Shown here piece after piece: positions 1-64,000 of a stretch of DNA of 64,000 nt. The translations under genes and the position numbers were made by a program. Origin of the DNA: a virus. Every line of letters begins with the position of its first letter. The stretch's first letter is position 1. The notes beneath the pieces are model-generated. The model searched no databases, was not told where the DNA came from, and saw nothing but the letters and a program-made list of their open reading frames with translations. The stretch covers positions 7,807 through 71,806 of IMG/VR virus record IMGVR_UViG_3300025617_000977; one strand, given 5' to 3'.

Positions 1-2
1 TG

Positions 3-182
3 AAGCCACCAGCAACTAAAACAGACACAATGAGCCAAAAGAAAGTTCGTGAAGTATCAGATGCTGTTGTAAGTGTATGGGATGTAAATGCCAAGGGATG
101 GCGTAGTTTCCGTTACGAAAGAGTAAATATTGTTAATGTTGTAGACGAATATAAAACCGAATGGTACGGAGGATCCGAATAA
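3..182 (+). CDS. 3' part of WYL-like/SH3 beta-barrel (DUF2693-type) phage protein, 5' truncated
   Basis: Manual translation of frame 3 gives ...VVSVWDVNAKGWRSFRYERV..., ending TAA at 180-182. Confidence 0.7.
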   Translation, partial: KPPATKTDTMSQKKVREVSDAVVSVWDVNAKGWRSFRYERVNIVNVVDEYKTEWYGGSE

Positions 183-652
183 TGAAATTTAAAGAAATGT
201 ATTTCCACGCTGTTGTTATTGCAGTATGCGGAAGTTTTTTAACAAGTGTAGCACAAGCAGAAACAACTAATGCAAATATCCAAGATCATTACAAGACTGT
301 GATCGAACAACAACCATACCGTGTTGAAGTATGCAAGGATGTACAAACTCCTGTTTACGGTAATGTAGGCAGTGGTGCAAGCGCAGGCGATGTACTAGGT
401 GGTATGATCATTGGTGGACTTATTGGTAAGGGTGTTACCAATAAAGATAATGGTGCGGCCGCTGGCGCAGTTATTGGTGGTATGATTGCCGCTGATAAAA
501 ATCAAAATAAACAGGGTATTACTGGCTATCGCACAGAGCGCCAATGTAGCGTAGAAACACGTTACGAAGAAACCCAGCGTGAAGTTTATAGTCATAGCAC
601 AGTTACATTCTATGCTGATGGCAGTAAGCGAACACTAAAATTTAATAGGTAA
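182..652 (+). CDS. secreted/envelope protein with glycine-zipper 2TM motif
   Basis: Signal-peptide-like N-terminus ending AQA; GGMIIGGLIG...GAAAGAVIGGMIA glycine zipper; start placed at ATG 182 overlapping the upstream TAA. Confidence 0.7.
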   Translation: MKFKEMYFHAVVIAVCGSFLTSVAQAETTNANIQDHYKTVIEQQPYRVEVCKDVQTPVYGNVGSGASAGDVLGGMIIGGLIGKGVTNKDNGAAAGAVIGGMIAADKNQNKQGITGYRTERQCSVETRYEETQREVYSHSTVTFYADGSKRTLKFNR

Positions 653-656
653 AAGT

Positions 657-1214
657 ATGCATCACCAAACAGACACATTACATGAAAGTAACTATTTCCA
701 AATATTTCCTACTTTGGTAGCAATGTACGAATTAGTCGGATATCATCCTGCTGAAGAACAAAAAGTAAAAGGACTTATCGAAAAAGAGAACAATGATACA
801 AAATCATTCTTAGATGACAATCGTTTACTATTATTGAAGCAACACATGAATGATTGTCTTAAAGCATACTCAAACGAGTACGGTGCTCAATATTATGAAA
901 TCAAAGAATCGTGGTACAAAAAGATTCCGAACGGACAAGGACTAGCACCAACAACATATCCAAATGAACTGTTTATTGGTTATTACTTTCCACATGCACA
1001 TGAACAGGGAAATCATTTACTGTTAGATACTCCGTTTGAATCGACAGTCCATGTTCCAAAAGAAAATAGTGTTAGTATCTATACAGCAAAGAACGAAAAG
1101 ATATTACTCGACGCTGGTCGACTAGTTATTGTCCCTGCATCCATTAATCAACAATTAACAACAAATACAATGGATGATATGGATGTGATTATGTTTAATG
1201 TCCAATCTTGCTAA
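657..1214 (+). CDS. degenerate 2OG-Fe(II) oxygenase-like protein (TIGR02466-like fold)
   Basis: FPT N-terminus, SWY, GYYFP, LVIVP and terminal FN align with 13744..14385, but the metal-binding His residues are missing. Confidence 0.6.
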   Translation: MHHQTDTLHESNYFQIFPTLVAMYELVGYHPAEEQKVKGLIEKENNDTKSFLDDNRLLLLKQHMNDCLKAYSNEYGAQYYEIKESWYKKIPNGQGLAPTTYPNELFIGYYFPHAHEQGNHLLLDTPFESTVHVPKENSVSIYTAKNEKILLDAGRLVIVPASINQQLTTNTMDDMDVIMFNVQSC

Positions 1215-1241
1215 ATTGGTAAACTACATTTAAAAAAGTTG

Positions 1242-1270
1242 TTGACTTTGTTACAATTACAGTGTATAAT
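1242..1270 (+). promoter_or_regulatory. sigma70-type early promoter
   Basis: TTGACT-N17-TATAAT. Confidence 0.8.
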
Positions 1271-1331
1271 ATAAAAGATGAATAGGAATAATCTTGTTCA
1301 CGTTTTTTAGAAAACACAAAGGAGATAGTCA

Positions 1332-1604
1332 ATGACTACTAAAACTAAAACAATCCAAGAAAGAGTATTAACTGCTCTTGAGTCAGGTAAGACACTTACA
1401 GCGGCAGACATTAAAAACCGTTATGGTGCAGGTAACCCAGCGGCAGTGATCCAATCACTACGTTTTGCAGGTAACCCAATCTTTCTTAACACAAGAAAGA
1501 ACAGCAAAGGCCAAACAGTATCACGTTACGTAATGGGTACAAAGGCTACTAGAAAAGTAATTGGTGCAGGTTACAAAGCACTAGCACAAGGTTTACTAGA
1601 CTAA
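1332..1604 (+). CDS. small winged-HTH DNA-binding protein
   Basis: AGGAG SD; RVLTALESGKTLTAADI...NPAAVIQSLR winged-HTH pattern. Confidence 0.7.
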   Translation: MTTKTKTIQERVLTALESGKTLTAADIKNRYGAGNPAAVIQSLRFAGNPIFLNTRKNSKGQTVSRYVMGTKATRKVIGAGYKALAQGLLD

Positions 1605-1633
1605 TAGTAACTTGATGTTATTTTCTTTTTGAG

Positions 1634-1665
1634 AATAGGCGGCCATTGTGTCGCCTATTTTCTTT
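1634..1665 (+). terminator. Rho-independent terminator
   Basis: Stem AATAGGCGGC / GTCGCCTATT followed by a T-rich run. Confidence 0.75.
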
Positions 1666-1684
1666 AGTAACTAGTCAAAAACAC

Positions 1685-1713
1685 TTGACTTTTTACACAA
1701 GAGATACTATTAT
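1685..1713 (+). promoter_or_regulatory. sigma70-type promoter for the tRNA
   Basis: TTGACT-N17-TATTAT just upstream of the tRNA. Confidence 0.7.
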
Positions 1714-1734
1714 TAATAGTAAGATACGTATTAC

Positions 1735-1811
1735 GTGCCTATGGTGGAGTTGGATACCACATCAGTTTGCGGAACTGAAGGTCCCAGGTTCGAGTCCTGG
1801 TAGGCACGCCA
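1735..1811 (+). tRNA. tRNA-Arg, anticodon GCG, encoded CCA
   Basis: Acceptor GTGCCTA/TAGGCAC; D arm GTGG/CCAC with A20; anticodon stem TCAGT/ACTGA with loop TT-GCG-GA; T arm CCAGG-TTCGAGT-CCTGG; G73 then CCA. Confidence 0.93.
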
Positions 1812-1824
1812 AAAAGGATAAGGA

Positions 1825-2031
1825 GTGACAGTGAGTAATTATCCAAAGAAGCAAGGCGACAATAGTTGGATCGTCCAAGTGCAAGAAGACGGCACTACAA
1901 AAGAATTATATCTACAATTTCCTCAAGAAGCAATCGATCAAGTTGGGTGGGACGAAGGTGATACCTTAATCTGGGAAGAATTAGATCATGGCACATGGCA
2001 ACTAAGGAAGAAAGATGAAGATCAATCATGA
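1825..2031 (+). CDS. AbrB/MazE/SpoVT-like DNA-binding protein
   Basis: LQFPQEAIDQVGWDEGDTLIW swapped-hairpin signature; AAGGAG SD. Confidence 0.7.
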   Translation: MTVSNYPKKQGDNSWIVQVQEDGTTKELYLQFPQEAIDQVGWDEGDTLIWEELDHGTWQLRKKDEDQS

Positions 2032-2527
2032 ACCGGTGTTTGACACAGCAAAAGTAGAACAGATTTACTCAGAGAAAGATGGCGTAGAAGTAAAGTACGT
2101 TTGCACTACAGACTTGCGAGCAAGTGATGTGCCTGTGGATGTATTCTATCGTGCAACACCGCATCCTGAATTTGGTAACCGCTACTTTGGCATTTACCAC
2201 GATCACTTTCGCGGACACACAATGATTACAAACGCTGACTATGTGGAGTCACTTGAGTTCGGTATGATTGAAGTAGACGGTAAGTACTATTACAGTCAAT
2301 CACACCACGACTACAAAGTAGTAGGCGACAAGATGATTGACGGCGGACGACAGTATATTCGTAGTAGCGGCGGTGTCGTTGCTATGCGTATCAATAACGG
2401 CAAGTTCATTGCTAAGGACGTAGAAGATTTAGTTAGTATGGGCGATTTGAAGTTTACCACAGCAGGCGATTATATGAAACAGCAAGAAGAAGAATATTAC
2501 TATCCAGGGAGTGATCCACAAGTATGA
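2015..2527 (+). CDS. conserved phage hypothetical protein
   Basis: 170 aa ORF coupled to its neighbours; SHHDY...IDGGRQY motif. Confidence 0.7.
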   Translation: MKINHEPVFDTAKVEQIYSEKDGVEVKYVCTTDLRASDVPVDVFYRATPHPEFGNRYFGIYHDHFRGHTMITNADYVESLEFGMIEVDGKYYYSQSHHDYKVVGDKMIDGGRQYIRSSGGVVAMRINNGKFIAKDVEDLVSMGDLKFTTAGDYMKQQEEEYYYPGSDPQV

Positions 2528-2904
2528 AAGTTGGATTAAGTTTAAGTCGTTGTATGCGTGACATACTTGAAAAGAAAGTAGACATAGACAATGTGTTGGT
2601 AATTATTGCCCGCACAGACGTTGATCCGTATAATGAAAGCCATTGGAATGGAATTTGGAATGGCTATCTTTACGGCGGCACGAGTCATCCTGAATGGGCA
2701 GGCTTAGAAGAGCATGAACAAGAAATGCGTGATGTGCTTGTTGAACTATACGAAAAAGGCAGACTACATCAGCCACGACAGTTTGGTGCTCACCCTCGTC
2801 GTATGCCTTACTACTGGTTAGACTGCGTGGTGACTCCCGAAGAACACAATCCTGCACAACAGAAAGCGTGGGATTTTTATAAACTTATAACGGACTTAGC
2901 ATGA
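2524..2904 (+). CDS. hypothetical protein
   Basis: 126 aa ORF with ATGA overlaps at both ends. Confidence 0.7.
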   Translation: MKVGLSLSRCMRDILEKKVDIDNVLVIIARTDVDPYNESHWNGIWNGYLYGGTSHPEWAGLEEHEQEMRDVLVELYEKGRLHQPRQFGAHPRRMPYYWLDCVVTPEEHNPAQQKAWDFYKLITDLA

Positions 2905-3113
2905 CATTACCAATTGAAAGAACAAATGCAGTACTAAATGTAGAACGATTCCTAATGGACTTGCGAGATCCTAAAAAGTATCCACGGGTACCGAGTGAAG
3001 TTCGCAAGCAAGCAAGTAGCCTACTCAAGCACTATCCACGTAAGTTTGATATGATGGAGCCGGCGGAAAGTTTTGAACCTATTACAGAATGGTCATATGA
3101 AAAGGAAGAATAA
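2901..3113 (+). CDS. BPSL0761-like small phage protein
   Basis: MTLPxERTNAV...PRVP..VR..A..LLKHYP pattern. Confidence 0.65.
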   Translation: MTLPIERTNAVLNVERFLMDLRDPKKYPRVPSEVRKQASSLLKHYPRKFDMMEPAESFEPITEWSYEKEE

Positions 3114-4252
3114 TGGATCAACGAATTAATAATATTCTTGCAAAAGAAACAGACAGACAGCATCAAACTATAGAACTTATCGCAAGTGAGAATTTTGCAA
3201 GTGAAGCAGTGATGCAACTTGCAGGCAGTGTGTTTACTAACAAGTATGCTGAAGGCTATCCGGGCAAGCGTTACTACAACGGTTGCGAACACATGGACGA
3301 GATTGAAACACTTGCTATTGAACAGTTAAAAGAACTGTACGGCTGTGAGTTTGCTAATGTTCAACCACACTGTGGTGCTAATGCCAACACAGCAATCTAT
3401 CTTGCATTTCTCAAACCAGGTGACAAGATCCTAGGTATGGACTTAGCAAGTGGTGGTCACTTGTCACACGGTGCACCAGTTAATATCTCTGGTAAGATTT
3501 ACGAAGCGCATTCATATGGTGTAGATGAAGCAGGCTGGCTTGATTACGATGCAATATATAAACAAGCAGAAGAAGTACAACCTCGTATAATCGTTGCAGG
3601 TGCAAGTGCTTATCCACGTGAGATTGATTGGGAGAAGTTCCGTGCTATTGCTGACAATGTAGGTGCATTATTGTTAGTTGATATGGCACACTATTCAGGA
3701 CTTATTGCAGGCGGTGTGTATCCGTCACCTGTACCTTACGCAGACTTTGTTACTTCAACTACACACAAAACACTACGTGGTCCTAGAGGTGGTATTATCC
3801 TATGGAACGATGAAGCATTTACAAAGAAGATTAACAGTGCAATCTTCCCAGGTACACAAGGCGGTCCGTTGATGAACATTGTTGCCGCTAAAGCACAAGC
3901 GTTCGTAGAAGCAAATACAAGCAATTTTAAGCAGTACAGTGCAGACGTTGTACGCAACGCTAAGGCTATGTGTGATGTGCTTAGACAGCGCGATATGACG
4001 GTGCAAACCGGCGGTACTGACTCGCACATTATTCTTGTGGATCTAAGCGACAGCAAGTACAGTGGGCGTGAAGCCGCAGACTTGTTGGAAGAAAATGGCA
4101 TCACTGTAAACAAAAACGGTATTCCAAATGATCCACGTAACTTTGTAGAAACAAGTGGCATCCGTATTGGCACTGCCGCAGAAACTACACGCGGTCATGA
4201 CGAAATGTGGTTCCGCAAACTAGCACATAAGATTGCAGATATTTTGGAGTAA
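3113..4252 (+). CDS. glyA: serine hydroxymethyltransferase
   Basis: LIASENF, NKYAEGYPGKRYY, GGHLSHG, PLP-lysine motif TTHKTLRGPRGG, SGIRIGT. Confidence 0.97.
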   Translation: MDQRINNILAKETDRQHQTIELIASENFASEAVMQLAGSVFTNKYAEGYPGKRYYNGCEHMDEIETLAIEQLKELYGCEFANVQPHCGANANTAIYLAFLKPGDKILGMDLASGGHLSHGAPVNISGKIYEAHSYGVDEAGWLDYDAIYKQAEEVQPRIIVAGASAYPREIDWEKFRAIADNVGALLLVDMAHYSGLIAGGVYPSPVPYADFVTSTTHKTLRGPRGGIILWNDEAFTKKINSAIFPGTQGGPLMNIVAAKAQAFVEANTSNFKQYSADVVRNAKAMCDVLRQRDMTVQTGGTDSHIILVDLSDSKYSGREAADLLEENGITVNKNGIPNDPRNFVETSGIRIGTAAETTRGHDEMWFRKLAHKIADILE

Positions 4253-4255
4253 GCA

Positions 4256-4441
4256 ATGTATGCAGTAATGGTTTGTCTTGACGGCAAAGACGATTGGATT
4301 TATATTACTAAACAAACAGAGCATTGTTGGGACTTGCAACCTGAACTGTTTGAAGATGCACACGAAGCGATGGAGTTTGCGAAAACATTCCAACTTCCTG
4401 ACAAACCAGAGAATGTAATGGTGGTAGATTACAATGAGTGA
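4256..4441 (+). CDS. hypothetical protein
   Basis: 61 aa ORF in operon context. Confidence 0.6.
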   Translation: MYAVMVCLDGKDDWIYITKQTEHCWDLQPELFEDAHEAMEFAKTFQLPDKPENVMVVDYNE

Positions 4442-4895
4442 CGATCGAGAAAAAGCATTACAAGCACTTAGTGACTTAGGTCAAGAGATGGAAAAGTCTC
4501 GTAAGCAGTATGAAGAAGAAAACGATGCGTGGTGGGAAGGCCTCACTGAAACAGAGCGCGAAGATGCTTTCTTTGCAGTTGTGAAGCGTATACACCGTGC
4601 AGACTTGCAAGACGGCGGAACCTATCGATATGCATTGTACAACGTGTTTGGTTTTGATCCGGGCATGTACATGAAAGGTATGGACTGTGGTTATATGGCT
4701 ATACACAATGCCATTGGCGACGGCGAAGACTATCAAGCAATGCGTGGCGTTAATCGTCTTGAAGTAATCGACGATACTGGACGAGCATATGTAAAATATC
4801 TTGACAAAGATGAAGGAATCAAATATAGTTTACAAGATGACAATCGTACACTAAAAGTGTTTATTGATAAGTTGCGTTGGAAAGAAGACCTATGA
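4434..4895 (+). CDS. hypothetical protein
   Basis: 153 aa ORF; C-terminal RLEVID..GRAYV...SLQDDNRTLKVFI module. Confidence 0.7.
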   Translation: MSDDREKALQALSDLGQEMEKSRKQYEEENDAWWEGLTETEREDAFFAVVKRIHRADLQDGGTYRYALYNVFGFDPGMYMKGMDCGYMAIHNAIGDGEDYQAMRGVNRLEVIDDTGRAYVKYLDKDEGIKYSLQDDNRTLKVFIDKLRWKEDL

Positions 4896-5059
4896 CGAGC
4901 AAATATAAAGTTGCACAAGTCAAGTTTAATGGCGGTCGTGGGGCTTTGCTCTGTGACGGGTGTAGTGTTATAATAGCATATGGCACCGAGCATGAGGATA
5001 GGAAACACTACTGTCCTATGTGCATGAGCGGTAAGTGTACGACGAGGAATAAAAAATGA
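4892..5059 (+). CDS. small Cys-rich (zinc-ribbon-like) protein
   Basis: KFNGGRGALLCDGC...CPMC; ATGA overlap at 4892. Confidence 0.6.
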   Translation: MTSKYKVAQVKFNGGRGALLCDGCSVIIAYGTEHEDRKHYCPMCMSGKCTTRNKK

Positions 5060-5682
5060 AAGTCAAGATATCTAATTATCCAAACAGACTAACGTGTCGT
5101 ATCCATACACGTTATATGGACAAGAAGTACGGCTACGTAGACTGGCCTACTGAATACAATCGTACTGAGCGTGTGTTAGAACAGTTCGAAGACGCTGTAC
5201 AAAGCGTCTACAACGTGTTTAACTGGGCGTGGTTTGACAGACGTACACAGAAAGTTAAGGTGCGTATAGACCGTTGGGACACTTGGAGTATGGATCATAC
5301 TCTTGCTCCTATCATCTTGCCTATGCTAGTGCAGTTAAGAGCAAGCAAACACGGCGCTCCAATGGTAGACATGAAAGATGTTCCAAAAGAACTACGTGCT
5401 ACTAAAAAACAACTAGACGCATACGGCAAGAACGGTGATGTTGATCCAAAGCACTTTGATCGGTGGGACTGGATCATGGACGAAATGATTTGGGCGTTCG
5501 AACAAAAGAATCGTGATGATTGGGAAGATGATTACTATGGACCATACATTGAAAGCGAAGATAAAAGAGAATTATTTGGTCGGTTTGAATGGACAGACGA
5601 CGAAGGTAGACAGAAACATCAAGAAAGAATGAGCAACGGTTTTAGGCTCTTCGGAAAATATTTTGAAAATCTCTGGGATTAG
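5056..5682 (+). CDS. conserved T4-like phage hypothetical protein
   Basis: DTWSMDHTLAPIILPML...GFRLFGKYFENLWD. Confidence 0.75.
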   Translation: MKVKISNYPNRLTCRIHTRYMDKKYGYVDWPTEYNRTERVLEQFEDAVQSVYNVFNWAWFDRRTQKVKVRIDRWDTWSMDHTLAPIILPMLVQLRASKHGAPMVDMKDVPKELRATKKQLDAYGKNGDVDPKHFDRWDWIMDEMIWAFEQKNRDDWEDDYYGPYIESEDKRELFGRFEWTDDEGRQKHQERMSNGFRLFGKYFENLWD

Positions 5683-5686
5683 ATTA

Positions 5687-5854
5687 ATGTGGGAAATATG
5701 GTGCAAGGCAATTGGGCAAAAAGCCTATGACGACGATCGTAAAGCAGACAACGTAGCGATATTGCGCACTCTGTGGGTGATATTACATATCGCCACTTGC
5801 TTGGCTATTATATTAAATGCAATAGCAAATCATGGTTGGGGGTTATTTTGGTAA
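5687..5854 (+). CDS. small membrane protein
   Basis: MWEIWCKAIGQKA...ADNVAILRT followed by one TM segment. Confidence 0.6.
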   Translation: MWEIWCKAIGQKAYDDDRKADNVAILRTLWVILHIATCLAIILNAIANHGWGLFW

Positions 5855-5862
5855 AAAAGAAC

Positions 5863-5891
5863 TTGACAAATGGTCCTGATTCTATTATAAT
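5863..5891 (+). promoter_or_regulatory. consensus sigma70 promoter
   Basis: TTGACA-N17-TATAAT upstream of the ligase. Confidence 0.85.
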
Positions 5892-5922
5892 ATAAAAATA
5901 ATAAGGCAATAGAGAGGCACAC

Positions 5923-7230
5923 ATGAGAACGCAACCAGACGCAATTATTAGGCAACTTGAAATTCACCCTAGTCGCTTAAACAAAGAAGCAATTATTCAA
6001 GCGGCACACGAAGAAGGTGTTCCAGAGTTCTTTGAAGGATTGCGCATGGCACTTGATGCTCTTGTAACATTTGGTGTGAAGCAAGTACCCGAGCGTTCAG
6101 ATGTGCTAACAGGACAAGGACTTAGTTGGGATAACTTCAAAGTCCTTGCTAATCAACTTATTAACCGTGAACTAACAGGACATGCGGCTCGCGATGCAAT
6201 TGAACTTGCAATGGGCGTTGCTACTACAGAACAGTGGAATGATTGGTACCGTCGTATCCTTATCAAGGACCTACGCTGTGGTGTAAGTGAAAAGACTGTA
6301 AACAAAGTAGTGCCAGGTACAGTGCCTGTGTTTACTTGCGCTCTTGCACATGACAGTCTCAAGCACGAAAAGAAAATGACAGGTAAGAAACAAATTGAAG
6401 TTAAACTTGACGGTGTTCGTGTACTAGCAGTATGCAAAGGCGGTAAAGTAGAATTGTTTAGTCGTAACGGAAAACAGTTTCATAACTTCCCACACATTAT
6501 TGCAGAGATCGAAACAGTGTTAGAACGTAAGCCTAGTCCATATGACTGTGTACTAGACGGTGAAGTAATGAGCAAAGACTTCCAAGACCTTATGAAGCAA
6601 GTACATCGTAAAGATGGTAAAGCCGCAACCGACTCAGTGCTACACTTGTTTGACTTTATTCCGTTGAAAGACTTTTTACAAGGCAGTTGGGATAAACCAC
6701 AAACATATCGTAGTAACTTAGTTAAGTATTGGGTAAAGGAAAATCAAGACCTCTTAGAGCACGTACAAGCGTGTGAGTGGGAAGATGTTGACTTGGACAC
6801 CCAAGAAGGCCAAGAACGCTTTGTAGCGTTAAATAAAGCGGCTGTAGACGGTGGTTACGAAGGAGTTATGATCAAGGACGTTGATGCTCCTTATGAGTGC
6901 AAACGAACACATGCCTGGCTTAAAGCAAAACCATTTATTGAAGTGACATTGGAGGTGAAGGATGTCGAAGAAGGAACAGGACGAAACGAAGGACGACTTG
7001 GTGCATTGGTATGCGCAGGAGAAGACGATGGAAGAATGGTCCAAGTCAATTGCGGGAGCGGGTTTAGTGACAGCGATCGCGATAGTTTTTGGAATAGTCG
7101 TAGCAGTCTTATTGGGCAACTTGTAGAGGTTAGAGCAGATGCTATTACACAAAATCAAGACGGTACTTATTCGCTTAGGTTTCCAAGGTTCAAAACGTTC
7201 CGAGGATTTGAAGTCGGTGAGAAAATCTAA
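5923..7230 (+). CDS. ATP-dependent DNA ligase
   Basis: Adenylation motif KLDGVR, LDGEV, YEGVMIK, WLKAK, C-terminal SLRFPRF. Confidence 0.95.
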   Translation: MRTQPDAIIRQLEIHPSRLNKEAIIQAAHEEGVPEFFEGLRMALDALVTFGVKQVPERSDVLTGQGLSWDNFKVLANQLINRELTGHAARDAIELAMGVATTEQWNDWYRRILIKDLRCGVSEKTVNKVVPGTVPVFTCALAHDSLKHEKKMTGKKQIEVKLDGVRVLAVCKGGKVELFSRNGKQFHNFPHIIAEIETVLERKPSPYDCVLDGEVMSKDFQDLMKQVHRKDGKAATDSVLHLFDFIPLKDFLQGSWDKPQTYRSNLVKYWVKENQDLLEHVQACEWEDVDLDTQEGQERFVALNKAAVDGGYEGVMIKDVDAPYECKRTHAWLKAKPFIEVTLEVKDVEEGTGRNEGRLGALVCAGEDDGRMVQVNCGSGFSDSDRDSFWNSRSSLIGQLVEVRADAITQNQDGTYSLRFPRFKTFRGFEVGEKI

Positions 7231-7264
7231 TGTGGTACGTTGGGATTTAACCAAAGAAGGTTGA

Positions 7265-7468
7265 TTGATGTTAGAAAATATTGTAATTACTACAACACCA
7301 AATGCAAGTAAGTTTCGACTGTTCTGCACAGAGAAGTGGTACGAACACAAGGACGAGATTCTTGCTTGGACTGGAAAGGCACTGATCGAATATGACAGTA
7401 CCTATTATTTTAGAAAACACCGTTGGCTTCTAAAGAAGATGTTTAAGGAACAACAAAACCATTTTTAG
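7265..7468 (+). CDS. hypothetical protein
   Basis: 67 aa ORF filling the intergenic space. Confidence 0.6.
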   Translation: MMLENIVITTTPNASKFRLFCTEKWYEHKDEILAWTGKALIEYDSTYYFRKHRWLLKKMFKEQQNHF

Positions 7469-7496
7469 TTGACTTTTGTAAAAAGTCATATATAAT
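7469..7496 (+). promoter_or_regulatory. sigma70-like promoter overlapped by an inverted repeat
   Basis: TTGACT-N16-TATAAT; palindrome TGACTTTT-GTA-AAAAGTCA at 7470-7488. Confidence 0.6.
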
Positions 7497-7515
7497 ATAA
7501 AAAACATCAGGAGAA

Positions 7516-8808
7516 TTGACAATGGCCATTGCCACCAGCAAAAAGAAAAAACCAATAGTAAAACGCCAGAAGAGTTTAGGCGGCGAGCCTAAGTGGGATG
7601 ACTGGGAAAAAATGACTCCGCTGGAGTATTCCAGGCACATTCACACTTGTTCAGATTATTATCGGTTAGAAAAGAAGCCTGCTGATTTTAAAAAGTATGT
7701 AATTGAATACTGTAAAAAATCAGACACGTGGACAGATTACGTTACTAAGTTTGAAAAAATTCCGGACAATCGATTTAATTGTACTATTGGCGGACTTTGC
7801 AAACAATTCTTACTTGGCCGTCCTAATATTCACAAAGGGTACAACAAGTACTGGGAAGAACTTCCGGGAACAGCGGGTACGCCTAGGCCACTTATCGATA
7901 CCATTGATAAGTTTATTGAAGATCTCAAGTATAAAGCAGACGCCTTAGTTGATGCTGAACAAGAAAAGAAAAAAGAAGAAGCAGTTAAAGGTGAAGTATA
8001 CAAGCCGACTATTCAAGAACGTATTTTTGAACAATGTGTGCATATGGACGAAAAGGTTGGTGTTTGGTTAGACAGTTGGTTTGATGATAGTTTATCATTT
8101 AATCCTAAAGGATTTGACTTTAAAAAGCATTTTTACGAAGTGCAAATTACACAAGCACATGCTCGCAAACTAAAAAGTTTTTATGAAGGTGAAGTTGCAG
8201 AACTGGAAGAAGTTATTACGCCTCCTAAACTTCCAAAGAACGCTACTGAGTTAGAAAAAGATTATGCACAACAACTTAAAGATGGATATAGCATCTATAA
8301 GAAAAATGATGTCAAAAAGAAATTACAAGCACTTTCTCTTTACATGGGTGCATTAGATGTTATTATTGATACAGCAAAAGCAAAACGTAAGCCACGTAAA
8401 GTAGTACCAAAGAGTAAAGAGAAGTTAATTGCTAAGTTGAAGTTTGCAGTTAACGATGATAAGTTCCAACTAGCAAGTGTTAACCCAACTGAAATTATAG
8501 GGTGTAACGAACTTTGGGTGTTTAATATTAAAACACGTAAACTAGGAAAATATGTTGCTAGTGTAATCGATCCTCTAGGTACAGAAAGACCTGGCTCTGG
8601 ATTAAGTGTCAAAGGAACGACTATTATTGGGTTTAATGAAGAACAAAGTATTCAAAAAACATTACGTAAACCAGAAGAGAAACTTGCAGAATTTAAATCT
8701 TGTGGTAAGCGTAAATTAGAAAAGTTTCTTGACACTATCAACGCTGTAGACATTAAACTTAATGGTCGACTTAATGCCGATACTATACTTCTTAAGGTAG
8801 TTAGATAA
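7516..8808 (+). CDS. conserved T4-like phage protein of unknown function
   Basis: 430 aa; C-terminal LWVFNIKTRKLGKY...SVKGTTI...KTLRKPEE...LNGRLNADTILL; AGGAG SD. Confidence 0.8.
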   Translation: MTMAIATSKKKKPIVKRQKSLGGEPKWDDWEKMTPLEYSRHIHTCSDYYRLEKKPADFKKYVIEYCKKSDTWTDYVTKFEKIPDNRFNCTIGGLCKQFLLGRPNIHKGYNKYWEELPGTAGTPRPLIDTIDKFIEDLKYKADALVDAEQEKKKEEAVKGEVYKPTIQERIFEQCVHMDEKVGVWLDSWFDDSLSFNPKGFDFKKHFYEVQITQAHARKLKSFYEGEVAELEEVITPPKLPKNATELEKDYAQQLKDGYSIYKKNDVKKKLQALSLYMGALDVIIDTAKAKRKPRKVVPKSKEKLIAKLKFAVNDDKFQLASVNPTEIIGCNELWVFNIKTRKLGKYVASVIDPLGTERPGSGLSVKGTTIIGFNEEQSIQKTLRKPEEKLAEFKSCGKRKLEKFLDTINAVDIKLNGRLNADTILLKVVR

Positions 8809-8816
8809 ATAGTTGT
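8806..8816 (+). promoter_or_regulatory. late-type promoter TAAATA-N5-ATG (leaderless)
   Basis: GATAAATAGTTGT immediately before ATG 8817; no SD. Confidence 0.65.
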
Positions 8817-9944
8817 ATGCAGTACAACGACATTGATCAAAACGAAATTAATAAGATTAAACAAGGGCTCACTGAACTAGGTAATAGTTTTGAAGCCATT
8901 GCTAATCGCACAGTTCCTGTTCAGCGAATCGAAGATCGGCAACTGACTGGTAATGCTATCCAAGGCGGAAAGATTACACAGTTTAGAAGTACAGGTATTA
9001 CTGACCAGGCAAATCGGACTGTGTTACTTGTTGACAACGGTGGTATAACTGTTGATACGATCAATGCTAATACACTTACAGGCGACACAACAGTAAGCGG
9101 TGCTTTTACTGTTGAAGGACATTTAACATGTAATAGTTTACACGTTGATGAACTAACAGCAGACATTAGACAAGAGCGAAGCGACTCTCTTACTTTTACA
9201 AGCAACAATGGAGATACTCCTGTTGCAAAAGGGTTGAAGTGGCAAGGTTCAGACACTACTAAACAATTCATCTACCAAACAAATCCAGATAGACTGTACA
9301 GTACAGAGACTATCGATTTGCATAGAGAAAAAAGTTTTTCTATTGATAACGTTTCGGTCTTAAGTGCAACACACTTAGGCGAAACAGTAACTAATTCAAA
9401 ATTAAGAACAGTTGGTAGACTGCAAGGTCTTGCAGTAGACGGCGACCTTAATGTTGATGATTTTGTTTTTTGGGACGCAGGTTCAATGCGTCTATCAATT
9501 GGTACAGAAACACCAAATGGTCAATTAAGTATCAGTAGTGAACGAGCAGAATTTGTTGTTGATCCGCAAGGTGAGACAGTTAAATTAGGCACACATAGTA
9601 CTAGTGAATTAAAAATTATAACTGATAATACTGATCGTATTACTATTTCTCCATACGGACATATTACAATCGGATCCAGTGGAAACATTAATTCAAAAAT
9701 TTCTTTACACGGTAATGTGGGCATTGGCGTAAATAATCCTTCAGAACAATTTGAAGTTGCAGGCTCAATTAAGTTTGAAAGTAAGAAATTTGCAACTGGC
9801 ACAGAAACTCCATCATCAGGGCTATGGCGTAAGGGCGACATTGTATGGAACAATAATCCTGTAGCAAACGGAACAGTAGGTTGGGTTTGCACAAGAGAAG
9901 GTACACCCGGAGAATGGAATGCTTTTGGCCGTATAGAAGGTTAA
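8817..9944 (+). CDS. virion structural/fibre-like protein
   Basis: Beta-rich Gly/Thr/Ser repeats, GNVGIGVNNP, C-terminal GDIVWN..P...GWVC...G.W..FG. Confidence 0.75.
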   Translation: MQYNDIDQNEINKIKQGLTELGNSFEAIANRTVPVQRIEDRQLTGNAIQGGKITQFRSTGITDQANRTVLLVDNGGITVDTINANTLTGDTTVSGAFTVEGHLTCNSLHVDELTADIRQERSDSLTFTSNNGDTPVAKGLKWQGSDTTKQFIYQTNPDRLYSTETIDLHREKSFSIDNVSVLSATHLGETVTNSKLRTVGRLQGLAVDGDLNVDDFVFWDAGSMRLSIGTETPNGQLSISSERAEFVVDPQGETVKLGTHSTSELKIITDNTDRITISPYGHITIGSSGNINSKISLHGNVGIGVNNPSEQFEVAGSIKFESKKFATGTETPSSGLWRKGDIVWNNNPVANGTVGWVCTREGTPGEWNAFGRIEG

Positions 9945-9949
9945 AAGAT

Positions 9950-10234
9950 ATGAAACTCGATAGACAAGTCAACTTATGGGTGTGGTTGGGTAGAATTGCT
10001 CCCCTTACATCATTACTAGCACTAGGCACAATACTAATGTTTGATGTTAGTGGATGGGTTGAGTACATCGTAATTGGTATTGCCATATCGTTTGGAGTTA
10101 TAGCATTTACTTGGTGGTGGTGGGTAATTTACGCTGTTAAAGATCTAAGTGGAATGCTCAGCGATGCTAATGTAAAGTTTGGTAAAATCATTACCGAATT
10201 AAAAGAAATCAAAGAAGAATTTAAAAAACGTTAA
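9950..10234 (+). CDS. two-TM membrane protein
   Basis: Two hydrophobic helices, WWWWV, coiled C-terminus; start moved to ATG 9950. Confidence 0.65.
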   Translation: MKLDRQVNLWVWLGRIAPLTSLLALGTILMFDVSGWVEYIVIGIAISFGVIAFTWWWWVIYAVKDLSGMLSDANVKFGKIITELKEIKEEFKKR

Positions 10235-13104
10235 GCGTAGTACGGTACATATGCTGTAGCACCATTAATTGTTACTTGCATATAACCTGCGACATTAACC
10301 GCGTCTGTTGGGGTCCCTGACACAGTCTGAATCGTAATAGTATCAGTAACAGCATTACCAATTATAGTATTACCTTGTAAGGTAGTATTACCGGATACAG
10401 TTAGATTATCACTTACAACAACAGTTCCGCCTGCACTATCAAGTGTTAGGTTACCTGTGCTAGTATCAATTGTATTAGCCGCATTGCCTACCCTTACACT
10501 GTTAGTTGTAAGACTACCAACTGAAACTCCGTTAGTAGTAGTTGCCCCGAAGCCTGTAACAGCATCTAAGGTCATGCTATTTGCATCTACTTGTTTGCAA
10601 TATACTTCCCATGTACTTGTATGTGTTCTGTAGAATAAGAATTCAAACACATTAACAGTATTGATTGTACCTTCAACTGGACCAAGATTTACATAAGATT
10701 GTGTAACGCCGTTGATTTCAAGACTAGGTACATATGCTGTAGCGCCTTGGTTAATAAAGATTTTGATAACACGCAGTCGTTGCGATGTTGTATCCAAGTT
10801 AGTAATATTTGCAACAATTGCTCCGCTTGGTTGATTCCAGTAAACATTTTCAGTATCAGAGGCGTCAATAGCATATGTAGCAGATGAAACATTTGTGTAT
10901 ACGTTCTTAAACTGAGATCCAGGTGATGCTCTGAATTCTTTTTCTGGCACTACAGGACTAGCAATAGTAAATGGTTGTGCTACATTTGATGAATTAACAA
11001 GTTCACCATCTGCATTTATGCCTACTCCGCTATTGAATGCAATGCTTGTATCCGAATCAATAGTTAATGCACCAGTTCGGTTAACGTCTGCATTTACTTC
11101 GCCGACGATTTGATTGTTTGCTACATCAACAAGCAGTGTTGTTGCGTCTGTGCCATACACTGGAGATTGTACAGAAAAGTCTGTAATTGCTCCGCCAGTA
11201 ATTGTACCTGTTTGATCTGTAAAGGTACTTGCTTCTAGGTTAGCAGTAGCAATATTTGCGTTGTTTACTTCACCAATAACAATACCATTGTTATCAATAA
11301 CAGTAGTTGAGTCTGGTCCATATACTGAACCTGTTAAGTCACCGACGAATCCAGCAGTTCCAAAGATAACTGTGTTTACAGGACTGTTAATGTTAATACC
11401 GTTTGTAGCAACAATATCAACATCTATTCCAGAACTTAAACTAAGAGTACCATTACCTGAACTAATCGCAAGTTCTGTATCACCAGTTATGGAAATCTGT
11501 GCATTATCTGTGTTTCCTAATGATCTTAAAATGAGGTCGTTTTGTCGTGCTACTTCTATTGTTGCACTGTCTGCATCTAATGTAAATGGATTAGTACCTC
11601 GGTCAATGTTAGCATCTACAGTACCATATATAATTCCGTTAATAGCATCAACAAGTAATGTACTATCGTCTGAATAAAGTGAACCAGTTAAGTCACCGTC
11701 GAATGTTCCTTGTAGATGTCCGTGGAAAGTATTAGCATAAACATTGTCGTAAGGCTCACTTCCGCGACCAATATCATTCAGTCCCATTGGAGATAAATCG
11801 CGAGTCCATACAGTGCCTACAGCAGTATCAGTTCTAATTACAGGATTATCTGTAATCTCTAATATTTCGTAATACGCTTGAAGTTCTAATGTAATAGTTC
11901 CAGTGTTGCCGGTGACAGCATATACTACTCTATATTGAGAACCACTATCGGTATCGTTGTACATATTGCTAACTTCATATGGAAGTCCAGTAACTCCAGA
12001 TACTGTATCAAGTGTGTCCCAGGTTAGCCCGTTAAATTTTTGGATACTTGATGACACACTGGTTGCAGTTGTGCCGCTATCTAGTTGGTGTCCGATTGTA
12101 TAATGTAAAATTCCTGGCGCACTCTTAGCAGTGAATGTGTATGTTTGTGTTACAGTATTTGCAGTAATCTCTCTTTCAGCAACACTAAGACGTAACGCAT
12201 TATCTACAGTACCGTCTCCTAAGAAGTCTGCACCTGGCGAAGCAAATCCATCTTCAGTAGCACTAGTAACATTACCAACTTCGATGTTCTCTATATACAA
12301 CTTGTTTGTTGTAATAGCGTTACGTGTTGTTACAGTATGTAAAGTATCAGTTTCAGCAACAGCAAACGATCCAATTTCAATTTCGTTTGCGTTCTTTCTT
12401 GTTAGGGTAATACCACCTGTAGAACTTAATTCAATATGCGATGTGTTAGAGTTAACATCAGTTAATTCTAAATTAGTAGTGCCCGGCGGAACATCTAAAC
12501 TGTAATCAACATGAATCTGCATAAGGTCAGATCCTGATGATGTTGTAATAGTTCCACCTTGTCCTAAGGTATCATGTGTGCCATAATACAGTGTAGTCGG
12601 TGAACTATCTTTTAAATCTATCTGAACTTTTCTGTTTGTAGTTGTAGTAAAATTAAGTTTGTAATCTGCTTTGGTTACTGACACATCGTCAATTAGATAT
12701 GTAACACCAATAGTATATTCTTGTCCGCTAATTGCACCTGATATTGCGCCGTCAGCAGTGTTACTTAAAACTAGTGGATGATTAAAGCCACCGTATCCAG
12801 CATTGGATGCATCGCTTTGATCAAATATATATGTTTGACCTTTTACTAATGTCAACGACTTTTGTTCAACACCGTCAACATACAAGTTACCTTGTATCTT
12901 TGAATCAATTGTGTCTGGACCAACTGTAACTACAAGTGTTCCGGTAGGAGACATTTCAGGGACGTTCCAACTTACTCCATCGCTTCGGCGTAAGACTAGC
13001 GAATCAGTAACGCTGTCTGCCTCTAAGGTCTGCTCAAGAGTAGATCCGTCAGGTGAGTAAAGTTTAATATATCTAAAAAAGTCGTGTATCGCAGTTGATG
13101 GCAT
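10231..13104 (-). CDS. tail fibre / receptor-binding structural protein
   Basis: 957 aa, Thr/Gly rich; YIFDQSDASN...HPL motif; repeated GDLTGSxxxDDSTLLVD units; C-terminal YMQVTINGATAYVPYY; GAGG SD. Confidence 0.8.
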   Translation of the reverse strand: MPSTAIHDFFRYIKLYSPDGSTLEQTLEADSVTDSLVLRRSDGVSWNVPEMSPTGTLVVTVGPDTIDSKIQGNLYVDGVEQKSLTLVKGQTYIFDQSDASNAGYGGFNHPLVLSNTADGAISGAISGQEYTIGVTYLIDDVSVTKADYKLNFTTTTNRKVQIDLKDSSPTTLYYGTHDTLGQGGTITTSSGSDLMQIHVDYSLDVPPGTTNLELTDVNSNTSHIELSSTGGITLTRKNANEIEIGSFAVAETDTLHTVTTRNAITTNKLYIENIEVGNVTSATEDGFASPGADFLGDGTVDNALRLSVAEREITANTVTQTYTFTAKSAPGILHYTIGHQLDSGTTATSVSSSIQKFNGLTWDTLDTVSGVTGLPYEVSNMYNDTDSGSQYRVVYAVTGNTGTITLELQAYYEILEITDNPVIRTDTAVGTVWTRDLSPMGLNDIGRGSEPYDNVYANTFHGHLQGTFDGDLTGSLYSDDSTLLVDAINGIIYGTVDANIDRGTNPFTLDADSATIEVARQNDLILRSLGNTDNAQISITGDTELAISSGNGTLSLSSGIDVDIVATNGININSPVNTVIFGTAGFVGDLTGSVYGPDSTTVIDNNGIVIGEVNNANIATANLEASTFTDQTGTITGGAITDFSVQSPVYGTDATTLLVDVANNQIVGEVNADVNRTGALTIDSDTSIAFNSGVGINADGELVNSSNVAQPFTIASPVVPEKEFRASPGSQFKNVYTNVSSATYAIDASDTENVYWNQPSGAIVANITNLDTTSQRLRVIKIFINQGATAYVPSLEINGVTQSYVNLGPVEGTINTVNVFEFLFYRTHTSTWEVYCKQVDANSMTLDAVTGFGATTTNGVSVGSLTTNSVRVGNAANTIDTSTGNLTLDSAGGTVVVSDNLTVSGNTTLQGNTIIGNAVTDTITIQTVSGTPTDAVNVAGYMQVTINGATAYVPYYA

Positions 13105-13130
13105 ACCAGTATTGTTCCTCTTAACATGTA

Positions 13131-13143
13131 TATTTATTAAATA
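13131..13143. promoter_or_regulatory. back-to-back divergent late-type promoters
   Basis: TATTTA-T-TAAATA gives TAAATA on both strands, serving 13104(-) and 13149(+). Confidence 0.65.
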
Positions 13144-13148
13144 TCTGT

Positions 13149-13751
13149 ATGTTAATCATTGGTAACGGAGAGAGCCGAAGCGGAATCAACCTAGATGCAT
13201 ACAAGTGCGAAAAAATAGGGTGTAATGCTATTTTTAGGCAGTATGGTGTGCGTCATGTAGTGTGTTGTGATCGCAGAATGGCATTAGAAGCAGTAAAGAG
13301 CATGATCAATATTAAGTCCGGTGTATGGACTAGAAAAGATTGGCATGCTGAGTTTATAGGTAAGCATAATGTAAATGCATTACCGGGTATTTGGTATTCG
13401 CCAAAGACCAAAGCAGACGAAGCATTTCATTGGGGCAGTGGACCGTATGCAATTTATCTTGGACTTTTCCTTAATAAAAAAGAACCATTAGATATCATTG
13501 GATTTGACTTGCACAGTAATAACAGCACAGTGAATAATATTTTTAAAGGCACTCGTAATTACGAGGATGCTGAATCAAAACCAGTTGACCCTAAATTTTG
13601 GATTTATCAAATTGCCCAGTTGATTGAAAAATATAAAGATAGAACGTTTAGGTTTTATAACACTCCTGAGTGGGAATTACCCGACAGTTGGAAAAAACCT
13701 AATGTACAGAAATTAGATTTATCTGAGTTAGACAGGATGTTAAATGTATAA
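13149..13751 (+). CDS. DUF115/GT29-like Rossmann-fold protein (putative glycosyl/nucleotide-sugar transferase)
   Basis: IIGNGESR, IGCNA, WGSGPYA, IIGFDL motifs. Confidence 0.65.
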   Translation: MLIIGNGESRSGINLDAYKCEKIGCNAIFRQYGVRHVVCCDRRMALEAVKSMINIKSGVWTRKDWHAEFIGKHNVNALPGIWYSPKTKADEAFHWGSGPYAIYLGLFLNKKEPLDIIGFDLHSNNSTVNNIFKGTRNYEDAESKPVDPKFWIYQIAQLIEKYKDRTFRFYNTPEWELPDSWKKPNVQKLDLSELDRMLNV

Positions 13752-14385
13752 TCAAGAAGACCTTCCATTATTTCCAACACTAGTAAGTGCATTTGATCTT
13801 AGCGAACATTGCGATATTCCTAAAGCGTTAGAAATTATCAAAAACGCAGAAACAGGAGACCATGCTCTAATACTTGGCGGCAAGAGCAGTTTCCAAAAGG
13901 GCGACGAAGAATTTTTGTTCAATTCAGAACTTGTAAAACTTAGAACTGATATCCAAAACTGTATCGACTTGTATTGTAAAAGCGCAGGACTAGAAGAAAG
14001 TATACTTGGAACTAGTTGGTTTAATATCATGGGCAAGGGTGGACAAGTTGACAAACATAGACATGAAGGTAGTGTAGTTAGTGGTGCGTTCTATCCACAT
14101 GTTGACGACGATAGTTGTCCTTTAATTTTTGAATCGCCATTACGTCCTTTACGCATGAACGATGTATTCGAAGAGCAAAATGCTTTTAGTAGTTATAATG
14201 TAAGTTGCAGACCACGCACTGGATTGTTATTAGTATTTCCAAGTTGGCTAGAACACAGGACTGATCCAAATACTACAAACCAACGTATTACCATAAGTTT
14301 TAATACTATGCGTAAAAAATTGATTCCGTTAGTCGCCGCAAAGATGCATCATTATGGGCATTTACCGGTTGACAATGACAAATAG
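13744..14385 (+). CDS. 2OG-Fe(II) oxygenase (TIGR02466-like)
   Basis: SWFN, HxH (KHRH), SGAFY, LLVFPSWLEH, RITISFN. Confidence 0.85.
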   Translation: MYNQEDLPLFPTLVSAFDLSEHCDIPKALEIIKNAETGDHALILGGKSSFQKGDEEFLFNSELVKLRTDIQNCIDLYCKSAGLEESILGTSWFNIMGKGGQVDKHRHEGSVVSGAFYPHVDDDSCPLIFESPLRPLRMNDVFEEQNAFSSYNVSCRPRTGLLLVFPSWLEHRTDPNTTNQRITISFNTMRKKLIPLVAAKMHHYGHLPVDNDK

Positions 14386-14397
14386 ATTGTGTATAAT
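14369..14397 (+). promoter_or_regulatory. consensus sigma70 promoter for queD
   Basis: TTGACA-N17-TATAAT overlapping the end of the upstream CDS. Confidence 0.85.
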
Positions 14398-14466
14398 ATA
14401 CACTAATAACATAGGACTTAGCGTCAACCCTTCTAATTCTGCCGCTGTTATATATAGGAGATAAAA

Positions 14467-14916
14467 ATGGCAAGACATTTAAGTACAAAACACTACGGAC
14501 ACAACATTGGCTTATCAGCAGTGTTCCGTCAACCTAACGCAGATCATTCACACTGTCATTTGCTACATGGTTATTCATTAGCATTTACATTTACATTTGG
14601 ATGTGATCATCTAGATAACAAGAACTGGGCTGTTGACTTTGGCGGGCTAAAGCCTTTGAAGAAGTGGTTAGAAGATCACTTTGATCACAAAACAGCAATT
14701 GATAAAGACGATCCGCACATGGACAAGTTTATGGAACTACAAGAACTTGACCTAGCAGAGATTGTTGTAATGGATGGTGTCGGCGCAGAAAAGTTTGCGG
14801 AACACGCATTTAACTTTGCAGATAAACTTGTGCGTGAAATGAGTGACAATCGTTGCTACTGTGTACGAGTAGAATGTGCAGAGCACGGAGCGAATTCAGC
14901 AATATACGAGGCATAA
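14467..14916 (+). CDS. queD: 6-carboxy-5,6,7,8-tetrahydropterin synthase (QueD/PTPS family)
   Basis: HCHLLHGY, VDFGGLK, FDH, AE and terminal E..NSA motifs; AGGAG SD. Confidence 0.88.
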   Translation: MARHLSTKHYGHNIGLSAVFRQPNADHSHCHLLHGYSLAFTFTFGCDHLDNKNWAVDFGGLKPLKKWLEDHFDHKTAIDKDDPHMDKFMELQELDLAEIVVMDGVGAEKFAEHAFNFADKLVREMSDNRCYCVRVECAEHGANSAIYEA

Positions 14917-15621
14917 GTGAAAAATTATGTTGTTTGCCTTAAGTGGGGTAACAAGTATAGTGCAGATTATGTAAACATACTTGCTCGAATGGTTGCTAGG
15001 AATACTACAGTACCATACGAGTTTGTATGCTTTACTGACCAGAGTGTTGGAATAGACCGAAGTCTAGTTGAAGTAAAGCCTTTGCCCAAACTTCCTGTAA
15101 ATGGATGGTGGTACAAGCCTTACTTCTTTTCAACAGAACTTCCAATTAATGGTAATATACTTTACTTTGATTTGGACGTTATAATTTTTAATAACATCGA
15201 TAAACTGTTTACATATCACCCAGATAAGTTTTGTATCATTCGAGACTTTAATCGACACCTACGTTCAGATTGGAATAAAATGAATTCAAGTGTGTTTAGG
15301 TTTGTTACTGGAATGCAACGACATGTGTGGGACGATTTTGTATCGCAAGATTATGTTGCAGTTAAACGAATGCATGGAGACCAAGATTGGATCTACAGTA
15401 AAGTAAAAAAAGATTGGGTCTTTTGGCCCGAAGAGTGGATACAAAGTTACAAATGGGAAATGCGTGGCAAGCCCACAATGGAAAGAGACGGCAACGGTGT
15501 TCGAAATTTTGTAACACCGGGTCAGCCAAAACTATTACCTGAATGTAGCGTAGCCGTTTTTCATGGTGAACCTCACCCGCATAATTGTATTGATCCTTGG
15601 TGTAAAGAGAAATGGAAATAG
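14917..15621 (+). CDS. GT-A fold glycosyltransferase
   Basis: CLKWGNKY, FVCFTD, WWYK, DxD (YFDLD), NSSV, GDQDW, VFHGEP. Confidence 0.85.
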   Translation: MKNYVVCLKWGNKYSADYVNILARMVARNTTVPYEFVCFTDQSVGIDRSLVEVKPLPKLPVNGWWYKPYFFSTELPINGNILYFDLDVIIFNNIDKLFTYHPDKFCIIRDFNRHLRSDWNKMNSSVFRFVTGMQRHVWDDFVSQDYVAVKRMHGDQDWIYSKVKKDWVFWPEEWIQSYKWEMRGKPTMERDGNGVRNFVTPGQPKLLPECSVAVFHGEPHPHNCIDPWCKEKWK

Positions 15622-15764
15622 AATTTAAAATAAAAGTTAATACAGAAAAACAAGAAGATGTCGAATTAGTTGAAGACTTGTTATATCAATTACAAGATTT
15701 ACACGACATATTGCAAACGAAAAAGCAAGTAAAACACTCAGCAAAAAGAAGTAACAAAAATTGA
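15612..15764 (+). CDS. small hypothetical protein (50 aa, below ORF-track cutoff)
   Basis: Manual translation MEIEFKIKVNTEKQEDVELVEDLLYQLQDL...; TTGA overlap with the next start. Confidence 0.55.
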   Translation: MEIEFKIKVNTEKQEDVELVEDLLYQLQDLHDILQTKKQVKHSAKRSNKN

Positions 15765-16468
15765 AGAAGTATATATTTGACGTAGATGGAACATTGACTC
15801 CAAGTAGAGGTGTTATTGATTCTGAGTTTAAAAAGTTCTTTAATAATTTTTGTCGTAGTAACCAAGTGTTCATTGTAACTGGAAGTGACAAACCAAAAAC
15901 AGTAGAACAACTAGGAGAAGATACTTATAATCTCTGCCATACTGCCTACCAATGCAACGGTAACGATGTATGGCAAAGTAAAAAGCACATTCGAACAAAC
16001 GACTGGGTTTTGCCTACAGATGCACACGATTGGTTAAGTGTGCAGTTAACTGAAAGTGAATTTCCGTTGCGCACAGGCTTACACTTTGAACATCGTCCAG
16101 GCATGGTAAACTACAGCGTAGTGGGTCGTAATGCTGATGCACAACAACGTGCTGAATACGTTACGTGGGACGAAGAACAACTAGAACGGATTCGAATTGC
16201 TGATAAATTTAATTTAAGATTTCCAAGCCTACAAGCAAAAGTAGGTGGCGAAACAGGCATTGACATTGGTCCTAAAGGTGCAGACAAGAGCCAAATTATA
16301 AAAGACTTTGATCCAGATGACAAGTTACATTTTTATGGAGACGCGATGCACAAAGGCGGCAATGACGAACCATTAGCCAAAGTAATACTTGACAACCAAT
16401 ACGGATTTTGCTATAATATACAAGACTGGAAAAACACTTGGATATTATTGAAAGATTATGACAATTAA
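15761..16468 (+). CDS. HAD-IIB phosphomannomutase-like enzyme (eukaryotic PMM-type)
   Basis: FDVDGTLTPSR, VTGSD, EHRPGMVNYSVVGR, GGETGIDI, GD...GGND. Confidence 0.85.
   Translation: MKKYIFDVDGTLTPSRGVIDSEFKKFFNNFCRSNQVFIVTGSDKPKTVEQLGEDTYNLCHTAYQCNGNDVWQSKKHIRTNDWVLPTDAHDWLSVQLTESEFPLRTGLHFEHRPGMVNYSVVGRNADAQQRAEYVTWDEEQLERIRIADKFNLRFPSLQAKVGGETGIDIGPKGADKSQIIKDFDPDDKLHFYGDAMHKGGNDEPLAKVILDNQYGFCYNIQDWKNTWILLKDYDN
16389..16417 (+). promoter_or_regulatory. consensus sigma70 promoter for uvsE (inside upstream CDS)
   Basis: TTGACA-N17-TATAAT with extended -10 TGc. Confidence 0.8.
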
Positions 16469-17507
16469 ACGTATAGGCTTCGCATGTAAATACATGCACC
16501 CAGATCAAACGCAGAAGAAGAAACTGCTTGAAGAAATTCAACGACCACTAAATACTCGTAGCACAACAGTACAGTGGCTCAACCGTCAGACTCGTGATGT
16601 TGCTGAAGAACGCTTGTGGGATATTATGGTCCACAATATTCAGTCATACTACAATCTGATTGAGTATGTAGGGAGTTTACCAAATGAATTACGAATGGTT
16701 CGACTTGGCAGTGATGTTCTTCCTGTTTACACTCAGCGTGATTGGGCTTACTATTGGCAGCAACCTGATGTTCGAGCGTATTGCGAAAAAGCATTTGCTA
16801 GAGTCGGACAACTTGCAAGAACACTTGATGTTAGACTTAGTATGCATCCTGGTCAGTTTACCGTTCTTGCTAGTGACAACGCTGAAATTGTCGAGAGGAG
16901 CATAGAAGAATTTGAATATCACACCGATGTCATCCGCTATATGGGTTACGGACAATCATTCCAAGACTTCAAGTGCAACGTCCACATATCGGGTCGAAAA
17001 GGTCCACAAGGCATTATCGACGCACTTAAACGACTCTCGCCTGAAGCAAGAAACACAATCACAATCGAAAACGATGAAAACAAATGGGGAGTTGAACACA
17101 GCCTCGAACTTGTCGACCATTGCGCACTCGTACCAGATCTACACCACCACTGGTGTCGTGAAGGAAATTACCTTTCACCAACCGACGATAGAGTTAAACG
17201 CATAATTGATTCATGGCGAGGCGTTCGCCCTGCATTGCATTACAGTTATAGTCGTAACGAAGCATTACCTGAAAACTTTGCACACAATGACTTCCCTGAT
17301 ATGAAAGCATTACTTGAAGCAGGACACAAGAAAGCAAAACTTCGTGCTCATAGCGATTATTATCCTAATCCTGTGGTAAATGAGTATGCACTTAGTTTCT
17401 TAGATAACTTTGATATCATGTGTGAAAGCAAGATGAAGAACCTTGCTAGTATTGACCTATATAAATACTACTCAGAAAAGACCAGCAAGCAAAAACTTGT
17501 TGCATAA
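16458..17507 (+). CDS. uvsE: UV damage endonuclease (UvsE/UVDE)
   Basis: RIGFAC, RLGSD, RLSMHPGQF, IENDE, DLHHH, HYS, AHSDY, DIMCESK. Confidence 0.92.
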   Translation: MTIKRIGFACKYMHPDQTQKKKLLEEIQRPLNTRSTTVQWLNRQTRDVAEERLWDIMVHNIQSYYNLIEYVGSLPNELRMVRLGSDVLPVYTQRDWAYYWQQPDVRAYCEKAFARVGQLARTLDVRLSMHPGQFTVLASDNAEIVERSIEEFEYHTDVIRYMGYGQSFQDFKCNVHISGRKGPQGIIDALKRLSPEARNTITIENDENKWGVEHSLELVDHCALVPDLHHHWCREGNYLSPTDDRVKRIIDSWRGVRPALHYSYSRNEALPENFAHNDFPDMKALLEAGHKKAKLRAHSDYYPNPVVNEYALSFLDNFDIMCESKMKNLASIDLYKYYSEKTSKQKLVA

Positions 17508-17531
17508 GTAATACACTAACCGGAGATAATA

Positions 17532-17783
17532 ATGATTACATTTATTAAGAAACTTTTTGGAAAGGCAGACGCTCAGCCTGAGCCAACCAAAATTTCAGAT
17601 GTTGTTGCTAAAAAAGAAACACAGAAAAAAGCAACAGTAAAAGTTCCTTCTAAGGCTGAACTTAAAAAGTTAACTAAAGTTAAACTAGAAGAACTAGGTC
17701 GTGAAAACGGAATTGAACTTGACAAGAGATTAACTAAAGACAAATTAGTTAATGCACTTCATTCACATTTGAAAGGCAAGTAA
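17532..17783 (+). CDS. basic protein with Rho-N/HeH-like domain
   Basis: LTKVKLEELGRENGIELDKRLTKDKLV; GGAG SD; TAAGTA at 17505. Confidence 0.65.
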   Translation: MITFIKKLFGKADAQPEPTKISDVVAKKETQKKATVKVPSKAELKKLTKVKLEELGRENGIELDKRLTKDKLVNALHSHLKGK

Positions 17784-17784
17784 T

Positions 17785-17949
17785 ATGCTACAAGCATGGA
17801 TTAACAAACGTATTAAAGAACGTACCACACTAGACGGAGTAATTCTTGTTGCGGCTGGTGTTGCTTTCCTAATTTTTAAACCAATTGCGGCTATTGTCGC
17901 TTATGGTGCAATTGCATATGGTGCTTGGACTATTTGGAAGTCTGAGTAA
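17785..17949 (+). CDS. small membrane protein (54 aa, below ORF-track cutoff)
   Basis: Manual translation MLQAWINKRIKERTTLDGVILVAAGVAFLIFKPIAAIVAYGAIAYGAWTIWKSE. Confidence 0.7.
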   Translation: MLQAWINKRIKERTTLDGVILVAAGVAFLIFKPIAAIVAYGAIAYGAWTIWKSE

Positions 17950-18232
17950 TTTTATCAATAGTAAGTAACGTATCAACTGTTGTGTCTAGTCTGCGTCTTT
18001 GTTCGACTCCCTTTTTTTGAGCAAATCGTTTAGGGTCACAGTCTGGACACACATGGTGATACGAGTTATCTAATCTTTTCGGGTCAACTTTACCTTTATC
18101 CCTTTTAAATTCTTCGTGGCATTCATCGCATTGAAATATTGCCACTGACTTCTCACGTTTATAAGGATGCGTTTTGTTGTTCTTTGACTTACGAACATAA
18201 AATTTAACTTCTTTTTCAATTCGTTTAAACAT
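17930..18232 (-). CDS. zinc-ribbon protein
   Basis: CDEC...CPDC; start set at ATG 18232, 5 nt after TAAATA(-) at 18238-18243. Confidence 0.7.
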   Translation of the reverse strand: MFKRIEKEVKFYVRKSKNNKTHPYKREKSVAIFQCDECHEEFKRDKGKVDPKRLDNSYHHVCPDCDPKRFAQKKGVEQRRRLDTTVDTLLTIDKITQTSK

Positions 18233-18294
18233 ATTCATATTTATGTAATTACATTCGGTTTACAAAATATATAATAAATACAATGAGAGGTACA

Positions 18295-18621
18295 ATGACA
18301 GACATCGTAACAATAACAGAATCAGCCAAACAACACATGCAAACCATGCTTAAAGAACAAAATGCTACAGCAGTTCGACTAGCAGTAAAAGGTGGAGGAT
18401 GTGCAGGCTTCAAATATGACTGGACACTAGATGAAACAGTTGAAGATGGTGATGAAATTTTTGATTTATCAGAAGGTAAATTTGTTATAGATGGCACTAG
18501 TGTCATGTTCTTATTAGGTAGCACTATAGATTATAAAAAAGAAGTATTCGGATCATACTTCGCAATAACAAACCCAGCATCAACAGCAAGTTGTGGCTGT
18601 GGTGAATCGGTTGGATTTTAG
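18295..18621 (+). CDS. iscA: A-type Fe-S cluster carrier (IscA/HesB family)
   Basis: GGGCAGFKY and SCGCGES motifs; GAGG SD before ATG 18295. Confidence 0.92.
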   Translation: MTDIVTITESAKQHMQTMLKEQNATAVRLAVKGGGCAGFKYDWTLDETVEDGDEIFDLSEGKFVIDGTSVMFLLGSTIDYKKEVFGSYFAITNPASTASCGCGESVGF

Positions 18622-18629
18622 GGGTCAAT

Positions 18630-21600
18630 ATGCCAAAAAAGATTATTAACATAGGTGTTGAAGGAAATGACGGAACTGGTGATAGTATCCGCGATGCATT
18701 TGGTAAAACAAATGAAAACTTTAATGAACTTTACGCTGTATTTGGACAAGGTGGTACCATCCGCTTTACAGCACTTTCAGACACGCCAGAGGAACTAGGC
18801 GCAAATAAGATTCCTGTTTCAAATGATAGCGGATCTGAATTGTTAATGAAAAACGTAGTTGGTGGTCAAGGTATTTTAATTGACAACACTGACCCAAGTC
18901 AATTAGTAATTACTAACAGCGGCGGGTCAATTAGCCAAGATTTGCAACCAACTATTGGTAACTACCTAAACGGTTCGAAAAACTATACACTTGGTAACAT
19001 TGGTCCAATTTCAGATCAAGCGGCTGTAGACTTTAACACAACACATCCTGGTTCAAATATTCAAGTACACGATCTTGTTACTGACAAGAAGTTTAACGAT
19101 ATGGCATATCAGAAGCAAGGTGTTGCTAACAGAATGAGAGCAGAGCCTGCTGATAATTCAGAATATACATTAACTATTGGTAGTTTCCAAGGTAATAATG
19201 CTACCGTAGCAGGACACGGATACGACCACAATATTAATGGTCAGGGATTCCAATATAATGTTTCTGCAGGAGGAACGCCTGCAACAAACTTGCTAGAAGG
19301 CGCAACCTACTATGTAAGATATGTAAACGCAAACACATTTAGTTTGCATCCTACACCAGCAGATGCATTATCTGATACAAATAGAATTTTAGCCAACGCC
19401 GGTGTTGCTGGTAATCCTGGTGGTGATCATACACTTGTTGACGCCGAATACAACTCAGCATTATACGGAACATATTTAAGTACCGAAGCACTACCAAGAA
19501 GTGCTACTGTACGCAGACAAGGCGATGACATGGAAGGTCCGCTATTCTTGCATGACCATCCAGGTAACTTAGCAGGCAGTGGTACACCAAACGATGTAGA
19601 TGATTTACAAGCGGCTACAAAGTTTTATGTTGACAATTCAAGTTTTACAAGTATTGTAGATTTATATGTTAGAACAAACGGCGACGATACACAAGAGTTT
19701 TCACCAGTAGGTAAAGAAGGACGTAGTTTACAATTTGCTTACAAGACAATTGGTAAGGCATGTGAAAAAGCAGAAGAGATTATGGAGACGTCTCCATTAG
19801 AGCCTGGTGCATACTTACAGACCGTAACATTCAATGGAGGCGAAGACAACTCGGTAATTTCAAGCCAAACAGTTTCATCACCATTCGCAGACGGTGTTCC
19901 AGCAAGATTGTTACTTGACCAGAACTTAACATTTATTGCAAAAGAAATTGTTGCATATGTTAATGCAACGTTCCCAGACTTCCAATACAATCAAGATTTG
20001 TGTGAAAGAGACATGGGCTTTATTATATCTGGGTTGGGTATTGATATCCAAAACGGTATTAACTCAAACTTCCACGCAATTCAGGCAGGTAAAAGATATT
20101 TCAATTCAGTAAGTGGACAGATTGCACGAACTACACAATTAACTGAAACACTAGCCGCAATCAACTACGGTAAGTTGATTATTAATTCTATTTTACAAAA
20201 TGGTGCAGTTACTCCAGTAAGAAACCTAGATGGAGTTGAGCAGGTTATTGATACAGATCAAATTGTATCTTCTACTGCTCGAAATGCTGTTCTTGCTAAA
20301 ATTGATATTACAACTAATATTATCGAAAACGGATTAGGCGTTCTTAAAACGACTGCACTAGTTGAAGGCTCGACTATCAGTATGGATATTACAAATGGTG
20401 GACAAGGCTATGTTGACCAAGGTATTGGTTCTAACGTAGACATCCTACCAGGTAAGATTATTAGAGGTAGAACTTCCGGAGCACTTGCTAGAATTGTAAA
20501 ATATACTAGAGGATCAAATTTAGATACGCTAAGAATTTTCCTAATTGAACCTAAGCAGTTTGTTGAAGGTGAGGAAATAGAATACGGAAACTTTACAAGA
20601 GAAAAGCAAATTGCTATTCATGTTGAGTCCGGAATATTTTACGAAGACTTTCCGATCAAACTTCCAGTAAACTGTTCTATTAAAGGTACTGACTTTAGAC
20701 GTTGTATTATTAGACCAAAGAATAGAGGGTCGCAGTCTAAATGGGTTGACACATATTTTTACAGAGATGCAAACTTTGATGGATTAGATTTAATTCCATC
20801 ATCTAATCTTGACACTTTTGAAATTATTAACCGTAACAAAGAATTTGTTAAGGACGAAGTGATTGCATGGATTGCAAACGAAGTTGCAACAGCAACACCA
20901 GGATCTATCTGGGACGGTTTTGAATATAACGAAGCCAAGTGTGAACGAGATACTGGAATTATCCTTGACGGTATTGCACACGATATCAAATATTCAGGCA
21001 ATGCAAAAACATATGAACATGCGGCGAAATATTATATTGGAACACAAAGTTTAATCAACGGACAAGAGCAACAAACAGCCGCGGCACTAGAGTTTACAAA
21101 AACTCTTGTAACTACTTACATTGTTCCGCAAGTTGATTGGACTGAACTACAAACAATTACTAGCCAGTACAGAGATACAATTTATCAAGCAGAAGCCGGA
21201 ACTGCCGCGAGAGTCGGTGTGTTAATGGATCAAATTATTGATGTTGTTGAAAACGGACTTGCTAACTTGCCTGATCTTGTTGATCCACGTTACGGGTATC
21301 ACTACACAGAAAATCCAACATTAGATTTAAATATTGGATCAAACGGCGACGACAACCCTGGTGATTTTGCAGGTGCATCAAAACTATTAAAACTAAACAA
21401 AGAGTTTATTGTTGAAGAAACTATTGCGTATGTCAATGCAACATACCCTGCGTTGTCATATAACGAAAACAAATGTAGAAGAGATACTGGTCTTATTGTT
21501 GATGGACTTGTACTTGATTTAAAAACAGGTGGAAGAACAGAGACATTAGCAAATCAAACAGCATACTACTTAGGTGCTGTATCAGGACAGGAAACTGAAA

Positions 21601-24600
21601 CTGTTGCCGCAATTAACTATGTTAAAACTATTGGAGCCGCTGTTCTAAGTAAAACTCCATTTGGTGCAAGCAGGCAGTCAATTGTTGATCAAAATATAAC
21701 TGCTGACTCAGTAGCAGAAGCGGCGGCACAAGGCAACATGGAAAACTTAATCGATTGTATTAAGTTTGCGTTCGATGCAAGTTATAACCCACCTAAGAAT
21801 AACCAAGACATTGACGTGTTTATGATGAACGATGCAAACAGAATCATGAACGTAACAATGCAAGGACACGGTGGTTTTGCACAAGTACTTGACCCAAATG
21901 GGCAGATCTTAATTAAATCACCATACGTACAGGTATGTGGTTCATTCTCTAAGAGTAAAAACGAACAAGCATTTAGAGGCGGTATGTTTATTGATGCATT
22001 TACTGCTAACCTAACATGTACTGTTATTAGTAAGGATGATGCATTTACACTAAACGTTTCAAGTGGTGTTGGAAGTGGACTAAGACAAAGACGTCCAGAA
22101 ACACCATGTCCGTTTTATATTCAAGGTGTGCGTTATCAAGTAGATGCTGTTACAAATTATGACCAAGCGGCAGGTACTGCAACATTGTTCCTAAACCCAA
22201 CATCAGGCGATGGAGCAGGATTTCAATTTGCAGACTTTACAGATATTGTATTACAAAGTGCTGGTAACACGTCTATGCTTGCAAACGACTACACACAAGT
22301 TAACGACTTAGGTTATGGTATTGTATGTAACAACGGAGCACTATCAGAACAAGTTTCAACATTCTCATATTATTGTCATGCGGCGTATATGGCAAACAAC
22401 GGTTCACAGATTAGATCACTGAACGGATCTAACTCAAATGGTAACTATGGACTAGTAGCGGCAGGTTCTGATCCAAACGAAGTTATTGATCAAATCACAT
22501 TGCTTGAGCCAATGGTACAAACTGCTCGTGTATTTGATAACGGTACTAGTGCTGTTAACGTAGCAGGTAAAAACATTGTTTACATCTACGACAGCGAATT
22601 TGTTCCAACTAACGTATCTGAACTTGAAGTTGATCACGGACCTACATTAGGTAACATTCGTTACGAAGTATCAAGTATTCAAACTACTGAGGAAACAGTG
22701 CCGGGGGCTTCAAGAAACCAAATAGTTTACAAGTTGAATATTTCAGGTAATGACGGATTAGCGGCAAGTCTTGCTAACAATGATAAAGTACAAATTAGAT
22801 CATTACAAAACTTCATCTTTGATAACTTAGAACAAACCGCAGTTATTAGACCATCAACTGCAATTGTATTTGATGAACAAGATGACTTTACATATAGAAC
22901 TATTGCTTTTGGTAGTGCAAACGCAGTTGGTACAGCATTAGCAGAAACAGATCAAAGTTTTGTTACATTTGATTCCAACTACGACTATATTAGGTTAGTA
23001 GTTGATCAAAACTATGTAGCAGAAACAGAATTTGCTCCAAGTGGTACATCAGGTGCTACTGTTGGAGATACAGTAATTGCTGTTACATCAATTACAGAAC
23101 AATCAGAAATTAACAGACTTAATAACGGAGACATGTTATTTGCATGGGACGGCAAGGTCCATAGAGTATTAAGTTACTCACAAAAAGCAAACTATGGCCT
23201 ACTTACTATTGAAGACAAAAATAATATTAACGATGCCGCACTAGGTGATGCAGTTGTAGCAAGCGGTATCCAAAGTAGTTTACAAGATGCAACACTAGTT
23301 AGAACATTACGTGTTGGACTTGATAGTGGAGAAAATGCAGGACTTACAGTTAATATTTCTGTATGTAGAGCAACAGGACATGACTTTAATGATATCGGAT
23401 CAGGTGGATTTAACACAAGTAACTATCCAAGTAAAATTTACGGTGCACCGCAACAACCAAGTCAAGCAAATGAAGTACAGGAACGCGACAAAGGGCGTGT
23501 GTTCTATGTAAGTACAGATCAAGATGGTTTCTTCCGTGTTGGTAGATTCTTTACAGTTGACCAAGGTACTGGACGAGTAACATTTGCGGCAAGTATTGCG
23601 TTAAGTAACTTGGACGGTATTGGATTTAAACGTGGTGTTGTTATTACTGAATTCTCAAGTGATGACGGAATGACAGATAACGCAGTTGACTCGGCTCCGA
23701 CTGAATCAGCAGTAGTAGGATATGTAAACAGACGCTTAGGTATTGACGAAGATTCGCTGGCTGTTGAAAATCCATTAGGCGCAGGCTTCTTAGCATTAGA
23801 TGGTACAACTACACCATCGCAAAATATTAGTTTTGCTAACAATAAACTTACAGCATTAGCAGATCCAGGCGCAGACTTTGATGCAACTAACAAGCGATAC
23901 GTTGATGGAAGAACACCATTTGGTGAATCATTAATGTACGGTAGTGGTGCTGACGGTACTAGAGATGCTAACGACATTATTGTATGGACTGGCACAGAAT
24001 TTGATACTGCTACTCCAACAGGATATTTTGAATTTACTTATAATGCAGTTGATAAAACTGTAGAAACTGGTATTGTTGACGGCAGTATTGTAAACGCAGA
24101 TATAAACGCCGCGGCACAGATTGCACAAAGCAAACTTAATATGCAAGCGGCAACAACACGTTCAACAGCGGCAGGCATTTTACAGTCTAACTTAGGACTT
24201 GCTAGTTTTGATAGTGTTGTGTTCAGCAGTACAAACGGATTTGTTAGTATTGACGACGGACAACTACCAGTTGCTAAAATTGCAAACATTGCAGACGAGC
24301 ATGTAATTGGTAGAGCAGATGGAGATAGTTCAACAGGAGATGTTAGTGCTATTCCGTTCTCAACTGTTGTTGAGCAAGGTGGTACATTTACTACAATCGG
24401 TGCTCCAAGTTCAATTGTTAAAACCCATACAGACGGATCAATCAATGTACAAGCACTTGAAATTGATAGTATTAAAGTAATTGATACTTCAGGTACAAGT
24501 GTTAACTTTACAAATCCAGGTACAACAGTATTCTTAAGTTCACAAACAACAGGCGGCGGCATTACAAATAACTCAATGACCGGTAACTTGAATGTTGGTG

Positions 24601-25304
24601 CAAGCAGAGCAACAGAAAGTAACTTCCAAGCAAATAGTACATTTGCTGGTGAAAACTACGTTGCGGCAGATTGGGCATACCATTCATTTATTGAAGCGCC
24701 AGGCGAAGGTGATGGTAACTCAACAGGTATTGGTATTGGTGCTGGTACAGGATTTAGTAACGCAGACCAAATTGGTTTTGTAACAGCAGGCGATCAAACA
24801 CTAGTAATTACTAATACTGCAATGTTACCAGGAACTACTGAAGTTTACGATTTAGGTAGTGCAAGTAATAAGTTTAACGTAGTACACGCAATTACAACAT
24901 CGGCACAAGCAAACACTGCATTATACGCTGACTTGGCAGAGAACTACTTAGCAGATGCAGAATATGAAACTGGTACAGTACTTGTATTTGGCGGGGATGA
25001 AGAACTTACAACAACTGACAGCAAAGGCGACACACGAGTTGCTGGTGTTGTTTCAGAGAAACCGGGTTACTTAATGAACTCTGGGGCTGAAGGTAATTTT
25101 GTTACTGCAATAGCACTACAGGGAAGAGTACCTGTTAAAGTACTAGGAGCAGTTAGAAAAGGAGACATGCTAGTAACAGCAAGTATTCCGGGATATGCAA
25201 TAGTTAATAACTCTCCAGGAGTTGGACAAGTTATCGGCAAGGCTGTTAAGAACAAAGACGACACCGGCTACGGCATAGTTGAAGCAGTGGTAGGGAGAGT
25301 ATAA
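18630..25304 (+). CDS. giant tail fibre / baseplate-associated structural protein
   Basis: N-terminal INIGxxxNDGTGD; three C(E/R)RDxG helical repeats; C-terminal YADLAENY...GRVPVKV...KGDMLV domain. Confidence 0.85.
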   Translation: MPKKIINIGVEGNDGTGDSIRDAFGKTNENFNELYAVFGQGGTIRFTALSDTPEELGANKIPVSNDSGSELLMKNVVGGQGILIDNTDPSQLVITNSGGSISQDLQPTIGNYLNGSKNYTLGNIGPISDQAAVDFNTTHPGSNIQVHDLVTDKKFNDMAYQKQGVANRMRAEPADNSEYTLTIGSFQGNNATVAGHGYDHNINGQGFQYNVSAGGTPATNLLEGATYYVRYVNANTFSLHPTPADALSDTNRILANAGVAGNPGGDHTLVDAEYNSALYGTYLSTEALPRSATVRRQGDDMEGPLFLHDHPGNLAGSGTPNDVDDLQAATKFYVDNSSFTSIVDLYVRTNGDDTQEFSPVGKEGRSLQFAYKTIGKACEKAEEIMETSPLEPGAYLQTVTFNGGEDNSVISSQTVSSPFADGVPARLLLDQNLTFIAKEIVAYVNATFPDFQYNQDLCERDMGFIISGLGIDIQNGINSNFHAIQAGKRYFNSVSGQIARTTQLTETLAAINYGKLIINSILQNGAVTPVRNLDGVEQVIDTDQIVSSTARNAVLAKIDITTNIIENGLGVLKTTALVEGSTISMDITNGGQGYVDQGIGSNVDILPGKIIRGRTSGALARIVKYTRGSNLDTLRIFLIEPKQFVEGEEIEYGNFTREKQIAIHVESGIFYEDFPIKLPVNCSIKGTDFRRCIIRPKNRGSQSKWVDTYFYRDANFDGLDLIPSSNLDTFEIINRNKEFVKDEVIAWIANEVATATPGSIWDGFEYNEAKCERDTGIILDGIAHDIKYSGNAKTYEHAAKYYIGTQSLINGQEQQTAAALEFTKTLVTTYIVPQVDWTELQTITSQYRDTIYQAEAGTAARVGVLMDQIIDVVENGLANLPDLVDPRYGYHYTENPTLDLNIGSNGDDNPGDFAGASKLLKLNKEFIVEETIAYVNATYPALSYNENKCRRDTGLIVDGLVLDLKTGGRTETLANQTAYYLGAVSGQETETVAAINYVKTIGAAVLSKTPFGASRQSIVDQNITADSVAEAAAQGNMENLIDCIKFAFDASYNPPKNNQDIDVFMMNDANRIMNVTMQGHGGFAQVLDPNGQILIKSPYVQVCGSFSKSKNEQAFRGGMFIDAFTANLTCTVISKDDAFTLNVSSGVGSGLRQRRPETPCPFYIQGVRYQVDAVTNYDQAAGTATLFLNPTSGDGAGFQFADFTDIVLQSAGNTSMLANDYTQVNDLGYGIVCNNGALSEQVSTFSYYCHAAYMANNGSQIRSLNGSNSNGNYGLVAAGSDPNEVIDQITLLEPMVQTARVFDNGTSAVNVAGKNIVYIYDSEFVPTNVSELEVDHGPTLGNIRYEVSSIQTTEETVPGASRNQIVYKLNISGNDGLAASLANNDKVQIRSLQNFIFDNLEQTAVIRPSTAIVFDEQDDFTYRTIAFGSANAVGTALAETDQSFVTFDSNYDYIRLVVDQNYVAETEFAPSGTSGATVGDTVIAVTSITEQSEINRLNNGDMLFAWDGKVHRVLSYSQKANYGLLTIEDKNNINDAALGDAVVASGIQSSLQDATLVRTLRVGLDSGENAGLTVNISVCRATGHDFNDIGSGGFNTSNYPSKIYGAPQQPSQANEVQERDKGRVFYVSTDQDGFFRVGRFFTVDQGTGRVTFAASIALSNLDGIGFKRGVVITEFSSDDGMTDNAVDSAPTESAVVGYVNRRLGIDEDSLAVENPLGAGFLALDGTTTPSQNISFANNKLTALADPGADFDATNKRYVDGRTPFGESLMYGSGADGTRDANDIIVWTGTEFDTATPTGYFEFTYNAVDKTVETGIVDGSIVNADINAAAQIAQSKLNMQAATTRSTAAGILQSNLGLASFDSVVFSSTNGFVSIDDGQLPVAKIANIADEHVIGRADGDSSTGDVSAIPFSTVVEQGGTFTTIGAPSSIVKTHTDGSINVQALEIDSIKVIDTSGTSVNFTNPGTTVFLSSQTTGGGITNNSMTGNLNVGASRATESNFQANSTFAGENYVAADWAYHSFIEAPGEGDGNSTGIGIGAGTGFSNADQIGFVTAGDQTLVITNTAMLPGTTEVYDLGSASNKFNVVHAITTSAQANTALYADLAENYLADAEYETGTVLVFGGDEELTTTDSKGDTRVAGVVSEKPGYLMNSGAEGNFVTAIALQGRVPVKVLGAVRKGDMLVTASIPGYAIVNNSPGVGQVIGKAVKNKDDTGYGIVEAVVGRV

Positions 25305-26047
25305 TGGCTAAGCAAACTATAAACATTGGATCAAGTGCTAATAAGGGCGACGGAGATCCGATCCGTACAGCATTTACAAAAGTAAATGAAAACTTTACAG
25401 AGTTATACGACAAAGTTACTGTTTTAGAAAACGGGCAAATTGCAAAAGTACAAGATACACAAGGTAGTGTGTTTGGTGACGATAGTACCCTACTAGTAGA
25501 TGCAGTAAACAGCATCATTCCTGCTTCAGTAATTACTGGAACACTTACTAACAATTTAATCGGTGATGTTACTGGAAATATAACTGGTGACACAGCAGGT
25601 ACACACACTGGTGCAGTAGTTGGTAATATAACTGGCGATGTTATAGGTAGTGTTTTTGCAGATGATAGTACACTGTTAGTAGACGGTGTAGCAGGTAAGA
25701 TTGTAGGCGATGTTGAAAATAATAGTGTAATTACAGGTAGAGTCAAATCACAAGACGATATAGATTTATATGTTTATGCTGGTGGAACAGGTAGTGTTAT
25801 ATTAGCAGGACAAAGCGATGTAAGTATAGGACATACAAGCGGTCAAACAGATATCTATGGTGATGTAGAGTTTAACAATGGTACAACAGCATTCCAAAGC
25901 GGCAATGATGTTGAATTTAATTGCCCTGTGGATTTTACTAACGCAACGATTACAATGCCTCAGTACATTAGTTTAGCAGACTTAAAAACTGAAGTGGCGG
26001 CAAGTGTAGACTTTGCGGCATTTAAAACAAGAATAGCGGCGCTATAA
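25304..26047 (+). CDS. fibre/baseplate protein
   Basis: INIGSSANKGDGDP N-terminus; two GSVFxDDSTLLVD repeats. Confidence 0.8.
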   Translation: MAKQTINIGSSANKGDGDPIRTAFTKVNENFTELYDKVTVLENGQIAKVQDTQGSVFGDDSTLLVDAVNSIIPASVITGTLTNNLIGDVTGNITGDTAGTHTGAVVGNITGDVIGSVFADDSTLLVDGVAGKIVGDVENNSVITGRVKSQDDIDLYVYAGGTGSVILAGQSDVSIGHTSGQTDIYGDVEFNNGTTAFQSGNDVEFNCPVDFTNATITMPQYISLADLKTEVAASVDFAAFKTRIAAL

Positions 26048-26067
26048 ATATAGTATAGGAAAAGATA

Positions 26068-27636
26068 ATGGCTGATAGAATACCACTAATTGTAGATGTA
26101 GATGACGGTAACAAGTTAAAAGAATTGCCCATCGGGGATAATTTAAACTTAACTGGATCGGGAATCATTGGTGCAGGAAACATTGCCGCAACGAGTTTAA
26201 CCATTAACGGAGTTCCTTATAACCCGTTTAGTGGTGCGTATGCTGACTTAACAGGTGCACCGGATATTCCAGTAAACACTGATGATATTGTTGAAGGTAC
26301 TAAAAAATACTTTTCAACAGAACGATTGCAAGACGGCGTAGCAGACTTTTTAGTAGCAGGCGTTGGTATTGTATTAAACTATAACGATGGTACTGGCGAA
26401 CTAACTATTACAGCAACCGGAGTTGGTGAAGGCGGAGGTGGTGGCGTATCAGCCCTTGATGGGTTAACTGATGTAACACTTACAGCACCATCCGTAAATC
26501 AAATTTTAAAATACAACGGCGATGCTTGGGTAAACAATTCAATTGCTTATAACGAAATTACAGGTAGACCAAATCTTGCAAATATTGCTACTACTGGTAG
26601 TTATAATGATCTAAGTAACAAACCAATTGTACCAACTGACATTGACGACATGTCCGATGTTGATACATCATCTATACCTCCGACTAACGGACAAGTATTA
26701 AAATGGTTAGAAAATAAATGGATTCCAGCAGACGATATTACATCAGGAGGTAGTGGACTAAATGCAGACACGCTCGACGGGTTTGACGGCTCTTATTACT
26801 TAGACTGGAACAACGTAACTAGCAAACCGGTTTATCAAGTTTCGGATTTAGATGACACAAGTATTACTAGCGTTGCCGGAGATCAAATACTTAAATGGAA
26901 TGGACTGTCTTGGATTAATTCTACAAACGAACCAGAATGGGACGACATTCAAACTAAGCCAACAACTATTGCAGAATTTGGAATTACCGATTCTCCGGAA
27001 TCATTAACAGACTTAGGCATTACTGACGGTAGTGCTAATAATGTATTAACAACTGATGGCTCAGGAAACTTTAGTTTTGTTTCTAGTTTAACTGGTGTAT
27101 CATTAACAAATGCTGGAAGCATTGGATTTTTATCAGGTGTTACAATTTCAGAATTTAGTTCAGATACTACACTAGCAGGTAACTCAAATACAGCAGTCCC
27201 AACTGAAGCGGCAGTCAAGGCTTATGTTGATGCAAATGCTGGTGGTGGAAATGTTGACGGACTAGCATCAAGAAATACTGTAGCAGTATCAACTAATAGT
27301 ATTGCAAATGACATTTCAGAGGACGTTGCGTTTACTGGTTTTAAAAGTTACGGACTATTAAGTATACAAACAAGTGCCGCGGCATGGGTAAGAATTTATA
27401 CATCAACAGCGGCAAGAACAGCAGATGCAAGTAGAGGCGAAGGACAAGATCCTGCACCAGATGCTGGAGTGATTGCAGAAGTTTTATCAAACGGTGCCCA
27501 AACAATTGAATTTGGACCAGCAGTACTTGGCTGGAACAGTGCCGACAACACAACAATTTATGCGGCTGTAAAAAACAAATCCGGCGGCACTGCTACAATT
27601 ACTACTACGATAAAGATTTTAAAACTGGAGGCCTAA
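26068..27636 (+). CDS. tail fibre protein
   Basis: Repeated LxDV...GQxLKW and YxDLxxKP units; TATAAATA at 26043 plus AGGA SD. Confidence 0.8.
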   Translation: MADRIPLIVDVDDGNKLKELPIGDNLNLTGSGIIGAGNIAATSLTINGVPYNPFSGAYADLTGAPDIPVNTDDIVEGTKKYFSTERLQDGVADFLVAGVGIVLNYNDGTGELTITATGVGEGGGGGVSALDGLTDVTLTAPSVNQILKYNGDAWVNNSIAYNEITGRPNLANIATTGSYNDLSNKPIVPTDIDDMSDVDTSSIPPTNGQVLKWLENKWIPADDITSGGSGLNADTLDGFDGSYYLDWNNVTSKPVYQVSDLDDTSITSVAGDQILKWNGLSWINSTNEPEWDDIQTKPTTIAEFGITDSPESLTDLGITDGSANNVLTTDGSGNFSFVSSLTGVSLTNAGSIGFLSGVTISEFSSDTTLAGNSNTAVPTEAAVKAYVDANAGGGNVDGLASRNTVAVSTNSIANDISEDVAFTGFKSYGLLSIQTSAAAWVRIYTSTAARTADASRGEGQDPAPDAGVIAEVLSNGAQTIEFGPAVLGWNSADNTTIYAAVKNKSGGTATITTTIKILKLEA

Positions 27637-27639
27637 ACT

Positions 27640-30324
27640 ATGTCCTTGGCTAAAAAGGTCCTAAAACGAGTGTATATGGTTACACTTAAATCAAAAGACG
27701 ACTTAGATGATTTCTATGACGATATGCAAACACCCGGTGGTGCATTGTATATTCCGGATAGGGCAATTGTTACAGCAAACCAAAGACCAAATTCAAGGAC
27801 AACAGAATACTGGCTTACTGATGCAGAAGCAGATTTAGTTAATAACGATGCAAGAGTAAAAGCCGTTGAACTTAACCCTGCAGACCGAGGATTAGAAGTT
27901 GACGAGTTTGAAATCATTGATCAAACCGGAGTGTATGCGAGAAACAGCGGAAATACCAATACAGATTTAAATTGGGGATTACTACGCTGTGTCGACGGAG
28001 AAAATCGGGATGAAGGTGGCGGCAAATGGGGTGCAGGCGATACTGAAGTTACTGCTACTATTCAACTAAATGCTACTGGTCGAAATGTTGACTGTATTAT
28101 TTGTGACGGTAACGGTGTATACACTGGACATCCAGAGTATGACCAACCCTCGGCGATGAACATAGACGACGGTTCGCAAACTAGAATTAACTTAATTGAT
28201 TGGAATCAATTCCAAGATGACATTAATGCTCCAGATAATTATACTTACTCTATCCCAGGAAGTTATCATGCAAATCACGTAATGGGCACTGTTGGCGGTA
28301 ATCGTCAAGGATGGGCAAGAAACGCAAACCTATATAACTTGTATTACTACGCTGGCGATATTGGTAATAGTAACTTTCCTTACGTGTTTGATTATATTAG
28401 AGCATTTCACGAGCAAAAGGACGTTAACCCCGAAACGGGATATAAAAATCCTACTGTAGTAAACAACAGTTGGGGAATGAGTATTTTTCCAACAGAGTGG
28501 TCATTTTCACAAATAACAGCAGTGACTTATCGAGGCACACGATTTGTACCGACCGGTGACAGAGTGTATGACGGTGCATACGGTGTATATACTTCAACAG
28601 AAAAATTAGAGGACTTTACAGGTAATCCTGGAGATGGTCTAGGGCAACGTATTACTACATCCGGAACTGAAGGTACTCCAAATGGTGACTTTGGATCAAC
28701 TCCAGCAGGATGGACACGAACTGGTGGTGAAATACAACTTCAAGTTGCAGAAATTCCTTCTACCCCAATTGTAGTACAAGTGCAAGGACCGGCAACTGTT
28801 CAAGCACAACACAACGTTGCTACACAAGGTATAACAGGCACATCAGAAATTGATCTAAGTTTAACTATTCGAAGTGCTAATAATACTGTAATCGCATCTG
28901 AAACAGATTCACAAACATCAGTTGACGGCGGATTTGTTGAAATTGATCTGAATATCGGAAGCACTACATTACCTAACAACGAAATTTACACTATAACATA
29001 TGAAACTACAGTTACTGAAGGTATTGATCCAACTACATCAGCAGACCTAAATGCTACAATTGTTGGATTCACGGGAGGCGATGCTACGGCTACTGTAACA
29101 TCATTAGGAACACAATCTATTGGAAGTACAGCAACTTTGACTGCAAGTGGCAGTCCTACAGTTGGCAGCGCAGACGATGGATATTGGACAATTAATTTAC
29201 CATTTGATATCACATACCTAAGCGAAAATTATAGTACTATATACATGGGCACAAACAGTTATCTAACGTTTGGCAGCGGCTCCACACAGTATAGTGGCAT
29301 TGACGAAAACACTCCGGCACTACCAAAACTAATGATAGCAGGAGGGGATCGAAAAGGGTTTAGAGTATATTATGGTGCTAGTGGTACTGCTGGATCTAGA
29401 ATATTTAGATTAATTTTTGAAGGACATGTTTCTAACTCAGGCGGTGATGAACTTAATCCTTCTTTAAGATATGAATATAAATTTTACGAAGCAACTCCAA
29501 CTCAAATCGATTTAGTAATTGAAACAAATAATGCATTTGATGCAACTGGTACATTTACTAATGCACAACTTAATAATTGGGGATTTATTTCCGGGCAACG
29601 CATTCCGTCAAGGGTTGCGGCATTAGATGCAGATATCGAAGATGCAATTGATGCAGGTGTTATTACTATCGGTGCCGCTGGTAACGGACGATGGAAACAT
29701 GATGTTCCAGGTGGACCTGATTGGGATAATACATTTGAACTTAACGGATCTAATCCAATTTACTACATGCGGGGGACATCACCAACAGCAAATGACAATA
29801 CAGTAGATGGTGATTATGACATCCCTAATATTTGTGTTGGTGCAACTGACATAGGACTTACTGCTGATTTAGATCGAAAAGTTAGTTTTAGTGACTGTGG
29901 TCCGGGTGTAGATATTTACGCTCCGGGTACATATATTATGAGTTCAAGGACAGGCGGTTCTACAACTGATCCAAGAAACAGTTCGTTTCTAATAGGTAAA
30001 ATATCAGGAACGTCAATGGCCAGTCCTCAAGTAGCCGGACTGGTGGCTTGTATTGCAGAAACATACCCGCACTTTAATCAAGAACAAATGAAAGAGTATT
30101 TGTTAAACAAATGGGCAGAGGATGATCAACTATGGGATGCGGCAACAAATATTCCAACTGATTCAGACGATCTGCAGGGATCACCAAACAAACACGCAAA
30201 ATATAATTACGAACGTCCTTTAACTGGTCTAGCGTATCCTAAAAAGGATTATAATCTAAGACCCGCAACAGGCATTCAATATCCTCGTCCAAAGAGGACT
30301 GTGATTAAGAGACAACCGGAATAG
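27640..30324 (+). CDS. virion-associated subtilisin-like (S8) protease with large internal insertion
   Basis: Asp (IICDG), His (HANHVMGTVGG), NNSWG, oxyanion Asn (AAGN), Ser (GTSMASPQVAG). Confidence 0.88.
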   Translation: MSLAKKVLKRVYMVTLKSKDDLDDFYDDMQTPGGALYIPDRAIVTANQRPNSRTTEYWLTDAEADLVNNDARVKAVELNPADRGLEVDEFEIIDQTGVYARNSGNTNTDLNWGLLRCVDGENRDEGGGKWGAGDTEVTATIQLNATGRNVDCIICDGNGVYTGHPEYDQPSAMNIDDGSQTRINLIDWNQFQDDINAPDNYTYSIPGSYHANHVMGTVGGNRQGWARNANLYNLYYYAGDIGNSNFPYVFDYIRAFHEQKDVNPETGYKNPTVVNNSWGMSIFPTEWSFSQITAVTYRGTRFVPTGDRVYDGAYGVYTSTEKLEDFTGNPGDGLGQRITTSGTEGTPNGDFGSTPAGWTRTGGEIQLQVAEIPSTPIVVQVQGPATVQAQHNVATQGITGTSEIDLSLTIRSANNTVIASETDSQTSVDGGFVEIDLNIGSTTLPNNEIYTITYETTVTEGIDPTTSADLNATIVGFTGGDATATVTSLGTQSIGSTATLTASGSPTVGSADDGYWTINLPFDITYLSENYSTIYMGTNSYLTFGSGSTQYSGIDENTPALPKLMIAGGDRKGFRVYYGASGTAGSRIFRLIFEGHVSNSGGDELNPSLRYEYKFYEATPTQIDLVIETNNAFDATGTFTNAQLNNWGFISGQRIPSRVAALDADIEDAIDAGVITIGAAGNGRWKHDVPGGPDWDNTFELNGSNPIYYMRGTSPTANDNTVDGDYDIPNICVGATDIGLTADLDRKVSFSDCGPGVDIYAPGTYIMSSRTGGSTTDPRNSSFLIGKISGTSMASPQVAGLVACIAETYPHFNQEQMKEYLLNKWAEDDQLWDAATNIPTDSDDLQGSPNKHAKYNYERPLTGLAYPKKDYNLRPATGIQYPRPKRTVIKRQPE

Positions 30325-30337
30325 GATAAATATTAGT

Positions 30338-31027
30338 ATGGCAATTAATTTAGTTAACATAGGTGGCGTAGCAAACGACGGTACTGGTGACGATTTAAGA
30401 GAAGCATTTGTAAAAGTTAATAACAACTTTACAGACCTTGACAATCGAAATCCTGAACAAACAACTGCATCAAACTTAGGGTCAGTTGGTGAAGGCGTGT
30501 TTGCACAAAAGAGCGGTTTCGACCTACAGTTTAAAAAGATTGTTGCTGGCGGCAATGTTACAATTACTGCTGATGCAAATGGCGTTATTATTTCTAGTGT
30601 TGGCGGATTACAACAGTTAGTTGTTTCTACTGACAGCGGAGATATTACACTATCAGAAGGTGATACATTTTCAATTGCAGGTGGTAATAATGTAACTACA
30701 CAAACAACTGGTGCAAACGGTATTACAATTAATTCAGCAACTGAATTAGCATCTGACATTACTCCGCAACTTGGCGGCGATTTAGATGGTCAGAATCGGA
30801 ATATTCGCAACGTAAGAAATGTAGAAAGTTTAGTACATTTAGTAGATGTTCGTGATATTTACGGTTTCAACTTTGGTACTGTTACTGGTAGTGTTTCTAG
30901 TATTATTGAATATTTAGGATCCTCAATAGATATTAATTTAGGAACAATTACACAGCCAGGAGTTCAAGACGACAGTTCAGTTGCTGACTTAACAATTGAC
31001 GTTGGAACTATTACTAATCCTGTTTAG
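30338..31027 (+). CDS. baseplate/tail structural protein
   Basis: VNIGGVANDGTGDDLREAFVKVN N-terminus; DITPQLGGDLD motif. Confidence 0.8.
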   Translation: MAINLVNIGGVANDGTGDDLREAFVKVNNNFTDLDNRNPEQTTASNLGSVGEGVFAQKSGFDLQFKKIVAGGNVTITADANGVIISSVGGLQQLVVSTDSGDITLSEGDTFSIAGGNNVTTQTTGANGITINSATELASDITPQLGGDLDGQNRNIRNVRNVESLVHLVDVRDIYGFNFGTVTGSVSSIIEYLGSSIDINLGTITQPGVQDDSSVADLTIDVGTITNPV

Positions 31028-31072
31028 CACTCTGCCTCCTTTCCGATAAATAGTATATAATAAGGAATCAAG

Positions 31073-33622
31073 ATGGCGACCATTTGGACTCAAAAATCAG
31101 GAACTCAACTAGGGCTATTTGCTGAAAACGAAACGATACGTTTGGCATTTCCCCTAAACACTTCTTCAAATACAATTACCAACGTTGAGGTTATTAGTGG
31201 CAAACTGCCGCCCGGACTACGAATTGAAGGATTGTACATTGTTGGTACTCCATTCGAAGTAGAACGCCTTACAGAATTTAAATTTGTACTTAGAGCAACC
31301 GACTCGTCTAATGCAATCCAAGATAGAACATTTGTAATTTTAATCGACGGTGCTGATGATCCAGAATGGGTTACACAAGGACGTGACGGATTATTAGCAG
31401 TTGATCCAGACTCAAAGTATTTTGTACTTGATAATACTGTACTGGACTTTCAATTGAAAGCAATTGATTCAGACTTACCGGCAGGTGACACACTTGAATA
31501 CTTTATTGCAGATGATGAAGGTCAATTGCCTCCGGGAGTAAGACTTACACCCGATGGAAGAATTGTCGGAGTAGTTGAACCTGTATTAGCACTAGATGCA
31601 AGAGCCGGTAGTGGACACTATGATGCAAATATATACGGCACATTTCCGTTTGACTTTGGAGAACGAAGTGCCAATGGGTTCGATAGTTTCTTTTATGACA
31701 CAAGAATATATGATGATCGTATTCCTACGAAACAGCCTCGTAAACTAAATCGGTTCTACGAATTTATTGTTACTGTTAGTGACGGTGATACTTTTAAAAA
31801 ACGTAAGTTTCAAATCTACTTAGTAGGTGACGACTTCTTACGTGCTGACAACACTAATATGCAATTATCAAACGGATTGTTTAGTGCTGACAACACATAC
31901 TTACGAACTCCGCTTTGGTTAACACCTACCAATTTAGGATTTAGACGAGCAAACAATTACTTAACATTTTTCCTTGATGTATTAGATACTGAAACACTTT
32001 CAGGAAGATTAATTTATACACTTGAAACACTTAATGACGACGGCAGTGAAAGCACATTGCCACCAGGTATGCAACTTGATAGTAGCACAGGTGAAATTGC
32101 AGGGCGTGTACCTTATCAACCAGCAGTTACAAAACAATACAAATTTACTGTTAAAGCAACTCGTGTAGATAATGAATTTTCAGAATTAGCAGTAAAAAGC
32201 AAAACTTTTACTGTTAAGATTTTAGGTGAAGTTGATTCAACTATCAAATTTAATACGCCGAGTAATTTAGGTCAAATTAGTGCAAACTTTATTTCAACCC
32301 TATCAGTAGTTGCTGAAACTACTGTTCCTGATTCAAGATTACTTTATAGTATTACTAGCGGAAGTTTACCTAATGGACTTGTACTCGATATTACAGGAGA
32401 AATTATTGGTAAGGTAAATCAATTTGGTACTGCTGATAATTTAGGACTTACTGTGTTTGATAGTGGTGCTATGACATTTGATGATGCTAAAACTATTATT
32501 GATCGTAAATTTACAGTTACAATAAAAGCAGAAGATAGATTTGGTTACAGTGCAGTTGAGCAAGAGTTTACATTAGAAGTTGTTGATCCTGATGACAACT
32601 TATATAGTAACTTGTATATGCGTCCGTTCTTAAAACAAAGTATAAGAGATAGTTATCAAACCTTTGTTTCAAATCCAAATATTTTCCCACCAGACTTAAT
32701 TTATAGAAGTGGTGATGTTGAATTTGGCGTACAAAAAGATATTAAGATGTTAGCATATGCTGGCATACTTACACAAGACATTAGAAACTATGTTGCCGCT
32801 ACTGCTAGAAATCATAAACGTAAATCCTATAACTTAGGTACTATTAAAAAAGCAGTGGCAAAGAATCCCGGGTCAAATGATATTGTATATGAAGTAATAT
32901 ACATTGAAGTTATTGATCCGTATATGCCGGCAAACGGCAATACTAAAAACTTTATCAAGTCTGGAGAAGGTTCGAAAAAGATCACAGTTGATAGTGTACA
33001 GTTTGAAACATTAGATGACAATACTGCTCTTGGCAGTGGAACAAGCACATTTGATTTAGATGTGCGTGGGGTTAGCAATCCAACTATAGCAATTCAAAGT
33101 ATTGGTAACGATTTAGAAATCATTACAAGATCTGGTAGAGTTGTTTTTCCAACAGTAGGTAATATTGCTGTAACATTGCGATCAGGCGGTGAAGTAGTAT
33201 CAGAACAAACATTTACTATTACAAAAGCAGAGCCTTATAGATTTAGGCCTATTAGTAATACACTAAAAATTGACAGCACAGCCGTACAAGTTAGTCAAAG
33301 TCAAGACAACAAAAAGTATATTTCAAATATCAAAAATATGCGAGATCGTATTAGCGACACTGGTATTACTGAACGAGACTTTTTACCATTATGGATGCGA
33401 ACTGCACAAGAAAATAGTGTACAAGAATTAGGATATGTAACTGCCGTGCCCATTGTATATTGCAAAGCAGGTACAGCAGATGAAATATTATTGAATATTC
33501 AAAATCAAGATTTCGACTTTAAAACAATTGATTTTGATATTGATAGATATGTGGTTGATAGCACAACAGGAACTAGTGAAGATCAATATATACTATTCGC
33601 AAATTACGAACACAACATATAA
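31073..33622 (+). CDS. baseplate wedge-like protein with Ig-like repeats
   Basis: Repeated G.LPPG..L...G.I.G units; C-terminal LPLWMRT...DRY. Confidence 0.75.
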   Translation: MATIWTQKSGTQLGLFAENETIRLAFPLNTSSNTITNVEVISGKLPPGLRIEGLYIVGTPFEVERLTEFKFVLRATDSSNAIQDRTFVILIDGADDPEWVTQGRDGLLAVDPDSKYFVLDNTVLDFQLKAIDSDLPAGDTLEYFIADDEGQLPPGVRLTPDGRIVGVVEPVLALDARAGSGHYDANIYGTFPFDFGERSANGFDSFFYDTRIYDDRIPTKQPRKLNRFYEFIVTVSDGDTFKKRKFQIYLVGDDFLRADNTNMQLSNGLFSADNTYLRTPLWLTPTNLGFRRANNYLTFFLDVLDTETLSGRLIYTLETLNDDGSESTLPPGMQLDSSTGEIAGRVPYQPAVTKQYKFTVKATRVDNEFSELAVKSKTFTVKILGEVDSTIKFNTPSNLGQISANFISTLSVVAETTVPDSRLLYSITSGSLPNGLVLDITGEIIGKVNQFGTADNLGLTVFDSGAMTFDDAKTIIDRKFTVTIKAEDRFGYSAVEQEFTLEVVDPDDNLYSNLYMRPFLKQSIRDSYQTFVSNPNIFPPDLIYRSGDVEFGVQKDIKMLAYAGILTQDIRNYVAATARNHKRKSYNLGTIKKAVAKNPGSNDIVYEVIYIEVIDPYMPANGNTKNFIKSGEGSKKITVDSVQFETLDDNTALGSGTSTFDLDVRGVSNPTIAIQSIGNDLEIITRSGRVVFPTVGNIAVTLRSGGEVVSEQTFTITKAEPYRFRPISNTLKIDSTAVQVSQSQDNKKYISNIKNMRDRISDTGITERDFLPLWMRTAQENSVQELGYVTAVPIVYCKAGTADEILLNIQNQDFDFKTIDFDIDRYVVDSTTGTSEDQYILFANYEHNI

Positions 33623-33653
33623 CACTGATAAATAACATTAGAGAGGATATAAA

Positions 33654-34220
33654 ATGGCAAGTAACATTGATGACGTAAGTATTAACGAATCATTTCCTGT
33701 AGCAGGACAAGATAACGATTCGCAGGGGTTTAGAGATAACTTTTCAGTTGTTAAATCAAACTTCGTAGCCACTAAGGTGGAGATTGAGGATTTGCAGGAC
33801 AACACTGCAAAGAAAAACACTGCAAATAACTTTTTAGGAAATAATATCCTAAATGCTAATCTAGTAAATGTTTCGGAAGAACTTAATGCTGTTGGTACAC
33901 TTCAAGCCTCTCAAGATATTGATTTCGCTAACGGTCCGGTACAAACATTTACATTAGGTGGAGACATTACTCTTACTACTACTAACTGGCCTGAATCAGG
34001 AAAAGTTGGTAGATTGAGAATAATTTTAATTAATGACGGGACCACACGTACATTAACACTTGGTACTGAAGCAGGTTCGACATTAAAATTCCATAATGAC
34101 TGGCCAACTGAAGATAGTACTTTATCAATTGATAACGATGCAAATCCAAAAGTAATTGACTTATGGACATATAACGCTGGCTCATCAATTTTTGTAAAAT
34201 ATGACGGACAGTATTCATAA
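33654..34220 (+). CDS. virion structural protein
   Basis: FPVAGQDNDSQGFRDNF N-terminus; late motif at 33629 plus GAGG SD. Confidence 0.75.
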   Translation: MASNIDDVSINESFPVAGQDNDSQGFRDNFSVVKSNFVATKVEIEDLQDNTAKKNTANNFLGNNILNANLVNVSEELNAVGTLQASQDIDFANGPVQTFTLGGDITLTTTNWPESGKVGRLRIILINDGTTRTLTLGTEAGSTLKFHNDWPTEDSTLSIDNDANPKVIDLWTYNAGSSIFVKYDGQYS

Positions 34221-34444
34221 TGTTTCATCCTCTGGAAGAAAATTTAAGCCAATTTACTACTCCTCAAATTGAGGATAAACTTACAGATCTTTCCAGAAAG
34301 TACACGATGACTAGGAATCCCCAAGTGCAATCTCAAATGATCACTTTAATTGAAATGTATCGAATGGAACTATCAGCCCGATATGCTAAAGAAATGGCAA
34401 ATGACGGCGAAAATGGACTTGACAATCTCATAAATGTAAGTTAA
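34220..34444 (+). CDS. hypothetical protein
   Basis: 74 aa ORF, TAATG overlap. Confidence 0.7.
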   Translation: MFHPLEENLSQFTTPQIEDKLTDLSRKYTMTRNPQVQSQMITLIEMYRMELSARYAKEMANDGENGLDNLINVS

Positions 34445-34447
34445 AAT
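34419..34447 (+). promoter_or_regulatory. sigma70 promoter, probably leaderless, for the DnaE fragment
   Basis: TTGACA-N17-TAAAAT ending 6 nt before ATG 34454; no SD. Confidence 0.7.
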
Positions 34448-34453
34448 AAGTGT

Positions 34454-34975
34454 ATGCTTATGAAAACTGACGAACTCGGTATCCCACGGTTTACAAACAA
34501 AGACTTAATCGATATGATCTATTCAGGTCATGCGGATAAGGTGCATGTGGTGTTGTGCGATGCTAACGATGATGTAGACAAGTTCAACGCCGCTATGGAA
34601 GAACAAGGTCTAGACAAACTACAAAAATATATTCCACTAGATGTAGACCAAAAGACTTTTGACGGTGTATGTCAAGGTGAATGGTTTATGCCTGATGAAT
34701 ACAAGACACTAAACGTACACAACTATATTCTAACAAAATGCAACACACAAGAAGAAACAGCAAGATGTGCTGAAGAACTTGCTGAGTTTGAAGGCAGAGG
34801 TATGATGTCTTTACTACAGTATATGATCTATCTTGTAGACTTTATGCGTGAGAATGGGATTGTATGGGGTGTAGGACGTGGTTCAAGTGTAGCAAGTTAT
34901 GTGCTGTATTTGATAGGCGTACACAAGGTTAATTCAATCCAGTATGACCTGGATTGGAGAGAGTTCCTGAGATAA
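34454..34975 (+). CDS. stand-alone fragment of DNA polymerase III alpha (DnaE-like)
   Basis: R..EEL, GVGRGSSVASYVLYLIGV and L.W.EFL match the DnaE GxGRGS region; stops before the DxD catalytic motif. Confidence 0.8.
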   Translation: MLMKTDELGIPRFTNKDLIDMIYSGHADKVHVVLCDANDDVDKFNAAMEEQGLDKLQKYIPLDVDQKTFDGVCQGEWFMPDEYKTLNVHNYILTKCNTQEETARCAEELAEFEGRGMMSLLQYMIYLVDFMRENGIVWGVGRGSSVASYVLYLIGVHKVNSIQYDLDWREFLR

Positions 34976-35000
34976 GTAAGTATATAATAGGAGAAATGTT

Positions 35001-35354
35001 ATGGCAGTAAAACAAACTGGACGTAAGGTTTATAAATCAATGCAAGGCAAACAAGTTGATATGGACTTACTACGTCAAAAAAACGAACTTACTCCGGCTG
35101 TAGGAAATGCTCGTGTAAATGCACGTGGTGACGAATTAGGCCCAGGCGGTAAGATTATCAAAAAACGCGAAGATGTTCTATCAGAATATTATAGAGATCA
35201 TCCAGCAACGGTTGAAGACGAAGCACCGGTTAAGAAACCTGTACTAGACGAAGCAGGTAAAGATGTTACTGATGATTGGGAAGAACCAATTGCTGAGCCA
35301 GATGTCGAATGGGAAGAAGACGACAATGGCGACTTTGTAAAAAAAGGAAAATAA
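35001..35354 (+). CDS. conserved phage hypothetical protein
   Basis: GKQVDM...AVGNARVNARGDELGPGG; AGGAG SD; TAAGTA at 34973. Confidence 0.75.
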   Translation: MAVKQTGRKVYKSMQGKQVDMDLLRQKNELTPAVGNARVNARGDELGPGGKIIKKREDVLSEYYRDHPATVEDEAPVKKPVLDEAGKDVTDDWEEPIAEPDVEWEEDDNGDFVKKGK

Positions 35355-35792
35355 ATGGCAGATGCAAGTGAAATTGCCGCAGGCGGACCTAAGTTACGTA
35401 CTAGAGTAAAAGCGGCTTCTGTACGTCCTATTCATAATCGAGTAATTGTATCGGGTATGGATTTTGGTGAACAGACTACTAAAGGTGGAATTATTTTAAC
35501 TAGCGATGACGGCAAAGACCGTGGCATTAAACCTCGTTGGGGGAAAGTAGTTTCTAAAGGTCCGTCAAATAACGATCCATATGAAATTGGAGATTACATT
35601 TTAGTAGAACACGGACGCTGGACACGGGGCTATGATCTCGATACAGGTTCAGGTGATGTTGAAACATTGCGTACAGTAGAAGCAGAAAGTATTCTGGGAT
35701 GGCAATCTGAACCACCAGAAGATATTCACTTTGGAAGTTTTAGTGGTGCTGGTTCAACCGACTCGCACCGTCCAGAAGATTTTGTTAACTAA
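35355..35792 (+). CDS. GroES-like co-chaperonin
   Basis: VRPIHNRVIV, mobile loop TTKGGIIL, GKVVSKG, IGDYIL. Confidence 0.8.
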   Translation: MADASEIAAGGPKLRTRVKAASVRPIHNRVIVSGMDFGEQTTKGGIILTSDDGKDRGIKPRWGKVVSKGPSNNDPYEIGDYILVEHGRWTRGYDLDTGSGDVETLRTVEAESILGWQSEPPEDIHFGSFSGAGSTDSHRPEDFVN

Positions 35793-35801
35793 GAGGTAAT
35801 A

Positions 35802-36164
35802 ATGACAAACCCATTTAAAGACATCGACACGTTTGCAACAGCGTGTGACCAAGCACCTAGCACAGAAAACTACGCAATGTATCTTGATTTAATTACAGAA
35901 GAATACGAAGAACTAAAAGAAGCAATTATTGCAAACGATCGTGTAGAACAACTTGATGCACTAGTAGATATTCTAGTTGTTACTATGGGTGCTATTCGAG
36001 CAGGCGGCTTTGACGGAGAAGGTGCCTGGAAAGAAGTAATGGATACAAACTTTGCTAAGATTGATCCAACCACAGGCAAAGTAATTAAGCGTGAAGACGG
36101 AAAAGTATTAAAACCCGAGGGCTGGAAGGCGCCTGAACTAGCGCCGTTTATTGATGTTGTTTGA
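35802..36164 (+). CDS. MazG-like NTP pyrophosphohydrolase
   Basis: LITEEYEEL, DALVDILVV, EVMDTNFAK, REDGKVLKPEGW. Confidence 0.85.
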   Translation: MTNPFKDIDTFATACDQAPSTENYAMYLDLITEEYEELKEAIIANDRVEQLDALVDILVVTMGAIRAGGFDGEGAWKEVMDTNFAKIDPTTGKVIKREDGKVLKPEGWKAPELAPFIDVV

Positions 36165-36324
36165 AGGGTTTGAATGGTATGACTTTGTAGCCATATATGT
36201 GTTTTCACATGTATTATCTACATTGCTACTGATAACACTATTCGGCGGCAACATCATTTCAGGCATTCTCCTTGTCGCGGCTTGGGAAGGCTGGAAAGCC
36301 TATGAAAGATTTCGAGCAAAATAA
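36154..36324 (+). CDS. small membrane protein (56 aa, below ORF-track cutoff)
   Basis: Manual translation MLFEGFEWYDFVAIYVFSHVLSTLLLITLFGGNIISGILLVAAWEGWKAYERFRAK. Confidence 0.55.
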   Translation: MLFEGFEWYDFVAIYVFSHVLSTLLLITLFGGNIISGILLVAAWEGWKAYERFRAK

Positions 36325-36327
36325 TAC

Positions 36328-36356
36328 TTGACATAGTGCCCGTTTTATAGTATAAT
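36328..36356 (+). promoter_or_regulatory. consensus sigma70 promoter
   Basis: TTGACA-N17-TATAAT. Confidence 0.85.
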
Positions 36357-36385
36357 ACTAATGTATAAAATGTAAGGAGTACACT

Positions 36386-36583
36386 ATGTGGACGCTAGTC
36401 TTCATTAACATGATTCTAAATGCTAACTCAGGTTATAAAGAACCTGTAGTTGAAGCATGGTATGAATACGAAAGTATGCGAGAATGCTTTTTAGCAAGAG
36501 ATCAACTGTTAATTGAACTGGGGTCTTTTAGTGGTTATTTCCCAATTAACACACAAGCAGTATGTATAGAAACAAATGAATAA
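36386..36583 (+). CDS. hypothetical protein
   Basis: AAGGAG SD; MWTLVFI...CF.AR...QAVCI. Confidence 0.65.
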   Translation: MWTLVFINMILNANSGYKEPVVEAWYEYESMRECFLARDQLLIELGSFSGYFPINTQAVCIETNE

Positions 36584-36986
36584 AATAGGTATTACATTCT
36601 CATCTTTCGACTTATTTCACAGTGGGCATGTTGCTATGCTTAAAGAAGCAAGAAGCAACTGTGATTACTTAATGGTAGGATTACAAACAGATCCTACAAT
36701 TGATCGACCTGAAAAGAATAAACCTGTACAAAGTGTATTCGAACGTTATGTACAACTCGAAGGCTGTAAGTATATCGACCAGATTATTCCGTATGCTACA
36801 GAACAAGATTTGCTCGATGTACTGTTGACATACAAAGTTGACATGCGATTTATAGGCGAAGAATACAGAGAAGTAGACTTTACCGGCAAACAATTATGTG
36901 TTGACAAAGGCATTGAATTATACTATAATAAAAGACAACATTCATTTAGTACAAGTGGACTAAGAAAGAGGATAGAGCAGGCATGA
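36576..36986 (+). CDS. glycerol-3-phosphate cytidylyltransferase-like (TagD family)
   Basis: FDLFHSGH (HxGH), VGLQTD, KP, R.H.FSTS motifs. Confidence 0.88.
   Translation: MNKIGITFSSFDLFHSGHVAMLKEARSNCDYLMVGLQTDPTIDRPEKNKPVQSVFERYVQLEGCKYIDQIIPYATEQDLLDVLLTYKVDMRFIGEEYREVDFTGKQLCVDKGIELYYNKRQHSFSTSGLRKRIEQA
36901..36929 (+). promoter_or_regulatory. consensus sigma70 promoter for the clamp loader (inside upstream CDS)
   Basis: TTGACA-N17-TATAAT. Confidence 0.8.
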
Positions 36987-37897
36987 AAGAACTTTGGGTA
37001 GAGAAGTATAGGCCTAACACAGTAAATGGTTATGTATTTCGTGATGACGCACAACGAGGACAAGTAAACACTTGGATCAAAGAAAAAACTATTCCGCATT
37101 TGCTGTTTAGTGGTAACGCAGGTATTGGTAAGACAACACTTGCAAAATTATTGTTTAATGAATTAGAAATTAATGATTTAGACATTTTAGAAATTAACGC
37201 ATCTAGAACGAACTCAGTAGACGATGTTCGTGATAAGATTGTAAACTTTGTACAGATGATACCATTTGGAGATTTTAAAGTTGTACTACTTGACGAGGCT
37301 GACTATTTGTCACCTAATGCGCAAGCCGCATTGCGTGGAGTTATGGAAGAATACCATACTACTTCTAGGTTCATTCTTACTTGTAACTATCCTAACAGGA
37401 TTATTCCGGCTTTGCATAGCAGGTGCCAAGGTTTCCATATTGCCAAGATTGATCAAACAGAATTTACTGCTAGGGTCGCTGAGATTCTCATCACAGAAGG
37501 TGTCACTCCAGATTTGGACACTCTCGACACATACGTAAAAGCAACGTACCCGGACTTGCGTAAATGTATTAACACAGTGCAAATGAACTGTATTGATGGT
37601 GCGCTCGTTGCTCCTAAAGAAGGTGACACAGGCGAAGCAGACTACAAGATTGAGATGGTTGAACTGTTTAAAGCAGGTAAAATTAATCAAGCACGTAAAC
37701 TAGTTTGTAGTCAAGTTCGTCCAGATGAGATTGAAGATATTTACAAGTGGATGTATGATAACATAGAACTATTCGGAAATGATGAAAATCAAGACAATGC
37801 AGTGCTAATTATTAAGCAAGGGTTAGTAGATCATACATTGGTTTCTGATCCTGAGATTAACTTAGCGGCGACTATGATTCGCCTGGGACGATTATAA
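36983..37897 (+). CDS. clamp loader AAA+ subunit (RFC-small/gp44-like)
   Basis: LWVEKYRP, Walker A GNAGIGKTT, INAS, Walker B LLDEAD, SRC motif. Confidence 0.93.
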   Translation: MKELWVEKYRPNTVNGYVFRDDAQRGQVNTWIKEKTIPHLLFSGNAGIGKTTLAKLLFNELEINDLDILEINASRTNSVDDVRDKIVNFVQMIPFGDFKVVLLDEADYLSPNAQAALRGVMEEYHTTSRFILTCNYPNRIIPALHSRCQGFHIAKIDQTEFTARVAEILITEGVTPDLDTLDTYVKATYPDLRKCINTVQMNCIDGALVAPKEGDTGEADYKIEMVELFKAGKINQARKLVCSQVRPDEIEDIYKWMYDNIELFGNDENQDNAVLIIKQGLVDHTLVSDPEINLAATMIRLGRL

Positions 37898-38251
37898 ATG
37901 GCATACTTAGTAAACGATAACTGTATCAAATGTAAGTTCACAGATTGTGTAGAAGTTTGTCCAGTTGATTGTTTTTATGAAGGTGAAAATATGCTAGTCA
38001 TTAACCCTAACGAGTGTATTGACTGCGGTGTGTGCGAACCAGAATGTCCAGCAGATGCAATTATTACTGACAATGTTGATGGCGCAAATAAATGGTATCA
38101 CATTAACGAAGACTTGTCTGCAAAATGGCCTAACATTACAGTGAAAAAAGATCCGCTTCCAAACGCCGATGAGATGATTCTCGAACCTAATAAATTTGAA
38201 AGGTTCTTTAATGAGAACCCAGGGAGTGATAATGAAGATTCAAAAACTTAG
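37898..38251 (+). CDS. fdxA: 7Fe/8Fe ferredoxin (FdxA type)
   Basis: [18 protein letters not shown] and [12 protein letters not shown]. Confidence 0.92.
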
Positions 38252-38564
38252 AGCAAGTCACATCTTGCTGTCTCATGCAGGATCAACAGCAACAACTAAT
38301 CAGAGACCAGAACCTGCCGCACAGCAAGAAGCACATAATGTGATTATGGATATTGCAGAAGGTCTATTATCATTTGAACAAGCCGCTAAAGAATTTAGTG
38401 CTTGTAGAGTTACTGCCGCAAGAGGTGGAGATGTAGGCTGGTTTGACTTTCCGGGAGAAATGGAATACGAGTTTGCACATGCTGTTAGCCTTATGCAAAA
38501 AGACACCATCGGACCGCCAATTAAAACTGAGTTTGGCTGGCATGTAATTTTAAGGACCGGTTAA
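38232..38564 (+). CDS. parvulin-type peptidyl-prolyl isomerase
   Basis: [31 protein letters not shown]; start at ATG 38232 after GGGAG. Confidence 0.88.
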
Positions 38565-39133
38565 TGGATTACTTTCATGTGCATAACGGGACTTCGTGTG
38601 AACCTTGTGATATTACACAGGTAACATACGGTAGAGGAGATGTATTAAATCCTATTCTTGAAAATAAGATACGTAACATAGGTGACGTAATTAAACATGC
38701 AAGCAATGTGAAAGCAGACATGACTGATTTCCATATGCAACATGATCCAGACTTTAAGAAAATTTGCGATTTTGCAATTATGCAAATAATTAATAGTGTC
38801 GAAGGACTTAATCAACGCGGAGCAGAAATGTTACGGTTTGATATTATCGATTGTTGGGGAATGGTATACAAAGGTGGGCAAGGACATCATACACAAGAAC
38901 ATGCTCATTGGCCTTCTACATTTAGTTTTTGTTATTATGTAAATGCTTGTGAAGAATGTGCGCCTCTTCGATTTACTAAAGCAAACTACGAAGTTAACCC
39001 ACGTAGCGGACTAATGGTGATTTTTCCCGGAAATGTAAGCCATTCAGTACCAAATCAATATTGTACACATGACCGTGTTGCAATATCAGGAAATATAAGC
39101 GTCATAGTAAAGAAACCAGGAGAATTAAAATGA
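38564..39133 (+). CDS. 2OG-Fe(II) oxygenase
   Basis: HAH, SFCYY, VIFPGNVSH, RVAISGN. Confidence 0.8.
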   Translation: MDYFHVHNGTSCEPCDITQVTYGRGDVLNPILENKIRNIGDVIKHASNVKADMTDFHMQHDPDFKKICDFAIMQIINSVEGLNQRGAEMLRFDIIDCWGMVYKGGQGHHTQEHAHWPSTFSFCYYVNACEECAPLRFTKANYEVNPRSGLMVIFPGNVSHSVPNQYCTHDRVAISGNISVIVKKPGELK

Positions 39134-39792
39134 ACGTAAAACTAGTAAGTTATTCACAACCATCAAAAGAGTTTATGGATGATGGTATTGGAGATGTACA
39201 AGAACTAATTGCATTTTGTGCAAGAGTTAGCAACCCTGCTAATCAAATGAATAAAGAAACTAGTGAAAAACTAATCAAGTATTTGATTAAACATGCACAC
39301 TGGTCACCACTTGAAATGGCAAGTGCTTGTTTAGAAATTGATACTACTCGTGATATTGCACATCAGATTGTGCGTCATCGAAGTTTTGCATTCCAAGAAT
39401 TTTCGCAACGATATGCTGACCCGTCATCAATGGGTGATCAATTTGTTATTCGCGAAGCACGATTACAAGATGAAAAGAATCGTCAAAACTCTGTTGAAAC
39501 TAACGATAATGATCTGCAAGAAGAGTGGATTAGGAAACAGAAGGCTGTGATTAATACATCCCGTGATGCATACAACTGGGCAATTGAAAACGGTATTGCT
39601 AAAGAACAAGCCCGTGTAGTTCTTCCAGAAGGCAACACAAAAACTAGAGTATACATGAACGGTACACTTCGTAGTTGGGTACACTATATCGAGTTGCGTG
39701 GTGCTAATGGTACACAAAAAGAGCATATGGAAATTGCTCATGCTTGTGCAAAAGTTATTGCAGAAATCTTTCCGTTGGCTGAGCAGTTGTAA
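39130..39792 (+). CDS. thyX: flavin-dependent thymidylate synthase
   Basis: HWSPLE, RHRSFAFQEFSQRY (RHRX7S), EQARVVLP. Confidence 0.95.
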   Translation: MNVKLVSYSQPSKEFMDDGIGDVQELIAFCARVSNPANQMNKETSEKLIKYLIKHAHWSPLEMASACLEIDTTRDIAHQIVRHRSFAFQEFSQRYADPSSMGDQFVIREARLQDEKNRQNSVETNDNDLQEEWIRKQKAVINTSRDAYNWAIENGIAKEQARVVLPEGNTKTRVYMNGTLRSWVHYIELRGANGTQKEHMEIAHACAKVIAEIFPLAEQL

Positions 39793-39797
39793 TTTAT

Positions 39798-40016
39798 ATG
39801 ATGGGCGCAAACTGGCAAGCAGATCCACAGCGTTCAGTTGAAGAAAAGTTTGCTTGGTGGCCTATACGCAGTGGATCACACAAGCGTATATGGCTAAAGA
39901 AATATTATGTCCAACATACATACTATGACAACTTAGGTAAGCCACCTATCAAAGGACGTAGTTGGACATACATATGGACTAAGAACGAATACTTAATGGA
40001 ACAGATAAAAAGATGA
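39798..40016 (+). CDS. hypothetical protein
   Basis: 72 aa; FAWWP...IWLKKY. Confidence 0.6.
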   Translation: MMGANWQADPQRSVEEKFAWWPIRSGSHKRIWLKKYYVQHTYYDNLGKPPIKGRSWTYIWTKNEYLMEQIKR

Positions 40017-40426
40017 GACCTAAATTTATTGATGCATACATGGACGTTGCAGAACGCTTTGCACAACTAAGTTCAGCAACACGACTACAAGTAGGTGCTA
40101 TTGTTGTAAAGGATGATAGAATTATCTCTATTGGCTACAATGGTATGCCAGCAGGTTGGGATAATGTTTGCGAACATGAAGGTAAAACTAAACCAGAAGT
40201 ACTTCATGCAGAATCGAACGCTATTGCAAAACTAGCAAGTTCACACGAAAGTGGCAAAAATGCCACATTACTGTGTACTCACGCCCCGTGTATTGATTGT
40301 GCTAAACTAATATTACAATCAGGCATTAGTACAGTATATTATAAATCCAGTTATCGAGACAACTCGGGTGTAAACTTTTTAAATAAGTCTAGTGTAAAGG
40401 TTATTAAACATGATGAAATTTATTAA
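40013..40426 (+). CDS. dCMP deaminase
   Basis: VGAIVV, GYNG, HAE and PCxxC zinc motifs. Confidence 0.92.
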   Translation: MRPKFIDAYMDVAERFAQLSSATRLQVGAIVVKDDRIISIGYNGMPAGWDNVCEHEGKTKPEVLHAESNAIAKLASSHESGKNATLLCTHAPCIDCAKLILQSGISTVYYKSSYRDNSGVNFLNKSSVKVIKHDEIY

Positions 40427-41177
40427 AAAGTTGTTTAGCAAAAAAGCCCCAGTAATTAACTTTGCTACTCAGAATTGGGGTGTTCGCAAATATGCTCCGA
40501 TTGAGCCTGCAAGTAAGTTTTTTCCAGAGAAGTTTTTAAAGGTTGATCCGCTATTTGAAAAGGGACAACATAATATTGATCACAAAAAAACTATTAGAGC
40601 ATGTCCTGGTATTACAGATTATATGAGCATGGGATATGTTATTCCTGCATGGTGCGATATTGAAATTCTTCCAACACCCGATGGCATGCATATTGAAACA
40701 AGATACAGTGATCCTATGTATAATGATGCATACCACCATGACGATCAACTTCAAGGATTTATGAATCAAGTATTTAAAGTTAAAGGTGCAGTTAAACTAG
40801 ACAATCCTTGGTTCACATGGAATAAACCCGGGTATAGTACTATGTATTTGCCTATGTATTATCATGAAGGGAAAAATTGGGAAGCAGTACCCGGAGTGAT
40901 GGACCACGATTTAGGTGCTCCGCAGAGTCCTATTAATATTATGCTTAAAGAAATTAAGCCAACTGTAATTAAAATGGGTGAACCCATTGTGCAAGTGATT
41001 CCATTTAAGCGCGAACACATGATCGCAAAAACAATGGAAATGGATGAAACAGCAATGAAGCGTCAGTGGGCAATCTCCAGCCTGCATAAGATGAGTTACA
41101 CAGGCTGGATCAAGTGGGTTAAAGCGAAAAAGTTATATACTGTTGACGCTTATGATACTAATTTGCCAGGGGACTAA
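40410..41177 (+). CDS. conserved phage protein, dUTPase-like beta fold (DUF6065-like)
   Basis: CPG..D, PAWCD, K...PW, PGVMD.D, GEPIVQVIPFKRE. Confidence 0.6.
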   Translation: MMKFIKKLFSKKAPVINFATQNWGVRKYAPIEPASKFFPEKFLKVDPLFEKGQHNIDHKKTIRACPGITDYMSMGYVIPAWCDIEILPTPDGMHIETRYSDPMYNDAYHHDDQLQGFMNQVFKVKGAVKLDNPWFTWNKPGYSTMYLPMYYHEGKNWEAVPGVMDHDLGAPQSPINIMLKEIKPTVIKMGEPIVQVIPFKREHMIAKTMEMDETAMKRQWAISSLHKMSYTGWIKWVKAKKLYTVDAYDTNLPGD

Positions 41178-41908
41178 CCTGCCTCGCCGTAAATTTCTAG
41201 TACTTCTTTAACAGCCTCGTGTCTTTCGATATCACCTCTCTCAAATTCTACTACACTTAGTCTGTCTGCTCGACCATGGCGGTCTAGTTGGCGACAAAAA
41301 TCAATAAGTCCGTTGTCCTTTAATCTGTCTGCTTGGGCAAGGTCGCCTGTTACACACATATACGATTCCTCGCCTAAACGAGTCAACAACATCTTCATTT
41401 GATTTTGTGTTGCGTTTTGCATCTCGTCAGCAATGATGTAAGAACGTTTAAACGTTCGACCACGCATGTATGCAAGAGGAGCAATTTCAATCACACCTTC
41501 TGCAATCATACCTTCGATATCATTTGCTGAAAAATACTCACGTAACACATCAAAAATAGGTCTTGTCCAAGGCGCCATTTTTTGTTCTAGCGTTCCTGGT
41601 AAGAATCCTAAATCCTCGTCTGCCGAAACAGCAGGTCTGGTCACAATAATTTTGTCTACTTTGCCTTCCTTAAAATGCTTAACCGCTACCTGCACGGCCA
41701 ACATGGTTTTGCCCGTTCCTGCCGGCCCGATGCCAAAGACTATGTCTTTCCTTGGGTCTAACAAATTTAACACGTATGTTTCTTGATTAATATTTCTGGG
41801 GAGTATTTTGACTTCTTTTTTCTTTGCTTGAAGAAAATTATTAATTTCTACAATATTGTTGCTTTTATTGTAGTCTTGTCTCTTTTGAGACTTCCTTTTT
41901 GCACCCAT
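41174..41908 (-). CDS. phoH: PhoH-family ATPase
   Basis: GPAGTGKT, TRPAV, LGFLPG, YMRGRT, DEMQN, TGDLAQ; AGGAGG SD. Confidence 0.95.
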   Translation of the reverse strand: MGAKRKSQKRQDYNKSNNIVEINNFLQAKKKEVKILPRNINQETYVLNLLDPRKDIVFGIGPAGTGKTMLAVQVAVKHFKEGKVDKIIVTRPAVSADEDLGFLPGTLEQKMAPWTRPIFDVLREYFSANDIEGMIAEGVIEIAPLAYMRGRTFKRSYIIADEMQNATQNQMKMLLTRLGEESYMCVTGDLAQADRLKDNGLIDFCRQLDRHGRADRLSVVEFERGDIERHEAVKEVLEIYGEAG

Positions 41909-42070
41909 GCAGTCCTCCTTTATGGATAAAATAGTAGAGCACTACAAAACATATATAGTGACCATATGTTCTGCTCCCTACAAAAATATTTAGTCTTTTG
42001 AGACAAGACAAAACTACACACATATAGATGCAGTACTGATAAATAAGTATACAATAGATTGGAATTTAAG

Positions 42071-42592
42071 ATGAAAGACGTACTAGAAGTAATACAAAAT
42101 ATTCAAAACATTTACGAAAGCGATATTGCTTTTACGGTCTTAAAAGACTTTGAGAGAGTGCTTGACGAATTAGACTTATATGTTTATGATAATTGGGAGG
42201 ACGGCGAATTAGCGGCTGGTCCAGCAATTAAACGCCATTGGGTAATTTGCTCATTTATGTGGCCAAGAGATAAAATGCCAGACCCAATGGGTGGCAAAAG
42301 ACTATTAGATTACGACTGTAAAGTAACGTACAAAAAAGATCATATTCTAAAACCTCGTAAAATTAAAAAGCCAGGAGATATTAGACCTGGAACTAAAAAA
42401 GGTAAACTTGATCGTGAACCTATTTGGGTAGTTGAAATTATGATGCCTAAGAAACTTATTATCGACATCTACGGCGGATATAACGAAATGCTAGATTTAG
42501 CAAACGAGCCAGGCGTTGAACAAACTCCTGCACCAGAAGCACAAGCAGATATGGCAGTAGAACCAGAAGCACCAGTTGAAGGAGCAGTATAA
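42071..42592 (+). CDS. conserved jumbo-phage late protein
   Basis: DFERVLD...NW..GEL..GP...MPDP.GG; late motif at 42040. Confidence 0.75.
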   Translation: MKDVLEVIQNIQNIYESDIAFTVLKDFERVLDELDLYVYDNWEDGELAAGPAIKRHWVICSFMWPRDKMPDPMGGKRLLDYDCKVTYKKDHILKPRKIKKPGDIRPGTKKGKLDREPIWVVEIMMPKKLIIDIYGGYNEMLDLANEPGVEQTPAPEAQADMAVEPEAPVEGAV

Positions 42593-43302
42593 TGGGTTTA
42601 AGAAAAAACGACTTACAAGATCTTGTTGATAAGATTTTTGAAATCGATTCTTTTAAATCTAAAATGGGCGATGACAAGGATGTCGTTGTTATTAGTTTTT
42701 CTACTAAGAACGAAGCAAGTGCAACAGACTTAGAAAACTTTATTGAAAAAGGTTATCCTTTTGTATTAGATGCTGATAAAACTAATGGCGAACAAAGTGA
42801 TGGCATGTATAAAGTATTTGTAGAAATCGAAAGAAGCAAAGATGCTCCGTCTAATATTAGTGAAATGTTAGATGGTATCAAACAAATAAGCGGGCTTGAA
42901 GATATGAAGTTTCGCTACTACAAAGGTTTTAGAAGCCAAGATGCTTCTGAAAGTAATATAGCAGAAATGGTTCCAACAGACCACGATGCTTATGAGATTA
43001 GAGTGAACGAAAGTAATATGGATAACTATAAAAACTTCTTTAATAACAGTTATGCAGAAGAAATAGTTATGTTAGATGAACACACTCTAAAAATAAAAAA
43101 CACGTTTATGGATCCGTTGCACTTCAAAGTGATGGACTTTGGACAAACCAAAGACATAAATATCAATGAAGCACTAGACATTAACGGTTTCGCAGAAGTT
43201 ATCTATCTTACAAAATACTTAGGCGATTACAATATTACTAAGTATGGTAAAAAACTAGTGCTGGAAAATAACGGTTATTCATTAATTGTGAAAAGAGGAT
43301 AA
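42592..43302 (+). CDS. conserved jumbo-phage late protein
   Basis: IDSFKSKMG.D, VLDAD, VFVEIER. Confidence 0.75.
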   Translation: MGLRKNDLQDLVDKIFEIDSFKSKMGDDKDVVVISFSTKNEASATDLENFIEKGYPFVLDADKTNGEQSDGMYKVFVEIERSKDAPSNISEMLDGIKQISGLEDMKFRYYKGFRSQDASESNIAEMVPTDHDAYEIRVNESNMDNYKNFFNNSYAEEIVMLDEHTLKIKNTFMDPLHFKVMDFGQTKDININEALDINGFAEVIYLTKYLGDYNITKYGKKLVLENNGYSLIVKRG

Positions 43303-43306
43303 TTTA

Positions 43307-43834
43307 ATGGCAAAAGACAATTTTAAAAACTGCTTAAAAGTAATTTTACATCATGAAGGTGGTTACGTAGACCATCCTCAGGACCCAGGCGGTGCAACTA
43401 ATATGGGTATTACTCGACAGACATATGAGGACTGGATGGGTAAAGTAGTAACAAAAGAAAAGATTCAAAATTTAACTGAAACTGATGTTACACCAATCTA
43501 CAAAAAAAATTATTGGAATGCTATCTTAGCAGACGATATTGCCAAGGGTTTAGATCTTTGTGTATTTGATATGTGTGTAAATGCTGGCAGACACAGAGCA
43601 ACTAAATTTTTACAAATGATGGTTGGCTCTAAAGTTGACGGTTGGATTGGTCCAAACACAATTGCTAAAACACAAGGGTACGTTGACGCTAATGGCATTT
43701 CTACAGCCATTAACGAGTACTCAAAAATTAGACAAGATTACTACGAAACTCTTGCTACATTTAAGACGTTTGGTAAAGGGTGGACAAACAGAACCACTGC
43801 TACTAAGGAAAAAGCCATCGAAATGGCTGAGTAA
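43307..43834 (+). CDS. endolysin, glycoside hydrolase family 108
   Basis: EGGYVDHPQDPGGATNMGIT, FD..VNAG, DG.IGP.T, FGKGW.NR. Confidence 0.92.
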   Translation: MAKDNFKNCLKVILHHEGGYVDHPQDPGGATNMGITRQTYEDWMGKVVTKEKIQNLTETDVTPIYKKNYWNAILADDIAKGLDLCVFDMCVNAGRHRATKFLQMMVGSKVDGWIGPNTIAKTQGYVDANGISTAINEYSKIRQDYYETLATFKTFGKGWTNRTTATKEKAIEMAE

Positions 43835-43839
43835 TAACA

Positions 43840-44265
43840 GTGTTTAGTTCAATCAAAATTGCTATGATACTTGTTGTAATTTCTACAGCAGGAATGGGTG
43901 TTTTGTATGTTAAGAAATTACAAAGTGATTTAGAAACTGCAAGAGCAAATGTAGCAAAAATGGAAATTGCTGTTCAAACTAGTGAGCAATCACTACAACT
44001 TGAAAGAGCAGAGACAGTAAGATTGGGCGAACTAAATGTTACTCTTAGTGCAGATTTACAAAAAGCAGAGCAGTATGGAGATGAACTCCGTGCTACTCTA
44101 CAAAAACACAATTTAACCCACTTAGCAAATAAGAAGCCAGGGTTGATTGAAAAAAGGATGCAAAATGCGACTGATAAGTTATGGGATGATCTTGAGTCTA
44201 TCACTACTGTTCCTTCAGGGGTGCAGTCTATTGACTCCGGAACCACAGATAGTAACAGTAACTAA
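43840..44265 (+). CDS. inner-membrane spanin (Rz-like)
   Basis: N-terminal TM followed by a coiled coil, KPGLIE; directly follows the endolysin. Confidence 0.78.
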   Translation: MFSSIKIAMILVVISTAGMGVLYVKKLQSDLETARANVAKMEIAVQTSEQSLQLERAETVRLGELNVTLSADLQKAEQYGDELRATLQKHNLTHLANKKPGLIEKRMQNATDKLWDDLESITTVPSGVQSIDSGTTDSNSN

Positions 44266-44545
44266 TACAGTAAAAACTACTGTACCTATTGTTGCACAAC
44301 CAAAACCCGTTCAACTGAATGATGTTAAAATCTATGTGGTCACTGAAGAAAACTTTGAAGAGTTTAAAGCAGACTTTCAAGCCAAAAACGGCGCCGATGC
44401 ATATATTGCTATTAGTGTAAAAGATTATGAAAACCTTTCGCTTAACTTTGCTGAACTAAGACGCTATATCCAACAACAAAAGCAAGTTATTGTATACTAT
44501 GAAGAAGCAGTTAAGCCTGATACTAGTACTGCTGACTCTCAGTAG
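44165..44545 (+). CDS. outer-membrane lipoprotein spanin (Rz1-like)
   Basis: Lipobox LQGC, Pro-rich linker, overlaps the 3' end of the i-spanin. Confidence 0.78.
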   Translation: MRLISYGMILSLSLLFLQGCSLLTPEPQIVTVTNTVKTTVPIVAQPKPVQLNDVKIYVVTEENFEEFKADFQAKNGADAYIAISVKDYENLSLNFAELRRYIQQQKQVIVYYEEAVKPDTSTADSQ

Positions 44546-44654
44546 TTGTACATTACAATCTAAATGTACCGTAGAGCCCGGTGTTGACCTCAAAGGCATT
44601 CCAAAAGATATTGATCAAATAACAACTAAAGGTGTAGTTGCCTGTAATTTCTGA
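44499..44654 (+). CDS. small lipoprotein (51 aa, below ORF-track cutoff)
   Basis: Manual translation MKKQLSLILVLLTLSSCTLQSKCTVEPGVDLKGIPKDIDQITTKGVVACNF with lipobox LSSC. Confidence 0.6.
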   Translation: MKKQLSLILVLLTLSSCTLQSKCTVEPGVDLKGIPKDIDQITTKGVVACNF

Positions 44655-44681
44655 TAAATACCTATATAAGAAGAGGGTATT

Positions 44682-44963
44682 ATGTGGGAAATGATTGAAA
44701 GAATGGCGAGCGATCGCCTTTGGATATACACGGCAATAGCAGGATCAATTGCTGGTACTATTTTTATAACATATATGAGTACAACAAGAGCAGGACTTTG
44801 GTTCTATGCTAAAGTAGATCGTGCAATTGATTTCCTTGTAGAACGTTATGGATGGACCTGGTTAGAGCAACCTAAAGATGCATGGCGTAAAAAATACCCC
44901 CACGTAACTAAAAAGATTGACGAGTTAGAAGATCGTATTACTAAACTGGAGGGTAAGAAGTAA
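44682..44963 (+). CDS. membrane protein (holin candidate)
   Basis: One TM segment plus coiled C-terminus, next to lysis genes; late motif at 44655. Confidence 0.6.
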   Translation: MWEMIERMASDRLWIYTAIAGSIAGTIFITYMSTTRAGLWFYAKVDRAIDFLVERYGWTWLEQPKDAWRKKYPHVTKKIDELEDRITKLEGKK

Positions 44964-45310
44964 TGACCGAAGAAAATAAAACAGTAACAATGGATGCCGA
45001 AGCGGCTAAGAAATTAGATGCAAACGGTGACGGACATATCAGTGCCGAAGAAGCCGCAATGGAATTAGAATTCAAGCGCAAAGCATTTGAAGACGCAGAC
45101 GCACGTAGAGATGCAATGCGCAACATGGCATGGTTTGCATTGTTTGGTATGCTACTATATCCATTCGCAGTAGTTATAGCACTATTGATCGGACTAGATG
45201 GCGCAGGTAAAATCCTAGGCGACATGGCGGCAACATACTTTGTATCAGTAGCGGCGATTGTAATGGCCTTTATCGGCGGCAATGCTTACACTGACAAAAA
45301 TAAAAAGTAA
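44963..45310 (+). CDS. two-TM membrane protein with EF-hand-like loop
   Basis: DANGDGHISAEE loop followed by two TM helices. Confidence 0.7.
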   Translation: MTEENKTVTMDAEAAKKLDANGDGHISAEEAAMELEFKRKAFEDADARRDAMRNMAWFALFGMLLYPFAVVIALLIGLDGAGKILGDMAATYFVSVAAIVMAFIGGNAYTDKNKK

Positions 45311-45353
45311 CCACACCTTATAACATACAGTAGTCCATGCGATAAGTAATTGT

Positions 45354-46184
45354 ATGGACTACTATTCTATATTAGGCGTTTCAAAAAATGCTACAGAAAA
45401 AGATCTAAAAAAAGCATACAAAACACAAAGTATGCAACATCACCCCGACCGTGGCGGTGATGAAGAAAAGTTTAAGCAGATTAACGAAGCGTATACTACG
45501 CTAAAAGATCCCCAAAAGAAAGCCATGTACGATCAGTACGGAACGGCTGATCCTCAACAACATCACCAACAGCAAGGATTTCATCAAGGATTTAATCCCC
45601 AAAATATGGAAGATATCTTTGGTTCGTTTTTTGGGCAAGGATTTCAACAAAACCAAAGAAGGCAACGTATGCAAAATGCAGACGTAACTATTCAATGTGA
45701 CATTACTCTTGAAGAAGTATATAACGGTAAAGGTGTTATTGCAACATTTAGAACAAGGTCAGGCAGAGAACAAACTGTAAACATTGACATTCCAAAAGGT
45801 TCCAGACACGGCGACACTATCCGTTACCAGGGGCTAGGTGATGATAGTATTCCTGGGTTACCAAAGGGAAACTTGAATGTTAGAATTCGCATACTACGAC
45901 ATCCAATTTATTCAGTTGATGGATTTAACTTACATGCCGAAGTTAAAATTAATGTATTCGATTTAATGCTAGGAACAGCCACAACTTTAAATATCCCCAG
46001 CGGCCGAGCAATAAGTATAAACATACCACAAGGCACCCAGCCAGGAACTGTAATGAGTATAAATGGAAAAGGTTTACCAGATTACAATACTGGACGTTCA
46101 GGCAATATTTACTTAAAAATACAAGGCGAGATTCCAAAGGATCTTACCCAAGACAAACTTGAACAAATTAGGAAAATTAAATGA
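45354..46184 (+). CDS. DnaJ-class chaperone (type II, no zinc finger)
   Basis: DYYSILGV, HPD motif, G/F-rich linker, C-terminal substrate-binding domain. Confidence 0.92.
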   Translation: MDYYSILGVSKNATEKDLKKAYKTQSMQHHPDRGGDEEKFKQINEAYTTLKDPQKKAMYDQYGTADPQQHHQQQGFHQGFNPQNMEDIFGSFFGQGFQQNQRRQRMQNADVTIQCDITLEEVYNGKGVIATFRTRSGREQTVNIDIPKGSRHGDTIRYQGLGDDSIPGLPKGNLNVRIRILRHPIYSVDGFNLHAEVKINVFDLMLGTATTLNIPSGRAISINIPQGTQPGTVMSINGKGLPDYNTGRSGNIYLKIQGEIPKDLTQDKLEQIRKIK

Positions 46185-46702
46185 AACTAGTATATCACCC
46201 AAGCGAATGGTTAGACAAAGAAGTTGATGCATTTAACTTTGACAGTATGGATGCTAAACAAATTGAAAAAGACATGATTGAAATCATGCAAAAACAAAAC
46301 GGTGTCGGATTAAGTGCTAATCAAGTAGGACTTAATGCTAGAATTTTTGTAATGGAGCCAGATGGACTAGAAGGTTACGATGAACCTTTCGCAATCATTA
46401 ATCCTGTCGTTGAAGCAGTAGTAGACGAGCAGGTAGTAGGAGAAGAAGGCTGTTTAAGTTATCCCGGACTATTCTTTAAAGTAACTCGTGCTAAGGCTTT
46501 GGTGGCAAAGTTTCTTGACAGTAGTGCTAAAGAGTGTACAATAGAGTTTATAGGCTGGAATGCTAGAATCTTTCAACACGAGTTTGATCACTTATTAGGA
46601 ATTAATTACACTGACAGAGTAAGTAAACTTAAACTTGATATGGCAAAGAAAAAGCAACAGAAGTTATTAAAAAAATATAAGGAAATTTTAACAAATGGTT
46701 GA
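46181..46702 (+). CDS. def: peptide deformylase
   Basis: GVGLSANQ, EGCLS, QHEFDH. Confidence 0.95.
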   Translation: MKLVYHPSEWLDKEVDAFNFDSMDAKQIEKDMIEIMQKQNGVGLSANQVGLNARIFVMEPDGLEGYDEPFAIINPVVEAVVDEQVVGEEGCLSYPGLFFKVTRAKALVAKFLDSSAKECTIEFIGWNARIFQHEFDHLLGINYTDRVSKLKLDMAKKKQQKLLKKYKEILTNG

Positions 46703-48947
46703 ACCAAGCGACGAACTACAAGCAGTTTTTGATAAATCAGTTAATGATGCTCGAAAACTAAACCACGAATATGTTACACTTGAACATGTGTTGTATGCAA
46801 TGTTGTGTTCAGACAAGTTTGCAAGTTTGGTTACTGGCACAGGTGCAGATCCAGAATTCATTAAAAAGAATATCGAAAACTATCTTAAAAATGATCTAGA
46901 CGATATTACTATGCCGGTCGAAACTGAAGGTAAAAAGTTTAAACCTAAAAAAACTGCAACAGTTGAGCGTGTACTAAACAGAGCGTTTACACAAGTATTG
47001 TTTAACGGCCGTCAGCATATTGAAGTAACTGATGTATTTCTAAGCATTCTAAGCGAAAAGAAATCTTGGTCATACTATCATATCCAAAAAGCAGGTATTA
47101 CTAAAGAATCATTTGCTGAATATCTAAGCAACGAAGTTGAAGATGCATTTGAAGATGAAGAAATGCGTTCGTTAGGACAAAAAGCATTACGTGAATATAC
47201 AACTGATCTTAATTCAGAAGTACAAAAAAATAATGTTGATCCTGTAATTGGTCGTAGCGAAGAATTAGAAACGATTGCTCTTGCATTAGGTCGACGTGCT
47301 AAAAACAATTGCCTACTAGTAGGTGATCCAGGCGTAGGTAAAACTGCTATTGCAGAAGGACTTGCATGGAATATTGTAAATGGTAAAGTTCCAGAGTTTT
47401 TAAAAGAATATAAAGTATATAATCTAGATATTAGTGCTATGCTTGCAGGTTCAAAATATCGAGGTGACTTTGAAGAACGTTTCAAACTTGTCATGGCTGG
47501 TATTAAAAAGCAAGGCAAAACCATTATGTTTATTGACGAAGCACATATGATGAATGGTGCTGGCGCAGGTGGCAGTGGTAACTCAAACGATCTTGCTAAC
47601 ATGCTTAAACCTGCTCTTACCAAAGGCAACATTAAAGTTGTAGCATCAACTACTTGGGAAGAATATCGCAAGTACTTTGAAAAGGATCGTGCATTAATGC
47701 GTCGATTCCAGCGTGTTACAGTTGACGAGCCAAGTGCAGAAGTATCAAAAGAAATCCTAACCGGTATTAAAAAGTACTACGAGGAATTCCACAACACTAC
47801 TATTACTGACGATGCTATTGATACAGCAATTAAACTTAGTGTCAAGTATCAAGCAGATAAGAAACTACCAGATAAGGCCATTGACCTATTAGATCTTGCG
47901 TGTTCTCGTTTTAATCTAAAAGACGTTGAAGGTGATAAAATTGTAGACAAAGAAGAGGTACAATTTGAAATTGCTAAAGTTGTTAATCTTCCGCCTGAAC
48001 AAGTGCAACAAAAAGAAACTAGCAACCTTGCAAGCCTTGAAGGCAATCTAAAGAAAGTTGTATTTGGTCAAGACAAAGCAATCGATGACATTGTTGATAA
48101 AATCCTTGTTGCGCAAGCAGGTCTTAAGCCTGATAACAAGCCAGTAGGTAGTTTTGTGTTTATGGGTCCAACAGGTGTTGGTAAAACTGAAACAGCAAAA
48201 CAATTAAGTAGTCAACTAGGTGTAAAACTTGTGCGTTTTGATATGAGCGAATATCAAGAGAAGCATAGTGTTGCTAAACTAATTGGTTCGCCTCCAGGAT
48301 ATGTAGGCTTCGAAGACAATGCTGGATTGCTAATTACAAAGTTACAGGAACATCCTAATTGTGTACTGCTACTTGATGAGATTGAAAAAGCACATCCAGA
48401 TGTTTCACAGATCCTATTGCAACTTATGGACAACGGTAAAATTACAGGATCAAATGGCAAAGAAGCCGACGGTAAGAACTGTGTATTAATTCTTACTACT
48501 AACTTAGGTGCTAGTGAAGCAGAGAAAAATACAATTGGGTTTGAGGACGAATGGTCAGAGGATTATGAAGACACTGAACTTAAAAAGTTCTTTGCACCAG
48601 AGTTCCGCAATAGACTTGACGGGGTTGTAACATTTGGTAATCTTGAAAAGAATACTATGATTAAAATTGTTGGTAAGTTCCTTGTAGAACTTAAAGACAT
48701 GCTTAAAGAACAAAATGTTACTGTAGAAATTACTGACGATGCTATTGATTATCTAGTTGAAACAGGATTTGACCGCAAAATGGGTGCAAGGCCGCTACAA
48801 CGTGTAATTGATAAAGAAATCAAACGTGACCTAAGTAAAGTTATGCTGTTTGGAGATCTTAAAGATGGTGGGCATTTGAGTATTGACGTAAAGGATAAGA
48901 AAATTATTCTTAATACTGATACAGTCACAGAACCAGTAATGGCATAG
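46695..48947 (+). CDS. clpA: ClpA-like AAA+ unfoldase
   Basis: Clp N-domain, two Walker A motifs (GDPGVGKT, GPTGVGKT), KYRGDFEER, PPGYVG, IGF loop, GARPL. Confidence 0.92.
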   Translation: MVEPSDELQAVFDKSVNDARKLNHEYVTLEHVLYAMLCSDKFASLVTGTGADPEFIKKNIENYLKNDLDDITMPVETEGKKFKPKKTATVERVLNRAFTQVLFNGRQHIEVTDVFLSILSEKKSWSYYHIQKAGITKESFAEYLSNEVEDAFEDEEMRSLGQKALREYTTDLNSEVQKNNVDPVIGRSEELETIALALGRRAKNNCLLVGDPGVGKTAIAEGLAWNIVNGKVPEFLKEYKVYNLDISAMLAGSKYRGDFEERFKLVMAGIKKQGKTIMFIDEAHMMNGAGAGGSGNSNDLANMLKPALTKGNIKVVASTTWEEYRKYFEKDRALMRRFQRVTVDEPSAEVSKEILTGIKKYYEEFHNTTITDDAIDTAIKLSVKYQADKKLPDKAIDLLDLACSRFNLKDVEGDKIVDKEEVQFEIAKVVNLPPEQVQQKETSNLASLEGNLKKVVFGQDKAIDDIVDKILVAQAGLKPDNKPVGSFVFMGPTGVGKTETAKQLSSQLGVKLVRFDMSEYQEKHSVAKLIGSPPGYVGFEDNAGLLITKLQEHPNCVLLLDEIEKAHPDVSQILLQLMDNGKITGSNGKEADGKNCVLILTTNLGASEAEKNTIGFEDEWSEDYEDTELKKFFAPEFRNRLDGVVTFGNLEKNTMIKIVGKFLVELKDMLKEQNVTVEITDDAIDYLVETGFDRKMGARPLQRVIDKEIKRDLSKVMLFGDLKDGGHLSIDVKDKKIILNTDTVTEPVMA

Positions 48948-48964
48948 ATCAGATAAATAGTTGT

Positions 48965-49306
48965 ATGCCAAGCAATAGTGAAATAATTTTATCAGCAAAT
49001 ACTCATCCAGGAGACAGTACCGTAGAAACAATTACGGGCGAAAAGTTTAAAGGAGACGGCTACTACGGTCGTGCAGACGGTGTACACACTGTACAATATA
49101 ACTTTGACGGGTTAACTGGAACAATAACTATTCAAGCATCGTTGGCAGTAACACCAACTGATGCTGATTGGTTTGAAGTACATTCTTATACTGCGGCACA
49201 AGAAACTGCAAGTAAATATGCAAACTTTACTGGCAACTTTGTTTGGGTAAGAGCAGTAATTGAATATACTGATGGAACTATTAACAGCATTTTGCTTAAC
49301 CACTAG
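48965..49306 (+). CDS. conserved late (probably virion) protein
   Basis: KGDGYYG..DG.HT, NFTGNFVWVRA; leaderless late motif at 48954. Confidence 0.7.
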   Translation: MPSNSEIILSANTHPGDSTVETITGEKFKGDGYYGRADGVHTVQYNFDGLTGTITIQASLAVTPTDADWFEVHSYTAAQETASKYANFTGNFVWVRAVIEYTDGTINSILLNH

Positions 49307-49314
49307 GAGAAATT

Positions 49315-49581
49315 ATGCATTCTATTACAGTTGTATGGTCAAAAACAGAAGAAGATGTAGATGCTATTGTTGCTGAGAATGTAATTAACAGTTCTTCCAC
49401 TGCATTGCTTGAGTCAGAAACCCATTACGAAATTTACGAATCAGACAAGGGCGAAACCGTCCTTGTTGTAGAAACCCACAAGAAACTAAGCGAACAAGAA
49501 TCGGATGAAGTTGCCGAATCTGTTGCAAATAGGTTGTTTGATTTAGGGTTTGATAAATTCGATATCGAAATCTCTGTATAA
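49315..49581 (+). CDS. acidic hypothetical protein
   Basis: 88 aa, AGGAG SD. Confidence 0.7.
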   Translation: MHSITVVWSKTEEDVDAIVAENVINSSSTALLESETHYEIYESDKGETVLVVETHKKLSEQESDEVAESVANRLFDLGFDKFDIEISV

Positions 49582-49630
49582 CCATTTTGTGATAAATACT
49601 TTATAACAAGATATAAAGGTTAGTACTACC

Positions 49631-50299
49631 ATGAGAAAAACGTTTAAAGATTATCTAGCAGAATCAGACGGATTTGGATCTTCACCTAAACCAACAGTAA
49701 GAAAACCTGTTCGTTATGATCCTGATCAATCAATGCCAAGTATAATGAAATACGCATATCAACCGGATGTAACAAGAGCGTTGAGAAAAGCGGCGGACCT
49801 TTCAGATGATGCGCCTGTTTATTTTGACGATGCAGATCTAGTATATGGTGACGAAACTGTTTGGCCAAGATGCGGAGTAGATGATGACTGTACATTCGGT
49901 GATGCGGTTAAAGCACTTAAAAAGTTTGCAAGCAAAGGTGAAAGTGAAATCGATCGTATTAAAGACCTATCAGGCATCACTGAGCAAACTATTGACGATG
50001 ATGACGATATTCACGAATGGTTTGGTGACATGTACTACAACGATGACGATATTGTAGACGAAGCAGAATATCAAGGACGTAAAGTTAAACTAGGCAAGCC
50101 TATGCAAGGTGATACTAAAAAGTTTAAAGTGTACGTTAAGAATCCAAAGGGCAACGTAGTCAAAGTTAACTTTGGCTCTAAAGAACATAAAATTAAAAAG
50201 TCCAATCCTAAACGTAGAAAGTCGTTTAGAGCAAGACATAACTGTGATAACCCAGGACCGCGTCATAAGGCACGCTATTGGTCATGTAGAAAATGGTAG
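49631..50299 (+). CDS. putative internal head protein (modular)
   Basis: N-terminus MRKTFKDYLAE resembles the T4 capsid-targeting sequence; basic C-terminal EAEYQGRKV...YWSCRKW module. Confidence 0.7.
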   Translation: MRKTFKDYLAESDGFGSSPKPTVRKPVRYDPDQSMPSIMKYAYQPDVTRALRKAADLSDDAPVYFDDADLVYGDETVWPRCGVDDDCTFGDAVKALKKFASKGESEIDRIKDLSGITEQTIDDDDDIHEWFGDMYYNDDDIVDEAEYQGRKVKLGKPMQGDTKKFKVYVKNPKGNVVKVNFGSKEHKIKKSNPKRRKSFRARHNCDNPGPRHKARYWSCRKW

Positions 50300-50305
50300 A
50301 CAAAT

Positions 50306-50644
50306 ATGAAATTTGATGATATAATAGATAGTAACAATGCTGACAACAGACCTAACTTTAATGTTGAAGACGATCTTCAATGTTTTATGAAGGATGATAC
50401 TATGTTTTATAGAAAAGAGTATTATCCTACAATGACTAAGTGTCAGGACTGTTATAACAAAGGCGATGCTAACAAAGGATTTAGTTTTATTCTACCAATG
50501 ATTGACAAAGGTGTTAATAGATATATTAAAACGTTTGACTTGCCATACGAAGCAAACGAATTATGCACACCAGATGAACGCAAAACACTTGCTCAAAAAA
50601 TATATGACAGTGAAGTAGAGTCGTTTAAGGAAGGCGAGTACTAA
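50306..50644 (+). CDS. hypothetical late protein
   Basis: 112 aa; DDL..FM.DD..FYRK.YYP. Confidence 0.7.
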   Translation: MKFDDIIDSNNADNRPNFNVEDDLQCFMKDDTMFYRKEYYPTMTKCQDCYNKGDANKGFSFILPMIDKGVNRYIKTFDLPYEANELCTPDERKTLAQKIYDSEVESFKEGEY

Positions 50645-51597
50645 TGCGTTTAAGACAAATATTTGAAGCACCAGGAAAAGAAGTTAGTTTTGCATTAGGC
50701 AGACTTAATCCAGCAACTAAAGGACACGGTCTCCTTGTTGAAGCACTTAAACAAGGACCTGGCGATTCGATTTTGTTTTTAACTGACCGGATTGCAAAAT
50801 TACCAAGTGATCCGCTTCAAGCAAACGAAAAACTAGAATGGGCAAAGAAAAGTTTTCCAGATATTAACATCGAACTTGCTAAAAATATTATGTTTGCCGC
50901 TGTTGAACTTTACAAAAGAGGTTATACTGATGTAACATTTTTTGAAGGTGAAGACAAACTAGGAAAATTATTAGAAAAATACAACGGTGTTGATTCAACA
51001 CACGGTATGTTTAAATTTAATTCAATCAATTTTCAACGTCTAAAGCGCAATCCAGATGCTGATGATGCTTCGGGAATGAGTGCTAGTAAACTAAGACAAT
51101 TTGTAATTGACGACGACTTTAAATCTTTCCAAGAAGGCGTTACAAAGCCTGCACAGCCTTATGCACAAAAAATGTTTGACACGCTAAAAAGCAGGCTCAG
51201 CAGTACAGAAGAAAATATTGATGAGTGGGTCGGTCCTGCTATTAATGCTTTGAAATATGGTAAACATGCATTTAAAATCGGTAAGTTCTTTTGGAACAAC
51301 AAATGGGCTACAGCATTCCTTATTGGAAGTTGGAAAACTATTGGCTGGATACAAGATGCAATTGACTTTGTTGAGCCGTACTTAGATAATCCAATTGCAA
51401 AAGCATTATTAAAATACGGATTACATGCAATACCAGTAGCAGTAGCAATTTACGGTGGTATAAAGTTGTATAATGCTATTAAAGATACTGATAACGAAGA
51501 GGACTTTAAATCTGCACTTGAGAAGTTTAAAGCAGATGAAAAAGAATTACGTGGGTTAGAGCAAGAACTCATGGACACAATGCCAGGGAAAGCATAA
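50644..51597 (+). CDS. HIGH-class nucleotidyltransferase with amphipathic C-terminal extension
   Basis: GRLNPATKGH (HxGH-like) and MSASKLR (KMSKS-like); N-terminus MRLRQIFE. Confidence 0.78.
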   Translation: MRLRQIFEAPGKEVSFALGRLNPATKGHGLLVEALKQGPGDSILFLTDRIAKLPSDPLQANEKLEWAKKSFPDINIELAKNIMFAAVELYKRGYTDVTFFEGEDKLGKLLEKYNGVDSTHGMFKFNSINFQRLKRNPDADDASGMSASKLRQFVIDDDFKSFQEGVTKPAQPYAQKMFDTLKSRLSSTEENIDEWVGPAINALKYGKHAFKIGKFFWNNKWATAFLIGSWKTIGWIQDAIDFVEPYLDNPIAKALLKYGLHAIPVAVAIYGGIKLYNAIKDTDNEEDFKSALEKFKADEKELRGLEQELMDTMPGKA

Positions 51598-51815
51598 TGG
51601 ATCACGATTTAGATACTCTAAAAAGATTAGCAGGTGTCGGTGAATACGCATTTAAAGGTCTTCAAGCAGTTGAAGAAAATTTATCTATTACCGGAACTGA
51701 AAAAAGACGTATCGAAAAAGAAAAAGGTCTTAGACCTGGTGACCCGGATTGGTTCAAACTATGGTTTGCAAAGCCTCACTTAACTGGTGAGCGCCATTCA
51801 AAGGATGAACGATGA
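51597..51815 (+). CDS. conserved late hypothetical protein
   Basis: LKRLAGV, ITGTEKR, PGDPDWFKLWF. Confidence 0.7.
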   Translation: MDHDLDTLKRLAGVGEYAFKGLQAVEENLSITGTEKRRIEKEKGLRPGDPDWFKLWFAKPHLTGERHSKDER

Positions 51816-53269
51816 AATTTAATGATGTAAAAGATATTAATAAAAAAGTTCCGGTTCCTAGATCATTTAAACATTATCATCAAATGGCTGAAAATGGTGG
51901 ACGCATTGTAAAAGGTGTTAACACAACTCCTGATGTAAGTACTGATGAAATTAAAACCCAAGCCGCAAAGTTTGGCAACAAAGTAGACAAAGATGGACGT
52001 CCGCCCACACTAAGCAAAAAAGTTAAAGGCTCTAAAACAAATGTGCTGTTTAACTTAGGCATGTCCGAAAGCGTCAACGAGTCTAAAGAATTAGCATCAG
52101 CAAGTGAAATTTATGTAGACATGGACGGTGTTCTTGTTGACTTCTTTGGTGAATGGACTAAGATGATGGGTGTTAGTGATTGGAAGCAAATTAAAAATGT
52201 TGATCAAGCACTACAGAAAATTAGAGATAAAGACGACTTTTGGTTATCACTGAAGCCTACTAAGAATGCCGGTAAGTTGTTGTCTATTATTAAAAAAATT
52301 AAAGGCGAATATAATATTTTATCTGCTCCGTTGGCAGGAGATCCTAAAGCAGAACCTCACAAACGTGAATGGATTTCAAAATACTTAAAAGCGTTTCCAC
52401 CTAAAAACGTTATCATTACAGCAGACAAACAAAAATATGCAACACAAGCAGACGGTACTCCAAACATTTTAATCGATGACTTTGGCCAAAATGTTTCTAA
52501 ATGGGAAGCATCCGGCGGCGTTGGTTTTAAGCATAAAGATCATAAGTTTGAAAGAACTGCTACGCAATTAGCCGATTATATAAGTCCTGAGCGCAATGAA
52601 GAAATTGCAGAAATATTAGGCTTTACTACACGAACTCCAAAACGTGCAACAATAAAAAAGAAGCGTCCACCAGAAGAACTTAGCGTAAAAGACAAAGTAG
52701 CAAAACGTAGAGCAATGGCTGCTAAAGGCAATCCAGATGCTTTTAAATCGGGTGCAGTTAAAGAAGGTGATTTAGTATTAAATCATTCTAAATTACGTTC
52801 TTTTATTATTGATATGATTTCAGATAAAATTAATAAAACTGATGATGTTGAACAACTTTCTAAATGGTTAAAGTTAATCGTAGGAAAAGAAGTTGCACCT
52901 CGAGGTGCTAAGAGTTATACTATTTCTGCAGAGGATGTGGTAGAAGCAATTTCAAAAATACAAAATCGTATATCAGAAGGTGATGCAATACCTAATCCTA
53001 AAAATACATTCCTTACAAAATCAGACACAGCATACGATCATTATAAAGTAGGCACAAACTTAGCAAACTTAAAAAAAGTTCCAAAGGGTGCTAACTATGA
53101 CGAACCGGACATTGTAATTGCTCCATATGCAGGTCAAAAAGAAATGAAATATCTTATGAAGCAACTAAAGCGCATTGGTTACGATGTACAAGATGCGGCT
53201 GGGTATAAAGATGCACATTACGATGAAGATTCTGGAAATGAGTCTAGATATCTTGTTGGGATTAAATAA
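51812..53269 (+). CDS. modular protein with 5'(3')-nucleotidase-like HAD domain
   Basis: IYVDMDGVLVDF, ILSAP, KREW, LIDD, W...GG; flanked by short basic modules. Confidence 0.8.
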   Translation: MKFNDVKDINKKVPVPRSFKHYHQMAENGGRIVKGVNTTPDVSTDEIKTQAAKFGNKVDKDGRPPTLSKKVKGSKTNVLFNLGMSESVNESKELASASEIYVDMDGVLVDFFGEWTKMMGVSDWKQIKNVDQALQKIRDKDDFWLSLKPTKNAGKLLSIIKKIKGEYNILSAPLAGDPKAEPHKREWISKYLKAFPPKNVIITADKQKYATQADGTPNILIDDFGQNVSKWEASGGVGFKHKDHKFERTATQLADYISPERNEEIAEILGFTTRTPKRATIKKKRPPEELSVKDKVAKRRAMAAKGNPDAFKSGAVKEGDLVLNHSKLRSFIIDMISDKINKTDDVEQLSKWLKLIVGKEVAPRGAKSYTISAEDVVEAISKIQNRISEGDAIPNPKNTFLTKSDTAYDHYKVGTNLANLKKVPKGANYDEPDIVIAPYAGQKEMKYLMKQLKRIGYDVQDAAGYKDAHYDEDSGNESRYLVGIK

Positions 53270-53469
53270 TGCTGATATTTGAGATTACTGAAAACTTTGC
53301 TGACGGTAAGAAAAAAGGCAAAAGCCGTCCAGGTAGAGTAAAGAAGTCAGGTGCTAGTTGCAATGGATCAGTTACAGCACTACGTAAACGTGCTAAGAAC
53401 GCAAGCGGTGAGAAGGCTAAAATGTATCACTGGTGTGCTAATATGAAGTCAGGTAAGAAGAAGAAATAA
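53269..53469 (+). CDS. small basic putative internal head protein
   Basis: MLIFEITE then NFADGKKKGKSRPGR...HWCANMKSG. Confidence 0.7.
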   Translation: MLIFEITENFADGKKKGKSRPGRVKKSGASCNGSVTALRKRAKNASGEKAKMYHWCANMKSGKKKK

Positions 53470-53615
53470 TGGATATAGAACATTACGTTAAAAAGTATAA
53501 AGAACACGAAGAACGTAAAGCAACTACTAATGAACGTAATGACTATTGGAAGCAATATTCCAAAAAACAACTAGATCCTGAAACAAGTTTTGATATGGGA
53601 AAATACTCCTCGTAG
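53469..53615 (+). CDS. small hypothetical protein (48 aa, below ORF-track cutoff)
   Basis: Manual translation MDIEHYVKKYKEHEERKATTNERNDYW...; TAATG overlap. Confidence 0.5.
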   Translation: MDIEHYVKKYKEHEERKATTNERNDYWKQYSKKQLDPETSFDMGKYSS

Positions 53616-53641
53616 ACACAGGAAAAAAGGTAAATAGTAGT

Positions 53642-54472
53642 ATGAAACTTAGAGAACTTACAGAATCAACAACAGTAACCGAAAATCCTTTAGCAGGTGC
53701 TCAACCAGCGGCAGGAGGTGCTCAACCAGCGGACGCAGATGCAAAACAAGCGGCTCAGAAGACAAGTATGGGTGCAAAACAAGCGGCGACTGCGATGGGT
53801 GCTAAAGGCGGATCAGGCGCAATGATGCAAAAAGGATTAGATAAACTTTCAGCAGGTGGCGCAATGACTGGAGAACTTTCTAAACAAATTGCTCCATTTG
53901 CAAAGCAATTAAGTACTATTCTAGGTAATCAACAACTAAAACAAAAGTTTTTAGCACTTGTTAAGCAGGCAGAACAAGGCGGAGCAAATCAACCGGCTCC
54001 AGAATCATCTAACTATACACCAACAAGAGACGAGGATGATTATAATGCTAAACAAAAAGCATTGCAGGATATTCAAAAAGATCCGGAGACATCAAAAGAT
54101 CCAGAACTTAAAAAAGAACTGATGAAGCGTAAAGCATCATTAGAAAAAGACAAGCCAGTAGACGAAGCAGACAGTATTATGCAATTAGCAAAATTAGTGG
54201 CTGGAGCATCAAACACACAGCAAACTCAAGCATCAGATTTTGCTAACGAAATGAAAGCACTTGCTGGTATTACAACAGAAACGGCAACAGCCGGAGCAAC
54301 TTCATCAGGTAACATTGCATCTGTTGCAAACCCGAGCATGGCGTACGGACAAAGAGGCAAAGACTCGAAAGGGTTGCCTAAGGCGCCACAAAAGAAAAAT
54401 AAAGACGGCACAGCCAAGAATGCGTTAGATATTGATAACGGCTTAATGGGCGGGAAAACAATTAAAAGGTAA
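53642..54472 (+). CDS. putative internal head/core protein
   Basis: MKLRELTE N-terminus; Ala/Gln-rich; ETATAGATSSGNIA module; leaderless late motif. Confidence 0.7.
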   Translation: MKLRELTESTTVTENPLAGAQPAAGGAQPADADAKQAAQKTSMGAKQAATAMGAKGGSGAMMQKGLDKLSAGGAMTGELSKQIAPFAKQLSTILGNQQLKQKFLALVKQAEQGGANQPAPESSNYTPTRDEDDYNAKQKALQDIQKDPETSKDPELKKELMKRKASLEKDKPVDEADSIMQLAKLVAGASNTQQTQASDFANEMKALAGITTETATAGATSSGNIASVANPSMAYGQRGKDSKGLPKAPQKKNKDGTAKNALDIDNGLMGGKTIKR

Positions 54473-54477
54473 TCATT

Positions 54478-55272
54478 ATGAGAGAAAAACATTTAAAAGA
54501 AGATTTAGCAGACTTGGCGTATAAAGCAGAAAGCGATCACGAAGTACAGATGGCTCGTGCAGAGTTATATAAGATTGCAAAGTATGCTATTAAGATGCAT
54601 GATATGCTTAAAGGTGTTGAAGAACGCGAAGGACTTGAAGGTTGGGTGCAATCTAAAATTACTAAAGCCGCAGACTATATGGGCAGTGTTTATCACCACA
54701 TGGACTACGAACAAAAGTTTGACGAAGTCCAAGAAGCAAAGAAAGCAAAGCCAGACTTCCTCGATGTTGACAAAGATGGTGACAAGAAAGAGCCTATGAA
54801 AAAGGCTATTAAAGATAAAAAGTCAAAGCAAACAGACGAACAGTATGTACATGAAAGAGGCAGTAAGAAGAAAAAGAAAACTAACGAAGAAGCCCGTGAT
54901 ACTCATTGTTCAGACAAATGCTGTGGCGCAGATGTTAAAAGAGAAGATTGCAAATGTTCACCAGATTGCAAACATTGTAATTGTAATGCAACTAACGTAG
55001 ACGAAGGCAAGTACAAGAACGATGCACAGCGTAAAGCAGTACATGCTTCTAAAGCAAAAAAAGACAAGTACAAAGAATCGTTTGCAAATAAATTAGCAAA
55101 CAAACTTGCAGAATCAAAAGGTTTATGTTCAGAGTGCGGCAACCCAAGTTACACTACACTCCCAGAAGAAAAGCAAAAAGGCGTTGACGGCAAAGTATGC
55201 TGGAAAGGCTACAAGCGCATGGGCACCAAGAAAAAAGGTGGCAAGACAGTAGACAACTGTGTAAAAATGTAA
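54478..55272 (+). CDS. putative internal head protein (modular, Lys/Cys-rich)
   Basis: DHEVQMAR...WVQSKITKA, KPDFLDVDKDGDKKEPM, Cys-rich segment, CWKGYK...VDNCVK modules. Confidence 0.72.
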   Translation: MREKHLKEDLADLAYKAESDHEVQMARAELYKIAKYAIKMHDMLKGVEEREGLEGWVQSKITKAADYMGSVYHHMDYEQKFDEVQEAKKAKPDFLDVDKDGDKKEPMKKAIKDKKSKQTDEQYVHERGSKKKKKTNEEARDTHCSDKCCGADVKREDCKCSPDCKHCNCNATNVDEGKYKNDAQRKAVHASKAKKDKYKESFANKLANKLAESKGLCSECGNPSYTTLPEEKQKGVDGKVCWKGYKRMGTKKKGGKTVDNCVKM

Positions 55273-55295
55273 TTCCAATTACTAAAGAATATTTC

Positions 55296-55323
55296 AAATA
55301 GCACCTACGGGTGCTATTTTTTT
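55296..55323 (+). terminator. Rho-independent terminator
   Basis: AAATAGCACC-TACG-GGTGCTATTT followed by a T run; cUACGg tetraloop. Confidence 0.88.
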
Positions 55324-55338
55324 GACTCACTATACCAC

Positions 55339-55367
55339 TTGACTTTTACTCCGTCCGACTATATAAT
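55339..55367 (+). promoter_or_regulatory. sigma70 promoter of the replication operon
   Basis: TTGACT-N17-TATAAT. Confidence 0.8.
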
Positions 55368-55397
55368 ATAACAATACTAACATAACAGGAGTAATAT

Positions 55398-55658
55398 ATG
55401 TCTAGCAGAACTTATGGTGCCGACGAAAAAGCAAAACTAGAACGTTTGGTTAACGAAGGCGCAACTGTTTTACGGGAAATTGAAGATCTACAAGAAGGTC
55501 TCAGAGAAACCGTAAAAGCAGTATCACAAGAACTTGATATCAAAACAAGTTTAATTAACAAAGCAATCAAAGTTGCACACAAAGCAGATTGGCACAAAGT
55601 TGCTGATGAATTTGACGATCTTGAAACACTTGTTGTTACAGTTGGCAAAGACAAATAA
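55398..55658 (+). CDS. small dsDNA-binding protein (T4 DsbA/GapR-like)
   Basis: 86 aa helical pattern EIEDLQEGLRETVKAVSQELDIK; AGGAG SD. Confidence 0.65.
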   Translation: MSSRTYGADEKAKLERLVNEGATVLREIEDLQEGLRETVKAVSQELDIKTSLINKAIKVAHKADWHKVADEFDDLETLVVTVGKDK

Positions 55659-55940
55659 ATGCAACGTACCATTAACTTTTGGAAAGACTCGTATTACAGT
55701 GACAGTGTAGCATTTTACTTTGAACTTGTTAGTTTTGTTTTCACTGTTACGGCAAGTATGACGCTTGCATTAACAGCAAACGATCCTAATATGGTATATG
55801 TATACCCGGGTTTCTTTGTAGGTAGTGTAACACAAGCATATGCAAGTTACAGGCGCGGCGCGGCATGGGTATTACTGCTCACGTCATACTTTGCCGTAGT
55901 TAATGTATTTGGATTTGGAGTAGCAGTTGGATATTGGTAG
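55659..55940 (+). CDS. three-TM membrane protein
   Basis: Hydrophobic 93 aa ORF. Confidence 0.7.
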   Translation: MQRTINFWKDSYYSDSVAFYFELVSFVFTVTASMTLALTANDPNMVYVYPGFFVGSVTQAYASYRRGAAWVLLLTSYFAVVNVFGFGVAVGYW

Positions 55941-56373
55941 AATCAATATTTGGTTAGATAAGCACTTAGATGATCTAGCAAAAGGAAGATGTCCTTGGGC
56001 AAATAGCGATGTTCCTAGAATACATACTGATCAATATTTAGATGTAATGAAAGCAATGTTTGAATTTCCAAAAGACAAACATGCTGTTCTAGTTGTTCTT
56101 CATGACGTTGAAGATCAGCACGAAGGTAAAGAACTATTTGGATTATGTAGGACACAATACTTTTTAGACCGTAATTTGTTGTTTATCGAATACAATTATA
56201 TGGATTACGAAAATGACTTAAATGATCCGACTATTAGGTTCTTTGTAATACAAAAGTTTGATGAAACAAAAGAAGCAAGTAATAAGTTATTGACCAAAGG
56301 GTACTATAATGAGTATCCTGACAATCGAAACTTTCGAAAAATAAGAGGGCAACATGATGAAATATATGGTTGA
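55927..56373 (+). CDS. hypothetical protein
   Basis: 148 aa, CPWA motif. Confidence 0.6.
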   Translation: MDIGRINIWLDKHLDDLAKGRCPWANSDVPRIHTDQYLDVMKAMFEFPKDKHAVLVVLHDVEDQHEGKELFGLCRTQYFLDRNLLFIEYNYMDYENDLNDPTIRFFVIQKFDETKEASNKLLTKGYYNEYPDNRNFRKIRGQHDEIYG

Positions 56374-56668
56374 CATCGACGGCACAATCTGTTATACTGT
56401 TAACAGTGATTATGAAAATAGTAAACCTGATGTTAAACGTATTGAGTATTTTAATAACTTATACGACAGTGGTGATGAAATACATTACTGGACAGCAAGG
56501 GGCGCAAATTCAGGCAAAGACTGGGAACAGTTTACAATTAGGCAATTTAAAGAATGGGGAGTTAAATATCACAGTTTACGAGTTGGTAAACCCCATTACG
56601 ATATATGGATAGATGATAAGGCACAAAATGACAAAGAATACTTTAAAGGAATTAAAGACTCAAACTAA
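56354..56668 (+). CDS. minimal HAD phosphatase
   Basis: DIDGTI, WTARG, KP.YD..IDDKA. Confidence 0.85.
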   Translation: MMKYMVDIDGTICYTVNSDYENSKPDVKRIEYFNNLYDSGDEIHYWTARGANSGKDWEQFTIRQFKEWGVKYHSLRVGKPHYDIWIDDKAQNDKEYFKGIKDSN

Positions 56669-56891
56669 ACCCTACCAACCTTTGGCTTGGTTAGGAACAA
56701 CCGTACTTTTAATTGCCGCGGTTATGGCGGCGTTTAATATGTACCCTTACTATAGTTATGCATTTACTGTTGCAAACGGTATTTGGGTACTCATTGGAGT
56801 GCTTTGGAAAGAGAAGTCATTGATTGTTTTAAACGCAGGACTTACAATTATATACATTGCTGGTCTTTTACAAGATAGCATTTTCGGCTAG
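56628..56891 (+). CDS. small three-TM membrane protein
   Basis: Hydrophobic; LWKEKSLIVLN. Confidence 0.65.
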   Translation: MTKNTLKELKTQTKPYQPLAWLGTTVLLIAAVMAAFNMYPYYSYAFTVANGIWVLIGVLWKEKSLIVLNAGLTIIYIAGLLQDSIFG

Positions 56892-56941
56892 AAACGATTT
56901 GGTATTTGCCAGCCTAAAATTGGCATACGAAGGAGAACAAT

Positions 56942-59614
56942 TTGAGTTACGTAGACGCATTTTTTGACCGTAATGCTGATCTAATTCGCTGTGTAGAGCG
57001 AAAAGAAGGTAAGCGGACATATTCAGAATACCCAGTAAAATATACATTTTACTATAAAGACCCAAGAGGCAAATACAAAAGCATCTTTGGCGATCCGTTG
57101 AATCGCATTGTGTGTAAGAACACAAAAGACTTTCGTAAAGAACAAGCAATTAATAAAAACAAAGACTTGTTTGAAAGCGATATTAATCCAATCTTCCAAT
57201 GCTTGAGTGAAAACTATCTCAATCATGATGCACCCAATCTAAACATTTGCTTTTTCGATATTGAGACAGACTTTGATCCAGAGCGTGGCTTTGCTGATCC
57301 TAGTGATCCATTTATGCCCATTACTGCTATTACTGTACATCTACAGTGGCTTGATGCACTTGTTACATTAGCACTTCCTCCTAAGACACTTACAATGGAA
57401 CAAGCACAGGAAGAATGTAAAGAATGGGGAGACCAAGTTATCTTGTTTGAAGACGAAGGTAAGATGCTTGATACATTCCTTGATCTAATTCAAGATGCTG
57501 ACATTTTGACAGGTTGGAACAGTGAAGGTTATGATATTCCATATACTGTTAATCGTGTACAACGAGTCCTAAGTAAAGAAGATACAAGACGTTTTTGTCT
57601 TTTCAATCAGTTTCCAAAAAAACGTGAGTATGAAAAGTTTGGGAAACAAGCGGAAACCTATGACCTAATAGGCAGAGTGCATTTAGATTCTTTGGAATTA
57701 TATCGTAAATACACGTATGAAGAAAGACACACTTATCGACTGGATGCCATTGGCGAACTTGAAGTTGGCGAAAACAAAACTGTGTACGAAGGTACGCTCG
57801 ATCAACTTTATAACAATGACTTCAAAACGTTCATCGAGTACAACAGACAAGACGTTGCACTACTGGACAAGTTGGACCAAAAACTAAAGTTTATTGACTT
57901 ATCCAATGAACTTGCTCATGCAAATACTGTTTTGCTACAGACCACTATGGGTGCTGTTGCTGTTACAGAGCAAGCAATTATTAACGAAGCACATCATAGA
58001 GGTATGCAGGTTCCAAATAGAATCCGACGTGAACCAGGCTCAGAACCAGCCGCAGGTGCTTACGTAGCATATCCTAAAGTAGGTGTACATAAGTGGATTG
58101 GTTCAATGGATTTGAACTCACTGTATCCGTCAGTGATTCGTGCATTAAATATGGATCCGGCAACTGTTGTAGGACAACTTCGTCCAGAACTAACAAACAA
58201 ATATGTTGGTGAGCAAATGGGACTAAAGAAAAAGTCTTTTGCGGCGGCATGGGAAGGTAAGTTTGGTACTGACGAGTTTGAGGCAGTTATGGATCAGCGT
58301 CGAGATGTAAGTATTACAGTTGATTGGGAAAATGGTCAATCAGATGTAATGAGTGGCGCACAGATCTACAAAGTAATTTACGATAGCAATCAGCCTTGGA
58401 TGCTTAGTGCTAATGGTACAATCTTTACAACAGAGTTTGAAGGTGTTATTCCTGGACTACTAAAGCGTTGGTACAGCGAACGTAAAGAACTACAAGGTAA
58501 AATGCGTAAAGCAATTGCCGCAGGTAACAAGACAGAGATTGCGTTTTGGGACAAGCGACAGTTGGTTAAGAAGATTAACTTGAACAGTTTGTATGGTGCT
58601 ATTCTTAATCCAGGTTGTAGATTCTTTGACGGTCGTATTGGACAATCAACTACGCTTACTGGTCGTCAGATTGTTAAGCACATGAGTGCAGAAGTAAACA
58701 AAGTTATTACAGGTGAGTACAATCATGTAGGTAAGAGTGTTATTTACGGTGATACTGACTCTGTATACTTTAGTGCATACCCTATATTACGTGCAGAAAT
58801 TAATAACGGTACTATTCCTTGGAGTAAGGACAATGTTATTTCACTGTATGACCAAGTATGCGAATCAGCAAACAAGTCATTTCCAAAGTTTATGAGTGAC
58901 ACATTCCATTGTCCGAATAGCAGAGCAGATGTTATTGCGGCAGGGCGTGAAATTGTTGCTGAGTCAGGATTGTTTATTACTAAGAAGCGTTATGCGGCAC
59001 TGATTTATGACAATGAAGGTCAGCGTATGGATGTAGATGGAAAGCCGGGCAAAGTAAAAGCAATGGGCTTGGATCTTAAACGCAGTGACACTCCAGTGTT
59101 TATGCAAGACTTCCTTAGTGAGATCCTTATTAAAGTATTGCAAGAAGGAGATGAAGAAACTATCCTTGATATGATTGCTGAGTTTAGAAGTGAATTTAAA
59201 TCTCGTCCAGGTTGGGAGAAAGGTTCGCCTAAACGTGCAAACAAGATTGGTCACTATCAGCGACTAGAGCAAAAGCAAGGCAAAGCAAACATGCCCGGAC
59301 ACGTTCGAGCAAGCATTAACTGGAACACACTCAAGCGTATGAACAGTGACAAGTACTCGCAAGAAATTGTAGATGGTATGAAAGTCATTGTTTGTAAACT
59401 AAAACAGAATCCAATGGGCTATACTAGTGTTGCGTATCCTGTGGATGAGATGCATTTGCCGCAATGGTTTAAAGATTTGCCGTTTGACAGTGATGCTATG
59501 GAAGGTACTATTATTGATAACAAATTAGATAACTTAATTGGTGTATTGAAGTATGATTTAGAAAGTACTAAACAAAACAATACATTTAACACTTTGTTTG
59601 ACTTCGGAGATTAA
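56942..59614 (+). CDS. family B DNA polymerase
   Basis: ExoI DIETD, ExoII WNSEGYD, ExoIII YNRQD, DLNSLYPS, KINLNSLYG, YGDTDS, KKRY; TTG start after AAGGAG. Confidence 0.96.
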   Translation: MSYVDAFFDRNADLIRCVERKEGKRTYSEYPVKYTFYYKDPRGKYKSIFGDPLNRIVCKNTKDFRKEQAINKNKDLFESDINPIFQCLSENYLNHDAPNLNICFFDIETDFDPERGFADPSDPFMPITAITVHLQWLDALVTLALPPKTLTMEQAQEECKEWGDQVILFEDEGKMLDTFLDLIQDADILTGWNSEGYDIPYTVNRVQRVLSKEDTRRFCLFNQFPKKREYEKFGKQAETYDLIGRVHLDSLELYRKYTYEERHTYRLDAIGELEVGENKTVYEGTLDQLYNNDFKTFIEYNRQDVALLDKLDQKLKFIDLSNELAHANTVLLQTTMGAVAVTEQAIINEAHHRGMQVPNRIRREPGSEPAAGAYVAYPKVGVHKWIGSMDLNSLYPSVIRALNMDPATVVGQLRPELTNKYVGEQMGLKKKSFAAAWEGKFGTDEFEAVMDQRRDVSITVDWENGQSDVMSGAQIYKVIYDSNQPWMLSANGTIFTTEFEGVIPGLLKRWYSERKELQGKMRKAIAAGNKTEIAFWDKRQLVKKINLNSLYGAILNPGCRFFDGRIGQSTTLTGRQIVKHMSAEVNKVITGEYNHVGKSVIYGDTDSVYFSAYPILRAEINNGTIPWSKDNVISLYDQVCESANKSFPKFMSDTFHCPNSRADVIAAGREIVAESGLFITKKRYAALIYDNEGQRMDVDGKPGKVKAMGLDLKRSDTPVFMQDFLSEILIKVLQEGDEETILDMIAEFRSEFKSRPGWEKGSPKRANKIGHYQRLEQKQGKANMPGHVRASINWNTLKRMNSDKYSQEIVDGMKVIVCKLKQNPMGYTSVAYPVDEMHLPQWFKDLPFDSDAMEGTIIDNKLDNLIGVLKYDLESTKQNNTFNTLFDFGD

Positions 59615-60157
59615 ATGGCTACTCACGGTATGATTGATTTAGAAACACTAGGCGTAGAGCCTGATAGTGTTGTTATGACATTAGGTGCTATTAAGTTTGA
59701 CCCTTTTAGTGATAACGAACCGCATAGCGGATTATACCTGCGAGGCGACATTGAAGATCAAACAGAAAACTTTAATCGTTCAATTGACGAGAATACCCTT
59801 GCTTGGTGGGGTAAACAAGATCAAGCAATTCAAGACGAAGCATTTGGTGATCATGATGATCGTGTTACTGTACCAGAAATGTTACGTCAACTTAATAAAT
59901 GGTGTGTAGGATTAGACTACATTTGGTGTCAAGGTCCTACGTTTGACTTTGTTATCTTACAGCATTTATACAAAGAAGCACAAAAGCCTGCGCCATGGAA
60001 CTACTGGCAAATTAGAGACAGTAGAACACTGTTTGCTATGATGCCTAGTGATCCACGTAAAGCAATTCAAGAGAGCCTACATAATGCTCTTGCAGATTGT
60101 TATTACCAAGCAAAGTGCGTACAACAATCATATAAACATTTTGGAGTTAAAAAATGA
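59615..60157 (+). CDS. DEDDh 3'-5' exonuclease (DexA-like)
   Basis: IDLETL, TLAWW, FDFVIL, RDSRT, HNALAD. Confidence 0.88.
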   Translation: MATHGMIDLETLGVEPDSVVMTLGAIKFDPFSDNEPHSGLYLRGDIEDQTENFNRSIDENTLAWWGKQDQAIQDEAFGDHDDRVTVPEMLRQLNKWCVGLDYIWCQGPTFDFVILQHLYKEAQKPAPWNYWQIRDSRTLFAMMPSDPRKAIQESLHNALADCYYQAKCVQQSYKHFGVKK

Positions 60158-60333
60158 CCGAAGGACCTTTTAAAGATGCATTTAATGCAGACACAACTGA
60201 CGTAATCCGGCGTGAGATTATTACCTATCGTATGAAAGACGATATGATGATAAAAGAAACAGCAGTGCGTGATTATTATAAGTCAGGTGACTACCACGAC
60301 ACTTCAAGTTCAAAACCGTTAGTAGTACGTTAA
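60154..60333 (+). CDS. small hypothetical protein (59 aa, below ORF-track cutoff)
   Basis: Manual translation MTEGPFKDAFNADTTDVIRREIITYR...GDYHD; ATGA overlap. Confidence 0.6.
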   Translation: MTEGPFKDAFNADTTDVIRREIITYRMKDDMMIKETAVRDYYKSGDYHDTSSSKPLVVR

Positions 60334-60334
60334 T

Positions 60335-61105
60335 ATGAAAATTTTACTTACAGGTAGCGAAGGTTTAATTGGTTCGACTCTTAAGAAGTTTTGGGCTGGG
60401 CGTCATACGTTACAGTTTTGCGACCTTGAGTTAGGCCAAGACCTAAATACCTGTGAGTTAAATCACGATGTAGATGTTATTGTACATCTTGCAGGTAAAA
60501 GCGGAGTAAGACAAAGTTTGAAAAATCCAGATGAATATTGGTATAACAACGTTCTTGCTTTCGAAAGGCTTGTAAAGGCTTTTCCAAATACACGCATTGT
60601 ATATGCAAGTAGTAGTACAGCAATAGACCCATCGCGCAATCCTTATGCAATGACTAAATTTATACTTGAACATATTGCGCCAAAAGATAGTTTAGGACTA
60701 AGATTTAGAACTGTATACGGCGGGGACAAAAGACCCGAAATGTTTATACCCAAACTACTTCGTAACGAAGTAGAATATATAAACAACCACACAAGAGATT
60801 TTATACACGTTGCTGACGTGTGTAGAGCAATTACACTGTTGTTAGATTCGTCTACGACTGGAGTAATTGATGTAGGCACAGGTAAGGCTGTGCATTTAAA
60901 GGCACTAATTGATGCAGTTGGTATTGATGTTCCAATGCGTCAAGGCACAGCCTATGAGTTGACTGATAATGTTGCCAATCCAAAAGAATTGTTCGATCTA
61001 GGATGGAGCCCGGAAATTGGAGTAATAGATTATCTTGTCCAAGAGAAAGCACTTGACAAAGGCCGTTTTTCTAAATATAATGTAACTATAGGAGATCAAT
61101 TATGA
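60335..61105 (+). CDS. NAD-dependent epimerase/dehydratase
   Basis: TGSEGLIG, HLAG, YASSS, YxxxK (YAMTK), RDFIHV. Confidence 0.9.
   Translation: MKILLTGSEGLIGSTLKKFWAGRHTLQFCDLELGQDLNTCELNHDVDVIVHLAGKSGVRQSLKNPDEYWYNNVLAFERLVKAFPNTRIVYASSSTAIDPSRNPYAMTKFILEHIAPKDSLGLRFRTVYGGDKRPEMFIPKLLRNEVEYINNHTRDFIHVADVCRAITLLLDSSTTGVIDVGTGKAVHLKALIDAVGIDVPMRQGTAYELTDNVANPKELFDLGWSPEIGVIDYLVQEKALDKGRFSKYNVTIGDQL
61053..61081 (+). promoter_or_regulatory. consensus sigma70 promoter for the clamp (inside upstream CDS)
   Basis: TTGACA-N17-TATAAT; also contains CTAAATA. Confidence 0.8.
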
Positions 61106-61830
61106 AAGACATTTTACAAGACATCGTTGCCCACACACACTCGTTAGGATTTCTTAACATTGTGAAGGTAACAAGTGAAGCAGATACAACTATCGAATCC
61201 ATGGCGGAAGACCGTAGTGTTATTTTAAGTTCACAAACTAAAAATCCAATCAGCGAGTTTACAGGTACGTTTGGTATGCCTAACTTAGAAAAGTTAGCAC
61301 TACACTTAAAAAATCCTGAATACAAAGCAGATGCAAAAATTGATGTTGTACAAGCAGATCGCAATGGCGAAGTTGTTCCTACACACATTCACTTTGAAAA
61401 TACAGCAGGCGATTTTGAAAACGACTATCGCTTTATGAATAAACAGATCATTGAAGAAAAGTTAAAGACTGTTAAGTTCAAAGGTGCATCATGGGATGTT
61501 GATGTTGAGCCCACAATGGCGGCAATTCAACGTATGAAATTAATGAGTGCGGCACACGCAGAAGAACCTACATTTACTGTAAGTACTACTGATAATAACT
61601 TAGTGTTTAGTTTTGGTGATGCTAGTTCACACGCAGGATCATTTGTTTTTGCAACTGACGTTACTGGAACACTTAAACACTCTTGGAGTTGGCCTGTAGC
61701 ACAAGTACAAGCAATCTTAAACTTAGATGGTAAGATTACTATGAACATTTCCGATCAAGGTGCAATGCAACTTACAGTTGACAGTGGTTTAGCAGAATAC
61801 AATTATATTCTTCCTGCACAAACTAAGTAA
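61102..61830 (+). CDS. sliding clamp (gp45/PCNA-like)
   Basis: 242 aa, two-domain alpha/beta pattern, C-terminal YILPA, replication-block context. Confidence 0.7.
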   Translation: MKDILQDIVAHTHSLGFLNIVKVTSEADTTIESMAEDRSVILSSQTKNPISEFTGTFGMPNLEKLALHLKNPEYKADAKIDVVQADRNGEVVPTHIHFENTAGDFENDYRFMNKQIIEEKLKTVKFKGASWDVDVEPTMAAIQRMKLMSAAHAEEPTFTVSTTDNNLVFSFGDASSHAGSFVFATDVTGTLKHSWSWPVAQVQAILNLDGKITMNISDQGAMQLTVDSGLAEYNYILPAQTK

Positions 61831-61841
61831 GGAGAGAAGAA

Positions 61842-63380
61842 TTGAATACGGACTTAACTAAAGAACAAAAAGACTACGCAATCTTTCTGCCTGCTATTAG
61901 TGGCTTCTATGCTACGTTTGTCGGTAAGCAACGCAGAGAGGAGTATGTAGACAAAAGCCGTATTCCTTTTCCTAACAACGAAATGGAAAGTCTTAATTGG
62001 TTTAACAAGAAAGACGGTCTGTTTAACTATCAATGGAGTTTGTATTCCGCTGGACACGCAGAACTTGATGTAAACAAGGATGCTCCTAAAGAAGACATGA
62101 TCAGAAACAGAGATAGAAACAATTCGTGGTTACTTGGTGACTCAGGCGGGTTCCAGATTGGTAAAGGTGTATGGGAAGGCGATTGGAAGAATCCTAATTG
62201 CCCTAAAGCACAAAAGAAACGTGAACAAGTTCTTGCGTGGATGGATGCTTACATGGACTATGGAATGATTCTTGATATTCCAGCGTGGGTTGCACGATCT
62301 CCTGCAGGTGCAAAAGCAACCGGTATTAGCACATACGAAGAAGCCGTTGCCGCAACACGCATTAACAACGATTACTTTATGGCCAATCGCAATGGTAACT
62401 GTAAGTTTCTAAATGTTTTACAAGGTGAAAATCATGCTGATGCAGAAGATTGGTATCAGCAAATGAAAGACTATTGTGATCCAGCAAAGTATCCTGATAC
62501 ACACTTTAATGGCTGGTCAATGGGTGGACAGAACATGTGCGATGTGCATTTGGTTCTTAAACGTATTGTAGCACTACGTTTTGATGGTCTTCTTGAAAAA
62601 GGCATTCATGACTTTATGCACTTTCTAGGAACGTCAAAACTAGAATGGGCAACTTTATTAACCGACATTCAGAGAGCAGTAAGGAAATATCATAATGAAA
62701 ACTTTACAATTACTTTTGACTGTGCTAGTCCTTTCCTTGCAACCGCGAATGGACAAATCTATTGTGAACTCGAAACGAAAGATCGAACTAAATGGGTTTA
62801 CCGAATGGTACCTAGCATCGACAGTAAAGCACTAGCAACTGATACAACACCATTTAGTCAAGCATTTGTGCGTGAAGGCAAATATAAAAGTTTTAAAGAT
62901 TCGCCACTTACACAAAACTTGCAGGCTAAAGATATTTGTAAGTATGCACCTGGTGACCTAAATAAAATAGGCAAAGAAGGAAAAACATCGTGGGATAGTT
63001 TTTCTTATGCGATCCAAATGGGTCATAACGTGTGGAGCCACATTAATGCAGTTCAAGAAGCAAATAGACAATACGACACAGGAGCAGTTCCTGCAATGCT
63101 TGTGCAAGAGCAATTTGACAGGTTATTTTTCAGAGATGTTGTGGACACAATATTCGCAACTGATGACAGAGATAAAGCCAATCAAATCATCGAAGACTAC
63201 AGTAAGTTTTGGATGGCTATCCCAGGTACTAGAGGTGCTATCGGTAAAAAGACCGTAAATGCAAATACATATTTTGACAGTCTGTTTGACGTAGAGGATA
63301 ATGTTGTAGAAGATACTACTCACGAGGATGGTAGTTTTAGCGAAGAAGAAGAGAGTAAACTAGAACAACTCGAAGGATAA
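61842..63380 (+). CDS. tRNA/DNA-guanine transglycosylase-like protein (TGT/DpdA superfamily)
   Basis: DSGGFQ, MILDIP, NVLQG, GWSMGG, HFLG, FDCASP and HN, collinear with TGT motifs. Confidence 0.75.
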   Translation: MNTDLTKEQKDYAIFLPAISGFYATFVGKQRREEYVDKSRIPFPNNEMESLNWFNKKDGLFNYQWSLYSAGHAELDVNKDAPKEDMIRNRDRNNSWLLGDSGGFQIGKGVWEGDWKNPNCPKAQKKREQVLAWMDAYMDYGMILDIPAWVARSPAGAKATGISTYEEAVAATRINNDYFMANRNGNCKFLNVLQGENHADAEDWYQQMKDYCDPAKYPDTHFNGWSMGGQNMCDVHLVLKRIVALRFDGLLEKGIHDFMHFLGTSKLEWATLLTDIQRAVRKYHNENFTITFDCASPFLATANGQIYCELETKDRTKWVYRMVPSIDSKALATDTTPFSQAFVREGKYKSFKDSPLTQNLQAKDICKYAPGDLNKIGKEGKTSWDSFSYAIQMGHNVWSHINAVQEANRQYDTGAVPAMLVQEQFDRLFFRDVVDTIFATDDRDKANQIIEDYSKFWMAIPGTRGAIGKKTVNANTYFDSLFDVEDNVVEDTTHEDGSFSEEEESKLEQLEG

Positions 63381-63384
63381 TAAT

Positions 63385-63564
63385 ATGAGTTTGAACGAAC
63401 GTATTGAAATTTTATTAAAACAACATAAACAACTTGACAAAGAAATTGATCTTTGTTATAGTAACTATATTGCAGATCCGTTGTTGGATAAAATGAAGAA
63501 ACAGAAACTTGCTATTAAAGACGAAATCGAAAGACTAACTAGGACAGTTAAAAATGAAACGTGA
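63385..63564 (+). CDS. YdcH/DUF465-like small coiled-coil protein (below ORF-track cutoff)
   Basis: H..LDKEI...MKKQKLAIKDEI. Confidence 0.7.
   Translation: MSLNERIEILLKQHKQLDKEIDLCYSNYIADPLLDKMKKQKLAIKDEIERLTRTVKNET
63434..63462 (+). promoter_or_regulatory. sigma70 promoter (inside CDS)
   Basis: TTGACA-N17-TATAGT with extended -10 TG. Confidence 0.65.
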
Positions 63565-64000
63565 TTACGAAACAGGCGAAGCAGACAACGTTATCTTCTT
63601 CACAGGTGTAGAAGTTGAAAAGACTCCTGCGTTTGGCTTAAAGACATTGTTTGTAACGGGATTACAAGAACCGCACTTGATTCAAAAACATTACGATCAA
63701 GAACAGTGTGAGCATATTTTCTTTGGTGCTAATCATTCATATGATCCTGTAAAGAACGACGATTGGGAATCGTGGGAGAAATTGATTCAAGCATTCCTAG
63801 TAGCAGGTAAACTTTGTACTCTTGATATTCCGTTGGATGCTTGCAAAGACTTCCAAGAAGGGCCTCTTTGCGAATATGACAACTTTATTCCACAAATTCG
63901 TGTTCCATTGCCTTACACGAAACTTTGGAACTACAACACAATGGTAAAGATTGATGATGTAGACTTTAAGGCAACTAACCCAGGTGTCTGGTGTCATAGC
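63554..64000 (+). CDS. conserved phage hypothetical protein, 3' truncated
   Basis: Open frame from ATG 63554: MKRDYETGEADNVIFFTGVEVEKTPAFGLKTLFVTG...HIFFGANHS...KIDDVDFKATNPGVWCHS. Confidence 0.75.
   Translation, partial: MKRDYETGEADNVIFFTGVEVEKTPAFGLKTLFVTGLQEPHLIQKHYDQEQCEHIFFGANHSYDPVKNDDWESWEKLIQAFLVAGKLCTLDIPLDACKDFQEGPLCEYDNFIPQIRVPLPYTKLWNYNTMVKIDDVDFKATNPGVWCHS

Follow-up and report, generated by a model that had tools for sequence, protein, structure and literature searches.

Two short palindromes purged from the DNA of an uncultured marine jumbo phage: probable avoidance of host restriction sites

A stretch of viral DNA of 64,000 bases (the window), forming part of a contig of 71,806 bp, raises the question of why one short word, AGCT, should be missing from it altogether and a second, GCWGC, be almost missing, and of what agent might have removed them. 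The contig, which covers about 20% of a phage genome of roughly 350 kb, is best explained as deriving from an uncultured marine jumbo phage that is distantly T4-like and whose host is a bacterium of Gram-negative type. The genes for replication and structure resemble those of T4, and Gram-negative-type lysis genes and a peptide deformylase gene are also present. Many ORFs have no family match, and no integrase or repressor family occurs among the Pfam matches of 81 ORFs from the contig and 89 from a relative, G001, both genomes being incomplete.

AGCT occurs nowhere in the window or in the remainder of the contig. For the window, 217.9 occurrences were expected from base composition, 232.3 under a first-order Markov model and 160.0 under a maximal-order one; for the contig, 200 shuffles of synonymous codons inside each ORF gave 200.7 +/- 11.6, the lowest shuffle retaining 178. 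GCWGC occurs four times, as GCAGC at window positions 16757, 29165 and 29273 and as GCTGC at 52718, against 74.0-80.6 expected under Markov models and 89.5 +/- 5.2 in the codon shuffle (lowest shuffle, 73). A previous sequence-only reading, made by eye, had asserted the absence of AGCT and the near-absence of GCWGC, and the counts bear out both; it had noticed the first three GCWGC sites correctly and overlooked the fourth. Its remark that other palindromes such as GATC and CTGCAG are present also holds (235 and five copies, respectively). When all 4-, 5- and 6-mers of the contig were compared with the codon shuffle, two words stood out as by far the most depleted, AGCT with z -19 and GCWGC with z -18. 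The comparison that the reading had proposed, with Markov and codon-preserving nulls, therefore leaves the depletion standing in window and contig alike, and for neither word can it be put down to codon usage or to dinucleotide bias.

AGCT is avoided by synonymous choice in all three codon phases: A-ending codons followed by GCT number zero against 140.7 expected, the arrangement nAG-CTn zero against 35.5, and AGC-Tnn zero against 30.2. Avoidance of GCWGC is visible in the 95 Ala-Ala pairs, whose first codon is GCG in 57 cases, GCC in 37, GCT in one and GCA in none; overall, GCA (914) and GCT (401) are the common alanine codons. Because GCWGC is avoided in these pairs, the alternative GCSGC is over-represented (123 copies against 41.4 +/- 5.8 in the codon shuffle). 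The suspicion that Lys/Glu-Ala and Ala-Ala are written so as to escape the motifs was thus well founded. Features of the window on which the analysis draws are collected in Table 1.

Table 1. Coordinates of window features used in the analysis
Feature	Position in window	Strand	Remarks
Whole window	1..64000		AGCT-free and almost GCWGC-free on both strands
PTPS/QueD-like gene	14467..14916	+	PF01242, E 1.5e-14
Residual GCWGC, TGGCAGC	16755..16761	+	in UvdE-like gene, codons TGG-CAG-C
Residual GCWGC, TGGCAGC	29163..29169	+	in gene of 894-aa subtilase-domain protein, codons GGC-AGC
Residual GCWGC, TGGCAGC	29271..29277	+	in same subtilase-domain gene (894 aa), codons GGC-AGC
Clade-specific ORF	49631..50299		
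Residual GCWGC, TGGCTGC	52716..52722	+	in gene of 485-aa NT5C-domain protein, codons ATG-GCT-GC
Clade-specific ORF	53269..53469		
Clade-specific ORF	55927..56373		
Family B DNA polymerase	56942..59614	+	marker for finding relatives; tree for mapping avoidance traits

Because the absence of AGCT is absolute, we considered whether the words had been erased technically, by an assembly or library effect or by miscalls at a modified motif. We found no point in support of such an artefact and give it next to no credence. The ORFs are intact and 96.7% of the contig is coding; the pattern is shared by dozens of IMG/VR contigs that come from separate metagenomes; marine runs by other studies yielded Logan contigs that match this stretch, with 2-37 differences per piece of 0.5-2 kb; and sister lineages assembled alike have normal AGCT, as in G004 with 156 copies.

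Through the family B DNA polymerase we found 79 related IMG/VR loci; nine of the 80 sequences were dropped for cover below 85%, which left a polymerase tree of 71 rows. In one clade of 36 rows GCWGC is zero in every row, and a nested clade of 31 rows is also poor in AGCT, each row having 0-4 sites where 16-80 were expected; three further clades of the tree are depleted in AGCT as well. Avoidance of AGCT and avoidance of GCWGC are separate, clade-wise traits. Both words are palindromes, as are CTAG, RCATGY, CATG and GCGC, which are avoided in relatives. The 156 kb of G001 contain no AGCT (about 384-516 expected), no GCWGC and no CTAG, the last against 391 expected under a first-order Markov model and 290 in a codon shuffle. 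By the same first-order expectation, CTAG summed over an 18-row subclade occurs three times against 652, RCATGY is zero against 157 in a 9-row subclade, CATG occurs once against 103 in locus L046, and GCGC four times against 38 in G004; the genome of the window itself retains CTAG (197 against 197) and RCATGY (52 against 98). At least six different short palindromes have been purged across lineages of one phage family, up to four or five of them at once in G001, and the set differs between close subclades. G000 and G001 share only 74.8% identity across 47 kb of alignment and both have zero AGCT, an absence in the face of divergence which points to ongoing purifying selection. The proposal of strong selection against both motifs is strengthened by these comparisons: the depletion survives the nulls, is synonymous, is kept across diverged relatives and takes the form of clade-specific traits.

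Loss of the sites by mutation would need no selection if a host or phage enzyme placed m5C in AGCT and GCWGC and deamination followed. Each motif does hold a cytosine that known methyltransferases modify, but the cases described in the available parts of the literature are of m4C, not m5C, and the replacements seen among relatives argue against such decay, which we hold to be highly improbable. In AGCT-free counterparts of AGCT sites from G004 and G005 the commonest word is TGCT, a transversion of the first base (5-15 per comparison), the C-to-T products AGTT (2-6) and AACT (2-4) being in the minority and AGCA accounting for 1-4. Thus 46 AGCT sites of G004 aligned to G000 correspond to TGCT in nine cases, AGTT in five, AACT in four, ATCT, AGCA and AGTC in three each, and other words in 19; the seven other comparisons gave similar spectra. 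The change from GCWGC to GCSGC is likewise not a C-to-T product, and no C5 DNA methylase (PF00145) scored above the cut-off in any of 30 records searched in six frames (fragments, 3-51% complete). Neutral loss also fits poorly with the complete disappearance of some 200-500 sites and with survivors that are flank-specific.

The purging agent might instead be encoded by the phage, in the form of nucleases that cut AGCT and GCWGC in host DNA, its own genome being freed of sites instead of methylated. We judge this unlikely. Total elimination over stretches as long as that of G001 is what self-cutting would demand; some 80% of the genome lies outside the contig, where such genes could lie, as they could among the many ORFs lacking a family match; and three small ORFs (Table 1) are present in the AGCT-avoiding G000-G003 and missing from the syntenic stretch of the AGCT-containing G004 and G005. 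The translations of these three ORFs, however, carry no nuclease signature that we could read, one being an acidic and basic low-complexity protein. The nucleases recognized among the 81 contig and 89 G001 ORFs are UvdE, an Rv2179c-like exonuclease, SegE (GIY-YIG), SNase and a 5'-3' exonuclease, and no type II restriction family matched in either set. Purging of at least six palindromes across lineages would moreover call for a matching turnover of nucleases, and a few sites are tolerated in some lineages (six AGCT in G003). In the known restriction systems of chloroviruses the virus's own DNA is protected by methylation and not by loss of sites.

The search for a phage nuclease or methyltransferase of matching specificity, which the sequence-only reading had suggested, was carried out and returned none from the fragments covered, the largest relative record representing about 51% of its genome: no restriction-enzyme family or DNA methyltransferase was found in the 170 ORFs, and in the six-frame search of the 30 partial records (3-51% complete) N6_N4_Mtase (PF01555) did not exceed its cut-off in any. 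The one methyltransferase-like ORF, at contig positions 5766-6740, matches protein and rRNA methyltransferase models, and these only weakly, and no (D/N/S)PP(Y/F) motif could be read in it. A methyltransferase or a modification pathway of the phage may, like a nuclease, be encoded outside the portion covered.

Flanking bases distinguish the few sites that survive. TGGCWGC accounts for four of four residual GCWGC sites in the contig and eight of 13 in a distant clade (L063-72), as compared with 49 of 365 sites in relatives whose GCWGC counts are normal (pooled binomial p 1.1e-7); since 12 of the 13 residual GCWGC sites preceded by G are preceded by TG, the T at -2 matters too. Similarly, GAGCT makes up 8/11 and 11/12 of residual AGCT sites in two independent clades, against 234/850 in AGCT-normal relatives, but of the four clades depleted in AGCT, two show no such enrichment (4/14 and 12/41). 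Such flank dependence is expected of an enzyme, and tolerance is only partial: TGGCWGC is zero in G001-G005 (352 kb together), GGCWGC occurs four times against 23.8 expected, and GAGCT is zero against 56.5 in G000 and zero against 103 in G001.

These flanks bear on a further explanation, that a context-specific modification such as 7-deazaguanine protects some sites and the pattern is the unprotected remainder. The G just 5' of surviving motifs (G-AGCT, TG-GCWGC) resembles the GA and GGC contexts in which phage CAjan carries preQ0, as given in the available text on that phage (PMC7544227), and, as in DpdA systems, the window has a PTPS/QueD-like gene and G001 a gene for GTP cyclohydrolase I (FolE). 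We nevertheless regard this explanation as very unlikely. Protection at GA and GGC would leave many sites, whereas here, unlike in CAjan as there described, most sites so flanked have been eliminated as well, and the requirement for T at -2 is additional. Nor were the other components of DpdA systems found in the fragments searched: TGT/DpdA (PF01702) matched in 0/5 and 0/25 records (control genomes, 14/14 positive), and QueC exceeded its cut-off in 0/31; G001 has radical-SAM genes, none of them assigned to QueE. The PTPS/QueD-like gene is the sole window gene suggestive of a 7-deazaguanine pathway and is by itself no evidence of DNA modification; the earlier remark on such modification is unsupported by the sequence covered.

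We conclude that the pattern is probably restriction-site avoidance of the classical sort, imposed by type II enzymes of the host with AluI-like and TseI-like specificities, a reading favoured because at least six palindromes have been purged across lineages and no phage nuclease or methyltransferase of that kind was found in the fragments searched. The selecting agents would be host restriction endonucleases, and the surviving TG-GCWGC and G-AGCT contexts would be the poorest substrates of those enzymes. Hosts of the phage would bear two orthodox type II enzymes, one of AluI type (AGCT) and one of TseI/ApeKI type (GCWGC); mutations creating a site would be strongly selected against, because unmethylated incoming phage DNA would be cut at every such site. 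Since synonymous codons allow both words to be avoided in every codon phase, with Ala-Ala becoming GCS-GCN and nnA-GCT becoming nnG-GCT or nnA-GCA, the sites could be removed and proteins left unchanged. The two palindromes were, most likely, purged so that a DNA-cutting defence of the host finds nothing to cut. Where host defence and a phage nuclease had been offered as alternatives, the evidence favours the former and stops short of separating the two agents strictly.

We take AGCT to be the AluI-type site and GCWGC the TseI/ApeKI-type site, and the recognition sequences of these systems would then be exactly the avoided words. The motifs had been expected to point to the host, an expectation that published methylomes, as far as their available text extends, do not sustain. 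M.AbaBS3I is an m4C methyltransferase acting on GCWGC, and m4C methylation of AGCT is reported in Thaumarchaeota (PMC6329791); methylome reports also place AGCT methylation in Poseidoniia and GCWGC methylation in Chloroflexi, and score the environmental enzymes of Chloroflexi (GCWGC) and Thaumarchaeota (AGCT) as solitary, outside R-M systems. Thaumarchaeota and Chloroflexi are not in keeping with the phage's peptide deformylase and lysis genes of Gram-negative type, and among the taxa reported there we found no matching bacterial lineage, none being Gram-negative bacteria of matching GC content. The phage SHMT, compared with GTDB genomes, likewise gave only matches of 50-59% identity in unrelated phyla.

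Among viral systems, the R-M systems of chloroviruses degrade host DNA, and 4-bp palindromes such as RGCY or CATG are there tied to the virus; chloroviruses retain and methylate the sites in their own DNA, but this phage lacks the sites, and an endonuclease/methyltransferase pair was not found in the fragments. Staphylococcus phage K, reportedly, has no GATC sites. Closer likeness is to the palindrome avoidance of virulent phages: in the available text of one survey, avoidance is described chiefly for orthodox type II sites and for dsDNA phages that are not temperate, and about one viral genome in ten shows complete or nearly complete elimination (Rusinov et al. 2018, PMC6286503). As there, type II-like words lie far below the expectation from composition and codons, removal is synonymous, and no cognate methyltransferase was found in this phage's fragments. 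Unlike the cases seen in that text, ours is a marine jumbo phage known from sequence alone, with a genome so large (about 350 kb) that each motif had hundreds of sites to lose; its relatives show multiple purging that varies between close subclades, and the survivors in this lineage have reproducible flanks. Avoidance is a known trick, here unusually complete and lineage-specific.

AGCT is absent both from the window and from the whole 71,806-base record that contains it (the contig), although 217.9 copies are expected in the window from base composition, 232.3 from a first-order and 160.0 from a maximal-order Markov model. A codon-preserving null, in which synonymous codons were permuted within each of the 102 contig ORFs over 200 rounds, predicts 200.7 +/- 11.6 copies in the contig and never fewer than 178. 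GCWGC is confined to four sites in the window, at 16757, 29165, 29273 and 52718, the first three of which had been listed in the sequence-only reading, compared with 74-81 expected in the window from Markov models and 89.5 +/- 5.2 expected in the contig from codon shuffling. The two depletions noticed by eye thus hold against both kinds of null, in the window and in the contig, and with z values of -19 (AGCT) and -18 (GCWGC) under the codon shuffle they lie far apart from all other 4-, 5- and 6-mers of the contig. The accompanying description of codon choice was also accurate: the codon-spanning forms nnA-GCT, nAG-CTn and AGC-Tnn are each unrepresented, against expectations of 140.7, 35.5 and 30.2, and the first codon of Ala-Ala pairs is GCG in 57 cases and GCC in 37, GCT once and GCA never, whereas GCA and GCT are the preferred Ala codons overall. 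Because Ala-Ala pairs begin in this manner, GCSGC (GCCGC or GCGGC) shows a threefold excess in the contig (123, with 41.4 expected).

An assembly artefact is difficult to reconcile with dozens of contigs from different metagenomes that have the same absence, or with the normal counts in sister lineages whose assemblies come from the same collections. Logan contigs from runs of other studies also carry the stretch, with 2-37 differences per piece, apart from one run that shows no differences and may be the source sample. Three other words are moderately low in the contig: GGCC (44, with 84.7 expected; z -5.7), CGCG (28, with 57.8 expected; z -4.8) and GCATGC (2, with 14.7 expected); these could represent weaker or older avoidance, or general effects on GC-rich palindromes. 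An apparent enrichment of GATC, about twofold over first-order Markov expectation in all relatives, was set aside when it shrank to 259 versus 232.6 (z 2.6) under the codon shuffle.

Searching IMG/VR with the family B DNA polymerase retrieved 599 related stretches. Motifs were counted in the best 80 rows (79 loci), and 71 rows were placed on a polymerase tree, nine having been dropped for less than 85% cover. Among these best 80 of 599 rows, motif loss is nested on the tree. Every row of a 36-row clade (SH-aLRT 88) is free of GCWGC; within it, a 31-row clade that holds the window (support 99) has zero to four AGCT per row where 16-80 are expected, while its five-row sister group has, in sum, kept AGCT (193, with 274 expected) and lost GCWGC (0, with 65 expected). 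Strong depletion of AGCT recurs in three further clades (L055-59, L042/43/48 and, in part, L063-72), and with the motifs coded in three states the fewest changes on the tree are nine for AGCT and five for GCWGC. Five relatives were also fetched as whole records (G001-G005). G001 (156,563 bases, 44% complete) lacks AGCT where 516 (Markov) or 384 (codon shuffle) copies are expected and lacks GCWGC where 149-169 are expected; G004 (55 kb) has 156 AGCT and no GCWGC. Over 47 kb of aligned DNA the genome of the window shares only 74.8% identity with G001, and yet both are free of AGCT, from which we conclude that the absence is actively maintained.

Additional words came to light in the same scans, each purged from certain lineages and present at normal frequency elsewhere. 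CTAG, which occurs at its expected frequency in the genome of the window (197 versus 197), is missing from G001 (290-391 expected) and from seven of the nine rows of one subclade, and is reduced to three occurrences, with 652 expected, when summed over an 18-row subclade. RCATGY is likewise missing from a nine-row subclade (157 expected), from the clade depleted in GCWGC only (90 expected) and from L077-79, the nearest relatives of the window (61 expected), and is present 52 times, with 98 expected, in the genome of the window itself. G001, a close relative, lacks all RCATGY words (ACATGT, GCATGC and ACATGC; 86, 27 and 40 expected) as well as TGCGCA (23 expected). CATG is reduced to zero or one site in L044-46 (67-103 expected) and is absent from L055 (32 expected), ACWGT is absent from L038 (18 expected), and G004 has few GCGC and CASTG. 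Every additional purged word is a short palindrome. A repertoire that differs by lineage and changes fast would be expected from exposure to shifting sets of type II restriction systems, and the AGCT and GCWGC pattern is probably one of restriction-site avoidance.

Alignment of AGCT positions in G004 and G005 to the AGCT-free genomes identified TGCT as the commonest counterpart (5-15 per comparison), followed by AGTT (2-6), AACT (2-4), AGCA (1-4) and then many others. The losses span a wide spectrum governed by synonymous choice, unlike the C-to-T change that deamination of methyl-cytosine would give. The sites that survive have preferred contexts. The four GCWGC sites of the contig are all TGGCWGC, spread over the three codon phases, and each could be removed synonymously; the codon shuffle expects 10.6 +/- 2.8 sites with this TG flank among 89 GCWGC. 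In the distant, independently depleted clade L063-72, eight of 13 distinct surviving sites have the same flank, compared with 49 of 365 (13%) in relatives with normal GCWGC; pooled from the two independent lineages, 12 of 17 survivors are TG-flanked (binomial p 1.1e-7). Surviving AGCT occurs as GAGCT in 8 of 11 cases in the 31-row clade and 11 of 12 in L055-59, compared with 234 of 850 in AGCT-normal relatives; this enrichment is absent in L042/43/48 (4 of 14) and L063-72 (12 of 41). Tolerance of these flanks is partial, since TGGCWGC is missing from G001-G005 and GAGCT from both G001 and the genome of the window. Our guess is that the flanks mark the contexts least efficiently cut by the selecting enzymes. 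Variants in contigs from other runs (40 listed of 469 positions) include none that creates AGCT and one (45229 G>A) that creates TGGCAGC, a comparison without power given that 1.8% and 0.8% of random substitutions create a site.

The sequence-only reading had allowed for either host defences or a phage nuclease as the selecting agent, and had suggested that any 7-deazaguanine modification does not protect these sites. The sole gene of the window in favor of such a modification is PTPS/QueD-like, and the premise is unsupported, the defining genes being missing from all records seen: TGT/DpdA scored above cut-off in none of 30 records and QueC in none of 31, these records being fragments 3-51% complete, and control genomes matched. 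FolE is present in one relative. In phage CAjan, preQ0 occurs in two contexts, GA and GGC (PMC7544227), which are matched by the survivor flanks reported here; protection of that kind does not account for the counts, because most sites flanked by GA or GGC have also been purged. N6_N4 and C5 methyltransferases each scored above cut-off in none of 30 records (fragments 3-51% complete; control genomes matched). A methyltransferase-like ORF just upstream of the window was rejected as a DNA methyltransferase, its matches to PrmA, RsmD and similar models being weak and a (D/N/S)PP(Y/F) motif being absent by reading; judged from a double-E-loop-like sequence, its product looks like a protein arginine methyltransferase, which would be unusual in a phage.

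Nucleases of the phage lineage's own could in principle exert the same selection. Enzymes cutting AGCT and GCWGC, encoded in the unseen ~80% of the genome, would shred host DNA, with the phage immune purely through lack of sites; changes in AGCT, GCWGC, CTAG, RCATGY and CATG would then track turnover of phage nucleases rather than host defences, and the TG and G flanks would denote weak substrates. Pfam searches of 81 contig ORFs and 89 ORFs in the first 100 kb of G001 revealed no restriction-enzyme families, and the translations of three small clade-specific ORFs revealed no nuclease features by reading. We consider this explanation improbable, mainly because the purged set is lineage-specific and fast-changing, and we favor strong selection by host restriction, the part of the earlier interpretation that, with the observation itself, is retained.

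The window occupies bases 7807-71806 of a single virus record that is about 20% complete by CheckV, implying a genome near 350 kb. ORFs cover about 96.7% of the contig, nearly all on the plus strand. Pfam and PHROG assignments include distantly T4-like replication and structural genes (family B DNA polymerase, a clamp-loader-like AAA protein, gp9/10-like baseplate N-termini and virion proteins) and auxiliary genes for SHMT, ThyX, dCMP deaminase, a MazG-like protein, PhoH, peptide deformylase, DnaJ, a ClpB-like ATPase, ClpP, ferredoxin, several 2OG-Fe(II) oxygenases and sugar-nucleotide enzymes. The host-like proteostasis and one-carbon genes form an unusual set for one phage fragment, comprising SHMT, DnaJ, peptide deformylase, the ClpB-like ATPase and ClpP together with a Cpn10-like protein and a parvulin-type PPIase. 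Two very long ORFs, one in the window and one in G001, probably encode baseplate or fibre proteins. G001 also carries seven clustered radical-SAM proteins, three with SPASM domains, beside two Asp/Arg beta-hydroxylase-like proteins, a TauD-like dioxygenase and an aminotransferase, in what looks like a peptide- or metabolite-modification cluster. The word TAAATA is about twofold rarer than the codon shuffle predicts, both in the contig (47, with 89.0 expected) and in G001 (112, with 243.4 expected), and the T4-type late-promoter word TATAAATA has only two copies in the contig, each 25-72 bases upstream of an ORF start.

Coordinates of surviving sites, ORFs and gene clusters in the contig (L001) and in relative G001 (pieces L081-L088)
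Feature	Coordinates	Remarks
TG-flanked GCWGC survivors	window 16755-16761, 29163-29169, 29271-29277, 52716-52722	
Host-like proteostasis/one-carbon genes	window 3113-4252, 45354-48947; L001:5150-5773	
ORF of 2,224 aa	window 18630-25304	T4 gp9/10-like N-terminus
ORF of 4,960 aa	G001, L082:4274-19156	no Pfam match
Radical-SAM cluster	G001, L083:10391-L084:11522	
T4-type late-promoter word	window 17460, 26043	
SAM-dependent methyltransferase-like ORF, 324 aa	contig 5766-6740 (L001)	weak PrmA, RsmD and similar matches
Three small ORFs	window 49631-50299, 53269-53469, 55927-56373	in AGCT-free G001-G003, missing from syntenic G004/G005

By DNA polymerase, the closest named phages are jumbo phages (Sinorhizobium phage Phosso, 50%; Agrobacterium phage Atu_ph07, 46%; 121Q-like, about 42%), which are too distant to assign a host. 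No match to 8 kb of the window was obtained by megablast in a phage collection, and the available portions of published jumbo-phage work (Weinheimer and Aylward 2022; the moraphage paper) did not place its lineage. Marine and seawater metagenome runs of several studies carry the stretch. Three predicted products of the contig, a GH108 lysozyme with a peptidoglycan-binding domain, an Rz-like spanin and a peptide deformylase, point to a bacterial host of Gram-negative type and were the grounds for rejecting an archaeal one. A scan of GTDB species genomes with SHMT gave nine matches of 50-59% identity in unrelated phyla and no host signal. The suggestion that the avoided motifs might themselves identify the host was not borne out: the accessible parts of Hiraoka et al. 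2019 and 2022 report AGCT from Thaumarchaeota and Poseidoniia, GCWGC from Chloroflexi and CTAG from two genomes, one of them Marinimicrobia, with no listed genome combining AGCT and GCWGC, and the AGCT and GCWGC lineages do not fit the bacterial, Gram-negative-type genes of the phage. In the same marine work, the methylated motif found most often among viral genomes is RGCY, which is compatible with AGCT- and GGCC-directed restriction as a common pressure in the sea.

These genomes display an extreme form of avoidance, with up to 156 kb devoid of a single AGCT, GCWGC or CTAG. The pattern implies that these phages meet, in their hosts, type II restriction (4-bp cutters included) as a pressure that is strong and changes fast. 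The mosaic among subclades provides a per-lineage "barcode" of the restriction enzymes faced, which can be matched to methylomes and restriction-modification gene sets of marine metagenome-assembled genomes so that host assignment becomes testable, and the survivor flanks (TG-GCWGC and G-AGCT) constitute a specific, checkable prediction of the substrate preferences of the enzymes.

Avoidance of restriction sites is a textbook phenomenon. A full-text search of one library for joint exact phrases did not find it described for jumbo phages, which is not proof that it is unpublished. According to Rusinov et al. 2018 (PMC6286503), avoidance is mainly found in non-temperate dsDNA phages and directed at orthodox type II systems, and about one-tenth of viral genomes show complete or near-complete elimination. 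Compared with avoidance as known, this case is particular in its setting (an uncultured marine jumbo-phage family that is abundant), in being complete over 72-156 kb, in how many motifs have been purged and how these turn over between close subclades, and in the reproducible flanks of the sites that survive.

Follow-up and report, generated by a model that had tools for sequence, protein, structure and literature searches.

A late gene block of a T4-related marine jumbo phage, encoding strings of small modules joined at apparent head-maturation protease sites

[quoted passage not shown] As far as the T4 system is covered in these sources, the likeness extends to late expression, a protease of the gp21 family in the lineage, a highly variable locus, and basic products accompanied by a packaged enzyme (presumably packaged in the case of the block). 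T4 internal proteins receive one cut (PMC8442874), whereas 2 to 7 sites are predicted in each block precursor, which comprises several unrelated modules that, unlike the T4 proteins, are shuffled among ORFs; the T4 leader is a 10-mer, whereas most leaders of the block type have 8 residues (M-x-L-R-E-L-x-E). No block ORF matched a PHROG internal-protein family at E <= 1e-5, which is an indirect test of similarity to T4 internal proteins. The T4 core proteins gp22, gp67 and gp68 resemble the block products as well, in that each receives several gp21 cuts (predicted for the block) with acidic fragments presumably expelled, and the leader type of the block is shared with a small ORF at the T4 gene 67 position, which starts MILRE(L/F)F in the relatives G006, G008 and G009. 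However, the T4 core proteins form an essential part of the scaffold and their genes belong to the head module, whereas the block has another genomic location, encodes enzymes and basic modules, and differs in content between close relatives.

In the phiKZ-like giant phages, the cut site takes the fuller form S/A/G-x-E. In phiKZ, 201phi2-1 and SPN3US, a gp21-related protease processes many head-internal proteins, among them inner-body and ejection proteins, behind x-x-Glu and in some cases at several positions, as is predicted for the block, and some of these proteins have membrane segments (PMC5694885). The P3 residue of their sites is small (AxE, SxE) and their propeptides often exceed 100 residues, whereas in the block P3 is I, L or V and the leaders have 8-27 residues; module shuffling at the sites is not mentioned in the available part of that source (PMC5694885). 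The polyvalent proteins of phages and conjugative elements are similar in combining several unrelated effector domains in one polypeptide, with ParB-like domains recurring, and in their predicted packaging, delivery with the DNA and proteolytic release (Iyer et al. 2017, PMC5512222). They have 2-15 large domains, and embedded peptidases were proposed for their release (PMC5512222); in contrast, the modules of the block have 30-190 aa, no peptidase domain was found in it, and the cutter would be a trans-acting prohead protease. The cyanophage core 'cytidylyltransferase' T4-GC190 is an unexplained virion protein, and the accessible portions of PMC9146016, PMC10665884 and PMC3037559 give neither a packaging mechanism nor a reading of the protein in terms of leaders and cut sites. 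The nucleotidyltransferase of the block differs from T4-GC190 in its leader and its C-terminal modules.

On sequence grounds, the phage is an uncultured, T4-related marine jumbo phage, and the 64,000-nucleotide stretch analysed here (the window) is a fragment of its genome. Its DNA polymerase is nearest to those of T4-related jumbo phages (42-50% identity), and the 71.8-kb record of the window represents about 20% of the genome. No protease, capsid or scaffold gene was found in that record; these genes were seen only in relatives, which share about 80% identity with the window in their conserved module. The block comprises nine plus-strand ORFs between 49631 and 55272, all as described in the initial annotation (Table 1), and encodes, probably as a late operon, strings of small modules joined at apparent head-maturation protease sites. 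When compared with the relative L001, the flanking genes were 82-91% identical with zero indels, whereas identity in the block ORFs was 27-77% and indels reached 126 aa. None of the other 87 loci has a homologue of the 48-aa ORF, which is doubtful as a gene. Weak PHROG matches, a virion structural protein family among them, were obtained for the 113-aa ORF.

Table 1. Features of the block and its surroundings; ORF-internal features are given by residue, and E with a number is the Glu that closes a predicted site
Feature	Position	Strand	Description
Late-promoter box GATAAATA	48952..48959	+	5 nt to ATG of 113-aa ORF
113-aa ORF	48965..49306	+	conserved, syntenic in relatives
88-aa ORF	49315..49581	+	
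Late-promoter box GATAAATA	49591..49598	+	kept upstream of homologous ORF in L001
ORF222	49631..50299	+	222 aa
ORF222 leader	residues 1-11		MRKTFKDYLAE; fits T4 capsid-targeting-sequence pattern
ORF222 acidic module	to E118		107 aa, closed by LAG-type site IKDLSGITE
ORF222 acidic spacer	to E144		end IVDE
ORF222 basic module			78 aa from AEYQGRKV; net +21, pI 10.9
ORF112	50306..50644	+	112 aa; kept in all close relatives
ORF317	50644..51597	+	317 aa
ORF317 leader	residues 1-8		MRLRQIFE
ORF317 HIGH-type nucleotidyltransferase domain	residues 9-194		annotated in relatives as cytidylyltransferase or NMNAT-like
ORF317 junction	E194		ENIDE
ORF317 C-terminal module			123 aa, Trp-rich, moderately hydrophobic; replaced by other modules in relatives
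ORF72	51597..51815	+	72 aa
ORF72 leader	to E16		MDHDLDTLKRLAGVGE; contains LAG motif
ORF72 second site	E27		QAVEE, then basic 45-aa module
ORF485	51812..53269	+	485 aa
ORF485 leader			27 aa, end HQMAE
ORF485 basic module	to E90		63 aa, GRIVKGVNTT, end SVNE
ORF485 5'(3')-deoxyribonucleotidase (NT5C) domain	to E267		end EIAE
ORF485 basic linkers			PPEE, AVKE
ORF485 ~70-aa module	residues 319-389		AVKE to RISE; missing in L001
ORF485 last module			96 aa, from GDAIPNPK
ORF66	53269..53469	+	66 aa; leader MLIFEITE
ORF66 basic NFADGK module			58 aa, net +17
48-aa ORF	53469..53615	+	
Variant late-promoter box GGTAAATA	53629..53636	+	one mismatch vs box; 5 nt to ATG
ORF276	53642..54472	+	276 aa
ORF276 leader	to E8		MKLRELTE; next site TVTE (E14)
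ORF276 Ala/Gln-rich module	to E175		161 aa, end PVDE
ORF276 38-aa segment	to E213		end is LAG-type site MKALAGITTE
ORF276 basic module			63 aa from TATAGATSSGNIA
ORF264	54478..55272	+	264 aa
ORF264 leader	to E8		MREKHLKE
ORF264 helical-looking module	to E86		78 aa (DLADLAYKAESDHEV...), end EVQE
ORF264 EF-hand-like basic module	to E138		end TNEE
ORF264 8-Cys module	to E176		end NVDE, then basic module
ORF264 CWKGYK module			behind LPEE (E231)
Intrinsic terminator	55296..55323	+	10-bp stem (55296-55319), 4-nt loop, T run to 55323
Sigma-70-like promoter	55339-55367		downstream of terminator

The heptamer ATAAATA is rarer in the window than expected by chance (14 copies vs 24.6), and 12 of the 14 copies lie at most 64 nt upstream of a same-strand ORF start; of the other two, one runs across a start codon and one is inside a gene. 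The heptamer has the behaviour of a genuine T4-type late-promoter box. Boxes of the form GATAAATA precede the block and also tail-fibre and virion genes. The promoter that had been placed at 49593 is such a box, while the late block probably starts at the copy ahead of the 113-aa ORF. A second promoter had been proposed at 53631; the element found there is a variant whose distance to the ATG equals that of three canonical copies and which is identical in L001, with canonical boxes before the corresponding module ORFs in L007. It is a plausible promoter, weaker than the canonical one. The terminator reported at 55296 was recovered as the sole plus-strand candidate between 48900 and 55450.

The five leaders quoted in the initial annotation are all present and end in Glu. 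A short leader that ends in a hydrophobic residue-x-E, with a small or polar residue behind it, was found in five of the nine block ORFs and in 4 of the 84 ORFs outside the block (Fisher p = 2.6e-4); no clear leader was found in ORF112. Among 120 homologues of the nucleotidyltransferase, 119 have such an ending within residues 4-13, and leaders that are identical in residues use many synonymous codons. Variants with Asp at position 8 have an extra VIE or VVE site five residues further on. Five of the eight cultured Kyanoviridae enzymes that were examined begin M-K-x-(F/Y)-x-x-F-(L/F)-(S/T)-E followed by A, which has the length and the key positions (4, 7, 8, 10) of T4 MKTYQEFIAE. As for the other three, S-SZBM1 begins with the nine residues MRFRQFIIE followed by A, HTVC008M begins MKTLKE, and the annotated start of C48C1 is an internal Met, which leaves this enzyme uninformative.

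The junctions were surveyed with eight module anchors in 88 loci, giving 64 clustered, unrelated upstream contexts. P1 was Glu in 63 of the 64 (background 6.7%), a count that is partly circular since the anchors were picked after the Glu had been noticed; neither the P3 result nor the anchor-free scan is affected by this. P3 was hydrophobic in 44 contexts (background 26%, p = 1e-12), I, L or V in 38 (background 15%, p = 8e-16) and non-hydrophobic in 20, and no enrichment was seen at P2 or P4-P6 in the 64 contexts. The anchor-free scan yielded 27 6-mer families, each behind at least four unrelated contexts; 15 of them have a conserved Glu at most five residues upstream, and in the three families richest in contexts the Glu is present in 22/22, 9/9 and 9/9. 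A second, independent data set came from the DLADLAY module of ORF264, whose profile matched 3727 clusters among 1.84 billion representatives of a public protein library, and the best 150 of these matches provided 148 module starts. Among the 60 internal starts in these best 150 proteins, P1 was Glu in 59 and P3 was hydrophobic in 46 and Thr in 14; among the 88 starts behind a leader of 6-13 residues, the corresponding counts were 81 for P1 Glu and 83 for hydrophobic P3.

The initial annotation had suggested a check for enrichment of (I/L/V)xE, and the density test proved non-discriminating, with 15.0 sites per 1000 aa in the block vs 14.0 elsewhere in the window. Relative to composition shuffles, 28 sites were observed in the block (18.3 expected) and 261 in the other ORFs (234.7 expected). 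In an unbiased scan, the ends of ungapped alignments fell at P1, P3 or P1' in 38 of 153 cases vs 18% expected (p = 0.02), which is weak support. It is the placement of (I/L/V)xE, rather than its raw density, that is non-random. The equal density, and the fact that several spacers are simply Asp/Glu-rich, would suit ordinary late multidomain proteins in which acidic linkers separate small domains and the Glu and hydrophobic residues form an uncut linker or domain-capping motif. This is considered unlikely, as one and the same P1 Glu/P3 hydrophobic pattern precedes at least eight unrelated modules, also closes N-terminal leaders that have no upstream domain, agrees with the specificity of the protease family in the lineage, coincides at one junction with the predicted maturation site of the capsid protein, and is regained through a second site in the leader variants with Asp for Glu. 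In principle, each module might begin with the conserved Glu, which counts against reading it as a cut site.

Comparison of relatives, as had been proposed, revealed module switches at the xxE sites in L001, L007 and G006, and by alignment modules are exchanged between ORFs exactly at these putative sites. L001 has an additional, ParB-like module between ITE and VQE-NFADGK; in relatives, the NFADGK module stands behind ParB-like or other modules, with Glu always preceding. The ~70-aa module between AVKE and RISE is present in the window only when compared with L001 (longest global-alignment gap 65 aa). In L007 and G006, the nucleotidyltransferase is fused to modules that have their own ORF in the window. 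The 88-aa ORF of these two relatives likewise continues in frame, across an acidic spacer, into the AEYQGRKV module, which other phages encode as a small separate gene; no leader was found on the fused first ORF of either relative. The 12 junctions quoted earlier all occur, once each, 11 of them located by script and AVKE-G read from the translation; however, KLAE-S is unconserved in relatives, and PVDE-A is conserved without a module switch.

A protease of the Peptidase_S77 (T4 gp21) family was found in three of the five largest block-carrying related contigs (92-96 bits vs a cut-off of 27), and that of G006 matched the PHROG head maturation protease (3e-57). The capsid proteins of G006, G008 and G009 have a predicted maturation site at WLNE followed by TATAGSTSAGNVA, YLAE followed by NATAGATSAGNVA and YLAE followed by AATAGASSAGNVA, respectively, and the start of the last ORF276 module (TATAG module), TATAGATSSGNIA, copies the sequence after this site of the lineage's major capsid protein. 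The recurring motif (L/I/M)KxL(A/S)G(I/V) was confirmed with three copies in the window, all inside the block, when 0.06 were expected from shuffles; it copies the scaffold protein's C-terminus, which reads (I/L)(K/R)RLAGL(K/N) in the same three relatives. Both likenesses are additions to the initial annotation. Genes for a DnaJ-like protein, a peptide deformylase and a ClpA-like ATPase lie directly upstream of the block in the window, L001, L007 and G006, and head-independent processing by another protease or by self-cleavage, with the ClpA-like unfoldase as candidate helper, might be considered. Such processing is highly improbable: the chaperone genes precede a separate late-promoter box, the block is without a detectable peptidase domain, and the sites agree with the specificity of gp21 as well as with the predicted maturation site of the capsid protein. 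Moreover, ClpA-type ATPases are not known to cleave at defined positions, which also counts against it.

The core proposal of the initial annotation, that capsid-targeting leaders and prohead-protease sites join shuffled modules, agrees with every computational test that was run, and it is supported because a gp21-type protease occurs in the lineage, the P1/P3 pattern holds, modules move exactly at the sites, and homologues of two block proteins have been detected in virions. It is likely that the block encodes prohead-targeted, protease-processed internal head proteins made as polyproteins; cutting, head retention, ejection and payload action in this phage are what we infer. The precursors would enter the assembling prohead by means of their short leader, which resembles the T4 capsid-targeting sequence and lies at the N-terminus; the L-(K/Q)-x-L-A-G-(I/V) segment, a mimic of the scaffold C-terminus, may be an alternative or added entry signal. 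A gp21-type prohead protease would then cut behind hydrophobic-x-Glu at the leader end and at every module junction. Acidic spacers would be set free and probably expelled, while the small, mostly basic or Cys-rich modules, the HIGH-type nucleotidyltransferase and the 5'(3')-deoxyribonucleotidase would be freed, stay with the DNA and probably be ejected together with it. Their roles may include DNA condensation and anti-defence. Since cutting would separate the modules, their fusing, splitting and re-ordering would be cost-free, and hence the rampant shuffling among relatives.

Homologues of two block proteins have been reported from purified virions of cyanophages. In S-SZBM1, the cytidylyltransferase gp140 and its neighbour gp139 were detected (PMC9146016), and gp140 was linked to the window ORF by annotation, a GR(F/L)NP...GH motif and a conserved gene neighbourhood. 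In S-CREM2, gp154 and gp111 were detected, and the authors suggested encapsidation (PMC10665884); these match window ORFs by BLASTP at 1e-13 and 6e-7, the match of the S-CREM2 enzyme to the nucleotidyltransferase ORF being that at 1e-13. A 'putative citidylyltransferase' (T4-GC190), matched by annotation, was found in S-SM1 virions (PMC3037559). The accessible parts of these proteomes report presence in virions without N-termini or processing state (PMC9146016, PMC10665884, PMC3037559), a silence on processing that would also suit uncut multidomain proteins. It might be argued that the block products are prohead-core or scaffold accessories only, which help to build a large prohead, are degraded like gp22, gp67 and gp68, and are expelled before packaging, with no payload. 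The leader type shared with the ORF at the gene 67 position, the LAG motif shared with the scaffold, the many predicted cut sites in each protein and the degradation of T4 core proteins (PMC5694885) speak for it. There is little chance of this, as folded enzymes (nucleotidyltransferase, NT5C and the ParB-like protein of relatives) are implausible as throwaway scaffold, cytidylyltransferases occur in mature virions in three proteomes, with homology by BLASTP for S-CREM2, and the modules predicted to be released share their strongly basic character with the T4 internal proteins retained with the DNA. A gene neighbourhood resembling the block was found in HTVC008M and S-SZBM1, and tblastn with the cytidylyltransferase gave matches in 485 phage records.

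Judged from their sequences, the proteins of the late block would follow the mechanism of T4, that is, a targeting leader combined with cutting by gp21 after (L/I)-x-E, and the block may be read as a variant of it. In T4, the targeting sequence is MKTYQEFIAE (PMC8442874), in which positions 4 and 7 serve targeting and positions 8 and 10 serve cutting (PMC9026906). The nine ORFs and the five leaders reported in the initial annotation are all present as written. In the leader of ORF222 (ORFs are named by length in amino acids), MRKTFKDYLAE, the aromatic F5 and Y8 together with L9 and E11 keep the spacing of Y4, F7, I8 and E10 in T4, with one extra residue, and four further block ORFs carry 8-residue leaders ending in φ-x-E (φ, hydrophobic residue). 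The marks of a T4-type leader, namely a short propeptide, hydrophobic or aromatic positions and a final (L/I)-x-E, are thus found in the block; its leaders comprise 8–27 residues, compared with 10–19 for the propeptides of T4 internal proteins, and ORF112 has none. A short leader ending in φ-x-E and followed by a small or polar residue occurs in 5 of the 9 block ORFs vs 4 of the 84 others (p = 2.6e-4).

The same leader type was found in homologues of the block nucleotidyltransferase (ORF317). Among 120 listed homologues (187–540 aa), 119 have a φ-x-E ending within residues 4–13 and 104 start with M-x-L-R-x-φ. Two variants in which Asp replaces Glu-8 have an extra VIE or VVE five residues on; in T4, Asp at the last leader position blocks cutting, not targeting (PMC9026906), and the extra site fits this effect, with cutting blocked and targeting kept. 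Identical leaders are encoded by up to 8 different codon strings, so that selection acts on the peptide, and conservation at the nucleotide level, e.g., for leaderless translation, was rejected on the same grounds. Eight enzymes of cultured Kyanoviridae were also examined, five of which start with MKKFSDFLSE, MKRYTNFLSE, MKSFLNFFSE, MKKFSAFLSE and MKNFSSFLTE, each followed by Ala. These five cyanophage leaders share the 10-residue length of T4, with F/Y at position 4, F at 7, L/F at 8 and E at 10. Of the other three, the S-SZBM1 enzyme starts with MRFRQFIIE followed by Ala, that of HTVC008M with MKTLKE, and the C48C1 entry is uninformative, its annotation beginning at an internal Met. The strict leader pattern was met with in 7 of the 291 ORFs of G006, a relative carrying the block; three of these lie in the block and one is the 81-aa ORF of the head module.

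The proposed shuffling of modules was borne out when relatives were compared, the indels being whole modules with Glu boundaries. Compared with the related locus L001, identity in the flanks (the gene of the ClpA-like ATPase, a pair of small ORFs and the gene that follows) is 82–91%, free of indels; in the block ORFs it is 27–77%, and indels reach 126 residues. Between MRLRELIKITE and VQE↓NFADGK (↓, predicted cut), a ParB-like module is present in L001, at which place the window reads MLIFEITE↓NFADGK; the ParB_N match of the isolated module is sub-threshold (23.9 bits vs the Pfam cut-off of 26.3). Conversely, where L001 reads SVDE↓G, AVKE↓G and RISE↓G of the window enclose an additional module of ~70 aa, the longest gap in the alignment being 65 aa. 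In two further relatives, L007 and G006, the GDLIPNPK and NFADGK modules (named by first residues) are attached to the nucleotidyltransferase ORF (538 and 646 aa), the TATAG module is an ORF of its own with the leader MLIRELFQKDL(G/E)E, and an 88-aa ORF is fused to the AEYQGRKV module. The latter module also stands alone in viral ESM Atlas clusters of 68–85 aa, some with DUF5754.

Two side observations concern individual junctions. The 646-aa nucleotidyltransferase ORF of G006 contains NFADGKKK twice; since both copies follow Glu and are followed by different modules, NFADGK may belong to the junction, as a tag on its P' side, and not to any single module. Contigs of related strains in one DNA run and one RNA-library run match the window from the start of the AEYQGRKV module on and diverge upstream, a break that points to recombination at a module junction at the population level.

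The predicted cleavage after (L/I)-x-E was examined through the pattern of its sites. All 12 junction tetrapeptides proposed earlier occur as written, one of which, KLAE-S, turned out not to be conserved. In the enrichment test proposed earlier, (I/L/V)xE did not set the block apart by density, which is 15.0 per 1000 residues in the block vs 14.0 elsewhere; the non-random signal lies in the placement of the sites, not in their density. Junctions were counted with 8 module anchors in 88 loci, and the distinct upstream 10-mers were clustered into unrelated contexts. P1, the residue before the cut, is Glu in 63 of 64 contexts (background 6.7%), a count that is partly circular as the anchors were picked after the Glu had been seen. 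P3, two residues before P1, is hydrophobic in 44 of the 64 (background 26%, p = 1e-12) and I, L or V in 38 (background 15%, p = 8e-16); its six commonest residues are V, L, I, T, K and M, with no Ser, Ala or Gly among them. No hydrophobic enrichment was found at P2, P4, P5 or P6 of these contexts. NFADGK is preceded by 39 distinct 10-mers, every one ending in Glu. Because of the way in which the anchors had been picked, an anchor-free scan was run for 6-mers shared by 6 or more proteins and preceded by 4 or more unrelated far-upstream contexts. It gave 27 families, 15 of which keep a Glu at most 5 residues upstream in at least 75% of contexts (22/22, 9/9 and 9/9 in the three richest). A cruder scan of ungapped alignment ends gave a weak excess, 38 of 153 vs 18% expected (p = 0.02), and the starts of gapped BLAST alignments were discarded as too fuzzy for placing junctions.

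A second and independent set of junctions came from the DLADLAY module, the N-terminal module of ORF264, the profile of which matched 3727 of 1.84 billion representative proteins at E ≤ 0.001 and 1455 at E ≤ 1e-10. The best 150 of the 3727 proteins yielded 148 module starts. Among these, 88 lie behind a leader of 6–13 residues, with Glu at P1 in 81 and a hydrophobic P3 in 83 (L 33, I 31, V 14). The other 60 are internal; P1 is Glu in 59 of them, or in 43 of 44 contexts after clustering, and P3 is hydrophobic in 46 and Thr in the remaining 14. At 21 of the 60 internal starts, the Met of a former leader can still be seen shortly before the module, which is the trace expected if a once-separate, leader-bearing ORF became fused.

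Packaging, cutting and ejection are predicted for this phage, the protease and head genes being known from its relatives. No Peptidase_S77, the family of the gp21-type prohead protease, was found in the 71.8-kb virus record of the window, which is ~20% complete according to CheckV, or in five smaller related contigs, all of them fragments. It is present in three of the five largest block-carrying contigs, namely G006 (268 kb, 75% complete), G008 and G009. In G006, where the protease matches the PHROG head maturation protease at 3e-57, the head module runs portal, 81-aa ORF, 200-aa ORF, acidic 319-aa ORF, protease, scaffold-like protein and major capsid protein. The 81-aa ORF, at the position of T4 gene 67, starts with MILRE(L/F)FYFDK, a leader of the block type, and later reads EPVE↓. 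The capsid protein matches T4 gp23* in the PDB (5.5e-39).

The capsid proteins of the lineage have a short predicted N-terminal propeptide of ~41 residues ending in (W/Y)L(N/A)E, and the xATAG(A/S)(T/S)SAGNVA that follows recurs at the start of a small basic cargo module. Around the predicted cut, the position of which we infer from the L-x-E motif, they read RKWLNE↓TATAGSTSAGNVATLN, KRYLAE↓NATAGATSAGNVA and RKYLAE↓AATAGASSAGNVA; ORF276 of the window reads ALAGITTE↓TATAGATSSGNIASVAN and resembles them past the cut. The capsid stretch after the cut aligns to residues ~10–25 of mature T4 gp23*; hence, the predicted cut lies ~10 residues later than in T4. The recurrence may point to a longer recognition element of the protease or to an arm that binds the capsid. 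A second likeness to head proteins lies in the (L/I/M)KxL(A/S)G(I/V) motif (LAG motif), whose recurrence, noticed at the outset, was confirmed; the three copies in the window are all inside the block vs 0.06 expected. Scaffold-like proteins end in IRRLAGLK, LKRLAGLK and IRRLAGLN; the last residues of a virion-protein homologue of 610 aa in G006 are RIKSLAGINN, and this kind of ending may be a C-terminal docking signal shared by the two proteins. In the block proteins of relatives, x-Glu follows the LAG motif at most 3 residues on in 34 of the 42 distinct contexts, and after cutting it would be at the C-terminus as well.

The small basic, Cys-rich and EF-hand-like modules and the two enzyme domains that had been described were recovered as predicted cut products. 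The basic ones are AEYQGRKV (+21, pI 10.9), NFADGK (+17), TATAG (+7) and CWKGYK (+9); others are an 8-Cys module, an EF-hand-like module and acidic leaders and spacers, e.g., a 26-residue spacer with a net charge of −12. Residues 9–194 of ORF317 gave an AF2 model with a mean pLDDT of 87, for which Foldseek returned PPAT, NMNAT and NaMNAT chains at E ~1e-4, the best TMq being 0.64 to 2qjo_C, the NMNAT domain of NadM; a PDB sequence search with the enzyme domain gave nothing meaningful. ORF317 matches the PHROG cytidyltransferase at 5.5e-33, and across 23 sequences its residues G11, R12, N14, P15, G19 and H20 and an MSASKxR stretch show little or no variation. HIGH-signature nucleotidyltransferases (cytidylyltransferase, NMNAT and PPAT fold) have a Rossmann-like fold with an (H/T)xGH motif at the N-terminal side and an ISxxxxR-type motif at the C-terminal side; by the model and these residues, residues 9–194 were assigned to that class. 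The CTP_transf_like match of the isolated module is below threshold (19.9 bits vs the Pfam cut-off of 21), and the module after the enzyme has a borderline hydrophobic segment (Kyte-Doolittle 19-residue mean 1.47). In Pfam, 13 of 14 ORFs in and around the block had no above-threshold match, and the sole family found was NT5C (PF06941) at residues 91–267 of ORF485 (E = 1e-8, 35.7 bits vs a cut-off of 24.8). These residues also match the PHROG 5'-3' deoxyribonucleotidase (3.9e-23) and contain YVDMDGV, a HAD-type DxDxV motif, and were therefore assigned to the NT5C 5'(3')-deoxyribonucleotidase family.

Other known systems were compared with the block. No block ORF belongs to a PHROG internal-protein family at E ≤ 1e-5, so that the mature parts show no homology to T4 IPI, IPII, IPIII or Alt at the level of PHROG/Pfam annotation. 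The T4 internal-protein family is itself defined by the leader and not by the mature part. Beyond T4, the block has features of its own, i.e., the polyprotein build, the shuffling of modules at cut sites and the mimicry of the scaffold tail and of the predicted new N-terminus of the capsid protein. Polyvalent proteins have large domains, 2–15 per polypeptide, with an embedded peptidase or a MuF/portal fusion (Iyer et al. 2017); neither a peptidase nor a MuF or portal domain was found in the block ORFs or in the scanned L001 and G006 variants, which sets the block apart from this class. The phiKZ-type motif has the fuller form S/A/G-x-E. Ejection proteins of this type have AxE and SxE cleavage sites, with a small P3, and long propeptides (PMC5694885). 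The block differs on both counts, as 38 of the 64 contexts have V, L or I at P3 and its leaders are 8–27 residues long. In open-access text, no description of a polyprotein or capsid-targeting system in cyanophages or T4-like marine phages was found; the related papers deal with T4, SPN3US, P1 and polyvalent proteins.

Proteins of this kind have been detected in cyanophage virions. In purified S-SZBM1 virions, the cytidylyltransferase gp140 was detected by 2 peptides and the neighbouring gp139 by 4 (PMC9146016). In our analysis, gp139 was found to carry the CWKGYK module, and gp140 is linked to the window enzyme by its cytidylyltransferase annotation. In S-CREM2 virions, the cytidylyltransferase gp154 (3 peptides) and gp111 (8 peptides) were reported (PMC10665884). 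By BLASTP, gp154 matches ORF317 at 1e-13 and gp111 matches the EF-hand-like module of ORF264 at 6e-7, the module following VKE↓ in gp111. For S-SM1, the virion proteins include T4-GC190, the product of a core gene of cyanophages annotated as 'putative citidylyltransferase' (PMC3037559), which is matched to ORF317 by annotation. The accessible parts of these reports document presence in virions and give no packaging mechanism or N-termini (PMC9146016, PMC10665884, PMC3037559). HTVC008M and S-SZBM1 have gene neighbourhoods resembling the block, and ORFs of 707–724 aa lie between the small and large terminase genes of S-SCSM2R and S-SZBM1. In the 724-aa ORF of S-SCSM2R, small modules of the kinds seen in the block (DLADLAY-like, Cys-rich and CWKGYK) follow one another in a long string; S-SZBM1_194 is a basic repetitive string that shares only a QQRFFGMV-type module, seen in L001.

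A tentative and on balance doubtful generalization is that marine T4-type phages, both the jumbo lineage and the cyanophage and pelagiphage Kyanoviridae, share a general plug-in grammar for head cargo, including tethering by mimicry and a recombining injected library. A small ORF would become deliverable once a φ-x-Glu protease site precedes it, and the precursor would be tethered by imitation of head parts, the leader resembling the T4 targeting sequence, the LAG segment copying the C-terminal tail of the scaffold and the TATAG module copying the new N-terminus of the capsid protein. Because cutting would make the state of fusion irrelevant, the locus could be a freely recombining library of injected mini-proteins and enzymes, acting in the first seconds of infection, e.g., against host defences or on nucleotide pools. 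If true, this would explain the 15-year-old puzzle of a 'cytidylyltransferase' in cyanophage virions.

The probable T4-type reading of the block itself would give a concrete mechanism for the unexplained nucleotidyltransferase of purified cyanophage virions in three studies. It would also mean that a large, fast-shuffling set of proteins enters the cell with the DNA, one module family alone having 3727 clusters, and such proteins are where first-strike counter-defence factors would be expected. Leader plus φ-x-Glu junctions would be a simple sequence rule for predicting the packaged proteins of uncultured phages, testable at once on cultured cyanophages, pelagiphages and existing virion mass-spectrometry data, and the mimicry of the scaffold tail and capsid maturation site, if true, would be new information on the recruitment of cargo to large proheads.

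The promoter proposed at 49593 coincides with a late-promoter box, GATAAATA. ATAAATA is rarer than chance in the window (14 copies vs 24.6 expected), and 12 of the 14 lie at most 64 nt upstream of a same-strand ORF start. The GATAAATA-type box also precedes tail-fibre and virion-protein genes, and from this shared box the block would be expressed late, as are T4-type internal proteins; a further copy at 48952 is ahead of two small ORFs upstream of the block. For the second promoter, proposed at 53631, a box was found with the 5-nt spacing to the ATG of several other copies, but it is the variant GGTAAATA and not the canonical GATAAATA; the variant is identical in L001, and L007 has canonical boxes ahead of the corresponding module ORFs. 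Exact TATAAATA was rejected as the late box of the lineage, having 2 matches only, both upstream of other genes. Several boxes are only 5 nt from the ATG, and given T4-like spacing of the start site relative to the box, the late mRNAs of these genes would be leaderless or nearly so. The terminator claimed for the end of the block is present; it is the sole + strand terminator-like site between 48900 and 55450 and is followed by a sigma-70-like promoter. Contigs from three RNA libraries cover the block with 0–6 differences; as start, strand and level cannot be read from them and DNA carry-over is possible, they were not counted as evidence of expression.

Locations of the features discussed (window, or locus of the relative or cultured phage)
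Feature	Sequence	Positions	Strand
Late-promoter box GATAAATA of the block	window	49591-49598	
Variant box GGTAAATA	window	53629-53636	
Box GATAAATA or GGTAAATA plus 5 nt to ATG	window	8804-8816, 30325-30337, 48952-48964, 53629-53641	
Terminator of the block	window	55296-55323	+
Contig break at start of AEYQGRKV module	window	50053-50060	
ORF with leader MRGTMTDIVTITE, then S	window	18283-18621	
ORF with leader MASNIDDVSINE, then S	window	33654-34220	
DnaJ-like ORF, peptide deformylase, ClpA/ClpB-like ATPase	window	45354-48947	
173-aa polymerase-family ORF	window	34454-34975	
890-aa DNA polymerase gene	window	56942-59614	
957-aa ORF	window	10231-13104	minus
Oxygenases, QueD-like enzyme, glycosyltransferase	window	13744-15621, 38564-39133	
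646-aa nucleotidyltransferase ORF	L107 (G006)	10283-12223	minus
Major capsid protein	L095 (G006:C1:90001-110000)	7211-8380	minus
Major capsid protein	L111	5354-6517	
Major capsid protein	L112	5521-6708	
Scaffold-like protein	L095	8391-9494	minus
610-aa virion-protein homologue	L098 (G006)	16252-18084	minus
S-SCSM2R_117	L009	3986-6160	
S-SZBM1_194	L010	28253-30376	minus

The window spans 64 kb of the 71.8-kb record, and its genes lie almost all on the + strand. Among its PHROG matches are a T4-type DNA polymerase, clamp loader, GroES-like head-morphogenesis protein, giant tail-fibre proteins, endolysin, spanin, PhoH, MazG and thymidylate synthase. T4-related jumbo phages have the most similar polymerases, at 50% identity in Sinorhizobium Phosso, 46% in Agrobacterium Atu_ph07 and 42–43% in a 349-kb Vibrio phage and 121Q-like coliphages. 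Cultured phages are all distant at the DNA level: blastn with the complete block gave single-module matches only, with at most 4% coverage, to Pelagibacter and Synechococcus phages. By tblastn, ORF66 found nothing among cultured phages, its Lys-rich sequence being perhaps masked, and ORF264 found 4 records only. The nucleotidyltransferase ORF as query gave 7 loci; for the N-terminal module of ORF264, which is conserved, at least 498 IMG/VR stretches were confirmed and 80 of them kept; the lineage is therefore common in marine viromes.

Some minor observations were made elsewhere in the window. Directly upstream of the block are encoded a DnaJ-like protein, a peptide deformylase and a ClpA/ClpB-like ATPase of 750 aa, an order kept in L001, L007 and G006; the DnaJ label comes from the N-terminal residues of the ORF. 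One of the very few minus-strand ORFs, 957 aa long, is without a PHROG match; a late-promoter box on the same strand precedes it by 26 nt. A 173-aa ORF ~22 kb from the polymerase gene matches DNA-polymerase PHROG families at 3.9e-46. Two ORFs outside the block have short φ-x-E leaders followed by Ser and lie directly behind late-promoter boxes, and for these two reasons they may encode further processed virion proteins. Near genes of nucleotide metabolism, two 2OG-Fe(II) oxygenases, a QueD-like enzyme and a glycosyltransferase are encoded, which may have a role in DNA or nucleotide modification.
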